Numbered from the stretch's first letter, positions 1-64,000 are shown. The stretch is DNA of 64,000 nucleotides from Vicugna vicugna (GCA_013265495.1 MU058198.1:1314419-1378418), one strand, 5' to 3'. Notes: a model not told the origin generated them from the sequence alone. Numbers and translations are program-made.

Positions 1-230
1 GTTTTTTTTTAAATCTATTTTTATATATATAGTGGCTAACATCTGCAGATCTCAAACTCCCAAATTTATCCTTTCCCACCCCTTTCCCCCGGTAACCGTA
101 AGATTGTTTACTATGAATCTGTTTCTGTTTTATAGATGAGTGCATTAGTACCCTTTTTTATTTATTTTTTTTAGATTCCACATATGAGTAATATCATATG
201 GTATTTTCCTTTCTCTTTCTGGCTTACTTT
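1..230 (-). mobile_element. LINE-1 3' end fragment
   Basis: poly-T, then typical antisense L1 3'UTR 'ttagattccacatatgagtaatatcatatggtattt...tggcttactt'. Confidence 0.75.
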
Positions 231-589
231 TAAACAATAATGTAACAAACTTTCAAATTTACTTGGTTTCAGTCCCTCTTATTGAAGATGGGAGATAGTG
301 ACCGGTAAGAATGGTAAATTAAAAATTTACTATTTAGATTCACAAAACAAAACTTTCTCTCCATTTCTTCTCTGCCCACCCCCTCAACTTAGACTTTCTT
401 GCTTCTCCCCTAACAGTACCTGACACATGCTGTGTACAAAATTCATGCTCAATTTAGGAACACTGAAGGAATTAACAAATGAATAAGTGGGCTCTCCTAG
501 AGGGGAGATCAGAACTAAAGTGTTAATAATAGATTGATATTTTAAATTTTAACTGTAAAACTAAAATTTCTTCTCTTCTCACTTCCTAG

Positions 590-669
590 ACATTATTCAA
601 ATACCCCATTACCTACTTCCTTGCTGCACCCTCTGTGTTTCGAATGATTCTGCAGCAGAATCCCACCAG
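590..669 (+). CDS. ACSM1: ACSM1 coding exon ([26 protein letters not shown])
   Basis: ctag acceptor, AG|gtatgg donor; 80 bp, same size as paralogous ACSM4 exon 61029-61108. Confidence 0.9.
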
Positions 670-753
670 GTATGGTAGAAGTGGCTGTGGCTGATAACAA
701 CAATCTTTGAGTAGGACTTTAAGGAATCTGACTGTTTTTAACTCTGGTTCTTT

Positions 754-798
<45 letters not shown>

Positions 799-3700
799 AA
801 CAGGGAGGGTGGGTAAATGTTGGTGGTGATAATTAGCAGCCATTCTAATTATTTCATTAAGCAGGGCTCAAAGAACCAAATGAAACACTCAGTGAGCCTT
901 GTATCACTGTGGTTTTTTTCTTTTTGAAACATTTTTGTTGTGAGATAAACATACAGAAAAATAGATAAGATATACATTTACAGATTAATGAATAGCTGAA
1001 AATAAACACCTATGTAAACACTCACCCAAGTCAACAAAATAGAACACTGTCAATGCCCCAGAGTCCTCCTCATGCCTCTCCATCTCCCCTAAAGGATTTC
1101 ACTATCTTGACTTTTACGGTGTTCATTTCCTTACTTTTCCTCATAGTTTACCTCCTAAGGAAATATCCTTAAGCAAATTACTCCATTTTATTTGCTTTTG
1201 AACTTTATGTAATCATACATTATTCTATAATATCTGGTTTCTTTTTTTCAACATGTTTCTAAGATATGTCTGTGTTGTTACATAATGCTGGAGTTAATTT
1301 TGATTGCTGTATAATATTTCATTTTATGAAAATACCATATTTTTAATCAGTTCTATCATTAATGGACATTTGGGTAGCTCTCAGTTCACGGCTACTGAAA
1401 ATTAATGCTGCATCGAATTCTTGCACATGTACCTAGATGCACAAGCACACATTTCTGTAGAGCTTTTCTGGCAGAGGAATTTCTAGGTCACACTGACATT
1501 GTACCTTACCACTCTATTTTCCAAAGTATTAAACCAATTTAGGCTCCTGCGGCGAGCAGGGTAGGAGGATTCCCACTGTTCCACATCCTTAGCAATATTT
1601 GTTGTTGTCAGAGTTTTTAGTTTTTGCCAATCTGACAGATGCATAGTAACTTTTTTTTTTGCATTTCCCCATGTTTGTGGATTAATTTTTAATTAACCTC
1701 AAATCTGTTCTTTGAACTTTATGGTCATTTATCAGTCCTTTAGAGACTTTGCAATTGAAGTGACTACTTCAAAAACCAGAGATAACATGGTTTAGGCATA
1801 AGAGTTAAAATATCAAGGAGTTCAACAACTTATGAAGATTACTCAGAAATATACAGCTTGATTTATTCATGAGCCAGCAGTCTGGCTGGAGCATGTTTCC
1901 ATCTGCCTTTCAAAGCTCCTATTATAGCCACTTTCTGCAGCATTCTTGAGATGATGACCTTCATCCAAACCCAGTAAAAATCCAGCCAGGGCATAACTGT
2001 TGACTCCATCGGAAGACTCTGCCCACGTTTTGCACTTTGGATAAAGTTCAGGAAGAATGAGGAGTGTACCCTGCATGAAACTAGCCCTCCTGTCCATCTC
2101 TCCTGGCTCTGTATGTACCAGGAGAGCGTTGCAAGGGTGGAAAGGTAAACCAGATGTCTGCCACCTCCCTCAGCCCAAAGGGCTGGCCCAGCTCGGCTTT
2201 GTGCCAGCTGGTACTCAGACTTCAGTCACTTCTTCTCTTCCTATTTCTTTCAAGGAATCCATCATTATTTTGTGCTTGCTTTTGTATTATTTATGGGGAA
2301 ATGGATGAGAGAATTTACACCACATAGTGTACCTAGAAAACTACTGCAGATGCTCACTGCAGACTTTTCCGTTCTCTCCAAAATTCCTTCTCCCAAGGAT
2401 GTTACCTGTGATCTTTCTCTTTTCTTACACTTAGCCCAATTGTCTTTCATATCCTGAGCGATACGTTTCCAACCTCTAACTTGCGTTCTCTGCTCAGAAA
2501 CACAGAATTCCTTCAGTTCACATAACGCCACGCTCCGCAGAAGGCAGTGTAGGTCTGTTACCATCCTAGCACATCCTCGGGGTCTTGCCCCTCAGCCCTT
2601 ATGGTTTATAAAAGCATCTCTCTTGGCCACAGAGAATGCTTCCCTAAGATGAATTCTAAGCACATTTTTCCCCCTGTAGTTACATTGACATCCACATTTA
2701 ATCCTGATCTCCCTGGCTTAACCCATTAGCCTCACTACCACCACCTACCCCCACCGGAAGAGTTAACAGAGACTGGCAGGAAGTGAGTGACTTCCACGTG
2801 GACTTGACCATCTGTAAAATGCCTGGAAGGCAAATAAGAAATTGAAGAGGCAGAAGGATGAATGATCCAGATGATAATTGCTCTCAACACCCTAGGCCTG
2901 GGGCAGAGCATCCAAGCTTCACCTGAACTTCTGTTGACACACTGCCTTCGCCCTCAGCCTCAGGTTCCCCACCCTGGAGCACTGTTGCACTGGGGGAGAG
3001 GCCCTGCTGCCCGAGGAACAAGAACAGTGGAGAAAACAGACAGGGATTCTGCTCTACCAGGCCTACGGACAGTCAGAAACGGTAGGTGAGCGGTCCCTTC
3101 TGAGCCAGTCAGGATGTTCTTAGCATGAGGCCAGCAGACGATCTGAATCGTGCCATGAGTGTGTGCAGTGCCCACCCCGCCTCCCCGTGTCCATGGATAG
3201 CATTGCTCAAAGCCAATAAGAGGATCCAGAGCTCTAGGTGAATTTGTCCCAAATAAATTTGCCAAAAGACAATTCACAGCTCATCAACTTGTCAAGAAAC
3301 CAACATGCTAAGAACTATTGGACAAAACCTTAGAAAGGAGCCTAAGGACATGGTGCCACTGTACCTGCGATCATTCGTCTAAGGAAGCAAAGGAGGGGCA
3401 GTGGGATAGAAAGCACTCTCCAGTAACATGGAGGCCACCACCGCAAGTCCTGTAGACTTCACCACCCCTTCCTAGGAAGAAACCACAGGGGCAGGCAGGA
3501 GCGGGCCCCAGGAGCTCATTTGTTCATTTCTGGGTGTTTCTGAGGACAGCACACAGGTCTGACTGTGAGACACTAGGAGGAGCATGGACCTTCTGTATAC
3601 ACCACACCCCGCACCCCAGCACACACACAGTGTGATCAAAGAGGGTCACTGAGCAGTCAGGCGGGCAGGGTGTTCAGAGGATCATACATGTCTTCAGCCT

Positions 3701-6700
3701 CACGGACTTCATCCATGATCAAGTATCTCTCTTCCAACACATTCTCAATCCATTTCCGATGCTGGACAGAGTCACTTTCCTCCACCTCCCCATCATCCCT
3801 TCAGCTGACAGAGGGATGACTGCCATCTCAGGACCTGTGGCAAAATAGCTGTTTTAGTCTCAATTCACATACTTGTCTGACACTTTTTTGTCAAGTTTTT
3901 TTTTTTAAATAATCAATTAATCAGTTAATAGGTCTGCTTCCAGGCCTGAGAGATGCTACGACTCTCGGCCTGTCCTTGCTGGCTCACGCTTTGTATTTGG
4001 ATAAGAAGGAGGGTGAGGCGAGAACTACACACTCCACCCATGACCTCCACCCCTTTGCATCAGCTTTTTGTATCAACAGAATACTCCCTGACACCTGGAT
4101 GGTATTTTATTTCTCCAGGCGTTTTCAGACCTATCCACTCATGTGTGCATCATTTTCCACATCCCTACAGTGTGAGCAGTGACAGAGCAGAGGGGAAAGA
4201 GTTCAGACCCCAGTTCAGATCTCAGCCTTGCCAATTATAGGCCACACAGTGTACGCATATCCTTGGATCTTGCAGGGTCCAGCTCCCCCCATCTCCAAAA
4301 TGGAAAGATAGTGCCAATCTTGCTAGGTCGTCATAAGGTAAATGAAAGAAAGTGTACAAATCCCTGGCCACAGCCTTCAACCCCTCGTGCGTGCTTACAC
4401 TGCAGTTATGGTCGTCAGAGTTGTTTTTCGGTAGGTATTGTGTTAGATGCTGGGCGTACAGAGTGGATGGGGCAATCTCTAGTCTCTGAATACTCCTCAT
4501 CTACTGAGGGAAACAGGCAAGCGAAATGAAGTGGCCACAATAGAAGTGGAGGGGGTGGATACCACAGAAAGAGACTCTCCCAACTAACTCTTCTTGGAGC
4601 CAGAATGGTAGCTAGTAGTAGCTGTTTATTGAACACGTGATGTGTGCCTGGCATACACCTGCAGGCCCTCTAAGAGATAGACGTTGTAATGACCTCCCTT
4701 CGACAGAGGAGTAGATCAGGGAGGGTTGGTTGACACACAGCTAGTGAGTGGTAGAGTCAAGATTCAGACGTTGGCTCATCTGAGTATAAAGCACTTAACT
4801 TCAGGAGGAAGGCTATTTTGGAGAACTGTAAAGAAGGAATACGGTTCATCGAGAAGACAAAGGGGATGAGGCAGTGCAGAGGGAGCGATCTGAATACCCT
4901 CAACACATCTCTGAGAAGTAGCTGAGGCAGCTCCAAGAAAATGTTTGTTAAATGGGCTCATGACCTCCCCCTGGCAAATGGACACGTGTCTGACGTACAA
5001 GGAGCACTCCATACCCTGCATTACATGCCCACAGCCCGGGGCTCACCCTTCCGCTTCTTCTTGGCCTCTCCCACTGGACTCTGTAGCCCCAGCACGCAGC
5101 ACAGGTCCAGCCCCACGTCAAGTGCAGTGCACATCTGCTGAATAGGGTTGGGTTGATGCCTTCCCGTTTCCCCACAAGGGCTCTTTGCACAGCATCAAAT
5201 GACATCTGTGAGTGAGGATGCAGTGTTTGATTCTTGCTGCTTTGTGATCAACCTGGACTCTTGACCAACCCCAGTTCTCTTCTTTTGTGAACAGGGAGTA
5301 ACTTGTGGCATTTTCCGGGGGATGAAGATCAAGCCAGGTTCCATGGGGAAGGCCATCCCACCCTTCGACATTCAGGTCTGGTGGTAAAGGCACTGGCAGA
5401 GAGCAGGTAGTGCTCAGCTGGGGGTGGGCCGTTCTGTGACAGCACCGGGCGTGCCTCCCAGTTGTCCTTCCTCCTCTCCTCCTACTTACTTATGTGCCAC
5501 ATGAATAAGCCAGGCAATGTCTGTGTGGGGCAGCAGTGCTGGGGACCCCTGCAGGATGGGACTTACACGTCTCTTGCTCCAGATCATTGATGACAAGGGT
5601 AACATCCTGCCACCTGACACCGAAGGCAACCTTGGCATCAGGATCAAGCCCGTCAAGCCCTTGGGCCTCTTCATGTGCTATGAGGTGAGGACACACCATC
5701 TGCCTCCATCCAAGCCCCAGGGAGCCATGCAGGGAGCTGTGTAGGTGGTAAGGGGCTGGACTCAACTCGGCACAGTGAGACTTCTTCCATCTTCCTTTGT
5801 TCTCTCCAACTCAATGAAACGTTCTAATTAATCGCAAAGCTCATCCTGTGTTCCCACATCCCTTTCTGTCATAACCCTTCTGGTACATAGAGATTGACTG
5901 ATGGGGTAGAAAAAAGCCTGGCTTCAGAGCCTCTGGCTAGGAATCCATTGATTTCTTGCGGTTAAGGATGCTGGCTTTGACTGGAGTCAAATCATACCAT
6001 CCCACTTGCCAACAGGATGCAAACAAACCTATTAGTCTTGCTAAGCCTCCAGGGGACACTACCATCCTCACTGTAAAGAGGAAGAAATGGCAGACTGGAA
6101 GCTTTATGTTTCTGTCCCATGTCAAGTAAATGGCAGGTCTGTGGTTCAAAGTGATGTGTTTTGGGTTCCAAACCCTAAATGAGAAATCCAGGGATTACAG
6201 TCTCTGGATCTCGGAACATCTCTCGTGTGGAACTAACACCAGTGTTCCGGTCTGGAAGACAGGCGCTCGGGCCAGCAGCCTGGGTTTCAGCCTGGCTTTT
6301 ACCAGTTACCAGCTCTGTGACACTGAGCTGTTTTCTTACCCCTATGTGGATACAAAAGTAACATGAGAGATTCTGATATGACGGGACGGCTCTTTATCTT
6401 GGCTGTGGTAGTAGATACACAGACCCACACATGGGATAAAATTGACTAGAACTGAATACACTCACACACACATACACAAATGAGTACAAGTTAAAAAACA
6501 AAAAGAAAACCCGGGGAAATCTGAGTAAGACTGGTGGATGGTATCAATGTAAATCTCCTGGTTGTGATACTGAACATTGTTTTTGCAAGATGTTACCATT
6601 GAGAGAAACTGGATAAAAGGTGCTAAGGATCTCTCCGTGTTACTTCTTATAACTGCATGCAAATATATGATTATCTCAAGATTAAAAGTTTAATTGAAAG

Positions 6701-9700
6701 TACCAACTTTACAGGCTTTCTGTGAGGCTCCAATGAGGTAATATTTTGGGAAGAAAATTCATTCAGCAAACATTTATTGACACCTCCCACCTGTCCAGGC
6801 ACTGTATGAATGCTGAGCTTACAAAAGGAATAAAATAAATGGAGTTTATGCTCCAGTGGAAATTTTATTCTACTGGAGCACCACACGAAAGTCAGGTGTT
6901 ATTTTTAAAAATTGTCCTTAAAGTTGGCTTAATATTTAGTCCACTCATTGTCCAATAGCATGCCTTGAGTGCTTGCATGTAATGAAAACAGATTCAGAGA
7001 TCAAATTATAAAAATTGCCCAGGTGCCAGGCAGAGCCAGAAGCAGGATTTGAACCCACATCTGAATCCTACCTTATGTCTCTAAACTCACCGTTTCCAAC
7101 AAAAGGGGTGCTATTCTCTTTGCAGAATGACCCAGTGAAGACAGCGGAAGTGGAGTGTGGGGACTTTTACAACACTGGGGACAGAGCAACCATCGATGCA
7201 GAGGGCTACTTCTTTTTCCTGGGGAGGGCGGATGATGTCATCAACGCATCCGGGTAGGTGCGGCTGACCCGGTGCCGGGAGGTCCCATCCTCACCTGCCT
7301 ATTGGGGTCTGGCTTCCTCAAACACTCCTTCATGCGACGGTGATGGACTCTCAGCCTAAGGCTGAACAGAGCCACGTCCATGGGGCCCTGGCCTGAGGGT
7401 ACTGCGGTACCTTCCCCAAGCCCCATCACCAGAAGGATCAAGCAAACTAGAGTTCAAGAAGACCTGGAGGAGAGCCATAATAAGACATCATGCAATTTAA
7501 AGGGATTGGGAGGGAAGACTTGACTTTGGCTCCTGTTCATTGAGGGAGCTTATTCTGTATTTGTACTCCTTTAATGAAGCGCAATATGATGCAGAAAAAC
7601 ATACTAACAACAACAACAACAACAACAATAATAATAATAAAATGAACCTTTTTTGGAGTACTTACTATGTGACAGCCCTCTCTGTGGTGCTCTATACAAC
7701 CCACCTCTCAGTGCTAGAAGGTAGATGTGATTATGACCATTTTACGTAAGGAGACTGAGTCACTGACTAGTGGAAACAGTTGCCAGAAGTTTCAAAGATA
7801 GTACAGAGCACAGCCCAGATTTGAGCCCAGGCAGTCTGACTCCATCGCCGTTGTAACGAACCCTGACTTGGCTATTAACTAGACATAACAAGAATAACAA
7901 GTTCTTTTAGATATTTCAGAAAATTAGAGGGTTTTTTTTTTAAACTTTTAAAACAAATGCTGATGAAGTGAGGAATAGGATGCAGGATTTGTATGACTGT
8001 TTAAGATAAAGTTTGGGACTTCCAAGAGGTTTCGTGCCAGGGGAAGCTGCTTGATCCAAGCCCCCGAGCTCTGGGAGGATGATGCATTCACCCTGCTCCC
8101 CCACCTGGGCAGTGAGGTGAGAAGCCCCGGGAAGCACCTGAGCCTTGTATTTGGCAGCACGGAATTCCCATTTTAGTCCCACTACACAGCCCTTGCATGG
8201 GCCTCTGGCTCCCTGTGACAGTTACCCTCTGTGCCAAGGAAATATGTGGCTGTCCAAAAGATGAGGTTTGAGGGCCTGGGTCATCCTAGCCCTGGCATTT
8301 GCTCAGAAGGAACCACTGGTCTTGCAGGTACCGTATCGGGCCATCGGAAGTGGAGAATGCCCTGGCGGAGCACCCAGCGGTGGCTGAGTCCGCTGTGGTG
8401 AGAAGCCCGGACCCGATTCGAGGGGAGGTGAGGAGGAGGACGTGGAGGTCATCGCGCCTGGGTGTGGGACAGGGAAGGCAGATGCAGGGGAAACTTCCAG
8501 GCAACACCTAGGCAGCCTTGGATCTGGCGTGGTTGGTGTGCCTGTGCACTTACACAATGTGGTCAGCAGGAGGCGCTGTGGCCTCATCTGTGACTGAAAC
8601 ATGATGCTTCTGATCGCTGAGGCTGATGGCATCTAGTATTGAATGAACCCTTGCTATGTGCCAGCTCATTTAACCCTCACACAACATCATGAATTAAGGG
8701 CTGTTTTTATACCTTTTTAAGACAGGGAAACAGAGGCATAAAGAGGTTAAATAACTTGCCTGGATCACACAGCTTGTAAGTGTGGAGTCAGATGGGAGAT
8801 TGAGCGCTCAGGCTGCGGAGAGCATGTGTTCCTTGATTCAACAGGTGTTCATTGAACGCCTGCTCTGTACAAGCCCTGTGAAATTAAATGAGGACATAAA
8901 TAATATGAAAATAATCAATTACCAACATTTATTAAATGCCCACAGAACTCTGCCTACAGTAATAGTGAAAACAGAACCTGACCTAAAATAATAATAATGA
9001 TAACAATCATAGGGATAAAAATACATTTAAACTAACTTCCTGTTTTATATGTATTATCTCGTGGAATCTTGACATAAACCCGATGAGGAGTGAACTCGTC
9101 CTCTCCCCATTTCACAGAGAAGGATATTGAGATTAAGTGAGGTTAAGCAATTTTCCAAGGCAAAGTATGAAAATTAGAAGTATTGGGATTTGAACCTGAT
9201 CCTGTCCTTTTCCAAAGGCTCAACTCTCAATGTGTTCTTCCATTCATTTAATAAGCATTTTCTTTTTAAACTAGATAGTTGGTTGTCACTCACCCTGAGC
9301 CTCCACTCTGGTTTTGCACTGCAGGTAGTGAAGGCATTTATTGTCTTGACCCCGAAATTCCTGTCTCATGATCGAGACCAGCTCACCAAGGAGCTGCAGC
9401 AGCACGTGAAGTCAGTGACAGCCCCGTACAAGTACCCAAGGAAGGTGAGTGAGAGAAGATGGATGGGGTCCGGTCCCTGTGGGGTGATTCTGGAAGCTCT
9501 TCTGCCTCAAGTCTCAGAGGGTGGCTGGGGTGAAGCTTAAGTAGCTAAGAGAACTCGTATGTTTCTCTGTAGAAGAAGCTTAGGGGTGTAGGGGAGCCAG
9601 CTGAATCGGATGGAAACTCTATCCTGCGTCAGAAACTCATCCATTTCTGGCGTGTCAACCTAAAGAAAAAAATCAGACCACAGCCCAAAGATATCTAAGA

Positions 9701-11004
9701 AGGTTATTTACAATCTTTCAAAATTTGAAAAAGAAATCCAAATCAGCAACTTCCAAACTTTTAAAGAATATTATTCACAGTAAGAAATTACAAATATGGC
9801 AACCCGATACACATATACATACATAACAAAAATCAATAAAGTGATATTTATTGTAACAACATGCAGTGCAGTCTGATAGTTTTAATTCAACTACATTTGT
9901 TCTAAATGCAGTGTGCAACCTACAAAAATGTCCAACAATGGAGAAATGATTAAAGTACTCATGAAAGGTAATATTATTCTGTAATTTTAAATGATGAGCA
10001 GATTTTTGAACATAAAAATATCACAATAATATATTATTAAGATAAAAAGCAGGTTATGAAAGTATATACATAATATTATCATGTTTGTTTAAAAAAGGAA
10101 TTTAAAAGTTTGTACATACACAAAAAAGTTAGTATTTCCTTCTTTTGTAATAATACGTTACTGCATTTTCTGAATGTTTACAATCAATATGTAGTATAAA
10201 GCTACATAGCTAATATTTACTGAGCATTTACCAGGCTCTGCTTTACATGCATGATTATTTCATTTAATCCTCTCCACAACCTCAGATGTTATAATCATGC
10301 CAGTTTACAGAGAGGAAACTGAGGCTCAGAGACTCAAAGTAAATTGGCTAAGTCTAGAGTAAATAAAAGACAGAGCTGGAACTCAAACCTGTGTGTATCT
10401 GACAATAGAGTTCATGCTTCTAACATCAGGCTGGGATGCTTTATGGAGAGTAGTATAGAGGATGTGTACCAGTTAGGAAGGGCTAGATGTTATTGTGGGT
10501 AACAAACAGTCCTCAAATTGTAGTAGATTATAACAAGGAAGATGTCTTTCTTGCTCATGTCTTTGCTCCACATCCCCTCACCCTGGGACCAGGATAAAGA
10601 GGCAGCCAGCATGTAGATACCTACCTGAGTACGAGAAGAGATGGACAGAGAGGGTGGCCCATCTCAGTGATGCCCAACTTCTCTGTTAGAGGTGGCACAT
10701 GTCACTCCTACTGACATTCCATTGGTCAAAGTACATCAGAGGACTGCATCCAACTCCAGGGGGTCAGAGGAGAATCTGACATGCATAGTGGACCCCATGA
10801 AGGCCACCACATGGTGCCAGGCTGTCTGGGGGACTGTGCAGGGGCAAAGGAGGGGAGTTGAGGGTTGACAGGGAGTGACCGGGGGACTTAGAATGGGTTT
10901 GCTTTATCCTCAACCAGGTGGAGTTTGTCCCAGAGCTGCCTAAAACCATTACTGGCAAGATTAAAAGAAGTGAACTTCGGAAGAAGGAGTTTGGTCAGAT
11001 GTAA
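590..11004 (+). CDS. ACSM1: Acyl-CoA synthetase medium-chain family member 1, 3' part (8 coding exons; 5' exons lie outside the window)
   Basis: GT-AG exons 590-669, 2958-3081, 5295-5375, 5583-5684, 7126-7253, 8328-8427, 9325-9444 and 10918-11004 splice in frame to TLFKYPIT...YGQSETG...FYNTGDRA...[23 protein letters not shown]...[35 protein letters not shown]. This has the ANL/AMP-binding motifs and the ACSM1-type segments '[15 protein letters not shown]' and C-terminal 'GQM'. Confidence 0.93.
760..796. repeat. (TG)n microsatellite
   Basis: About 18 TG units. Confidence 0.97.
920..1672 (-). mobile_element. Old LINE-1 (L1M-type) 3' fragment
   Basis: Antisense L1 motifs 'aatggacatttgggt', 'ccacatccttagcaa', 'tttttgccaatctgac'; bounds approximate. 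Confidence 0.65.
2958..3081 (+). CDS. ACSM1: ACSM1 coding exon ([18 protein letters not shown]...YQAYGQSET)
   Basis: cag acceptor, gtaggt donor; 124 bp; GGE and YGQSE motifs. Confidence 0.93.
5295..5375 (+). CDS. ACSM1: ACSM1 coding exon ([27 protein letters not shown])
   Basis: acag acceptor, gtctgg donor; 81 bp; KPGSMGK motif. Confidence 0.93.
5583..5684 (+). CDS. ACSM1: ACSM1 coding exon ([34 protein letters not shown])
   Basis: cag acceptor, gtgagg donor; 102 bp. Confidence 0.93.
6360..6695 (+). mobile_element. L1M (L1MC/MD-like) 3' end
   Basis: 'gtatcaatgtaaatctcctggttgtgatactg...gttaccattgagagaaactgg...cttataactgcatg'. Confidence 0.65.
7126..7253 (+). CDS. ACSM1: ACSM1 coding exon ([21 protein letters not shown]...[11 protein letters not shown])
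   Basis: tgcag acceptor, gtaggt donor; 128 bp; TGD and GRxDD motifs. Confidence 0.94.
7606..7640. repeat. (AAC)n(AAT)n microsatellite
   Basis: Direct inspection. Confidence 0.9.
8328..8427 (+). CDS. ACSM1: ACSM1 coding exon ([33 protein letters not shown])
   Basis: tgcag acceptor, gtgagg donor; 100 bp. Confidence 0.94.
9325..9444 (+). CDS. ACSM1: ACSM1 coding exon ([40 protein letters not shown])
   Basis: gcag acceptor, gtgagt donor; 120 bp. Confidence 0.94.
10918..11004 (+). CDS. ACSM1: ACSM1 last coding exon ([28 protein letters not shown])
   Basis: ccag acceptor; PKTxTGK motif with catalytic Lys; TAA at 11002-11004. Confidence 0.94.
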
Positions 11005-11232
11005 TTGGCAATTAACCCAGAAGCCAATTGTGTGATTTTGGCCAAGTCCCTGGCTGCTTCAATTTCCCCACGATGGTGAGAGTGAGGAGAGAGCGTTGAC
11101 TTGTAAGAGAATCAGGAGTGCCAACCTTCAAGCATTCCTGTTCTTTTAAATTAATGTCAGTTACTACCCTTCGTCTAAGTCCCCTGTTCCTTTCAGATCA
11201 CCCAAGTGAGTGCTCACAATGTGGCTGGAGGT

Positions 11233-11238
11233 AATAAA
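11233..11238 (+). terminator. ACSM1 polyadenylation signal
   Basis: AATAAA about 230 nt after the stop codon. Confidence 0.65.
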
Positions 11239-14200
11239 ATACTGACATCGCATCAACAGTGACTCTGTGCTGGGCATTTATTCTGTGAAAGATCTGATCC
11301 TAAGCGCTGTCCGTCTCTAATTCCCGCAAACCCCATCAGAGGTTCCCCCAGGGCCTATTTCCCCCTCCTGCTCCCAGAGGCTCTGGGTGACCCCTGACAC
11401 CCACTGAATGACCAGAGCACAGAGATCTGGGAAGGGGTCATGCGGTCCCAGGGGTCTGCCGCTGCCTGGCTTGCCTCTGCCCTACTGGAGAGTGAGGCCA
11501 GAGGCAGGTCAAGTGTGCTGTCTGGGGAATGGAGAAGGGGGGAGGGCAGCCCAGCCTTGTGACTGTACTCACCTGCCAGACCATCCGTCACCTGCCACCC
11601 GCCAATGGACCCACGACCTCTGTGCTCACCAGTAAAGTTGCTGCTGTTTCCAGGTCCCAGGCTGGACCAGTGCAGGTGAGTGAGGGACCTGCCTCTGGGA
11701 ACCCAGCAGTCCTGCAGGAGCCCTCCAGTCCTTCCCAGGGAGCCAGGTACCTTGTTTCCCAGCCCCTCCCCAGGGGCCCAGAGTCCTCCCCAGACACCTC
11801 CCCCCACACTGTATAACCCCCGCCATCCAGAGCCCTCTGAACCCCTGGCCTGCGGTCCTGTGAACTGACCCTTCACTCCATGCATCCTTGAGGTGCGAGG
11901 TGGAGCCACCAGAGGCTGAAAGGAGCAGAGGCAGCAAAGGATGAGCCTAGGGGTGAGAAAAGCACATACCGTCCCCTTCTCACCCATTCCTGGTGGGGCA
12001 CCGATAGAGAGAGCCCCTCGGTGGCTGCCCTCTTCTCAGAAGCACAGATACACACACTCACAGGGAAATACACAGACACCCTTAACACGGAGATGCACAG
12101 GCGCCAGTCCGCCCCGGCCTCACCTGGGGACTCCGGCGTAGGGCTCGTGGACAGGCTCCCACACAGACCAGCACAGGCAACAACACCCTGTGGGGAACAC
12201 ACACTCATACACACACAGGTACACACGCTCAGGCCATGTGTGCTCAGGGCAGACCCGCAAACACACACACACACACACACACACATGCATGCAGGCAGAG
12301 ACATAGACCCAGAACATGGACACTTCTACGCAGGCACAGAGAAGATGAACTCACACATAGATAGAATCAGGTATACCCAAAGGGGCGGCAACTTCACACA
12401 CAACGCACTCACCCACACATAAAACACAGACACAACTCCAGGGACACATATGCCCTGAGACACATACCTAACATAGAATGCTCTGAGTCACAGACCCATG
12501 TACAGATGTGCACAACCAACACACACTCCTTCAGTGAAAAACACACGGAGAAAAACACAGAGAGCTGAGTGATAGCTGTGCAATGGAAGATTCATGTTTA
12601 CAACTGATAAACGTACACAGAAACTCAGACACACAGGTCCATACATGCAGATTTCTACAATCACACACACACACACACACACAGACTCCCACTCCAGTGG
12701 AGACCCCTGCAGACAGGGAGAAGAGACCCTGGCATGACCAGCCCCACCTAAGCTGTCAGGGAAGGGGGTACTTCCTGGTTCAAACCCAGTGCCAGGCATC
12801 TGCCCCATGCAAGGACCTTCCACAGGGCTGTGTCCAGGCCTGAGATGCCAGAGTGGCCAGGGTAGAGTGGCGGTGGGGACAGGGGCATAGGGTGGGGACC
12901 GGACTATGACAGGGTGCACTTAGAGTGGGGGTGTTGCCTGAGGGCTTAGCAGATCCCAAGGTCAAGAGAAGGAGCCAGGTGAGCCTCCCCGGGACACCTC
13001 TGTGCGTCAGAGTGGGCTGCACCCTCTCGTTCAATGACAACAGTGACAGTAAAGACGTCTTCAGGACCATTATATGATAAGATAGTATTCACAGCAATGA
13101 CTGAGGTGGAGAAGTGGGCTGTGACTGTGGCTGCCTGGTTTGGCTTCATCTTCCGAGCAGGGCTGACCCTGAGCAAAGCTAGGCCACGGGCAAAGCTTCT
13201 CTCTGGTCCCTCTCACTGACCACTCTAAGCCTGATTTTTCCATCTGTGCAATGGGGACAGAGATGGCACGTCCTCAGGGTCCTATGAGAAGCTGCCTGCA
13301 AAGTGTAGCGCTTGGTTAGCACAGGCTGGTAACAGGAGGGGCCTTCAAGGCTGCACACCTTCTAAGGCGCCAGTTCTGGGAGGACGGCTGCTCCCGGGAG
13401 AGGACGATGCTAATGAGCACAGGTGCTCAGCACAAGTCCCCCCTCTTGTCCTCATGACAGTCTTTGGATGCAGGAATGGACACGCCCATTTTAGGGAAAG
13501 AAAGTCACCCAGGGTCACACTGCTGGTAAGCAGCACAACTGGGTCGCAAGCCTGAGGCTCCTGGCCCTGCCTCCAGGGGTCACAAAGGGCTCCTCTGGAC
13601 GGGAGGCTGAATGGGCTTTGGGGATGATCGCTCAGCTGCACGAGTGATCTCGCCATTTCCAGACCCCCAAACTCTGTTCACTTCTCCTTCTCGCCCTCAC
13701 TCCTGCCTGGGCGACAGTCGGGATGACCCTAGCACCCTTCATGGAAGTCCTCAGTCCCTTATTGGCTGGGCCTGTCTCCCATCTGCTTCTGAGCTAGCCT
13801 GACTTCCACCCCTTCTGGGCCTGGTCCGTCCTTTTAGACCCAGACAGCCCAGCTCTGGGATTCTAGGCAGGCAACTGCACCTAAACAGAATTTAACACTA
13901 TTGTTTTGTTATCCCTGTTTTGTTTTTGTTCTGCTTGGTTTTTTTTTTATGATTTCTTTATATTTATGGTAAAAAAAGATACTGATGTTTTGTTAGGAGT
14001 GATAGAATGTTTCCCATTTACAATAAATTTCCATAATAATAAAAAGCTACAGGACTTAAAGCAATGATTTTAAGCTGCCAGGGGCCTGAAGGAGCTAGGG
14101 AAACACAGGGTCAGTCATGCAGAAAAGCATCTTTAGGAAGCTCAGCTGAGGACAGGACCCAGAACAGGCCATCATCTGCGGGGTTTGTCCAACCACTTGT

Positions 14201-15119
14201 GTCCCTGCCCACCTGCTTGGCTCTCCCCACCCAGCACTCCTGGCGCTGCCAAGCTCTTTGGGTGTTGTCCTCAAATCCCCCGGAAGAGAAGCTGATGAAC
14301 TTTTGCCCTTAAAACCCTCAATTTCTGGAGACCCTGGGAGATCAATCATGAGAGTCAGATGGGATTTTTTCCCCGCTGCGTGTTCCTAATGTAAAGCGCA
14401 CGCTAGCAGGTGGTGGATCCAACCCCATTTCAGGTGTTCAAATGTCTAAGTCAATCAGGAATGACTTTGAGACCACACCATCTTGTCACACGAACTGGAA
14501 TTCCCAGGCCAGGAGGAAACATATTTTATTACCTTATTATCATGATCCCATAATTCAGTTCAAATATAACCTCTTTCCCTTTGGGATTTCTTCTTTCCTC
14601 ATATTTTACTTACAAAGGTGCTTCTCGATTTCCCTACATGAGAAATTCTAGTTATCTTTTTATCAGTGACTTCTAGCAGAATTACATTATCAGATACACA
14701 CTTTGTCTGATTTCATTCCTCTGAAATGTACTGAAATTTGCTTGGTGGCCAAAATAAATATCTATATGATTAGGATGGCTGGCTATTAAGGTCTTCTACA
14801 TCTTACAGATGTTCTATGTGCTTATGGTATGAGTTGTTGAGAGAGGGATGTGAAAAGCACCCCCTCTTCTTGTGTATTTGATTATTTTTGTAGCTCTGTC
14901 ATCATTCGCTTTATATGTTTTTCAGCCACTGCCAATGGGATCTTGGGGGTTCTCAAAGGAGGGAAGAGGCAGAAGTGGGGGACAGGGGACCTGGGTTGAG
15001 GAGGACAAGAAACCACAAACTCTGAAAAGGTTCCAGACAGGACCGACAGTTGGATGGCTCGTCATGGGGCATCCGGTAGGGGAGAAACATTCTAAAAGTG
15101 AGGTCATCGGGGTGTCCAT

Positions 15120-15195
15120 TGTGAGGAATGACGACGAAGGCAGGGATTGGTCGAGAGGGGGTATAAAGCCTCCGCGTTGCTATGGCATCGACCAA
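15120..15195 (+). promoter_or_regulatory. Candidate promoter of the MIA3/TANGO1-like locus
   Basis: TGACG (CRE half-site) 15129-15133, ATTGG (inverted CCAAT) 15146-15150, TATAAA 15162-15167, X-box-like GTTGCTATGGCATC 15176-15189; locally CpG-enriched. Confidence 0.5.
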
Positions 15196-18115
15196 ACAGG
15201 AGAAGGCTGGGAGGCAGACGAGTCTGTCTCCTCTAACTGCTCCTGAGAGTCGGCTTCGCCCGCTGTTTATTTTCCTGACCTGCTTACCTGCTGACCTACT
15301 GACCTGTCTGAACCCTCCTTCCTCCCCTCAAGGGCTTGGTTGACCCTCATCCTTTCTGTGACCCGCTTCTTCTCCTCCCAAGTACCCAGCCCCTCTTCCT
15401 GTTCCACTCCCTCCCCAATCCCATCCCCAACTCCAACCCCAACCCCTCCCCAACACTGTTCTTCTGGCTCCTCTTGCTGGGGTGTCCTGGGCACCAAAAC
15501 GTGGATGTGAGTAAACATCGGGCAACAGAGGTGTCCTCCCCTTCTCCTGGGCTCTTTCACACTGTGGTTAAATCACTGCTTTTTTATGGGATCCTTGATG
15601 GGAACTCATCCTTTGTGAAGACCGAGGCCCTCAGCGCAGGTTTCTTGACCAGCCTGAAGTGGCTCTGGCCACCGGCGGCCTCATCAAGACCTGGTCCTGT
15701 CAGGGCTGCTTGGACCAAACACAGGAGGGTTGACAGGATGAAACCTGGAATAGTAACTTTATTGCGTCAAAGAAGGAACTGTGAATGTCCCAAAGCCATT
15801 GAGTTGTATGCCTAAAATGGGGGAATATATGAACTATAGCCCAGTAAAGCTGTTTTTCTTTTTTTAAAGTGAGAAACTCTTATTTACTAGGAGTCATAGA
15901 GGTAGACTGGCTCCTGGAAAGCTTGTCAAGATCCTGATTCAAGCTGTACATGTTTGGGGTCCATTCCCCATGCAGTGTGTTTTCCTATAAGTACACCTTC
16001 CAACTTTGTGAAGTTTGGCAGCCCTGGGAACAGTGGTATCTAAGCACTGTGTTGGTATTAGTCTGTTAAACAGTGAAATGTCACTTTTGCTCTGTGTTTT
16101 CTGGCCCTGAGAGCCCCGCCAATGTGGAAAAAAAAAAGTGGCTTCAGCCTGTTGGGATGTTTATAACGGGGAAATGCCTGGGAGTCACGTGACCAGGAGG
16201 TGGATGAGTTGTCGCCCTTTCTTTAGTGACGTGTGCGTGTGCAGAGTGTCGATTTACCCAAAGCATAAAGGGTCCTTCTTGTCCTTAGAACTGTCCAAAT
16301 GCAAAGAAAATTTGGGATCGTGCTGTGAAAGTTTTCATTCTCTCAGGAAGAAGCACCCCCACATCCAGGAAAGAGAGAGAAAGACTGAGAACACCCCATG
16401 GATTTAAGTGGGTTTGTTCTGATCGGCCTGCACCAGATTCTTAGGGACCTGCAGAAGGCCAGTTTCAGGAACAAGCTTTGCCCTGAGGCAGAATCAACCA
16501 AAGAAGAGTCTATTCTGTTTCTTTTGAGTGTATTAAGGAGGACATTTCTAGACAATCTTTGCCGGAAATTTTTCCCTCACAGGGAATGAGGCTGTCTTCT
16601 CCTAGGTTAGTTAAGCCCTCTTTCCTACCACTTGGAGGAACTAACTTGTCCTCCTCCACCGTTGCTCATGGCCACTGACAGTCAGAACCTTAGTTTACTG
16701 GCCCCGGTGGACAGAATTTAGGTAGGAGTCAGCTACCGATGTCAGCATGTAGACAGTGCCATGGTAACAAGCATGCCCACAACTGAGGATGTTTTACCAA
16801 CTAGTGACAAGACAGTCTTTGCCTCTTTTGTGCATTTGATCTGCCCGTCTAACCCTTGTGCTGAGAGCCGCTGCTCTCATCAGACAGCAGCTACTCAAAG
16901 ACAGCACGCGTTTCCCACCAGCACACATTTTACTGAGCTCAGCTGTGAGGCAGATGAAGAAAATGTTATCGATTTCAGAAGCTACTTTCTAGAGAGGTTT
17001 TATTTGCACAAAACTGAAGCTTGGTGTGTGGACTAGTATGAATTACATTGTGAGTTAAATTTCTCCTAAAATACTTGTAAATCTAGCTTCTGTAAAAGAA
17101 TATGTTTGCCTTTGGTTTGGGTGATTATGCTATTCCAAAATTTGGATTCCTTTACAAATTAACTTTCAGGGTTACTAATTAATTGATTTAGGTACAATAC
17201 TATGAAAGGAGAATGTGAATTCTTCTTATTGGTTATTTAGAATTGTGTTTTTAACTAACTTCATTCTCATAGTTTTAATCGTAATATATAAGATCACTCT
17301 ATTGTGCAAATCTTTATGTATTTCAGAAATCTGATATTATGTGCTCTGGTTCAGAATCAAAGTGATCATTGAAAGAAAACCTCAATGGTTTTAGAAACTT
17401 GGGTTAATCAATAATTTGTAATTAGTTTTTGTTAGGAAAATAATTCTAGCTTTATTATAGTAACAGCTACCAACCTTTCTGACTTCTTTTCATATCTATA
17501 AAACATCTCTTTTTATATTATTCTCATTTGTATCTTTAACACACATATTTTAACTGTTATTTTTCCCATTCTTCCATATATTTGGGGTTTATTTTTGGAG
17601 ATGTTTCATTGCAGTTTATCCAGATACTTCATGAATGTACAATAGAAGATGTAGGTTTCCCATCTGCAATAAGTGTGTATTTACTTATTTTTAAATTTTA
17701 CGTTGCCTTATACATTTATGACTTAAGTCTTGTTAACTGTTTATGAAACAATTTGCAGTGTGTTGTCAGCAATTAAAATCTCAGTTTGTGTATGAGGTTT
17801 TTTCTACGGCATTAAGTATAATGTAATTTACATATAATAACAGCACCTTTCTAATGAATACAATCTGTTGATATCTGACAAATGCATGCAGCAATAAAAC
17901 CATCACCACATAAAGACAGTCAACCCATCCATCGCCCCGAAAAGTTTCCTCATGCTCCTTTTTAATCAATCTATCCCCTCTCTCCCCTGTGAGGAGCTCC
18001 TTGAGGGTTGTGGTTGCTGCCTGGAGGCTGGCTTAGGGTTCCTAAGGATGATTCTTCGTGACAGATAAACTGTGAATGTCTTTGAGTTTCTGTATTATCT
18101 CCGATATTATTTCAG

Positions 18116-18481
18116 ATCATCCACGTTCTGTCTGGCTTTCTCCATCTTGAGCCCGATGTGTATGGAATTCTGCAGAAGTTTACCGATAGTATTGCTGTTC
18201 TGCCTGACTTTTTCCATCTCGGGCCTGATGTCTACGGAATCCTGCACAAGTTTACCGGTATTACTGACATTCTGCCTGACTTTTTCCATCTCGGGCCTGA
18301 TGTCTACGGAATCCTGCACAAGTTTACCGCTGTTATTGACATTCTGCCTGACTTTCTCCATCTTGGGCCCGACGTCTACGGAATTCCGTGGAAGTTTACC
18401 GGTATTGCTGCCTCCTTGGGAATTTCTGCAATTCTAATTTTCTCCTGGAGGATTGTCTGTGCTGCATTACTAAAGTACCCT
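18116..18481 (+). CDS. MIA3-like exon: 4x24-aa repeat followed by transmembrane helix
   Basis: ttcag acceptor; ends with TM-like GIAASLGISAILIFSWRIVCA. Phase-0 donor CCT|gtaggt at 18482; the MIA3-homologous position (18464) reads gcatta. Confidence 0.75.
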
Positions 18482-21400
18482 GTAGGTATACTTTTAATCA
18501 AAATTAAACAGGAGACCAGTTCTACAAATTTTCCTCTGAGTACTCCTTTCACTGCACCCAATAAGTCCTATTTTCATTACTGTTTAGATTGAAATGTCCT
18601 CAGATTTCTGCTGAGTTGTCCTCCTTGACCCATGTGTTCTTTAGAAGTGTGTTGTTTAATTTCCAAGGTTTTTTTGTTGTTGTTGTTTTTTTTGTAGTTT
18701 TCCAGCTCTTCCTGTTACGGATTTCTACTCTCAATCTATTGTGACCTGAGAACATCCTTTTTATGATTACTGTTCATTTAAATTCGTTAAGCTGTATTTT
18801 ATGGCCCTGAAATATGGTCTGTCTCCGTGAATGTTCTATGTGAATCATGGATGAATCATGGATCATGGATGCTCTGCTGCTGTTGGATGAGATGTTCTGC
18901 AGGTGTCAGATCCAGCTGAGTGATGATGCTGTTCAGTTCAAGTGTATTCTTCCTGCATTTCTGTATGCTGGGTCTAGCCATAATGATGGATTCATCTATT
19001 GCTCCTAGCAATCCTGTCAGTTTTTGCCTCGCGTTTTGACGCTCTGCTGTTAATTCATATACATTAAGGACGGTTCTGTCTTCTTGGAGAAGTAACCACT
19101 TTACCATTAAAGCAATGTCTTTCATTATACCTGATAGACTATACCTCCTTACTCTCTGGTGTGTTTTGAAGGATGAGTTAACCGGCACAGAATTCTAGGT
19201 TGATGGGGTTTTTTTTAATGTTAACACTTTAAATATTTTATTCCACTTTTGTCTTGATTGCTTGGTTCCTGAAGAGAAATTTGGTGTATGTCTGTCCTTG
19301 TTCCTCTGTGGGTAAGGTGTTATTCCCCCACACCCTACCCCCAGCTTCTACCAAAATTTTTTCTTTGTCTTTGATTTTCTGTAGTTTAAATATTCTATGT
19401 TTAGATATATAATACTGGAGTGATGTGTGTGTTTACTATGTACGTATGTGTATATACATCCTTGCATTTATCCTGAGTAGAATTCTTTGAGCTTCCTGGA
19501 TCTGTGGTTCGGTGACTATCATTACTTTTGGAAAATTCTCAGTCATTATTGCCTGGAATGTTTTCTGCTTTCCTTTCTTCTCCTTTCTTCTTATTCCCAT
19601 TGTGTGTATGTTACACCTTTTGTAGTTATCCCACTGGTCTTGGATAATCTGTACTTTATCTTAAGCTTATTTTCTTTGCATTTCTGTTTAGAAAGTTGCC
19701 ACTGACATTTCTTCAAACACTGATTCTTTCCTCAGCTATGTCAAGTTTGTTAATAACTCCATCAAAGCTATTCCTCATTTCTGTGATGGTGTTTTTGATT
19801 TCTAGAATTTCCTTTGAAGCCTCAGTTTTCATCTCTCTGCTTACATTTACCACCTCTTCTTGCATATTGTCCACTTTTTTTCATTGGAGCCATTATCATA
19901 TTAATCCCAGTGGTTTTAAATTCTTGGCCAGATAATTCTGTCCTGTCATATTGAGTACAAATCAAATGCTTGCTCTTTGAGTTCAAACTGTGTGGTTTCT
20001 TCTTTTAGTGTCTTGTAAGGACTTGTTGAAAGCTGGGTGTTGCGTCATGGTACGGTGGAACTGAGGTAAGTCGGTGTTTAGTGTTTGGTTTGATATTTAT
20101 CTGGCCAGGGGTTAGGCTGAGTTTTCCCTTAGGCAAGACTGGAAGTGCGTATTTCCCTTCACCCATGCCGCCTAGTCTTTGGCAGAACCCCAGTTAGGCT
20201 CTGGTAAAACTGTTTCTCTTGAGGGCAGGCATTTTTTAGAAGAACAGAACATGATGAGTTTATTTTTAAATGGCTATGTCCTCCCTCTCCCTGCCAACAG
20301 CCTGAGGTGGCTTTTCTCCCCAATATTTGCTGTGAGAATCTGTTAGGATTCTGAAGATAAAACTGACAGAAGGATGGGAGCCCCCTAACACTGGGCACCC
20401 TGGCATTTTTAAATCTCAGTCTTGTCCACACCGGGCCTCCAGGACTTCATCAGTTACCGTGTGTAGGTTTTCCTATCGTGGTTCTCTGGTCCCTGCAGAG
20501 ACTTCCGACCTCGGGCTTCTGCTCCCGTAAGTGGTATTGCCGGTATCTGCCAGGCTTTTTCTCAAATTGCAGCAACCCTTTGCGCTGTGACATCAGTTCT
20601 CTGAATGATGTATGAAGAGCTTTTTGATTCTCAGTTTTTCTGTCTTGTTATGTGGGCGGGAGTGACAATTTCCAGGCTCCTTAAACGCTGGACTTGAATC
20701 CAGCAGTCTAGCTCTTTCGTTGTTTCCTTTTGGATTACTAACTTAACACATAAATTAATGTCTGAAATGGAAGTTAACGCTGCAAAATACTCTGTTTTTG
20801 ATAAAGAACTCACTGAGCAAGACAATATATTCTCAATGAGAAAAATACAATTTATCAATTCTTCTCTTAGAAAATAGAAATAATAATTATTTGGTGAGCC
20901 CGACTCTCTTCCCACGTGCTCCTGCCTGTGGATTGGGTGACAAGGGACAGAGAAGCTCAGTGTTCCCTGAGCAACATGTGAAGTTGAGGGAGTAGCCGTG
21001 ATATTCTGTTTGCCCTCTATGGATGCATTTTTCTATAACCGCATTATTACCGCTGGATTTTTGACACTGTCATGATATTCCAGTATCTTGGGAAGTTTGG
21101 GGGGCTAGCCTCAGTATCTGATCATGGTCTAAACTTTTGAATAGAGAAATATGTAGAGATCAGGAAAATATGTCTTTACATGGTATTAAAATGAGGTCCT
21201 GCCTGGATTGTATTGAGCTATAATTCATCAAATGATGACTTGAGTCTGGGAAGCAAGCATTTTTTGCCCTTCCTTGAAATGTTAGCTCTCCTTTCTGCTG
21301 TGCTTGTATTTTTTTCTCTAGCCATCTCCTGCTTTGTTTCTCATTTGAGGATGCTCTATTATCAGTGTTCTGGAAAAACAAGAGGCTCTATTGCAATTGT

Positions 21401-24400
21401 TTATCAGTTTAGCAAACAGCCAACTCTGTGAGTGAAAGAGGCATATCTTAGTACAAAAATTTTGTCTTTTTATTTTGAGGTTTTAAAAACAATCCCATTT
21501 TCTGGACTTCTCTGTGGATATTGGGTTTGATCCAAAAAAAACAAAAGTTGGATAAATGATGCATAAGTATATTTATTAAACTATATTATCAAAATTAGAT
21601 TGGTGTTATCAGAATTGAATATGCAGTATCAAAATTAAATAGATTGGTGTGTATTTAATAGACTGTAAAAAGACCTTTTGATCAAAAATAAAATATTTAC
21701 CATTGTGCTCTTTTTCAGAAATGGTTTGTGAAGTATCATGACTTAAGTAGGAAATTCTCATTTTTTCCTGTTTTTAATCCTATGAATCATTATGCTCAAA
21801 CAAAATAATGATTATTATTTCATTGGATTATTATTTTGTTATTTTATCAGAAACTATAGATTTTTACTAATTATAAGATTTGAGATCAAATTTAATGTTG
21901 TTTCTTCTTCTCCTAGGTAAAGCCTCCAAAAAACCAAGGTAAGATTTTAGGGTCCAGTTTTCTTTGTCCCATCTTCTCAATACTAGGATTTGATGTAGGT
22001 TTTAATTCAACTAGGAGTAAACACAGTGACTTCTGATGTCTAACTGACTTCTTAACTCTTGAAAATTTTACCCCTGGGATGGTGTCTAAACAAGGTAGTG
22101 AAGTTGGCATCTATTGAGATAAGAGACCAGGAGGATCACGGGAGTAGGGAGAGGAGGATGAGTTTAATTTTGCACAGAAGCCTTTAGGAAGTAGGAGGTG
22201 AGAAGAGTGTAAAGTTTGGAGTGAGTACCTGACATGACCTGGTTCTTGGTGAAAAGGAAAGATGCTAAAACACCTATCAAGAATCTTCAGGCTTAGGGAA
22301 GGATGCAGATGTAGCCAGGCATTGTGTGTCACAGCAGAGACAGAAACCATGTGTTGTGACTCAGAAGTGAAGGGAGCCATTCATGCCATTGGGACTTCAT
22401 GGAAATGATTCAGGATCATTTCAAGAGGATAATGCTTTCTGTGCAGGCTTCATGGACTCTGATGACTAAGTGGGACTGCCTGTGGAGGGCAAGGTGGCTT
22501 CCTGACCCTTAGTAGGCCCTCAAATGTTGGTGTTTGTCACAACGGTTGCAGAAGTGCTGGTGGTGAGAAGAGTGATCTCAGCATCAGAGCTTCCACGCTG
22601 GATGAAGAGAAGATAAATTTGCACTGTGTGGTCAGATGAGAGAATTAAATGCCTGATAGAGGAGTCTGGAGTTGAGGGCTGTGTTCTAGAGCTTTACATG
22701 GGTGTTCACCTGTAACTGGGTGCTTATGTGTGCTGCTTTCCTGAAGCAGTGATGGTAACATTCTCATCCTGGGGATGAAAAAGCTCATCTCTTAGGGAGT
22801 GTGATCCAGGTCCTCCAGTGACGAGGTGGTGAAGCCCACATTGTAGTGAAGTGTTTAATTTCAACAACCTTGTCCTTCAGGGCCCCCAGTATGGTTTTCA
22901 TTGAAAGACAATCAGCTGGGCAGAAGGAAGATGCTGGAGGCCTTTGAATAGCCAGTCAATTGACATTTTAGCTTGCCTTCTATGCAATTGCAAATAAGGT
23001 CTAGAAGTAAGCTGAGTATGGGTGAAATAAAGATTTAAAAAAAAAATAGGGACTTATTTATTTACCTTAATAATTGGATGCTTGATTTTTATTTCATCTC
23101 TGGTGATGACGTAATTATTTGAAGTGATTAAATTTTCTAGAAATGGTGCTTGTAGATGGGAGAAAAATTAGGAGAAGACTTTTTGTTGTATTTCTTCATC
23201 TTTGAAAACGTTTTAAATAGGAATATCATTGAATCCAGCTTTTCTTACATTTAAAATGCTACTAAAATTTGCTTCCTTTCAAGCACAATAGTAAAGCTAA
23301 AAAGTTAATTGCACTCATGGTGCCAGTCAGATAACATGTCTCTGCTGCTAATACATTGGGATAATACAGTTTAACTGGGTTTCCTACCAGTCTTAGAAAT
23401 TGTTTTATCTCCTTTTAGTAAACGTACAGCAAATACCTGAGAAGACCGATAACATCAAGGAAAAAATCACAGAACATTCAGAAAATATGTCTATTTCGAA
23501 ACAGAAGGTATTATTGTCCTTTTGTTATTTTTCATGATTTCACCTTCAGTTCCTTCCCTGTCTGACAGTTCAGTTATTTTTCTCTCTTCTTTCATCCTGC
23601 CATCCCATTTCATATGTTCCTCAAACAGTCCAAATTCAAAGCAAGCCTCACAGATGTAAAGCACTGCTTTCTGTATTTGTGGAAGGAACCACGCATAAGA
23701 AGACAGGTTTGTCTAACACTGTAATTAATGTTTGTAATTCTGATTCCTTTCTTTCACAGACCGCTGAATCAAAGAAACATGGTCACAAAACCACTAGGCA
23801 CAATAAGATGCTCTCTGATGAGGCACTTAAGGTAAAAATCTCTTCTTTCCCTAGATTACGTTCTGACAACAGAAGTAAAGTAATGAGTAATTGTTATGGA
23901 TTCAATATGTTTTGTTGAAGGGTAACATCAAAACAATTGAGAAGGCTGACAAGCATTCGAATGGCGTCCCTGAAAGCACTCCTGCTACACCGCCATCGGT
24001 GAGGGGTCAGAATGTCAAGAATCCAAAGGCGGTAAGAATTTGGCTGCTAAATTTACCATAATTTGGCTTCCGAGGCTTTTTGTGCATTGGGTGAGCTGAG
24101 TGCTCCAGCTCCTCTTGCTTTTGGCCATAGTAGAGTCTGGGAGCTGAACCTCCTTGTAACAACAATCCAGAATTTCATAAACTAATAACTAGGAAATATG
24201 TTTCTGATTTTCTCAACCTAGGGGGTTTTCTCACCACTCAGCACTGCTCTCCAAGATACGTAGGAAATTCCAGGAAATACATGAGAAGGGAAGGACGTCA
24301 TCTAGCCAAGTTGTACAGCCCCTTCCCCTCTTTCTGTTAAACAGAGAATTTTCCATGTGAATTTGGGAAAGCTTTCTTTTTATTCCAGTAGGAACACTCA

Positions 24401-27400
24401 TTTGTGAGCTCTTTGACCATGAGCAGTTTTTCACCTTTGCTTTCCCCTTGTCATCCAGCCCTCTTTTCCATTATCCAGTGAGGAAGAAGTTTGTGGAAGC
24501 TAGAAAATCTTGTGCCTGAAGGTCTTCCTTAGTGTTATATTTCATTATGGGCTTGGCATTTGTCCTGGGCCCAACCTGGATCAGCTACCATCACAGGAAA
24601 CTTAGGGGTAGCTGTGCAGTATGTTTGGTTTATGATACATCTTTTGAGCTGATCACCCTGAGTTTCCATTGAAATCTTAGTACATTTTTATTTGTTTGTT
24701 TCTATCCTACGTGAAAATATTGGGAACAGGAAAATCTACAGAGAACTTGAAAGCTGGTGTTTCAATGAACACCTCGGGCATTTCAGGGGTAAGCTACCTA
24801 TATTTGCTACAGGATTTCGTTTTACACATTAGCTTTCACGAGGAACAAGTGTTTCATCTCTGATTAAAATGATATCTACTTGGGATTTTTCTTCTTGGGA
24901 ATTAAGTCACCAATGAGAATGTTTTGCTTTAGGTTAAAACTGCCCTTAGTGAAGCTTCTGTCAGTGGAATGAAAGTGAAATCTGGAGACGTGAATGTTCA
25001 CAAGGGGAATGTTCAATTCAACGTCAAGAGGCAGCAGGTAACAAATATTACACCCACCCCCAGATTACTTAAATCAGAGAACTCAAACTCATTAATTCCT
25101 TTTCCACTTTTAACTGTGCTGTAATGCACATAATATCAAATGCCCCGTCTTCACCATTTTAAGTGCGTGATCTTCCTTTGTTAAGTAATTCACATTGTTA
25201 TGCATTATTACTACTTCCTTTTTAAAAAAAATTTTTTTTAATCATTACTTCTTGAGTATCTGTTCTCATATCTGTCTTATAGTCACAAGATGCCAATGCT
25301 GAATTTGAGGATTCGGAGCTGAGCACATCTCTCAAAAGACTCAACCTGGAAGGTATGTTGTTTGTTGGGAAGAAGTACCCGCATCATGAAATGAGTCTGC
25401 CTGGGGAAGGCAAGGAATGCTTCCTGCCTTCAGGGCTCCTCCCTCCTCTTTCCCCCCACCTCAACCAACCTCTTCGGTCCCTGTGCACAAAGAAATCTCC
25501 TCCTTCACAGACAAGAAGAAGAAGCTGAAAGACAGCTGTGAGGCACTGAGGGCTGAGAAAGTGATGAAGGAGGCGGAACTGAAAATGCTGAAGGAGAACA
25601 TAGACAACCTGGTTGGAGTCTACGAACAACGAAAAATGGCTGCCGAAGAGTAAGATATTCACGGGTTAATTGTTCCAGATACCGTTGTACGAAGTAATGT
25701 GTCAACCAATGTAGATGACCATAATTTACTTCAGAATAGATTCCAGAGTATATTTATGCCAGATTCGTCCAGTGCAGAATTGTGCCCGCTCTTCCCACCT
25801 TGATTTCTGTAGTCTCTGGATCCATTTAGATTGTCCTTTAGGTTTCAGTCCCATCACATTATCTCGCCCAGTCCCATGTCAAGTCATATTCTGTTCCACC
25901 TTCAACAGCTTACAACACAGCCGCTCCATGAGAGCCACTCCAAAGCATTTGCTGACGGATTGCCTGGGAGGCCAGACAGAAATGCATGTACCTTTCTCTC
26001 ATTAGTGCTTTTGTCCTTGTTGGTAGAACGTTTTAATTTTGCAGGTGATTCCTTAGAAAATCATTATCAGATGAAAACCCTTTGAATCAGAGCCATGAAC
26101 AAAATAGTCTGAGGGCAGCACTGCATATCAGTTATTTTTGAAGCCATGGCCCTTTGCTGCCTTCACTCTCAACAAACTCAGGCTTGTTCAAGTAGGTTGA
26201 CACCCTGAAGTCGACAGTTTTCCATCTGAAATCTGTTTCCTGGAGGTGATACCCTGACTGTGTGACAGTTCACATCATTTTATAATTCAGTAGATACTGC
26301 CAGCACTAAGATTTCCCTTTTTTTTTTTCCCTCTAGGATATTTGAATAAGAGGTAGGGATTCTACTTTTGAATGGTGGAAATGTCAGGTAGTTAATTGCA
26401 GGGTGCCAGTGAAGCCATATCCTGGAAGACTCTCTTTAGCTGACTGTGTCAGGACACAGCCTTGGATTGAGAGTCAGGGCTCCCGGTGGATTGTAAAATT
26501 AATTTTGATGCCTTGCTTTATCCTAATATGTTTAGCTGTGATGAGTTGGCCAGGCATCATTTTCCACATTGAAACAAAATGAGCCTTCACCACCTCAAAC
26601 ACAAGACTGATCGTGGGAGGTCACAAAATGCTTTTGTATTTGATGACTTTATGATGAAGAGATAGGAGTAGAGAACTCTAAGAGGCACTCAGACTACAGA
26701 GGAGTTGCTAGCAGGTCAAAGTTTGTTTTTTCTTTATTCCTAGATGGGGGGCTTCAATTCATTCCTCTGTGTTGTCAGTCTATGCGTGGATGGGGCAGGG
26801 TGAGGAGGGGCATTTGAATCTCAGCCTTCAGACTCCTGGGAGGTAAGGAAGGCATAATTTCCCACTGGCTACTGGACAATGTCTATATCTTTTTTGCATC
26901 TTAGGAAATTGAAAATCAAAAAACATAACCTGATGGAAAAGGAGAGTGAGCTGTCAGCTATGAAGGAAAATCTGAAATCAGTTTCAGAAGAAACGCTCAA
27001 GTACAAGTAAGTTCAGATACTAAACACCAGCAGCTCGTGAAACTGCTTTTGACTTGTTTTTAACTATTGTACAATGTTTAGAATGAATTAACGTAGTAAT
27101 ATAAACAAAAGTTTAGAAGACATATACATAGAGAATTAACAGAAGAAAAACAAAGTTTCTACAAAGAACAAACAAAGTAAGTCACTAAAAATTTCCTGAT
27201 CCCCAAGTGCTGGCCAGATTGTGTGCAAACCTAGTTCGTGCAAACGTCATGTAAACTGTCATAGCCTTTAGAAAAGAAGTTTGTTGTAGAAAGAATCACA
27301 TCCATTAATATAATAGTGTTACTTCATGGACCTAGTTTTTGCAACCCAGGGAAATACGGTAAGGATGTAAGTACAAAGCAGATAGAGCTTTAGGATAAAA

Positions 27401-30400
27401 GTCATTCATCGCACAGTGAATTAGAGAAAATGTTCAAATTTGTGTGTGGGAATGATATCTGCTCAGAACCCTGTGGGCATTAAGTAATAAATCTGGAAGC
27501 ATGTAGCCATAGCTTTGCTCCTATTGTCCCTTTATAACCAGGTGAGAAGTGTTTTATGTGTGTGAGTATATCATATTAGGGGGCATTTGTGAGGATAGCA
27601 GGAATTTGGGCAACTAGTAAAATCATACTCAAGGTAAAGCTTTATCTGATGAAAGCGATTGTAACTCACAGGCAACAACAGGACCAAATACAAGAACAGC
27701 TGCAGCGGGCGGAGAATCTCTACAGATTCCAGGTAACCGGCTTCCCGCCCACGTCACCGCATCAGTGAGCCCCTGTTGCGGCTGACATAAGGGCCCTGAG
27801 AATCCCTAATTCAGGGGGACTTATTGACGTGTTGGCTTTTTCAGATCTGTGTTTGTGAAAAGAAGGCTCAAGACAACTGGGTAAGCTTTTCTTTCTCCCT
27901 CTTTCTCTCTCTCTCTCTCTCGCTCACTCGCTCGCTCCTTCTTTCTGTTCACAGTCTGCCGCAGCTGAACTTGGGTGTTTTCCTTCCACAGATCAAGAGT
28001 CGGATTTTGGAGAGGGAGTTGGAGAAGCAGAGACGGGAAGCCGCCTACTGGAAATATAGGTATGGGGTTTTGAAGAGCACTTTTTAAGGGTGTTTTTAAG
28101 AGGTGTTTAGGCTAAGCCATTTGGTGTCTGGTAGAGGACTGTGTTGGAACCCTTCCTGAAGTCCATTCTTTTTCTATATTCAAGACTGGAAATGATGGAA
28201 AGAAAGAAGCAAGAAGAGAGATACTGGATGAATAGACTGATGCAGGGGAGACCTGAGCTGCAGAACCACCCACAGAGAGGTAAGGAACACATTGTGAAAC
28301 CACTTAATTTCTGCTGCAAAACCACACCACGTCGCTCTTGCTCCCACGGGCGATGATTGTGTTGCCTGGAAAGGGTCCCAAGTGCTTACGAAAGACAACA
28401 GGTTGTCTCAAGGGATGACAGGAAGATGTTTTCCTCAGGTTCCCCAGCCAGAATGACTCCCTGGGCCTGTACCCTGTGCTTGGTGGGGCTCATGCCCTGC
28501 CACTGACTGAAGACCCTCTCCATCCCCCGCAAGGGCCCCGACCTTGAATTCCTCTGACTGAAAGATCTGGGCCTAGAGGCTGAGTGGGTCCACGCTTTCT
28601 TCCCACCTTGAGAATAGGGGGAAGAATTTATTCTTTCTTATTAGAGAAAAAAGGCATTTATTATTGTTCTTTCTTCTATTTCCTTTATTCTATTTTTTTA
28701 ATTTTTTTTATTGTGGACTAGGCATTCCACCCATAATTTACATTTCTGTACAATTTCACTCCTCTTACATTATCAGTGTGGCATGACAACTTGACTATTA
28801 AACCCCATAGCTCTCCTTTTCTCAAAACTGGAATATTAGTCTAAGTCCATTTCCTTTCATAAATACTTATATAGTGACTGGTCACATGTGCAAGGCAGCT
28901 TATACAGAGAGTGACAGATTGAAAAATCGCTGTGTCCTGAAGAAAAGGACTTTTTTGCTGTTCATGCTGATGTTTCTTGATTTTCTTCCTATCCAAGGCT
29001 ATTCTCATTTTAGTTTTTAATCTGTGATGAAATTGTGGTTTCTCCTGATGTGTATTGGGAAACCACTGTTTGGTTGTTGATTTCCAGCTATTTGAGCACT
29101 GAGCTGGACACGATTGGTTGATGAGTTATGAAAATATATGACTCTAGGCCCTATGGTGTCTTCCGCAAGGTCTTGCCCTCATCCTTGGAGTCACCTGATG
29201 CCTGGGGGAAACCCTCTGCCTCTGGTAACGGACCTGAGAGCGGGAACAAAGTGTAAATGGTGGGAGAGGCTTGAAGTGTGATTTTCCTTCCACACAGTCT
29301 TTGCAAGTTGGAATAAACCTCCATCGCTTCTCCTTTATCAGGTTCAGGACCTGGTGCAGCTCCTGGGAGGAATGGCAGCTCCTTCCCTCCCGAGGAGGCA
29401 AAGGAGGCCCAGGTAAATGTTGTGGTCATTTTCAATTGTAACTATTTCTGGGGACTTTTTAATCTTTTTTTTTTTTTTACAGCACCCTTTCCTGGCCCTG
29501 TTTTTAAATTATGTTCTTTGTGATATGTTTACAATGTCANNNNNNNNNNNNNNNNNNNNNNNNNNNNNNNNNNNNNNNNNNNNNNNNNNNNNNNNNNNNN
29601 NNNNNNNNNNNNNNNNNNNNNNNNNNNNNNNNNNNNNNNNNNNNNNNNNNNNNNNNNNNNNNNNNNNNNNNNNNNNNNNNNNNNNNNNNNNNNNNNNNNN
29701 NNNNNNNNNNNNNNNNNNNTGTGTTTTTTTTTTTTACAGCACCCTTTCCTGGCCTTGTCTCTAGATTATGTGCTCTGTGATATGTCTACAATGTCATGGC
29801 TGTTCAGATTCAAACTCTTGCCCAAGAGTCAGTGGGCTTCTGCCTTCAGCCCGTTACCTTTGGTGGTGCCTACAAAAGCCGTCAGTGCTTAGAGGCTGAG
29901 GACCACAGACTCTCACAGTGTGTTTCTCGAAATAGCATTACACCTCACTCCACACTTGCTTCTAGCACAGCTGACTCCTTCCTGACCTCCTTCACTTGCA
30001 ACAGCTCCTGGGTCACTGAGACAGATTATCACCATCATTTTGCTCCTTTCCTGGTTCAGGTTTAGGTGATTCTCCTGTTTAGAATGTTTATTCTAATCCT
30101 TACAACTGGGAAATGAGAAAAGCCCTCCCCCCAGCTTTATGATGTGTGCTTTGTGCAACTTTGAATCTTCTTGGATATAGTACCTTTCATAACCCATCAC
30201 TGTCTTTTCTTGGTAGGTAAATGTGTCTTCCACACTCCCTCCAGCTGTACACTTGGTAGAAAAGCCTGAATCTCAGAGATGTTGTATTTGTAGCAGAAAA
30301 TATACCCTGGAAGCGAAATAGCCCGGAGGGAAAACGCCTAATTCCCTGCAGGGCCGATTCCCACCACAGTCTTTACACTGTGTTCCCGTAAGCAGGGTCG

Positions 30401-31352
30401 GTCCTGCCCTGAAGCTGTTACAGCCAGTCCTTTAACTCATCACACATCGGGGGATTTTACTCATGACATAAAACCACTTTTGTGTTAGTTGTGGAATTTA
30501 AACGTCCCACTTTGCTTTGCCATAGGACAAATTTAGTCTGTACCTCAGAGTGAACTTAAAATTCAGATTGACCTGTGAAAAAAGATGATTGGAGCTGAGC
30601 CTAATGACCTCCTGTAGGCAACATTGTTCCCTCAGGAGCACTTTTCCCAGCTTCCCTGCAGGACTCCAGGATCCCCATCTCCCCAGAGGTCTTTGCGCCC
30701 AGGGGCAGCCCCTCCAGGGAGGAGAAGAGCCCTTTGTCAGGAGGGAGGCAGAGGAGGGCCGGGCAGGGGCCTGCAGGCAGAGCGAGCACCCAGGCGCGGC
30801 TCTGATTCCACGTGTGAATCACGGGCCCTCGCGTCCTCTCTTTCTCTGTGTTCCTAGTCCACAAAGAGCAGGCTTCTGTGGACCTGGTGAAGGAGGGGGA
30901 GGGCTGTCCTGCACAGAGAGGCTGACTGCTGGGAAGGTGCTACTTTATCAGTTTGCTGGTATCTCTGTTCATCCTCTAGGGCAGGACCCTTGCTTTTCTC
31001 GGCTTACAGACACAGGCAGTGACAGTGTCTTTTCCTCGTGGCCTCCTGTGCAGCCCAGGCTGCAGGCAGGACCCAGAGGGATGGGTGGAGTGTGTGGCAC
31101 TGAGCTGCTCTCTGGGAGCCTGGTGGAGGGGAGGAGGGTGCCAGGTGCTGACAGATGCTGCATTGGGTTTCAGCTTTTGTTGATGTTGGCGCTTCTGTCT
31201 TTCATACCAACACACCTCTAACTCCTGTTCTGCAGGTCAATATGGATGCAAGAGGGCCCCCTCGTTTCCGAGGACCACCCGGCATGCCTGACTACATGGG
31301 CGGCCCTTCACCATTTGTGGGCTATGGGCCATCTCCACCTGGATCACACTGA
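18116..31352 (+). CDS. MIA3/TANGO1-like (TANGO1-short-type) intron-containing duplicate; diverged gene or unprocessed pseudogene
   Basis: Exons 18116-18481, 21917-21938, 23419-23507, 23760-23831, 23921-24031, 24933-25037, 25283-25352, 25511-25649, 26905-27006, 27672-27732, 27845-27880, 27992-28059, 28185-28279, 29342-29412 and 31236-31352 join without a stop (~507 codons). They match MIA3 in order and peptide: GPDVYGIPWK..LIFSWR ~ GPDFYGLPWK..AIFLWR; ESKKH..MLSDEA; EKKAQDNW ~ EKKAHENW; VNMDARGPPRF ~ [11 protein letters not shown]. No start codon identified. Confidence 0.8.
18119..18406 (+). repeat. Coding tandem repeat, 4 copies of a 72-bp unit
   Basis: IHVLSGFLHLEPDVYGILQKFTDS / IAVLPDFFHLGPDVYGILHKFTGI / TDILPDFFHLGPDVYGILHKFTAV / IDILPDFLHLGPDVYGIPWKFTGI. 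Confidence 0.92.
18500..20710 (-). mobile_element. Old LINE-1 (L1M) fragments in a MIA3-like intron
   Basis: Antisense ORF2-like remnants (ORF 18856-19188 '...TVLNVY...AIDESII...LELNSIITQLDL') and an L1M 5'-end-like segment near 20640-20710; bounds approximate. Confidence 0.7.
21917..21938 (+). CDS. MIA3-like 22-bp microexon (VKPPKNQ)
   Basis: cctag acceptor, G|gtaaga donor; corresponds to MIA3 VKDRVYQ. Confidence 0.75.
23419..23507 (+). CDS. MIA3-like exon (VNVQQIPEKTDNIKEKITEHSENMSISKQK)
   Basis: tttag/gtatta; corresponds to [30 protein letters not shown]. Confidence 0.8.
23760..23831 (+). CDS. MIA3-like exon (TAESKKHGHKTTRHNKMLSDEALK)
   Basis: cacag/gtaaaa; corresponds to [24 protein letters not shown]. 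Confidence 0.82.
23921..24031 (+). CDS. MIA3-like exon (GNIKTIEKADKHSNGVPESTPATPPSVRGQNVKNPKA)
   Basis: gaag/gtaaga; corresponds to DKIKTLEKNQEILDD...EQNVKNQDL. Confidence 0.8.
24717..24788 (+). pseudogene. MIA3-like 72-bp exon with mutated acceptor (AA instead of AG)
   Basis: ILGTGKSTENLKAGVSMNTSGISG ~ [24 protein letters not shown]; preceded by gtgaaa; donor gtaagc intact. Confidence 0.7.
24933..25037 (+). CDS. MIA3-like exon (VKTALSEASVSGMKVKSGDVNVHKGNVQFNVKRQQ)
   Basis: tttag/gtaaca; corresponds to [35 protein letters not shown]. Confidence 0.8.
25283..25352 (+). CDS. MIA3-like exon (SQDANAEFEDSELSTSLKRLNLE)
   Basis: atag/gtatgt; ends NLE-G like the MIA3 TQTAISVV...TKCNLE-D exon, but shorter. 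Confidence 0.7.
25511..25649 (+). CDS. MIA3-like coiled-coil exon (DKKKKLKDSCEALRAEK...YEQRKMAAEE)
   Basis: cacag/gtaaga; corresponds to DQVKKLEDDRNSLQAAK...YQQKEMALQK. Confidence 0.82.
26905..27006 (+). CDS. MIA3-like coiled-coil exon (KLKIKKHNLMEKESELSAMKENLKSVSEETLKYK)
   Basis: ttag/gtaagt; corresponds to [34 protein letters not shown]. Confidence 0.82.
27672..27732 (+). CDS. MIA3-like exon (QQQDQIQEQLQRAENLYRFQ)
   Basis: cacag/gtaacc; corresponds to [20 protein letters not shown]. Confidence 0.78.
27845..27880 (+). CDS. MIA3-like exon (ICVCEKKAQDNW)
   Basis: tcag/gtaagc; TANGO1/cTAGE signature EKKAHxNW. Confidence 0.85.
27992..28059 (+). CDS. MIA3-like exon (IKSRILERELEKQRREAAYWKYR)
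   Basis: cacag/gtatgg; corresponds to [23 protein letters not shown]. Confidence 0.82.
28185..28279 (+). CDS. MIA3-like exon (LEMMERKKQEERYWMNRLMQGRPELQNHPQR)
   Basis: caag/gtaagg; corresponds to LLELTQK...MPGKPNTQNPPRR. Confidence 0.8.
28439..28587 (+). pseudogene. Degenerate MIA3 proline-rich-domain exon
   Basis: Homologous frame SQNDSLGLYPVLGGAHALPLT (~[21 protein letters not shown]) is offset by 1 nt from the spliced frame. Stops at 28504-28506 (spliced frame) and 28545-28547 (homologous frame). 3' end approximate. Confidence 0.7.
29148..29224 (+). pseudogene. Degenerate MIA3 proline-rich-domain exon
   Basis: tag/gtaacg, 77 bp (not 3n); PHP and SPDAWGKPSAS (~PHPRWSAEASGKPSPS) lie in different frames. 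Confidence 0.65.
29342..29412 (+). CDS. MIA3-like exon (GSGPGAAPGRNGSSFPPEEAKEAQ)
   Basis: atcag/gtaaat; phase 1 to 0; corresponds to [27 protein letters not shown]. Confidence 0.68.
29540..29719. other. Assembly gap (180 N)
   Basis: Run of N flanked by near-duplicate ~70-bp sequences. Confidence 0.99.
31236..31352 (+). CDS. MIA3-like proline-rich exon with early stop (VNMDARGPPRFRGPPGMPDYMGGPSPFVGYGPSPPGSH*)
   Basis: tgcag acceptor; corresponds to [35 protein letters not shown]; TGA 31350-31352; donor gtaag at 31376. Confidence 0.8.
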   Translation, partial: VNMDARGPPRFRGPPGMPDYMGGPSPFVGYGPSPPGSH

Positions 31353-33539
31353 TGCCCTGTGACCTCACCTGCTGGGTAAGATGATCTAAGGAGTATGATG
31401 GGCTGGTTATTTCCCCACACTAAGCTGGGCATCAAGAGTTCCTTGCAGAGAAGGAAAGAAGCTTTAAAGATACAAGGTCAAAATACCAGTTGTGAAATGT
31501 GCATTTAACATAGACCACATGCTGAGTCTGTGTGGGAGGAGGCATACTCCTGTGTTCAAGGGTTTAAGGTGATTCAGCCGAGAGAGGAACCCATTACTGA
31601 TACTGAGCTTGTGATCACCGTAACAGAAGTGCCAATAATGGGCCCTAAGTACAAAAGAGGGACAAGTGAATCACATGGGAGTGAACAGGAAGTTGTGGAA
31701 GAGAAGGAAGAAATCGAGGAGGTGCCCAGTGGAGGTCTGTTGGATTCACTTAGATGGAGCTGGAAGGTCATTTCCGGCAGGGCGGGCAGTTGGGGCGGGA
31801 CGTGTGAAGGCAGCAGGAGGTCCACGCAGAGCCACGTGTGTGTGCAGGGGACTCAGTGCGGCCGTGCAGTTGTCCCCATCAGCACCCGCTGCTGCCAGAA
31901 AGCCCTCAGTTCACAATCTCATATAAAGTTGATTGTGTCCTTTGGATTTCTGAAAGTTCTAGATCTGGGTGAAAGAATGCCCTGGGGTTTTGGGGAGTTT
32001 CACTTGGTTCTTTCAGGATATTTTGTGTCCCTGAACTTTATTATGCCCCCGTGATTAGTAAGAGCAGCCAGGATCCAGATCGGCTGAGCAGCTGCCTTCA
32101 CCTTTAGCATGAGGCAGTTTCGCTGGGGGAAGTCAAGGGTGATCAGGGGACCCCAGGAGGACCCCCTCCCCAAATGTCAGCTCTGCATCTCCCATGTTTA
32201 AGCACAATTTCCCAACTCTTTGTTTTCGTTCCTACTCTTCAGTCCCTAATACCGAGACTCAGTGGGACCTCCATAGAGCTTCAGTTTCCTTATCTTTGAA
32301 AAGTGAATAATATTGGTTTCTGACATCATTGTGAGGAAGACAAGATTAAGTACATGAATTATTCTGTAAAATGGCGGAGACATACTGGGCACTCACCATT
32401 CTCATAATGTAAAGTAAAATGTTTGCACACAGAAAATCATCAAAAGATGTTCTTGAAAGTGCATTAAACTGAGCTAAGGATATAACAGCTCAGTCCCAGA
32501 GATAAGTAATCTCTGTTTCAAAAGATAAGGCAAAGACCCCCTTTCTTCTATTAAAATTCAAGTCCTACCAGTTGAAGAAGAAAAATATAATTATGAGAGC
32601 GTGTAAATTCAGAGATCAGTAACAGGGACCTGAAGATAGTCACCATTCATTCCATATAGACACAGAGATGCAGCCACGCACTAAAGGGCTCATCAGAGAC
32701 CCCAGATATAGAAGACAAAATGCGTATTGGAAAAAATAAGACCGTACTGAAAAACCCCAATCTTTTTACCTTACAGGCAATCAGCTTGAAGCTTGAAGAG
32801 GACCCTGAGCTGTGGCAATGATATATTCAGAGAAGATGCCAAATGTGCATTATGGCCCAAATGTTTCCCTGCTCAGTCCTGCTCCCCCCCAACTATTGTC
32901 TCTCCTATTGTCACCCCTAATAAACCTGTCACTGTTCTATCTCTGTCTAGCGTCTGCTTTTTGGAAAACCAGCTGATGCTCCATCTGGAGTGTACACAGT
33001 GAGATTCCTATAGACAAGGTTCAAAACCAGGCTGAAAAATGGTGCTGGAGGCCAGCCACAAGGACAGGCACTATGGTTAGTATTGACTGCAGACGAGCCT
33101 GAAGGAGTCTTATGTTGGTCGGGAGGAATATCCTATATCTGGATATATGTGATGTTTGTGCTAATTTATTTGAGAAACATTCTGCTGTCTGTCAGTCAAG
33201 GAATGCCTCATGATCAGACAGACAGGTATCTGTCCCCAGGAATTGGCTGATTTCTAACAGTAGGGAAGGATGAGGGGCCAGCCGTGGCAGCGGGGAACCA
33301 GTGAGAAGGTCCCACAGCAGATCATGCAAAACAGTGCCCTTGTCCCAGGAATCCAGCTCTCCCCAAATCCAGGAGGGCTTGCTCACCTGGGAACAGAGAT
33401 TTCTTGATAAGCCCTGTGAACTTCTTAACCCTCTGCAATTACCTTACGAGAGATGGGCAGGTCAGATGGTGGTGAGGGCCGCCTGAACAAGGCTGGGGGG
33501 AGCAGGAGGCTTGTGGCCTTGTGTTAGGGAGGGACAGGC

Positions 33540-33670
33540 AGAGAGGAGAGAGAGAAGCTGAAGAAGGAAAAAGGAAGAAGAAGGGGAGGAGGAAAGAGAA
33601 GAGGATGGAGGGGGAGGGGAAGGGGGAGAAGGAGAAAGAGAAAGAAGAAGAAAAAAGGGAAGGGAAGGGA
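33540..33670. repeat. Polypurine (GA-rich) low-complexity tract
   Basis: About 130 bp almost exclusively A/G. Confidence 0.9.
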
Positions 33671-33707
33671 CCTTTCCCCACTGACTTCACCAGTGATTCC
33701 AGATGCA

Positions 33708-34385
33708 TAGAGATTTTTCTGAAGAAGATACACAGGTGGCAAATAGGCACATGAAGAGATGTTCAACATCACTATTAGAGAAATTCAAGTCAAAACCACC
33801 TGACTTGTGATATGTGAGATATTACCTCACATCTGTCAAAATGGCTACCATCAAAAAGTCTACAAATAACAAATGTTGGCAAAGATATGGAAAAGGGAAT
33901 CATAGTACCTTGTTGGTGGGAATGTAAATTGGTGCAGCCCCTATGAGAACAGTATGGAGGTTCCTCAAAAAAACTAAAAGAAGAACTTCCATATGATTCA
34001 GCAATTCGACTGCTGGCTATATATATGAAGAAAATGAAAACACTAATTCAAAAAGATACATGCGCCCGAAGTTCATAGCAGCATTATTGGCAATAGCCAA
34101 GACACGGAAGCAACCTAAGTGTCTATCAACAAATTAATAGATAAAGAAGATGTGATATGTATGTATGTGTATGTGTGTGTATATATATATATATACACAC
34201 ACATACACATACATACAAAGAAATATTACTTGGCCTTAAAAAGGAATAAAATTTCATCATTTGCAACAATATAGATGGACTTGGAGATTATTATGCTTAG
34301 TGAAGTGAATCAGACAGAGAAAGACAAATACTGTATACTATCACTTACACGTGGAATCTAAGAAATAATACAAATGGATGAATAA
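33708..34385 (+). mobile_element. LINE-1 ORF2 end and 3'UTR fragment
   Basis: 'aggcacatgaagagatgttcaacatcacta', 'ggtgggaatgtaaattggtgcagcc', 'gcaacctaagtgtctatcaac', 'agacagagaaagacaaatactgta'. Confidence 0.9.
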
Positions 34386-35106
34386 ATATATACCATTCCC
34401 TATTACTGGGCTCTTGGGAGAAATGCACTTAGCCAAGTGTAGAGTACAAAAGACACCAGGTAAGCCTGGTACCTCTTGCTGTCTCACAAAGTAAAGAAAT
34501 GATCAAAGAATGATGAGGGCATGTCAGAAGGACACAAAAGTCAGTATAAAAGGATTCCCAGGGACCAAATTTGAGAAATGTTAGGGATCAGAAAGAATAA
34601 TCACTGCAATTGATTAAGAAATGTTGCATTTTTTTTAAATTCCATGAGTCTATAGTGATGCAATGGGGTGGAGGTGAGAAGGATAAGGTTAAGAAATTCT
34701 TTTTAGACAAAAATGCTAGTTAGTAAATGTAGAGGGAATGACAGAATTTGGAAATCAACATATTTCAACTTCCAATGCAGTGATTGATTCAGACTAGGAT
34801 GCCACATCCTCTAAATGAAAGTCATTGGGAAATAGTATTATCCCACAAATTGTATGCTTACCCAAATATATCTTCATACTTCATGATTTAGAAATGTGGC
34901 TGATACCATCTAAACCAAGTGAGCAAATTAAATATCATTAATAGTGGAACAATCTGACAGCGTGTACTTGCTGACATAATGCAATGCATTGTGTTTGGAT
35001 TACCTATGAAATGTTCTTGCCAAGTATGTTGATCCTGAATTTAATATAGCCCCAATCTAAAACTAATCTCCGATTTATAGTAAAGAAACAAGTTAAATAC
35101 CATGAG

Positions 35107-35606
35107 TACCTTAGTCTGTTCAGGTTGCTATAACAAAATACCGCACACTGGGTAGCTTATAAACTACAAAAATTTATTTCTTACAGTTCTTGAGCCTGGA
35201 GGTTTGAGATCAGGGCGCCAGTATGATTGAGTAAGGGCCTTTTTCTTATTGTACCCTCATATAGTGGAAGGGGCCTCTTTTATACGAGTGCAAATCCATC
35301 AGGGAACGATATTCAATATCTTACAGTAACCTATGATGATAAAGAATACGAAAAGGAATATATGTCTGTATATGTATGACTGAAACATTATGCTGTACAC
35401 CAGAAACTGACATGACATTGTAAACTGACTATACTTTAATTTAAAAAATGGTTAAAAAAAAAAAGAGAGAGTGCTAATCCGACTTATGAGGACTTCATCC
35501 TCATGACCTAATCACTTTCCAAAGGCCCGTCTTATTACCATCACCTTGGGGTTAGGATTTCAAAATACATACTTTGGCGGGGGACACAACCATTCAGACC
35601 AAAGCA
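35107..35606. mobile_element. MaLR (MLT1A-like) solo LTR with 5-bp TSD ATGAG, interrupted by a young L1 3' end
   Basis: 'ttagtctgttcaggttgctataacaaaatacc...gggacacaaccattcagaccaaagca'; ATGAG at 35102-35106 and 35607-35611. Confidence 0.8.
35299..35464 (+). mobile_element. 5'-truncated LINE-1 3' end with poly-A
   Basis: 'cagggaacgatattcaatatctt...tgctgtacaccagaaactgaca..acattgtaaactgactatac' plus A-tail; TSD-like gagtgc(a/t)aatcc. Confidence 0.8.
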
Positions 35607-38600
35607 ATGAGGAAACAATCACACACATGCAGTCTGTGAGACACTCAAGAAGATGACTGACCTAGAGTCCTCTCAAAGGCAATGTCATGGGGAAAAAAAA
35701 GCAGGAGGATTCTTCTGGGTTAGAAAAGGCTAACAATACATAACAACCAAATGCATTATATGCTTGGATCCTGGATAGAAGAATTTAAAAAAAAAAAGCT
35801 ATAAAAGACATTTGCGGACAATTGAGACATTTTTAGTGTGGAAAAGATATGAATTATATTAAGGAATTATGGTTAACTGTCTTAGATGTGAAAATAGTAT
35901 GTGGTTATAAAGGAGAATGTCCTTATGTTTTAAAGATGAATGCTGAAGAATTTTAAAGCAAAGAGAGTAATGCCAGGAACTTACTTTTGTATCATTTAGA
36001 GAAGATTGTGTGTATGCATGTATGTAAACAGAAAAACAGTGCAAATAAGGAAACTAGTTCAAGTACTCCAAAATGATTCTGACTCTGAAGCAAACCACTG
36101 AGCGAGGCAGTGAACAACCTGGATTCCCCAAATTAGTATCTCTGTTGGTGACTGAGGAAATCTCCTGGAAACCAAACCAAAATCCATCTCTGCACATATG
36201 TCTCTCACTCAGTTTCTCAACTCAGTCATGGTAACACCCAGTGTCTCTTAATGACGGCTTCATGAGTGAACTTGTCCCCACTGGCTCCCTTGTCTGGCCC
36301 GTTGTGAAATCTTTTATCATCTTAAATACTAATTTTTTTTTTGTTAATCTGATGATAAAGAAGGCTCCCCTCAGCATCTTTGTCAAAACAGAGAAAGATG
36401 TCCAGATGTTTTAGGAAAGTCAATAGCTCATGACTGCAGTTGGGATGTAGGAGTAGGTGACTTTTTGCTGATTGATTTCATAACCTCTCAAGGCACATAG
36501 ATTATTTATTATTTCCTTCTCTAAAGTGCCTTCTATCTCTAAAGCTCCATAGTGCAACACCAGCTGGTCCAAGAAAAAATTGCTCCAAGACTTTACTGGT
36601 GTGATCCTATCTTTTACCAGTATTGTGGCCTGTGGCCAGGTCTACCTTGCTGAGCCTCAGTTATTTCATTTGTAAAATAAGGGTGCTAGTGATAATAATA
36701 GCTATTTCACAGGGGTTTTGTGGAAATCAGATGAGTTAATGGCCATGAAATTGCTTCGTACTATGAAAATGCAACAAATGGATCTTGTCCAATCTAATCA
36801 ACGGAATTAACAAATGGAGAACATGAAGTCCAACAAGGACATGACTTGATTGATGTCACACAGCAAGTTTGTTCATTCACTCATTCAGTAGCACTTATTG
36901 AACACCTCTCCTGGGCCAGCATTTACTTGTTCTAGAATATGGAGAATACTTAGACTGTTCGTTTAATCAATGTAGATGTAATTGTAGATGCTCATGTAGA
37001 TAGATTAGAAGCAGAGAGAGGTAGAGTTGGAGCTAGCTCACTAACTTTATTGAATCATCCCAGCACCACACTTAGAGCTTGGGTGTGTTACCTCATTGAA
37101 ACTTACAACAACCCTATGAGAAAGGTCCTATGATTATCTGAATTTCAGGCAATTGAGGATATAAATGAAAGAGAGATGATAAAGGCCTGAAAATACCAGT
37201 GAGAATATAGACAATGGAATGGACTGTAGATTGAGAAGTTTGAATATATAGAACTTAGGAAAACAATGGGATAAAAGGATTAAGGAAAACAGAGGGGACA
37301 AGAATCTCTGTTTTAACTTAGTGGGTGATATTGTCATTCAGAGGGAAGAGCCTTGTTCACTCATTTAACCAAAATCAACTTAGCACTTAACATGTGCCTA
37401 ACAATGTTTTAGCCTCTAGGGATATACCAATTAGCAATACAGGCAAAAATGCCTATCTTCTTGAGCATATATTGTACGAACAGAAGAATAATAAATTCAA
37501 GCATCATCATAATGAGTTTTTGAGATGCCCATAGGACTTCTGAAAGAAGGTATTCGGGAAATAATTGGAGAAGTGGGTTTAAAACTCAAAAGAGATGTTT
37601 AGACTAGAGAAAGACTTTGGGACTCTCCAGTGTATATATGGTGATTGAGTTTATAGACATGAATGAGATCATCCAAGCATGGTATGCAGTACAAGAAGAA
37701 GAGTAGGCAGGACTAAGGTGAAGCCCCAGGAAACACCAATATTTAAGGAGAAGAGGAGTCCAAGAAAGAGATGGAAAAGGAACAGTCAAGACCTCATCAA
37801 AGAGGTAAGAGGAAAGCCAGACGAGAATGATATAACGGCTACAAAGGAAAGTGAGGACTGTAAGAAGGATTGGTGAATAGTGCCAAGTGCTGCTGAGAGA
37901 TCAAGATAAAGTCAGGAGTGCCCACTGAATGTCCATATGATTAAGGTTAAAAAAAAAAGTTTCAGGACAGTAATAGGGACATGAGGCCAATGCAGTGCGT
38001 AGAGGCATGACTAGAAGGAGAAGCTACGGTGGCCTCAATTAAACTATCCTTTTAGGAACTTAACAGTGAAGAGAAATACAAGCAAGGAGAGACCTAGGGT
38101 GAAGGGTCACCTTTCAAAATATAGGAACAATGTCAGCTTGTTCATGTGCTGATGAGAAAAAGTCAGTGAAAGAGAAGCTGGAGGAGAAAAGATGAAAAAT
38201 GTGTGAAGCATCTATGGAAGCAAAGAGGGGTGGAATCCAGAACACCCTTAACATGGATTTTCTCCTGACCCTGGAGGGAGGTAAGCTGGGGTGTGGAAGC
38301 AGGAAATGAGGAAGGGGGAATGGCTGCAAGTTGAGGAAATTCTTGCTGGTGGCTTCTGCAAGGTGGAAGTGAGGTTGTTTACTGAGACTGTTCAGGGAGT
38401 GCAAGAAGACTGAAGAAGGTGGAAATGGGAAATAAAGGAGGATGCTGACTAAGGAAGTCATCCCTTTACTTTGATGAACATTTACTTGTTTACTTTAATA
38501 CCCAAACAACTCCGCGTAGCAGGTATTATAATCATTCTTCCATTTTATGGAAGACTTAGAGAAGGGGCTGGAATTAGCACCTGGGTCTTCTGAATCCAAG

Positions 38601-39121
38601 AGCCTAAATCATTATCTCAAATTGCGTTCCCTAACTGGAGCTGGCCCAGAAGTCTTGAAAGCCCTTCTAAGGCAGGCAACTGTAATTTTTGAACTGTTGA
38701 TCTAAAAAGCTTATGGAGTTCTTTTACTCACTGGTGACACTGACCTAGGAGTTAGGGAAAGACAGGACTGATGAGAAACCTCACCTCTCTCCTTTTTTCT
38801 AGAGAACTGGACTGTGATTCCAACCTGGTAGAGAGTTACAATGAGGCAATGGGGGAAAACAAGTAGAAATTCCCAGTTCCTATTTTCTCCCTTAATGTTT
38901 GAGAACTTGCCACTGCTAAACTTGCAAGAAAAACTGATTCGAGAGAAGCTAAGATTTCCATCTGTCAACTTCATCTGGTCTCTAAACTAGGGGAGAGAAG
39001 ACCATTTAGCTGAGAGACACCTTGGAAAATCCTGTAGAAAATTATTTCATTTAATAAGCACAGTAGACCCTTCTCAGCAGCATTCATGTTTTGAGAGAGT
39101 TTACTTAAAAAACCAAGAAAC

Positions 39122-39273
39122 CACAGAGAAAGGAATGTGACAATGAATATATATATATGTTCATGTATAATTGAAAAATTGTGCTGTACACTGGAATTTG
39201 ACACAACATTGTAAAATGATTATAAATCAATAAAAAATGTTTAAAAAAAAGAAAAAGAATAGTTACCATCAAC
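39122..39273 (+). mobile_element. 5'-truncated LINE-1 3' end
   Basis: 'tgtgctgtacactggaatttgacacaacattgtaaaatgattataaatcaataaaaaa' plus A-tail; TSD aaaaaccaagaaa at 39108-39120 and 39274-39286. Confidence 0.75.
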
Positions 39274-39329
39274 AAAAACCAAGAAAACTTTTAATGTAAA
39301 AAAAAATAATAATACATATGACACACAAA

Positions 39330-39480
39330 ATATGTGCTAATAGACACTAATGTTATTGGTAATTTCTGGCTAGCAGTAGTCTATTAATAGTTAAGTTTGG
39401 GGGGAGTCAAAGCCATATATGGATTTCGACTATGCATTGGGTCAGAGCCCCTAACTCTTGCATTGCTCGAGTCAATTGTA
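39330..39480 (+). mobile_element. Tigger1-like DNA transposon end
   Basis: 'tagttaagtttggggggagtcaaa...gcccctaac...gtcaattgta'. Confidence 0.6.
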
Positions 39481-42294
39481 TATAAAAATTTGAGATTATA
39501 CATTCCAGGGGAGGGAACAATGAATGCAAAGGTCCTGAAGTAGGAACAACCTTGTCAGGTTCAATGGATGGAGCATGGTGAGAAAGAGAAAGAAGAGTGG
39601 TAATAGATGAGGCTGGAGAGGTGGGTAAGAGCCAGGATATGTAGATAAATGGTTTTCAATCTTCACTGCACATTAGAACCACTAGAGATGCTTTTTGGAA
39701 AAAATAAATACAGATGACTCCTCTCCCTGAGAAACGGATTTAATTTGCCCGAGGTGGGACTGAGACACAGGTGCTATGAAACCTCCTGGGGCTCCTGATC
39801 GGTATTCACAGTTCAGTTTCTCTAACATTGAGGCTTCCAGAGAAACTGGAGTAAGGAGAGTGTGCGTGAAAGACTGTGCGTAGACACAAGAATTAATGAA
39901 AGCTAAACCTGGTAAGCTGAAGAATCATTTCAAAAGAACTGCTCTTTTAAGGACATTCTCCCACAGAGAAATTTGAGCAGTCTTAATTGCCAGACCTCCT
40001 GAGGACATAAAAGCATGGCCTGCCAAGAAAACTTAGCCCAAGAGGCACCAACAAATGCAATGTCAAGACTTTACATCTTTCAAGTAGGCTAATGTATATT
40101 GAATCTGCAATACATGCTTGACATTGTATGCTTGGCACTTTTCGACAGGACCTCGTTTTATCTTCATTACAATTTCATCCAATTGGTGAAGCAGACCTAT
40201 TTTAGAGATGGTAATACTCATCTTGGAGAGATAATGCCACACATTAACTGGCAGAGATGAAATTTGAACTCAGATCTCTCTAATTCCAAAAAAGTCTATG
40301 TGTGTACTGTACGTAAAATCTTGTTTGCTGAGGTTACAAAATGGTTGGTCTGATTTTTTTTTTCCAAAGGACTGCTCCTCTAGGAAAGTTCTCTTGAGTT
40401 AGTTATGAAAGACCTCCAGAAACAGAATGAATCTAAGACAATCTGGTAAAATGACAATTGCGATAGTCATTACCCATCTAGCTGCCGCCTAAGTAGTGCT
40501 AGAATATGCATTCTGGCCAAAGGACAAGTTCTGACCAGTGAACAGGAATGAGTGGGAATAATGTCCATCATTTCTAGGCTAGAGCATATAATTTCTCCCT
40601 CCCACACCTGCTAGAACCCTTCAAATAATGGTTGTTCCATTGGCCAGTTTACAGAAGACCCATGATGTAGAGGTAGAAGAGCAAAAAAATAAGTGAATTT
40701 TTGTCAGTTTATAGCTGACTGAGATACGTGGGATTTATCACTTTATCCTGATACAAACTGGATCCTCCTCCTCTGTGTTTTACTAAGGATGACAAATTGC
40801 CAGTTCTATTTATGCAAGACACATACCTCAAAGTACCTGCGCGTGTGTGTATCTCTTTTACTTTGTTGCTAAGTCTATTCAAAATTTAAAACTCCAAGTC
40901 CTTCAGTGGAAACCATTTTTCTAGATACTTTTTTTCAGTGTAAAACAAAAATCAGTTGTTCAGTCTGTCAAGACAATTGATGAATGGAGGGCTAACTAGT
41001 AGCCACATTCAGACCACAAGTTCTTCCTTGGGAGGAAAATGCATGTGAGCCAAGCAAGGGCAAAAGGAAAGTCTCCAAAAGAAGAGTCTACACATGTTAA
41101 TGTTATGGGAGAAATACATCAATTTATTCAGCAAGTGTGGAGAAAGCTACTATGTTCCAAGCATCGTTCAAAGTGCAAGAGATAGAAGAGTGAACAGAAC
41201 AGACAGAAATTCCTCTTTCATCAATCTACATTACAATGGACTGAGGGAAGATAATGACATGGGTCCAAAAGCAGTTAATTATGCCAGTATAAATTCTCCT
41301 TATTTCTCATGATATGATCGGAATAAATGAGAAATGTGGAGAGCCAACAACCTCTCTCTTGCTTCATATTTGGGGTAAAGTCTGAAGCAATATGTTGGAT
41401 AATCTAACCTACATCATCTGGGGCCCTAAAAAAACAGGTCATTAATTTGCCTTAAACTCTTAACTGCTGGTTTTATATTTCTCTTCACAGGAAACAATAG
41501 TTCTTTCTTCTCCTGGCTGCACCTGGGGTCCTGCCCATTGGCCTAGAGAACGGAGTGGAGCTGATGTTTTGTTAACTGTATCTGCGTGGCATCCAGAGTT
41601 CCCTTCACCCTCTTGGAAACCTCTGAAGATTTAAGAATAGTGGTTAAGAGGAGACCCTCCCTTGGGCCACTCACTCAGGCCAGAAGGCTCAGGGGTTAGA
41701 GCTTGAAGTCAATGGTAACACGGTTCTTGACTCTAACTGGCATGTTGGCATTGAAAATACTGCAGCTCATGGTCAGCTGTTGACTATTGTGCCATCAGTT
41801 CCAGGGGGGACAAAGGCAGTGACAGCCCCACCCCATTTCTTTAATTCCGATAACTATGAGCTGTTGTGTATCTGTACCTTGTGTGTCCCTAGGACCCTGA
41901 ACACAGGCTGGTACAAAATGTGTTAACTACTAAATATTTGAAGAGTAAATGGTACCCTAAATAATCGTGGGCTTCTACCAAATACAGACAGATACAGACA
42001 CCTAATGCATATTAACAAAAGCAGGGAGGTCAGTTCAACTTACTGTCTTGCCTCATGGCCCCTTTAGGAGACAGGGCACTGGGGGCCGAAAGGCCACAGT
42101 CACTATTCTACTACTGTAAGGCAAAACCTGATTAATCATTCTTATATGAGTAAAGCACAACAGCAAGTGATGGTTGATAACTGGTCATTAAACCCATCTC
42201 TCAGTAAAAGAAACCAGGACTCCTTGGAGAAATGGTGGATTTTAGAACCAGGACAGGAAATGTATAAGATGAACCTGGGACAGTTTATCACTCA

Positions 42295-43042
42295 TGCTAT
42301 CAGCCCAGGCCCCAGGAGGATGCCACAAAGGCCCACGCCAAAACCAGACTGAACTGGCTAGATTCAAAACAGTGGGCCAAGTAGGCTAAAGGTTACTGCT
42401 TTCCTTGCCTTGATTTCTCTGTTTCCGTACCAACCACTGAGAAATGAAGGACACTTGCTTTGATTTTTCTGTTTGTTTCAAAGGTACGTGGTGTTTGGCA
42501 GAGATGCTTTGCTACTGTACTTTGAGAGATACATGCTTTGAGAGATATACAGCAGTCAACTATCCAGAACAGGCTCTAACATGACCACAGGAACATGCCT
42601 GCAAAGATGAAACCTGGAGGCATTCAAGAGCTACATTCGCTTCATTACCATGCTAACATCTCTGCGCATTGTGGGTATTTGTACTTTGCTAGGCACAATT
42701 CGCGCTGTGTGCAAAGGAGCATGGGAAACCACTCATGCCCCGCTGCCCCCGAAAATCCCTGCCCCTTTCCTAGAGCCCTTAATGATCTGTCTGCCTCCTA
42801 TCCTATCCCTTAAAGTTCCCTTACTTCCCTCCCTTTGGGAAGCAGGTGCTTTAAGAGATTGAGTTCCCCTTCTCCATTCTCTGGCCATTGAATAAAAGCC
42901 TGTCTTACTTGTACCAAACTCAGTTTCATTATTAGCAGCATGAACCTGAGCAGGAAGGAACTCCCTGACCGAGCCGGGGGGGAGTGGGGGGCTTCAGTTT
43001 ATCTAGGGCCCCAAGAGGGGGACCATGTCTAATTCGGTAACA
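42295..43042 (+). mobile_element. ERV solo LTR inserted in an old L1 fragment
   Basis: TG...CA termini (tgcta/taaca), AATAAA near 42892 followed by a U5-like segment; flanks resume an L1M-like sequence; 5' bound uncertain. Confidence 0.6.
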
Positions 43043-43705
43043 ATCTTAGTGTGCCAAAAGCAAACAAGCTTTTAAAGACCGATGAGGTCATGTCAAAAGG
43101 TCATGTCATAAAGACACAGAAGTCAGACTGAAGGGCTTCCCATGAGTCATTTTGGGACAATTTGAGCTATTGAAAAAATGGCTTCATTGGATTAAAACAG
43201 TATGTATGTGTATGTATGAATATATATGATTATTTATGAGCTCATAATCATACTTCAAAAATGTATTATTAAAAATGTTCATTAGTCACTAACGTGGGTT
43301 TCTGAGCACCAACTCATTATGCTGGCAATTGATCATAATAACAAAAAGAAGGAATCAAGCATTTAAAATAACCCTTGGCCCTAGGCAACTATTTAACCTC
43401 TCAAAGTTCGTTTTCTTATCTGTAAAGTAACAGTACTAGAGGTGCTTCCCTTATAGGACTTTTTGTGAGGATTATGTAAAATAATACACGTAGGGTCCCA
43501 GGAAATTATAAAGCACTGTATGCATGTAAAGGATAGCTGTTATTAATCTGTGGACAGTTTCTAAGTGAAAAAAAAATCTCTGAGGATTTATAGACACCTA
43601 ACATCCAGATTGGTGTGCTTATAAGATCTTGAGGAGCAATTCAACATTATCAACCTCTGATCCAGGTAGCTTACCTAAGAGGTCAAGTGTAGATTTTCTA
43701 TTCTG

Positions 43706-43840
43706 GGTTTTTTTTTTTTTTTGGTGGGGGGAGCTAATTAGATCTGTTTGTTTATTTTTGGAGGAGGTACTGAGGATGGAACCCAGGACCTTGTGCATGT
43801 TAAGCATGCACTCTTCCACTTGAGCTATACCCTCCCCAAT
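43706..43840 (-). mobile_element. Vic-1-type tRNA-derived SINE (camelid)
   Basis: Minus strand reads GGGGAGGGTATAGCTCAAGTGGAAGAGTGCATGCTTAACATGCACAAGGTCCTGGGTTCCATCCTCAGTACCTCC plus A-tail; 16-bp TSD tagattttctattctg at 43690-43705 and 43841-43856. Confidence 0.88.
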
Positions 43841-45291
43841 TAGATTTTCTATTCTGATATGGTTTGCAGTCTCCCCCTTGAAGCCTATGCTGGGTTGTAA
43901 TTACTGCACACTCAGTCACCAGGGATAGAGTTTGCTCCATGAGGTCCCAGCTAATGGTCTGAGCTGCATATCCATATTCTCCCTGGGGCCTCCTGCGTAA
44001 CAAGATCCCTGGTGTTTATCACCACTGGAAGAAACCTTGGCCCTTCCAAAAGAATCATTAGAGGGCTGGTGGCAGTCTAATGGTGGTGACTTACTACCTT
44101 GCCTCCCCAGTTAATGCAAGAGGCACCTATATAGCAGGACACCTGTATAACCAAGGAAGAAAGCATGGAATATATACTGCCCTTTGCTCGAGGGAGAATT
44201 CAGTACTTACAGTCCAAATAAAGAATTCTGAAATCTCAGAGAAGCTCAAAGAGCCAAGTGAATCCCAAGTAACAATGGTTGAGTGACTCTGCCCCAAATT
44301 TTGGGTGAAAGCACTAAGGAGAGGGAATATCTGAGAAGAGGAATTCAGACCTAAGACACCCTTGGCACCCCAACATGACACAGGAGAGCATCTGAAAGTG
44401 TTCCAAAAAGGTGCTGAGGGGAGGCTGGAAGACTGGGGTGCCTTGCAGTCAGGACTATAATGAGCACTACTCAACCCTGGTGGCTACAGAGCAGAGAATT
44501 ACGGGGACAATTCACTGTGGTTGCAGCAGAAGGATGCAGGGATCAAAGATCAGTGAGGCTTGCATCTTTCAGCAGGAGTACCGTGATGTCAAAGACTATG
44601 GACCAGATTCTGTTCCCTGATACCAGGATGACACATCAGCTCTCTGAACTCTGTACCATACCCACGGAGATGGAAAGAGAATGTCAAGGTATTGACTGAG
44701 TTTAGACTAGGAACTGGCCAAATTTAAATACTAAAGTGATGTAGTCAGCAGTGACTACATCAAGTGTTCTGTTCTTAAGCAAAATGGAAATTCAAGAATG
44801 AAAGTAATAGTAGCATTACAGAGAAATAAAATTATATTTTCCACATATCTGAGTTTGTAACTGTATAGTTCATGCCCACTAGAAATAATTTATAAATTTT
44901 TCTGATTATAGAAATACAGCAGTAGATGCTTATTCAAAAATATGTATAGTACTAGAAAATATAAGAAATATATTAAAATGAAAATATAAGAAATAAATTA
45001 AAATGAAAGTATAAGAAATAAATGAAAAGAAAAGAAATAAAGAAAAAATGAAAATCATAATCCAACTGCCCATGCATATCATTCTTAATATTTTAGTGTA
45101 TTTTTCTCAAAGTTTTTTTTATTCATCTGCATATTGTTTTACAAAATTGGGATCATGTTCTGTCAGGCTATCACCAAGCCTGTTACATTAAAACTTAGAA
45201 AGACCCCTTGGCACAGAAAGATATAAAACATAAAAATAGGAACAATAGCTTGTCAAGAAATTCATTTTATGTTAAGAAGGGAGATTCTTGG

Positions 45292-45769
45292 CAGTGCTGT
45301 GCTGGAGTGGGCTATTTCCAGCTCACCAGAGCCAACTGTATACATCTCTTCCCAGCTCTTTGTTCCCAGCTTAGTGACATCACTCTGGTGGGTAAAAAAA
45401 TCAGCCATGGAATCAGTCATGATGGGAGTATTTGCACAGTAGAAATTGGCAGATACAGCTGATCGTTGAACAACACAGGTTTGAACTGCGTAGACCAACT
45501 TAACCTGGATTTTTTTCCATAGTAAACATTACAATACTATACCATCTGCAGTTGGTTGAGTCCGTAAATGTGGAACCACACATGTGGAGAAATAATGGAT
45601 AATGGAGGGGGGGATCCCCAGCTACAAATTAAACAGGGATTTTCTACCACTTGGATGGTTGGTGTCCCTAAACCCCTGCATAGTTCAAGGGTCAACTGTA
45701 CTACAAATCAGGGCTTTTTTGTTTTTTCAACAAAAAGGCCAGTTGTTAAACATTTACCAGCACACAACT
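45292..45769. mobile_element. MER63-like hAT MITE, interrupted by a Tigger MITE
   Basis: Ends cagtgctgtgctgg...ccagcacacaact; internal 'gatgggagtatttgcac', 'ctacaaatcagggc'. Confidence 0.7.
45456..45698. mobile_element. Tigger1-derived MITE with TA target-site duplication
   Basis: ta|cagctgatcgttgaacaac...gttcaagggtcaactg|ta terminal inverted repeats. Confidence 0.82.
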
Positions 45770-48700
45770 TCCCTTGAGTGCTAACATGTCCTCCATCGTC
45801 ACGTCATCCCTAACTCTTGCTGCAATGTACCTCTACATGTCCTTGATCTTGGTATATGCCACAGTAATCGAGCATGCCAATGTCCTGGGAGACTTGACGA
45901 TCATGTCAAGAGACTCTGATCATAGTTCACTTGAGTAGTATGAATCTTGATATCATCAGCTCCATGGATGAGAATAATCGGCTAACGTGGTGGGGCTTAG
46001 CCGTTGTTTGGCACAGAAACACGAGAGGAGGTTGCACCTGCATTTCCTTCCTCCTCCCCAAACTGTGTCTTATAAATCGCTGTCCCTTTAACCGCAGGTT
46101 GTCCAGAGAAACAACAGCTGTCTTCCCAGAGGATTGGGATCCTTCCAACTGCACACTAGAGACTCAGGGTTATGCTGGCATAGATGCCACCAAAAGAAAA
46201 AAAGGAAGGAAGCAATTTTCTGGCAGATACAGAGCTGAGTCTTTGTGAAAGAGCTGAAGGCCCTTCTGGATCAATAACACCATTTTCTGGTAAGGAAAAA
46301 AAAATGCATGTGGTAACAAGGAAGTGACTTTAGTAAATGAGAACTTGTGAAAGTATATTTAAATCTATAGAAAGCAGTAAGAGAAGAGTCACATTGTCTT
46401 GCCTTAACAGGATAACCGCAGACCCTGGAGAAAAATGTCTCTTTGATTGGAAAATGGACAGTTCTCCTACTTTAGGAAGGTTGGTAGAAATATAGCAAAA
46501 ATATGTGATAGTATTTTTTTTCATTGGCTTTGGAGACAAGTGCAGGTTGGAATTTGTGCTACTTACTAGATGAATGGCCTTCGGTAAATTGCTCACCCCC
46601 TAGTGCCTCAGTCATCTTATATGTAAAATGAAATGCCTGCCTCCAAGGGCTGTTGAGAGAATTAAACAAGATGTTGCAGGGAAATACTTAATGCAGTGCT
46701 TAGTGCACGCTGCTGTTCAAGCTTCCCCTAACACACTGGAAATAACTAAGACTTCAGAAATCACCTAGTTGAACTCTCCCTTTTACAGATACTTTCTAGA
46801 GATCTTTTGTTAAGCATATTTATATACAGATTTCTAGAGAGAGAACATCTTGACCCAAAATAATCAGTAACCCTTAGCTTTGATCCTGGAATCATATTAA
46901 CTTCCCACAGAATCCTAAGTCAAGAAATAGGTCTCTTCAGGGCAGAATGGCAGCTCTTCAGAGCTTCGTGGTCACTAACAATCATGTTTGCATATGCAAG
47001 ACCTATTTCACTCTGTCTATGCCCATAACACAGGAAATGCTGAAGCATATATTCAGATCAGATCTGTTTATGATATAGCTTTAGATTTGTTGATATGTTA
47101 ATTTGGTGATTTAGTAAGATATGTAAATTCTTCCATGGAGATACGGAAACTAAGAACGATTCATGAAAAAAAAATCATTTTTCGATTTGGAGAAGATGGA
47201 GAGGAAATTTACATTACCACTATCCACTGTATTTCCTGCACTGTTCTTTCTAGGAAGCAAGAATATTCCAGGTATCCCATATCTGAAGAGTCTTTTTAAT
47301 TCATCATTAAACTGGGATCAAGAAAGGTCAAAATACAGATGTAAGTGAAGGCTAGAATGCTTCAGACTGATAGGAGCACATTTCAGCCCCAAGAGCGTGG
47401 AGCACAGTGACAGGGCATTAAAAGAGGCAGAAGTAAGATGTTGGCAGCCCCAATCCAATACTTTTCGAGAGTTTTTTGTATGTCAAGCAACTAAAACCTT
47501 CTACCATAAACAGTTCCGAGGTCTGATTTTTAATGTACAGCATTTATTGTGTCCTAGTCACATACCAGGCACTGTGCTAAGGCACTCATTTAAACCCCAC
47601 AAGTAGCCAACGTAGAGGATATTATCATTACTCTCATTGCTCAAGATGAAATGAGACTTGGAGAAGTTAAGCAGCTTGACAAAGGCCATCCAGAAAGGCA
47701 AGTGTGTATGCAAGTTAGTGTGTGGTCGGCAGGTGTGTGAATGTGTATATGGGTAGTGTATGTGCATGTGAACCTGCATGTGTGCATGTGCATGTGTGCA
47801 TGGTGTGTTTAGGAGGATGAGTTCTCGCTTTCGGCAGAATGCTAAATCATGAATGCTAAATTATTGCCTCATCTCCTCCCCCTCCCCTCCTCTTTGTTAC
47901 TCTTGATGTCTCCAGCACCCTTCCAGAAATTTGCCAAAGAAAGGCATGCTCGGTCTTCTTTCCACCTGGACATAATAAAAACTTTATACCAATGATATTG
48001 CCAAAAATAGCTCTTCCTGGGTTACAGTAAATTTGCATTTGCACCAAGTGGGCCTCTCTCTTTTCTAGACGTCACTTTGAACAGCAAGGAGGGTTTGGTA
48101 CACTCTACACCCTTTGTTTAGTGTGCATTTGTTGTCACCGTGCTACAGACCCAGGCAGTTGCAGATTTTTGCACCGGCAGATTTCTCCACTCCATGCAAG
48201 TCAACTAAGTAGGACTGAAGGGCTAAAGGGTGAGGGCACCAACAAGGCCATCAATAAGAAACCTTTATTGAAGACGGCATCACGAAGGAAACTGAAGAGC
48301 AAAGAGAGAAAGCGGGCAGGCTCCAAAGTCAGATCATACAGAGTCCAAGCTTGCCTCTGCCACCACAAGATGGATGACTTTCAGCAATTTACTCAAGTCG
48401 ATATGGGCCTCAGTTTCCCCATATGTAAGACAGAGATAATAATAACACCATCCTCACAAGCTTGTCGTGGATAATAAATGATATCAGGAATGCAGAGTGC
48501 CTGGTTACAGCAAGCACTTAATAAACATTGGCTTCTGCTATTGAAGACAGCTCTATGAGACGTGTTAAGTGCCAAGGATGCAATACACAGCCTCTACCCA
48601 CGCCACCTTGGTAGGTTAGGGAGACAGAGCACGTATGTTAAAAACAATAGCGTTACTAACACAAGGTAGACAGCTGTTGCATGAGTAATATCATGCATGT

Positions 48701-49688
48701 TATGAAATTCAAAGGAAGACATAAATCACAGAATTAGAAAAAAAATGTTAGAATACAGATGGCAGTCCAGAAAGGGAAGGTTACTTTACCATCGTCACAA
48801 AGCTAGTTTTGAGAGAGCTGAGAGTCAAGTGCAGGTCTCCTGATTCATACTGTAAGACTGTTTCATGGAACTATGCTGCAGTAGTACTAACGAAAATAAT
48901 CTTAATCTTAACAATAGCATTCGTTAACATTCTGAAGACACGTATTAGATGGTAGGCATTTTATACACATTATCTTATTAAATCTTCATAATAATCCGAG
49001 GAGAGAGGTACTGCATTTTCCCCCATCTTACATATGAGAAAATTGAGGTACAGGAAAGATAAGTAATTCTCCCAAAGCTTACAGCCACAAAACGGCTGAG
49101 CCAGGATTAAAATCACGGTTTCTAACCAGTTATAAAGAAGAGCTGCAGGAGAGAGGAAGGTGGGGTGGGCAGAAGCAAGAGGAATGACAGACCAAATCTT
49201 AGTGGTGGGAATGGACATTCATGAAAAGTGAGTGGGCTGCTTTTAGTGGAAGAGGAAATTCATGTAGAATCGTTAGCAGCTATGGTTTGAACAGAGTCAG
49301 AGGCAGACAGATGGAGGCCTTGAATGTCAATCCAGGCAGCAAGTGTTCTTTTCAACCATGGTTTGTTTGGGGGAAAGGTAGGGACAGAAGATGGGAGCTT
49401 GACTCTATAGTTGTGGGTTGTTGTGTTTTTAAGACTAACCTGGTCATGGACAGAATGTTGAGGGAGAGTCTGGTGGCAATGAGACTGGTCAGTGGCTAAC
49501 TGTCTCAACGATGAAGAAGGATGGGGTGTTTCTCAGGTGTTCCACAGCTTCCTGGGGGCACACAGCTACCAGTACACTTCCCAGTCGCACCACAGAGCAC
49601 CGGGAGAGGCTAACACTCCCCACCCATCTTTCCCCACAGACGGCAGTACTTCCACATCCATATACGCTGACAAAGCTCTTCGAGAATC

Positions 49689-49889
49689 ATGAAGATTTTT
49701 TTCCGCTCCCAGATGCTCAGACTCATCTGGCTCACCAAGCCATCTGGCCGGTGCTTTCACAGAGATCACCAGCTTTGGATGCCTCTAACTCTGGATGACT
49801 TTGAAGCCATAAATCGCTGTGAGAGATCACTGCCTAAGAACTTTAACTTTGCTGGGGATGTGCTGGACCAGTGGTCCCGAAAAGAGAAG
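49689..49889 (+). CDS. ACSM4: ACSM4 first coding exon (mitochondrial-presequence-like N-terminus)
   Basis: ATG 49689; ...[17 protein letters not shown]|gtacat; 201 bp. Confidence 0.94.
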
Positions 49890-52800
49890 GTACATGATGG
49901 GCTTCCCTCAAATGCTTGGTGTCCACCTGTATCTCAGCCTTCTATTTCCTTGTTCTGTGATCCACTTTTAATTTGATTCTTTCATCCCTCTTGGTTTCCT
50001 TTGTTTGTTTTCTAGTTGCCCTCTTCTCTCCCCAGGGAAGATCTTTGATCCTTAACTACGAAGGGCTGTCTTTCTCTGGAACCTCCTTGGTCCCCCTCAT
50101 CATAGTCACTCACACAGTTTTGCCTCTTTCCCTTTGTTTTCTCCAAGTTGCACATAGCAGCTTTCTGCTCTTGAATCATTTGTTTGGGCTGGTCACCGGC
50201 TTACCAAAAAGCAGTCATTTGAGCTTTGGTTTTATGAATAGTCATTGTTGGAGCAATTGGAGAGAAGCAGAGGTTGAGAAGAATAACATGATAAGCCTTA
50301 CAAAGTGTTTAGTGCAGCCCCAGGTCAAGGTCCCTGCTTACTGACTGCCACCCCCTGCCAGGCACTGAGCTAAACACTTTACCTATCGGTGCTTCAGAAA
50401 ATATACTAGATATCCGAAGTATTAAATAATGTCAAATCAATGCTTCCTATTAAATAGAGGGGAAAGTCTCCCTTTAAATCCATTATCTTTAACAGTTCCC
50501 TTACACTTGCTAAACTCTCTTTTGAACAGAAAGAGCAAATTGAAGTTGAAAATCTCTAGACGAAATTTAAGAACATATTGTGTTTTCAGTATAGATATTT
50601 ATTTTTCAGTAACCCATTATTAGCAAGGGGTACTGATTTTCCCATTACGGTGATAATTAAATGCATTTTAATCTTCTTAAGTAAATGCACACAAGTAAAA
50701 GTGAGTTGATGTGAAGAAAAATACAAAGAATGATAGCACAGGTGTAGAAAGATCTGGCAAAATGGTGATACTCAAATGACTAAAGATTGAGAAATACTAA
50801 CCTGTATATTATTTCATCAAATCCCCATCTCCACCCTGGGAGGTTGCAGATAAGGAACTTAACCTTATAGAAGTCATCCAAGGTCACCAGTTCCAGAAGT
50901 AATGAACCAGCTCTTGATCTTACAAAGCTTTCATCCGTAGGACAGGGACGCATCTGTCGTACTGTGCATGTGACGGAGTCGCCTCAGATGTGAGCACAAT
51001 GCTGCAGGGACACAGAGACGTTGCAGAGGAGAAGGGGGGTTGCTAAGAAAGGTTTCACAGAGGAAGGGAAATGGAAATTGGGCTTTGAAATATTTTCCAA
51101 CCAGGGAAGGTAAAAAGAACATTCCAGATAGAGGAAGAAAGGGGGAGTAATTTCCCCCCTCCCAGGTAATACATAAAGCAGAGTTTTCGCAGGACACAAG
51201 ACTCACTTTGTATCAGCTTCCTCTAGAAATAAATTAAGTTGATGCTCCTCCCCCAAAGGCCCTCCAACTTGTTCTTTGTTACCTATAAAACCTATAAGTC
51301 AGCCTTTTGGGTGAAAGAAGATAAGTTCTTACTCAGTACATCTGTTAGTGGATAAAGAGATGCCGGAAGTAGGAAGCCCAGTGAAAGCATGGGTCCATGC
51401 TTGTCAGTTGAGAAGGGATTCTCAGCAGAGGCAGAGAAACAAAGTGGAAAAACTGCTTTACTGCTCAAAAGGAAGAGAGACAGGGAAAAGGAGAACGCTT
51501 GAGAGGGGAGCTGCCAACCAGGTCACCGGATGAAACAGCCCTACACTCCCACCCCCTCATTGGGCCATGAGGTCTTTTACTGGAGTCCTCTGCCATCATC
51601 ATCTTTATTTCAGTGGTGGGAAAGCCAGTCACCTTCTTGTTATGGGTTCTTTCCTCCTGCGGAGCTCAGCCCTTGAACAGAAACTTCGGTGGGAAAGAGA
51701 ACAAAGCAAGAGGTACTGGGTTATGTCCTTGGGATTAAGGCAGCCGCTGAACTGCCTTAATGGAACATAAAACATCCTATGATACAGCCATGTCCTTGGA
51801 ACCAAGGAATCAGCGGTGGGATAAGAGAAACATCCCGATTTTTAACAGCCTGGCACTTTCTTCTCCTTATTGATAATCAGCCGGGGTCAGCAAACCTACC
51901 TAATCACCTCGCTCACATCCATCAGGGTTTGGGGATGGGTCAGAATCTATCCTAAGCAAGAAAGAAATTTATTGGGAGGTTATGGGATCACTTGCAAAAT
52001 TGGGTTGAAAGCTGGAGGCTTAGCGTGGACAGGAACCAGGACGGAGGCATAGGTACCAAGAGCCCAGGGAAAGGTTTTGCTTCAATCATTTTCCATCTTT
52101 TGCTTCTTCTCAGAAAACTCAAAATCAGGGAGAGAAGGTGTGATTGGCCCAACTTGGCTGATCAGGGAAGGATGAGAACCCTCAGGGTTTGTCTCACCAA
52201 GGCTGTGTTCAAGCGGAGAGCAGCAGTCCCCACAAGGGCAAACTGGGGTGCTGTTACTGGGAAGTCATGACAAATGTCCTGTCTATTTGGTGACCACTCA
52301 TAGTCACGTCTTCTCTCTTCCCCATGTGCTCATGCATGCCCAGACAGGAGAGAGACCGGCCAGCCCAGCCCTGTGGTGGGTGAACGGCAAAGAGGACGAG
52401 GTGAAGTGGAGCTTTGGAGAATTGGGCTCCTTGTCCCGAAAGGCTGCCAATGTGCTCACCAAGCCCTGTGGCTTAGAGAGAGGAGACAGAGTGGCCGTGA
52501 TTCTGCCCAGAATCCCAGAATGGTGGCTCATAATCGTGGCTTGTATGAGAACAGGTCAGTGCTAATATTTAACATTTCTAAATCTTTCAGAAACAGAGAC
52601 CAAGTTGAGATTTTTCTGAATTGTTCATTCAGACTGAAGCTATGATTTCAAAGGACAGAAAAATAAGAGTTGAAATTAGAAGCAATCCTGATGCAATAAT
52701 AATAATAACTACTGTAAGAGGTAAATATTATTGTGATGTTCATTTTGGAAGAGAGGAAACTGAGGTTCAGAGAGGTTAAGAAGCTTGCCCAGAGTCACAC

Positions 52801-55800
52801 AGCTAGAAAGGTATGGAATTGGGACTTACAGAATTAGAGCCAGAGACTGTCAGAGTCTGAAGCCAGTGCTCTAAGGATGTCCCAGTGAACAGCATCCTTT
52901 GAGACATCCCTGGGACCAAGGCAAGGGAAGCTGAAGGCTCATTTCTGAAACTCCTCCCTACCCAGGCACAAAGCCCAAGTTTCCATAGTCCCTAGTCTTA
53001 CTTAATGCTCAACAGTTCTGTTCAGCTCAGGGCCCTCTCATTTCCCAGGGCTTGTCTTCATGCCGGGAACAACCCAGTTGACAGCAAAAGACATCCTCTA
53101 TCGGCTGCGAGCATCCAAGGCCAAGTGCATTGTGACCAGCGAGGAGGTGATCCCGGCAGTGGAGTCCATCGTGTCAGAGTGTCCAGACTTGAAGACCAAA
53201 CTCCTGGTGTCCCCACACAACAGGAGTGGGTGGCACAGCTTCCAAGAGTTACTTCAGTGAGTATTTTGCCCTACGTTATCCGCAGTACCAGCAGTAACAC
53301 CAATCACAACTACATCTCAGAGTCTCCTTGCCTCCAAGGACTCAGCATACTGTGGGTTGATGTAGGCTCCTTCCCAGAAAAAAATCACCTAATAAAAGGT
53401 TTTTAAGGACAGAGAAAGGGGATGTAGCTCTGCTTCCATTTTCCGGCTTCCTTCTGTGGACTGAGATGAGCATCCTGCCTGGCAAGGCCTTTGCATAACT
53501 CTGGCCTCCGTTTTATTACTCAAACATGGCCCACCTCAGGGCCTTTGCACCTGCTATGTCTTCCACTTGGAATGCTCTTCCTCAGTCCTTTTCACAGTTG
53601 ACTCCTTCCTGTCAGATTTCAGCTTGAACATTTTTCCTCGGCGAGGCTGTCCCTGACTGCCCTATCAAGAGTAGAGTTCCAAGCCTCTCTATCACGTCAT
53701 CCTATTGTTTTCTTCATAGTACATCAGTATCCAAATATCATATCCATTCATTTATTCCTTTATTTGCCATCTATTTTTATCCTCTACAGTACGGGTTAGC
53801 AAATTAGGGCCCATGGGCTGATTCTGGCTGGGCATTCCTTTTTATAAATAAAGTTTTATTGGAACACAGCCACAAGCCACACTCATTTTTTTTTTACATA
53901 TTGTCTATGGCCGCTCTCATCTTACAAGAGTAGAACTGAGTAGTTGTAGCAGAGAACCTATGACCTACAAAGCCTAAGATATTTACTCTCTGGTCCTTTA
54001 AAGAAAAAAATTTGCCAACCCCTTTCCCAAACTGTAAGCTCCAAGAAGGCAGAGGCACTATCTGTCTGTCTGATTGATCAGTCTATCCCCAGTTCCTACC
54101 ATTTAGTTGGGGCTTAACAAATACTAACTGATGAATGAATAAACAAAATAGATCACTTAACCTCAGTTTTCCTTATATGTAAAATGGGGATAATTATGCA
54201 GCACATATCTCAAGTGTTGTTTTGAGGGTAAAATAAACTAATATGTGAGAAAGTCCTTCCTAAACTATTTTTTTTTAAAAAGAAGTCAAATGTTGTTATG
54301 GTATTGTCCTTCAAAGAAATGTTTAAATGCTCATGTTGTTTTTAAAAAATTCCTCCAGAGAAGTTTATAGAAAGAAGACATAAAACCCTCAATAAATGCA
54401 GTTTCCTTTGTTGGAATGAAATTTTATCCTACTAATTAATGTAAACCAAATCCTATTGGCCAATCCCAGAATTCTCTCCAGGGCTATGCCAGTGAATCCT
54501 GCTTGTGTCTTTTATAAACTGTGTAACTTTGAGTAAGTCTAGTAACATCTCTGAAACTCTGTGTCTTTTCCATAAAATGGGGATTAGGATGGTATCTACC
54601 TCATGGGGTTATAGAAGAATCAAATGTGATGAAGCATGTGAAGTGCTGAGCACATGCCGGACACAGACTAATCACTCCATAAACAGTACAATAATTATCA
54701 TTACTATTATTATCCTCAAGTTAATAAAGTCATTCAGCAGTGCAGTGATTTCCTAAGGGTAGTGGTATCCAGATTGAAAATGCACATAACTCAGTAAAAT
54801 ATTTTTTAACACATTCCTCTGATACGTGTAGATTTATTTATACCTTATATACATGTACTTTAGTGCATCGTTCACATATCAAAAATAAACATTTTAACGA
54901 ATGAATTAAAAAATACATATAGTTTGAAGTTCTTCTATTTTCTTCTCCATCCCAGTTGTCCTGCATGTCCCCTGGGCAGCAGGCACCCCCACTTCTAAGA
55001 CCCCTGTCCTGAACAACTCGGCAATGTTCTGCTGAGTCCCCAGGAATCTTAAAGTTACCACAAAATTCACAAAAAGCAAAGGACTTTGAACCCACGTGAA
55101 TTTCAAATCCAAATTTCTACATTTGGGGGATATTTTTCAAGATAAGGGGAGTCCCCACTTCAAATAAACAACATTGGAGGATCCCAACTCAAAATAAGCC
55201 ATGGGTTCTTTCTCTAAAACCTAAGGAAAGGAGCTGTCATTTCCAATAGCTGGCCAGTCTCTCAGAAAACCACACATAGCAGTAACGACGGCTAATTTTG
55301 CTTGGTTAGTGTCAGTCTCCTAGGAGTTCATTTTAAGGCCTCTCACCTTCCTTCTGCCTTCCAAGGATAGAAGTCTGTGAATAGGTTCCAGAATATTTAT
55401 AATGAGATGGGGAAAATGTCAAAATTATGGGTCAGACTGATGTTTCTTTTTTCCTATTCTAATGAAAAGGGCCCTTTCCTGAAGGTCTAGAATCCTGGTT
55501 TCTGGTCTTGAGGGGACTGAAATAGTGTTCCAGGCAGAAGAACAGCATGAACAAAAATACGGGAGTAAAACATTCCTAAGGTGTGCAGGGTATGGACAAG
55601 CGAACAGTTCTGGGTGTCTAGAGAGGAAAACACGAGGTTGAGTGGAGGGCAGAGGAGCAAGCAGACGCCAGATGATGGCCTCCCGTATGAAAACCTGACA
55701 CACATACTAAATCTTTCACTTGACCCTATAAACAAGGGAAGCCAATGACAAGTTTTAAGAGGGACGTGTCAAGGTCCGTTTGGGGTTTTAAGTACATTTT

Positions 55801-58800
55801 TCTGGCAACTATATAAAAAATAAATTTGAGAAGACCTAAACCGGAATCAGAGAGACCATCTTGCTGGCTAATCTAGGGGAAAGAGGATGAGGTTCTAACT
55901 CTTGTCTCTGGTAAATGGGATTGAGGGAAGGGCACACACCAAAGAAAAAAAAAATCCAAAAAGACGTAACTCAGGTATCCAAAGAGAGAGAGAGAGAGAA
56001 GTCAGACAATAGAAGAAACACTGCTTTAAAACCTTGTCACTCACAGACTGTAATGTCTTCTTGTTTAGTAAAAGGAAAAAATGAAAAGTCTTATAGAAAA
56101 TGTTTCCATACTGGATTGAGAAGCATTCAAATATAAGAGTTGGGTTTTTCATCTGTTTGTTTGTATTAGATACTGTGAAGAAATCCCCCTTTCTCCAGCC
56201 CAACACATACCAACTTCTCCCTATATTTACACTGAAAAAAATCAATACAATTGAATGATCTCTTTTTATTTGGTAGGGGGAGGAGGAGGCAAGTTACCAA
56301 GAAATTAATATTTCATGAAACTATGTTTGATAATATAGTATGTGTTTATATAGTTAAGCCTCACTGTTTTACAGATTCAATGACCGTCTTATTCACTCCT
56401 CATCAAGATGAATTTAAAATGGTCTCCTCAACCCTGATTCCTTCAACCTGGGATGTTAACGATGTGATACATGAGTCTCAAAAATTCTTAGGTGCTTTAC
56501 CAGTTATCCAATACTGAGTAGCAAACCAACCCAAAACTTAGTGGTGTAAACATTTCACTTGCTCGTGGTTCTGTAGGTTAGAAGTTCATGCCAGGAGAGG
56601 CAGCTTGTCTCTCCATCAGCTTGACTGGAGCTGGAGGATCCAAGCGGGTTTGGTCACAGGTTTGAGGCTTTGGTATTGGCCGTTAGCTAAACAGCTCACT
56701 TGTCCCACGTGGGCGCTCTCTCTCTAGCAGGACAGTATGAACATTTTTATATGATGGCTGCATCTCCAATAAACCTGAAATCTCTCTTGAGGCTTGTACT
56801 GAGAAGCCGCAGAACTTCTGCCAGATTCTGTTGGTGAAAGCAAGTCTTCAGGCCAGCCCATATTCAAGGAGAGAAGACACAGTCTCCACCCCTCAAGGAG
56901 GGAGTGGCATGCTTGTACAGGGATGGAAGGAATCGGTTGGGGCTGTCTACAAAGACAGTCTTACACAGATATTATTATCAGTTAAAATGCTCTTGGCTTC
57001 AGCTATAGAAGACCCAAGTAAACATGGCATAAACAATATAAACGATTTTATTGTATCACAAATCAGAAGCACAGAGGTAGAGTGGGATGGGAGATGATTG
57101 AATCAGAGGTTTCATGAAGTTAGCAATGGGCCCAGATTCAGCCATGCCATCCTCAGTGAGGATGATAATCTCCCTTGTGGTCCCAACATGGCTAAGGATA
57201 GTTCCAGACATCATGTACTTTCACAACAACATCCAAAGGCCAGAAAACAAGATGGGTGGGACGTGAGAAGGCAGTATTCCTCCTTTGTGACTCTTTTCAG
57301 AACAAGAAAATGTTCCATAAAGCCCTTAAATCTCTCACATAACCGCATCACGTTCTCATTCCTTACCCAATAGCTGGTAAGGGAAGAAATTACCATGATG
57401 GGCTTAAACTAGTCAAGATTCACCCCGTGGAGATATTTAGGAAAGTCTCCCCTGAAGCACATGACTGCCTGACACCAGAACAGAGTATTATCAGTTCAAG
57501 GAAGAACAATGGGATGCTATTTGGTAAGCAACTGTGTCTGCCAGTAATATTGAAGATATTGAATAAAAAGTATTAATAAGTTTGATTCAAATACCAAAAG
57601 ATCTTCCTTTAAGTCATAAAAACTCCTGAAATCTTATTAACAACTTAAAAGATTCAATACTGATTTTTAAAAATTTATAGATTTTTAAAAAGGCACTTAG
57701 GGGAAAATGTTTAAATAAATAAAAACTTTTTTGTTGTTATTGACGTTGAAAATTATCTTGGCTGTCTATTTGGCCTATAGGGAGGTGGAACTTTAAAATA
57801 AGACAGACAGAGAGAGAGAGTTATGAATTGTTCAATCTTAGCACTGATCTGCAAAATTCCTCTAAGATTTCTTGAGAAATTTCTCTCAGGGATACTTTGG
57901 ACTAGATTCTGTTCTATTAACTATCTTCTGGTATCAAGAGGAAAGAAGTAGCAGAGGAAAAGAAATATCAGAGCTAAACTGGTCTGCCATGTTCAGCCAC
58001 CATCTTGGGGTCCATATTTTGCAGAACTGCCCCTGCAGAGCACAGCTGTGTGGAGACAGGAAGTCAAGAACCAATGGCCATTTATTTCACCAGTGGGACC
58101 ACAGGCTCGCCCAAGATGGCCCAGCACTCTCAGAGCAGCCTTGGAATTGGGTACACCCTCTGTGGAAGGTAGGGAGGAAAACACTGTTTTTACTAAATTC
58201 TCCCCTGAGCTGCCAACATGTGCATCCAGTTGCCTCGCTGGCCCCTCTACTTGGATGGCTGTTAGATATCTCTAACAAAACATCTACAAAACAAAACTCT
58301 TAATGTCCCTTACCCAAACTCGGCTCAATAAATGGCACCATCTAACCAACTGATCAAGCAAGAACTTAGGGGCTGACCTTGATTCAGTTCCCACAACAGC
58401 AAGTCTGGCTCCTTCTCCTTTTTGCCAAGTAAATTTACCAACTCAGAAAGGCCTTCCTAGATATCCTAAAACTATCACATTGTTTTCTTTTCCTCACAGC
58501 ACTCATCACTATTTGAAATTATGATATTTATTTATATGTGCATCTTTTTGTATGCTCATTCACTATCTATCTCCTTGAAATAAAGGCAGAGAACTGGTCT
58601 ATCTTGTTCACTGCTGTTGAACAGTGCTTATCATTTAATATTTGCTCACTAAATGTTTGTCATGTCAATGGACGAACTCAGAAAATCACGCCAAACCCAG
58701 CCTCCCACCTCACTCTCAGACCACCCAAGATTCTGAAAAACTCCTCCAACAAGAGTGGGAGGTAGAATGCCTCACCTGCCGTGAGGCTTCTTGTGACTCT

Positions 58801-61800
58801 TCTCTGTGGCTATTGAGCTTCTGGGGCAAGTTCACTCCTGAAAGACACTGACTTGTTTGCTTTTGCGCTTTTATGTTTTATTTTTGTTTGGCTTGGTTTG
58901 GTCTCTCTTGTTGCTTCTCCGTATCACTCAGGTACTGGCTAGACCTGAAGTCCTCAGACGTCATATGGAATATGTCTGACACTGGCTGGATCAAGGCTGC
59001 CATCGGCAGTGTATTTTCCACCTGGCTTCAGGGAGCCTGTGTTTTTGCGCATCGGATGGCTCATTTTGATGCTGACACCTTCCTAGATGTAAGTCACCAC
59101 TTTTAATTACATATATCATTAGGTCCCTCTCTTACCTTCCCCAAAACCACAGAGAAGTGATTCCTCAGAATGCAGGGCTTCTTAGACTTATGAAAATCAT
59201 TCCTTTTTCAGAAGCTAAGTCTCCAGGAACTTGGCTTTTGATCGTATTTAACAAAGTGAAGAAGAAACACCCACAACAGTCTGAGGCATAAAGTCCACTC
59301 TTTGTGCTTCAGATTGTTCAGGATTTGCTAGCGTCGCTAAATCTGCGTCTGCTTAAGAGTTTGGTTCTAAATAACAGATTAGAAGTCTCAAGTCTAAACA
59401 AATCCTTGGTTTCTGATTCAGTGAAATAAAGACAATAAGCCGATAAATTGGAACTCCTGTGTAGAGAAGGCTGAAGGTGGTATCACCTTTCTCCCAGCGC
59501 AACTGCTTTCCTTCTCCCCTCAATCTATGCTTCTCACTTTGCTAATTCTCAGAGCTAATTGTAATGCTAGTTCTTTTTGAAATCAGGCATGCCCATCCTT
59601 TTCACCCAGCAACAGCTAGACTGGGAAATCAGATGGCTCCAATTTCTTTAGCCTTTAGAAAAATGTGATTCAGGCCAATTATTTTTCAGCCATAAATATT
59701 CAATCAATTTTAACAAAATACATATTATTAAATAAATACCACACCTATGTGTAAATAAAAGTTATGCTCATCCTGTTATTTGCTAACTGATTTGATGAGA
59801 TGGTTTGAGGGTCGTAACAGAAATGTAGAGTAACGTAAGAACTGGGATCTCTTTAACAGATTTACAAAGTGACCTGAAGTAGATAAGTTAACTTTGAAGT
59901 TTCAAAACTAACATTTGTAAAATAAGAATATTCTTTTTTTATAAAGTATTAAATGTTTCATAATACCTAAATAGGAATATTTAATAATGTATTAAATTAA
60001 TATAGTATCACATCTAATTATATAACTATTAGTATTCTTACTTAATATATTAAATGACTATTAAAATGAGAATAAATAGATATTAAAATAAAATATTCTT
60101 TTTATAAAAATTAAATATTTCATAATATTTTAAAAAGAATATTTTACATATCTTTGATATATATTCATATAGTTTATTTAATAAAACATTAAATAAGAAT
60201 GTTTAAGAATATTCTTATTTTACAAAGGTATTTTCAGTGTTATAAAAAGCTTTATGGATTTATACTATTCTTAATTATATACATTCACTAAGGAAGTTGG
60301 AATCTAGGGAAGAAGGTACACATAACAGAAATGCTCATCTACAGATCAAAAGTTGTTCTTCATCTGTGACAATCCAGATAGCCTAGATGTCTTGAGAGCC
60401 TTCTCCCAAATAAATTTAATATAAATTGTCAATACATTAAGTGGCATAGTAGAACCTCTTCAGAAAGAAGATCTGTAAACATTAGCATTTCTCCAGATTT
60501 AAGATGACTAAATCATTATTTGATTTTAAGGAGCTGGAAGTACAATAAGTCCAGCAGATCTTAAACAATTAATAAAAGGCCTGAAAATGCATCCCTTATG
60601 TATGCATTTAATCAGTCCACTCAAAAGGACTGATGTCTTTTATAGGAAGGGTGTTGGAAATGTCTGAATTACATTGAGTCAATACTGTATGTGAATATAG
60701 AGGCAGGGAGTTTCAAGAGTCTACCATGGAAGATAATTTGCATCCCAGAAGGAGAATAAATCAGTTCATACTTTGGGATTGTTCTCAAATTCAACAATTT
60801 ACTTTTTGCTGAATTTGATTGTATATGTCTGTTGTTACATATACACATTCTTTCCAATAACTGGAAATTTCCAACATAGTCACTAGTGACAAGGGATAAA
60901 TATTTGCTTTCTTATTGAGTGACCATGAAATGAGCATATATTAGTGGAATAAGAGGTTGTAGACATCAGCTCCAGTCATGGCCTTTAATTAACCACTTCT
61001 GACATCTGTGTCTTTCTCCATCAACCAGACGCTTACCACTTACCCCATCACGACCTTGTGCAGTGCTCCCACTGTGTACCGGATGCTTGTGCAGAAAGAC
61101 CTTAAGAGGTACTTGGGCAGAAATCACCATTTGAACCACAGACAAAAATTATAATCCAGCATCACAGGTCTCCCCTTGTCAGTGCAAGACAGCCCAGAGT
61201 TTCTCAGTCTCACCACAGTAGACATCTTGGACCAAATAATACTACATCATGGAGTGCTGTCCTGTGCACTGTAGCACACTGAGCAGCATTCTATCTGGCC
61301 CCCACCTGCTAGATGGCTGTAGCACCTCCCTCTCCACCTGTGGTGATGATCAAAAATGTCTCCAGACATTGCCTAAATTCTCCTAGGGGGCAAAATCACC
61401 CCTGCCCCGCCCTTAGTTCAAGAATCACTGGGAAAGCCTCAGGGGCAACTGAACATTTTTCCAGAGACAAGCAGAGCTCTAGAATCCCAGCACACCCACC
61501 ACCACCCCCTAAAAAAAAACCCACAACTGCATTTATACTGCCTTGAAGTTAATGAAGTCTTATGACTTGAAGCTTATATTCAACTTAGCCAAATCACCCG
61601 AACATTCGGTGAAATTGCCAAGTATATTTATTTAACTAATATGAATTATATACGTAAGGAGAGAGAGAAGGGAAGAGAAACAATTTAAGCCACCACATTC
61701 ATCCCCTTCTCCCCCAAACCTGGATGCTTCAAAGCCTAAACAAAACAAACAAAAAAGGACAGGCTCACCCATCCTTTGTCCCCTCGGACCATGGTGTGGA

Positions 61801-63796
61801 CATCTAGGAGGGAGATTGCTATGACAGACAGAATAAAGCAGATATGAATCTTCTCTTTTCCTAATCAGCATCAGCTCCTTTGTGGCCCTCAGAATGTAAA
61901 GATCTTACTCACATTTCAAGAGTAATTCAAAGCCTATTCTATTTTGAATGGGCGCAATTCATGTTCTACCAAACCCTCCCATCTGTTTTGGGCTGTTCCA
62001 AGCTTTCTCACCTGAGTCCTGCTGGGCAGCTGAGTAGTAAGACCAGTGGTTAAAAGCTCAAGCTCCAAAGTCAAATAGTGGACCTCAGGCACTCAAAGGG
62101 ACCTTGCTAAACCTCCTTTAACTCCGTCCATAAGAGATCATTAACAGCCACCTCATGGAGTTGTGGTAAGAATCTAATGCCAGCAGCATGCGTGGTGAGT
62201 GAGAAACCTGACAAGTGGTAAGTGCAGAGTACAGATTATTTAACTCAGTTCTTTATTATTGGGGAGGCCTTGGCCCGTTCTTTAACTTTCCTCAGTCTCA
62301 ATGTCCTCATCTAGAAATAGGGGCTGTGAGGATTATAAGAGTGCTCTGAAAGCCCTTGCAGCATAATAAATGTTCAATTAACATTAGCTCTCCTATCACT
62401 TGGCTCATAAGTGAATATCATTATTAGCATTTTCTCTCGCCTTTTCCCTTTGTGAATAACCTGCTAAAATATAAACTCCTTCAGGGATCTTTGTTTTAAT
62501 CATAACATGCCCGCTGTGCCTAGAACAACGTCTGCAAGGTAGTAGGGGCTCAACATATATTCACTGAATGAACTTGCCTAAGACTTGACTCTCCTAGCTC
62601 TTTGCTTGTTACTTATGTTCTAATTATCTGGCAATGAAAGCCACTCATATTTCTCTCCCCCAAAACCCCATGCAACTCTCTCTCCAGATATAAATTCAAG
62701 AAGCTGCGGCATTGCTTGACAGGAGGGGAGCCACTCAACCCAGAGGTGCTAGAACAGTGGAAGGTGCAAACTGGTCTGGAACTGTACGAGGGCTACGGAC
62801 AGACAGAAGTGGTATGTTTAATGGGCAAAGTTTAAGTTTAGCATATTTGGAGACTTTCAACCCCAGAACTGTCAGCTGAGCCCCTGAGGTGCCCCCATGA
62901 TGCTCTAAAATTGTAATGGTGTTCCCCAGAATTTCTGAATTGCCCGATTGGGCTTGACTGAAGGAGAATTATGATTACTCTTTGGTCTTCCTGCCTCCAC
63001 CCCACACAGGATAAATCTCAGAGATGTTAGGGATTGAAGAGGTTCAGAATTGAGTGGCTCATCTTTCCAATGCTCTGGGAAGGACCCCAGAGATCCCCAA
63101 TGGGGAGTTTATTCCAAGGTGCACTTAATGGAAAGTGGTAGTCTTAGTCAAAAGGAGTGGTTTTCAAAGCGTGGTCCTCAAATCAGCAGTATCAGCAGCA
63201 TGCAGGAATTCGGTAGAAATAAAAGAAATTCTCATACCCCTTCCCTCCTCCCTGACCTTCTAAATGAGAAACTCTGGGACGGGACCCAGCAATCTGTTTT
63301 AACAATACTCTAGAGGATTCTGATGCACACTCAAGTTTGAGAACCACCATATACTTTGGAAGACAAGCTTGGATACTGAGAAAATCAGGCAAAACTGGGT
63401 CTTGGGTTTCATTGTCACGGTATAGCTACAGAAAGTGAAATTTTACATATTTATATAAAATATGTCCTCTCAATAGGGAATAATTTGTGCCAATCAGAAA
63501 GGACAAGAAATTAAACCAGGCTCGATGGGGAAAGGAGTACTTCCCTACGATGTCCAGGTGAGTAATACCTAACTGTTTCAATAAGAAGAGAGAATGTCTT
63601 CTGTTTTCTTCTGTTCATTACACAACTATTTATAACCCATTTTCATTTTGTGAAAAGAAAATCTGAGGTACCTAAATTGTTTCTTTCATTCTAGATTATA
63701 GATGAAAATGGCAACATCCTACCACCTGGAAAAGAAGGGGAAATTGCCCTCAGACTAACATCTACACGGCCCTTCTGTTTCTTCTCTGAATATGTG
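49689..63796 (+). CDS. ACSM4: Acyl-CoA synthetase medium-chain family member 4, 5' part (9 coding exons; continues beyond the window)
   Basis: GT-AG exons 49689-49889, 52344-52554, 53049-53256, 58025-58168, 58932-59088, 61029-61108, 62688-62811, 63477-63557 and 63695-63796 splice in frame. N-terminus [30 protein letters not shown] matches ACSM4; P-loop [13 protein letters not shown] present. Confidence 0.95.
51343..51915 (-). mobile_element. ERV1-class solo LTR in ACSM4 intron 1
   Basis: TG...CA termini with 4-bp TSD CATC (51339-51342 and 51916-51919); orientation inferred. Confidence 0.65.
52344..52554 (+). CDS. ACSM4: ACSM4 coding exon 2 ([15 protein letters not shown]...[13 protein letters not shown])
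   Basis: cag/gtcagt; 211 bp. Confidence 0.95.
53049..53256 (+). CDS. ACSM4: ACSM4 coding exon 3 ([20 protein letters not shown]...SFQELLQ)
   Basis: ccag/gtgagt; 208 bp. Confidence 0.95.
53791..54023. mobile_element. MER58A-like hAT MITE
   Basis: 'gggttagcaaa...aataaagttttattggaacacagccac...tttgccaacccct'. Confidence 0.85.
56500..57545. mobile_element. Two adjacent old MaLR (MLT1-type) LTR remnants
   Basis: 'ccaaaacttagtggtgtaaa', 'ctgttggtgaaagcaagtc..aggccagccca', 'ggtaagcaactgtgtctgcca'; bounds approximate. Confidence 0.55.
58025..58168 (+). CDS. ACSM4: ACSM4 coding exon 4 (AMP-binding motif [17 protein letters not shown])
   Basis: gcag/gtaggg; 144 bp. Confidence 0.95.
58932..59088 (+). 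CDS. ACSM4: ACSM4 coding exon 5 ([19 protein letters not shown]...FDADTFLD)
   Basis: tcag/gtaagt; 157 bp. Confidence 0.95.
61029..61108 (+). CDS. ACSM4: ACSM4 coding exon 6 ([27 protein letters not shown])
   Basis: ccag/gtactt; 80 bp. Confidence 0.94.
61195..61430. mobile_element. MER20-like hAT MITE
   Basis: 'ctgtcctgtgcactgtag...aaaaatgtctccagacattgcc...gggggcaaaatcacccc...agaatcactg'. Confidence 0.85.
62688..62811 (+). CDS. ACSM4: ACSM4 coding exon 7 ([24 protein letters not shown]...YEGYGQTEV)
   Basis: ccag/gtatgt; 124 bp. Confidence 0.95.
63155..63349. mobile_element. MER5A-like hAT MITE
   Basis: 'agtggttttcaaagcgtggtcc...cccagcaatctgttttaacaa...gattctgatgcacactcaagtttgagaaccac'. Confidence 0.85.
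63477..63557 (+). CDS. ACSM4: ACSM4 coding exon 8 ([27 protein letters not shown])
   Basis: atag/gtgagt; 81 bp. Confidence 0.95.
63695..63796 (+). CDS. ACSM4: ACSM4 coding exon 9 ([34 protein letters not shown])
   Basis: ctag/gtacaa; 102 bp. Confidence 0.94.
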
Positions 63797-64000
63797 GTAC
63801 AAGAATGTAGAGAACACGCTATTCACATTTTAATAAAAAAAAAAAAAGGTGGTGTAGGGAGTCATATAGACTTGGGTCCAAATTTCATATCCACCATGTT
63901 TTGCTGTGTAACTTTGGGCAAGTCACAAAATCCAAGTCTATTTCATCAGCTGTAAAAATGCAAAGAATATCCTCTCTCTCCTAAGGGTTTTTGCAAGATT

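Follow-up and report, generated by a model that had tools for sequence, protein, structure and literature searches.

The described systems closest to the locus treated here are TANGO1 (MIA3) with its short form TANGO1S (TANGO1-short), the primate CTAGE genes, the primate NPIP ("morpheus") genes with their LCR16a core duplicon, and a set of short genes of ruminants, carnivores, horse, rabbit and xenarthrans, which RefSeq names 'transport and Golgi organization protein 1 homolog' and earlier named 'melanoma inhibitory activity protein 3-like'. In TANGO1, the PPP motifs of the proline-rich domain engage Sec23. CTAGE copies are intronless and derived from MIA2, and ape NPIP proteins carry a C-terminal repeat and are largely devoid of coiled coil 2 and the proline-rich tail. 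In published work, the ancestral primate NPIP locus is placed at 16p13.1, outside the ACSM cluster, and the NPIP copies of dog are reported to evolve neutrally, being 'indistinguishable from neutral'. The two copies in dog are on chr6, next to an 'ACSM2A duplication', and ACSM duplicons are present at the lemur locus (Cantsilieris 2020). The 'MVKL' start exon of NPIPB has been traced to ACSM1 exon 12, and a signal-peptide start has been described (2025 preprint).

How, then, does a locus of Vicugna vicugna compare with these systems? We analysed a stretch of 64,000 nucleotides (hereafter, the window), and its locus is probably the camelid copy, at a conserved site 3′ of ACSM1, of an old placental gene which was born by DNA-level duplication of MIA3/TANGO1 and which we read as the non-primate counterpart of NPIP/morpheus. 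The window gene is a genuine, predicted-spliced and quickly evolving MIA3/TANGO1 derivative present beside ACSM1 in many placental mammals. It is neither camelid-specific nor unannotated: RefSeq already annotates alpaca XP_072798195-7 as 'transport and Golgi organization protein 1 homolog', giving three isoforms, and XP_072798196 (P0001) is also titled "uncharacterized protein"/"TANGO1 homolog". This alpaca protein was found via the ORF of exon 2 and then mapped exon by exon onto the + strand. After refinement of boundaries, the gene has 15 coding exons between 15453 and 31352 (+), and all of its 14 introns are GT...AG introns with pyrimidine tracts. The exons encode 490 codons and a TGA without any internal stop, with three differences from residues 5-494 of P0001. 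An intron-containing TANGO1/MIA3-like gene, as proposed by the initial annotation, is thus found at the locus; the ~507 codons given there are close to the refined count, and its 18 exons are accounted for by the coding exons, a cassette exon and MIA3-like relics. Four such decayed relics, one of SH3 origin, were detected by tblastn within the gene span, which reads as follows.

15453-15506 (+): exon 1, a signal-peptide-like segment (TLFFWLLLLGCPGHQNVD), with no in-frame ATG upstream in this assembly
17582-17665 (+): relic in intron 1, the decayed last SH3-domain exon of MIA3
18116-18481 (+): exon 2, four in-frame 24-residue repeats (LPDFFHLGPDVYGILHKFT...), then a single membrane helix
21917-21938 (+): exon 3, micro-exon VKPPKNQ, counterpart of ruminant VKPPVYQ and of VKSRVYQ in TANGO1-short
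23419-23507 (+): exon 4, coiled coil 1
23760-23831 (+): exon 5, coiled coil 1
23921-24031 (+): exon 6, a proline-rich, non-helical stretch in place of TANGO1 coiled coil 1
24732-24791 (+): relic exon absent from the alpaca models, with weak collinear tblastn matches to TANGO1-short 187-206 and reindeer 173-189
~24933-25037 (+): cassette exon of isoform X1 (529 aa), 105 nt and in frame, 100% identical to P0235 residues 243-277
25283-25352 (+): exon 7, mapped from the alpaca protein
25511-25649 (+): exon 8, where coiled coil 2 begins
26905-27006 (+): exon 9, mapped from the alpaca protein
27672-27732 (+): exon 10, from boundary refinement
27845-27880 (+): exon 11 (ICVCEKKAQDNW), mapped from the alpaca protein
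27992-28059 (+): exon 12, mapped from the alpaca protein
28185-28279 (+): exon 13, where coiled coil 2 ends
28446-28589 (+): decayed proline-rich-domain exon with 2 stops, in no model (tblastn to TANGO1-short 540-583, E 0.025)
29173-29232 (+): MIA3 relic just 5′ of exon 14, in no model (tblastn to TANGO1-short 589-608)
29342-29412 (+): exon 14, from boundary refinement
31236-31352 (+): exon 15, a short remnant of the proline-rich tail and the TGA, aligning to TANGO1-short 632-667

The repeat of exon 2 has a period of 72 in 3.9 copies with 85% matches at 18126-18406 (Tandem Repeats Finder). The SH3 relic was recognized by tblastn against intron 1 alone, a search space of 2.6 kb, with E values of 5e-5 for a rabbit protein of the family (P0100), 4.5e-4 for P0022 and 0.003 for hamster MIA3 (P0066). 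The initial annotation had seen neither an SH3 nor a large lumenal exon: the latter part stands, as the large lumenal exon of MIA3 gave no match at the locus, while the former has to be amended by this relic.

The gene lies between two ACSM genes, as had been noted from the start, with ACSM1 upstream and another ACSM paralogue downstream.

590-11004 (+): 3′ exons of ACSM1; alpaca ACSM1 (P0258) maps to 590-11001 in 8 segments with a mean identity of 91%
9322-9444 (+): penultimate coding exon of ACSM1, with a phase-0 end and the donor AAG/gtgagt
10915-11004 (+): last exon of ACSM1; the last two coding exons are 97-98% identical to alpaca
52263-63799 (+): second ACSM-family gene, represented by its 5′ and middle exons, 51-54% identical to ACSM1, ACSM2B and ACSM5

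The downstream gene is 59% identical to a pigeon protein named Acsm4 and 78% to a fused model of argali (P0253). The window gene starts 4.4 kb downstream of ACSM1 on the same strand, and the ACSM1 donor at 9444 shares phase 0 with the acceptor of exon 2. Models in which ACSM1 exons are joined to exons of the family exist in Camelus ferus (P0002), pangolin (P0255) and argali (P0253), and thus the position adjoining ACSM1 is common to these species.

It is to be noted that the 5′ end of the gene is peculiar. No coding sequence for MEVK, the first four codons of the alpaca models, is present anywhere in the window, and there is no in-frame ATG upstream of exon 1 back to the stop at 15309-15311. 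Two features occupy this region.

14764-15452 (+): 5′ flank common to dispersed camelid copies and start of the duplicated unit (blastn, 73-75% identity to copies on C5988 and C11423)
15404-15454 (no strand): C-rich microsatellite that abuts exon 1 at the expected site of the ATG (Tandem Repeats Finder)

In the alignment with the copy on C11423, extra repeat units appear at the microsatellite together with a 14-nt gap over the ATGGAGGTGATGGG of that copy. The gene may therefore be broken in this genome, or the assembly may be wrong at the start codon. Among the alternatives to a maintained gene, the one that survives best, although we consider it unlikely, is that the locus has only lately become an unprocessed pseudogene, in which a small deletion at the microsatellite removed the start codon while the frame is still open and its decay is pending. 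The absence of both MEVK and an ATG, and the fall of the gap exactly on the start codon of the paralogue, speak for such a loss, but the lesion sits in a low-complexity tract, which is a frequent site of assembly errors. Moreover, the 14 pairs of splice sites are all intact, and the RefSeq protein, for which three isoforms are given, is matched at all but three residues. In-frame read-through from ACSM1 is possible, and an upstream ORF starting with MASTKQEK, like the start of a buffalo isoform, might serve as an alternative start. Conversely, the identity between the camel and alpaca proteins, ~93%, does not exceed that of the adjoining ACSM1, and the published neutrality of the dog copies agrees with disablement. 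In simulations, the frame was kept in 19% of neutral replicates at K=0.03, so that a young loss would be invisible.

Over a longer period, the same kind of simulation gives a different picture, since at K=0.16 the frame stayed open in 0.04% of 5000 neutral replicates. Compared with two of the dispersed copies, dN/dS is 0.63 (bootstrap 0.43-0.88; 226 codons) and 0.57 (bootstrap 0.39-0.82; 249 codons), and pN is lower than pS in 5 of the 6 pairs formed by the four repeat units of exon 2. Judged from these sequence comparisons, the constraint appears to be weak (dN/dS ~0.6 against the dispersed copies, a value that would also suit a disabled gene), although the frame has long been kept open. Both simulations and dN/dS agree with the initial view of a sequence strongly diverged yet open, unlike the product of long neutral decay. 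The gene would then have evolved fast under weak constraint, with a frame open for tens of millions of years, and in camelids a unit of ~20 kb has also spread by copying to many other sites.

From what was the gene copied? Its collinearity with TANGO1-short of mink (P0030) is seen in three ordered BLASTP segments of 92, 97 and 40 bits with 32-49% identity, and exon-by-exon tblastn agrees from the membrane exon through both coiled coils to where the proline-rich domain begins. In a maximum-likelihood tree of 52 rows and 495 columns, the family is supported at 100/99, and its union with mammalian MIA3 at 100/100. This genome carries its true MIA3 on C10886. BLASTP and the tree thus agree with a DNA-level, intron-bearing duplicate of MIA3 and not of MIA2/CTAGE, as was first proposed. 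Like TANGO1S, the gene runs from a GPDxYGxPW pre-membrane exon through a VKxxxYQ micro-exon and coiled coils 1 and 2 to the start of the proline-rich domain, and is predicted to encode a type I protein with one membrane helix and long cytosolic helices. Unlike MIA3/TANGO1, it has neither an SH3 domain, apart from the relic, nor the large lumenal exon. In contrast to TANGO1S, it misses the middle part of the coiled-coil region, its proline-rich domain is reduced to ~60 residues, and a signal-peptide start of its own takes the place of the TANGO1S first exon. It also evolves far faster, as alpaca and reindeer proteins are 46% identical while TANGO1S of mink and badger are 95% identical, two comparisons that differ in time depth. 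A TANGO1-short unit had been regarded as the sole source, but the signal-peptide exon and the SH3-exon relic mean that the source included the 5′ part of MIA3 as well.

The same tree shows how widely the gene is distributed. The family of 29 rows, which is placed beside mammalian MIA3, includes xenarthrans, tree shrew, lemur, rabbit, horse, carnivores and artiodactyls, its tree roughly matches the species tree, and the window gene clusters with three ruminants at 95/81. The RefSeq 'TANGO1 homolog' genes are its orthologues or co-orthologues, with a MEVKxLLFWLLLL start, the same exon order and a length of 311-636 aa (reindeer, 496 aa). The camelid gene differs from them in that the pre-membrane unit is present four times instead of once as in ruminants, exon 2 is extended by 6 codons to a new donor, coiled coil 1 is broken by the proline-rich stretch, and the stop comes ~20 codons before that of reindeer. 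Three features are specific to camelids: the fourfold 24-residue repeat, at least nine further intron-containing copies elsewhere in the genome, and the loss, in this assembly, of the annotated ATG. The many extra copies and a repeat seen only in camelid proteins might suggest a camelid or otherwise lineage-specific duplication of TANGO1-short, close to the initial annotation, that landed in the ACSM cluster by chance. Such an event is very improbable, because orthologues that share its signal-peptide start and its order of exons are present in ruminants, carnivores, horse, rabbit, lemur, tree shrew and xenarthrans, because pangolin and argali have the gene at the same ACSM1-adjoining site, and because the source was larger than TANGO1-short. 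Of the uncharacterized, lineage-specific family envisaged at first, membership in a family holds, while the family spans many placental mammals and matches the NPIP entry of Pfam, and NPIP orthologues with adjoining ACSM sequence have been published for dog.

Derivation from MIA2/cTAGE5, as for the primate CTAGE genes, is hardly credible in spite of MIA2 clusters ranking first (0.95) in a feature search of the ESM Atlas and of an EKKAQDNW motif found in MIA2 and MIA3 alike, for it is contradicted by the tree, in which MIA2 forms a separate clade at 100/100, placed behind several starred branches, by BLASTP, in which MIA2-short gave 77+45 bits against 97+92+40 for TANGO1-short, by the true MIA2 locus lying elsewhere, on C10971, and by 14 introns where CTAGE copies have none. 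The CTAGE family is similar as another lineage-specific expansion of a TANGO1-family gene without the lumenal part, but the window gene is no retrocopy of this kind, being MIA3-derived with introns that the other camelid copies also keep.

Then, why can this gene be connected to NPIP? P0001 matches the Pfam profile NPIP (PF06409) with 30.1 bits (E 5.4e-7), above the gathering cut-off of 27.5 bits, residues 95-215 covering profile positions 1-124. The cut-off was reached in 5 of the 13 proteins of one scan and in 9 of the 26 of another, while TANGO1-short scored only 17 bits and MIA2-short not at all; neither the lemur (0/2) nor the dog (0/2) family proteins matched. A difference from NPIP is that the score of the window gene comes mostly from the membrane exon, since the last repeat unit and the membrane helix of exon 2 alone give 29.8 bits, and the true MIA3 membrane exon of this genome fits better with 45.8 bits. 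Coiled coil 2 alone gives 13.6 bits (E 0.059), and, without the membrane exon, a protein of Bos indicus (P0013) reaches 44.3 bits at profile positions 62-206. In the protein search, no NPIP appeared among the 120 of 568 matches listed, all of which were ACSM proteins.

The second line of evidence is the neighborhood. The window gene is 3′ of ACSM1, the published NPIP loci of dog and lemur have ACSM sequence at their side, and the start of human NPIPB is a copy of ACSM1 exon 12; the window gene, flanked by ACSM1 and another ACSM gene, may share its neighborhood with the dog copies at their 'ACSM2A duplication', provided that these correspond to the dog family protein P0020. Taken together, the Pfam matches, the adjacency to ACSM1 and the published ACSM links in dog and human lead us to see in this locus what corresponds, in camelids, to the NPIP progenitor. 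Further similarities are quick, near-neutral evolution with an ORF remaining open, a ~20 kb unit copied widely as in marmoset and apes, and a signal-peptide start of the form M-x-V/L-K/R-R..., for which the NPIP side consists of only the four letters MRVR/MRLR (2025 preprint). On the other side, the published ancestral primate site is 16p13.1, and the likeness is to the Pfam profile and to published descriptions of NPIP.

What kind of protein would the gene encode? It seems to have retained the exons for the signal peptide and the membrane helix, the two cytoplasmic coiled coils and a proline-rich stub, while the SH3 and large lumenal parts were lost. Hydropathy peaks at residues 121-136, and in the AF2 prediction residues 112-141, 154-217 and 249-421 are helical, with pLDDT of 78-97 in the third segment, whereas pLDDT is below 50 at 215-252, the proline-rich break in coiled coil 1. 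The product may be a membrane protein of type I topology, residing in the ER or nuclear envelope, whose short lumenal stalk would consist of the four 24-residue repeats in camelids, and whose long cytosolic helix could remain able to pair with TANGO1-family coiled coils. Modelling lends weak support to pairing with coiled coil 2 of MIA2, for which a raccoon-dog protein was used as a stand-in partner: ipSAE was 0.47 in 3/3 runs, while the best of three controls, which need not be coiled coils, gave 0.00. At least 97% of contacts agreed between runs, with partner pLDDT of at least 84. Of 78 solved complexes, 51 reach this mark, as do 2 of 108 mismatched pairs; with scores of 0.60 or less, no more than 5 of the 78 solved complexes reach it, as do all 4 passing mismatches (of 180).

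P0001 has no match to Pfam SH3_2, which is found in the MIA3 proteins P0040, P0049 and P0066, and its tail of ~60 residues contains no PPP motif, compared with one in reindeer and seven in TANGO1-short. Without an SH3 domain, cargo would not be bound, and without Sec23-type triple-proline motifs in addition, the protein would at most modulate ER exit sites, or would have acquired another function. By analogy with monkey NPIP, the testis is probably a candidate site of its action. Apparently, the family to which the gene belongs corresponds, outside the primates, to their NPIP ("morpheus") genes.

The stop-free frame at 18086-18592, built on a 72-bp unit (3.9 copies, 85% match), retrieved two proteins when used as a query: P0001, a 494-aa alpaca protein (XP_072798196) named 'uncharacterized protein', and P0002, a Camelus ferus model of 786 aa that fuses ACSM exons to the same gene, hereafter the family gene. 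P0001 aligns to the plus strand of the window one exon after another, and the refined model has 15 exons at 15453-31352 with GT-AG borders in 14/14 introns, encoding 490 codons plus a stop, with three positions unlike residues 5-494 of P0001. RefSeq holds three isoforms of the alpaca gene.

Features of the family gene locus (window positions)
15453-31352, plus strand: family gene, 15 coding exons
18116-18481: exon 2, the membrane exon (pre-membrane repeats and membrane helix), skipped in isoform X3 (P0234, 407 aa)
21917-21938: exon 3, a micro-exon
24732-24791: MIA3-like piece, absent from all models
about 24933-25037: 105-nt cassette exon, added in isoform X1 (529 aa)
28446-28589: MIA3-like piece with two stops, absent from all models
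29173-29232: MIA3-like piece, absent from all models

Since the refined exons, the cassette exon and the extra MIA3-like pieces are all found, the initial annotation, which had seen 18 exons, fifteen of them in one open frame, was right in its exon count, and its open frame of ~507 codons is closely borne out by the 490 codons of the 15-exon model. In X3, the signal-peptide exon is joined straight to the micro-exon (exons 1 and 3); having no membrane exon, its whole coiled-coil part would enter the ER lumen or leave the cell, a topology opposite to that of the main form. The terminal exon of the Camelus ferus model corresponds to 29797-29889. The single N run of the window (29540-29719, 180 bases, in intron 14) has near-duplicate sequence on both sides within 29417-29800, the reading FFFLQHPFLAL...CDM.TMS being present before and after it, a pattern suggestive of either a small tandem duplication or a join made in assembly. 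RNA runs from a 'reproductive system metagenome' study hold 0.16-0.22 of the sampled words of 21900-31400, and other RNA or possibly-RNA runs 0.05-0.15; neither is expression evidence.

From which parent did this gene come? In BLASTP, P0001 matches P0030, the TANGO1-short of mink, in three collinear segments (92, 97 and 40 bits), and P0105, the MIA2-short of raccoon dog, with 77 and 45 bits. HMMER against all cluster representatives gave 312 proteins at E<=0.001, of which 131 reach E<=1e-10 and 26 reach E<=1e-30. For the trees, 54 proteins were hand-picked from 249; the careful tree (52 rows x 495 columns, with rabbit_c P0085 and P0152 left out beforehand) recovers a short family of 29 rows, which holds the family gene, with support 100/99 and joins it to mammalian MIA3 at 100/100, while the MIA2 clade (9 rows, 100/100) is placed apart. 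The genome has its true MIA3 locus on C10886 and its true MIA2 locus on C10971; the former lies at G000:C10886:5314200-5324100 on the minus strand and has the first exon of TANGO1-short. MIA2 clusters in the ESM Atlas (0.95) are a lead only. An origin from MIA2/CTAGE is rejected on the BLASTP scores and the tree, and because the best matches are to MIA3 instead, the derivation of the family gene from MIA3 stands on sequence comparison. A retrocopy reading is rejected for this gene, which has 14 introns.

How much of the parent was copied? Exon 1 encodes a signal-peptide-like segment, and at 17582-17665 intron 1 contains what is left of the SH3 domain's last exon, now decayed. Searched within 2.6 kb, rabbit P0100 matches this remnant at E 5e-5, P0022 at 4.5e-4 and hamster MIA3 at 0.003; proteins of tree shrew and rabbit, and P0022, still read the exon. 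Of the large lumenal exon no trace was found, the first 730 residues of MIA3 P0049 giving 0 matches. Thus, of the view that neither an MIA-SH3 nor a large lumenal exon is visible, the lumenal half holds and the SH3 half gives way to the remnant; exon 1 and this remnant also mean that more was copied than the TANGO1-short unit to which the duplication had been ascribed. The dog protein P0020 matches 17580-17630 (plus strand) with the SH3-relic exon in another frame, ILGIVLEMFQRSLPTHF against IWGLFLEMFHCSLSRYF in the window (E 0.008); in canids the old SH3 exon is re-used out of frame.

Alpaca ACSM1 (P0258) maps to 590-11001 on the same strand as the family gene in 8 segments (mean identity 91%); its last two coding exons are 97-98% identical, the last one lying at 10915-11001, and the family gene starts 4.4 kb downstream. 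From 52263 on lies a second ACSM paralogue, with 51-54% identity to ACSM1, ACSM2B and ACSM5 and 59% to a pigeon protein named Acsm4, in a comparison set without any named mammalian ACSM3 or ACSM4. The placement between ACSM1 and ACSM4 is therefore sound for ACSM1 and for a downstream ACSM paralogue, with ACSM4 as a candidate name only. Both the Camelus ferus model and the pangolin 'ACSM1-like isoform X2' (P0255) splice the ...YPRK of ACSM1 to the membrane exon, the argali model P0253 runs in the order ACSM1, family exons, downstream ACSM gene, and the donkey isoform P0019 has an ACSM-like peptide at its start. A read-through of this kind would keep the frame in the window, where donor (9444) and acceptor (18116) share phase 0. 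The window, Camelus ferus, pangolin and argali have this location next to ACSM1 in common.

The short family includes ruminants (reindeer, deer, ibex, sheep, cattle, buffalo), carnivores (dog, fox, raccoon dog, bears, mustelids, seal, cat), and also horses, rabbit, mouse lemur, tree shrew, tamandua and sloth. Its usual RefSeq name is 'transport and Golgi organization protein 1 homolog', an older one 'melanoma inhibitory activity protein 3-like'. P0003, the reindeer member (496 aa), begins with MEVKRLLFWILLL, comparable to the alpaca start MEVKTLFFWLLLL, and has an identical exon order; the careful tree places the window gene in a group with three ruminants (95/81), and the short-family tree roughly follows the species tree. 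A camelid-only gene is rejected by these relatives across placentals and by the shared position beside ACSM1. The initial annotation had suggested an uncharacterised, lineage-specific family; members from ruminants to xenarthrans, the grouping with ruminants and the shared position speak against the second adjective, and the Pfam NPIP matches and published dog NPIP copies next to ACSM sequence, given below, partly against the first. It is a real gene whose parentage was correctly called, but an annotated member of an old placental family. Among titles and abstract openings, no literature dedicated to this short TANGO1-homolog family was found.

Some changes are peculiar to camelids. The pre-membrane unit has four copies in alpaca and wild camel and a single one in ruminants and in the dispersed copies described below, with pN < pS in 5/6 unit pairs; exon 2 is 6 codons longer, reaching a new donor, and coiled coil 1 is broken by a proline-rich stretch. 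A scan of the whole genome (2.03 Gb, 12,405 contigs) found family-type membrane exons at 9 more places (C1485, C5988, C5737, C10921, C2456, C5378, C11423, C4041, C5264) and other family exons on at least four further contigs (C1468, C3778, C11644, C6005), these counts being lower bounds. Both dispersed loci that were examined have multiple exons and stay collinear with window positions 14764 to past 33000; over 19.3 kb they share 83% identity, and in alignable non-coding DNA (9.6 and 10.4 kb) each is 74% identical to the window. A search of the genome with P0001 found almost only its own exons, the dispersed copies being too diverged for exon-by-exon detection. In the tree, alpaca and dromedary paralogues form one clade (100/100), whose order relative to carnivores and to window-plus-ruminants is unresolved. 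The N-terminal exons (residues 2-104) of the alpaca paralogue P0012 are unrelated to TANGO1, carry stops in many copies, and are spread over far more contigs than the TANGO1-like exons are, with tandem copies on C10921; their sites include C5988:292374-294488, C10921:11932247-11941455, C6615, C10545, C10948, C6695, C5483, C8945, C9305 and C12397. The dispersed copies thus sit in a larger multi-copy amplicon with pieces of another gene.

It is to be noted that the MEVK start of the alpaca models is absent from the window locus: ATGGARGTNAAR occurs nowhere in the window, and no in-frame ATG lies between the stop at 15309-15311 and exon 1. Aligned to the C11423 copy, the window has extra C-rich repeat units and a 14-nt gap over the ATG of that copy. 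The missing start may be allelic, may distinguish the species, or may reflect a misassembled microsatellite. An ORF at 15185-15343 (plus strand) beginning MASTKQEKAGRQT resembles the N-terminus of the buffalo isoform P0016 (MASSKQEKTRRKT), whose reading goes on through to the membrane exon; lying upstream of the missing ATG, this ORF could serve as another start.

Is the frame kept by selection? Over alignable exons, which are the better conserved half of the gene, dN/dS between the window and two dispersed copies is 0.63 (bootstrap 95% 0.43-0.88; 226 codons; dN 0.39, dS 0.63) and 0.57 (0.39-0.82; 249 codons), each value being a mean over both lineages, one of them possibly dead. Alpaca and Camelus ferus share about 93% identity in the family protein (152/164) and 93% in the neighbouring ACSM1 protein (364/390); alpaca and reindeer share 46% in the family protein, and alpaca and hippopotamus 82% in ACSM1.

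Neutral simulations of a 490-codon frame (5000 replicates, substitutions only)
K=0.03 substitutions per site: frame open in 19%
K=0.05: 6.4%
K=0.10: 0.7%
K=0.16: 0.04%

We read the constraint on the family gene as weak; long-term selection for the open frame appears to be visible, and the last few million years lie beyond these data.

The AF2 model, made with 32 aligned relatives, consists of isolated long helices (mean pLDDT 61.6): 112-141 (membrane), 154-217 and 249-421 (pLDDT 78-97), with residues 1-111, repeats included, below 50 and a disordered tail. Hydropathy gives a single membrane segment, so that, with the signal peptide, a lumenal N-terminus and a cytosolic C-terminus are predicted, as in TANGO1. 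In complex prediction, coiled coil 2 with that of MIA2 reached ipSAE 0.47 in 3/3 runs (best of three controls 0.00), where the ipSAE mark is reached by 51/78 solved complexes and 2/108 mismatches, and at <=0.60 by only 5/78 solved complexes but by all 4 passing mismatches of 180. Contacts agree by >=97% between runs with partner pLDDT >=84; alignments were unused and the MIA2 partner came from another species. The prediction weakly suggests that the two coiled coils pair. PPP motifs engage Sec23; TANGO1-short has seven and the family protein none, and unlike TANGO1 it has no SH3 domain. Therefore it cannot couple cargo to COPII as TANGO1 does. The protein would be a coiled-coil protein anchored in ER or nuclear-envelope membranes; its probable site of action is testis, where it may take part in TANGO1-family assemblies or modulate them.

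Can this family be related to NPIP (morpheus), the primate gene family of the LCR16a core duplicon? To our knowledge, NPIP has had no known function since 2001. The comparison was made with its Pfam profile (PF06409) and published descriptions. Among 13 family proteins, 8 match at E<=0.01 and 5 reach the 27.5-bit cut-off; among 26 proteins, 11 match at E<=0.001, 9 are at or above the cut-off, and 15 have no match, including lemur (2), dog (2), four alpaca paralogues, MIA3 and MIA2. P0001 scores 30.1 bits and the window membrane exon by itself 29.8, the best match of the genome being the membrane exon of its own MIA3 (about 46 bits, 45.8); these controls weaken the match of the window protein. 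Placed collinearly in the profile, the window's coiled coil 2 by itself scores 13.6 bits (E 0.059). The score of whole TANGO1-short is no more than 17 bits; without the membrane exon, Bos indicus P0013 has 44.3 bits over profile positions 62-206, and rabbit P0100 has 45 bits over positions 3-166; thus the later part of the profile favours the short family over MIA3. The ESM Atlas cluster 'TGO1 protein (Fragment)' (0.94), with Pfam NPIP on 77% of its 161 members, is a lead only. A search with the ACSM1-exon-plus-repeat region of the camel model gave P0001, P0002 and ACSM proteins, and no NPIP, among the best 120 of 568 matches.

In the literature searched, no paper naming both NPIP and TANGO1 was found. 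One study gives an NPIP-MIA3 similarity of 16-27% (Bekpen et al., 10.1101/116087). According to Cantsilieris et al. (PMC7419210), the ancestral primate NPIP locus is 16p13.1, dog has an NPIP orthologue with largely conserved gene structure, and evolution was neutral-like for at least 70 My with ancestral testis expression. Their Figs S14-S15 describe two unannotated dog copies at canFam3 chr6:24.59-24.90 Mb with 'an ACSM2A duplication adjacent to NPIP', and an ACSM2A/ACSM5 duplication at the lemur locus. A 2025 preprint traces the 'MVKL' start exon of NPIPB to ACSM1 exon 12, and reports an 'MRLR' signal-peptide start of NPIP, an 'MRVR' start in other primates, and NPIP without deep homology (10.1101/2025.02.04.636496). 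We infer that the window locus would show the ancestral arrangement and NPIP would be the primate branch of the short family.

The joint reading, to which we give not quite an even chance, is that the interval from ACSM1 to the next ACSM gene keeps the ancestral home and form of NPIP, and it has four further parts. In the placental ancestor, NPIP would have begun immediately downstream of ACSM1 as a full-length TANGO1 copy that lost its lumenal part. Human NPIPB starts with an ACSM1 exon, and this start would be left over from splicing that ran on from ACSM1 to the membrane exon, a join annotated in camel and pangolin, and not an independent duplication. The 'novel' human signal-peptide start would be the original first exon of the short family. 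Finally, the ~20-kb unit would have spread independently to at least ten camelid sites, a second, non-primate core-duplicon-like case, and something intrinsic to the locus would promote interspersed duplication.

For camelid annotation the gain is modest: an 'uncharacterized protein/TANGO1 homolog' gains a family and a history, and its changes specific to camelids are listed. Of wider value is the bearing on NPIP, and the interest of the locus lies in the origin of that family and the independent camelid spread of the unit. If the short family is indeed non-primate NPIP, NPIP would come from an organiser of ER exit sites that has signal peptide, membrane helix and coiled coils of the TANGO1 type, a descent that would suggest concrete localisation and binding experiments; the human ACSM1-derived exon and signal-peptide start would receive a simple historical explanation, and the camelid spread would offer a non-primate test of locus-driven interspersed duplication.
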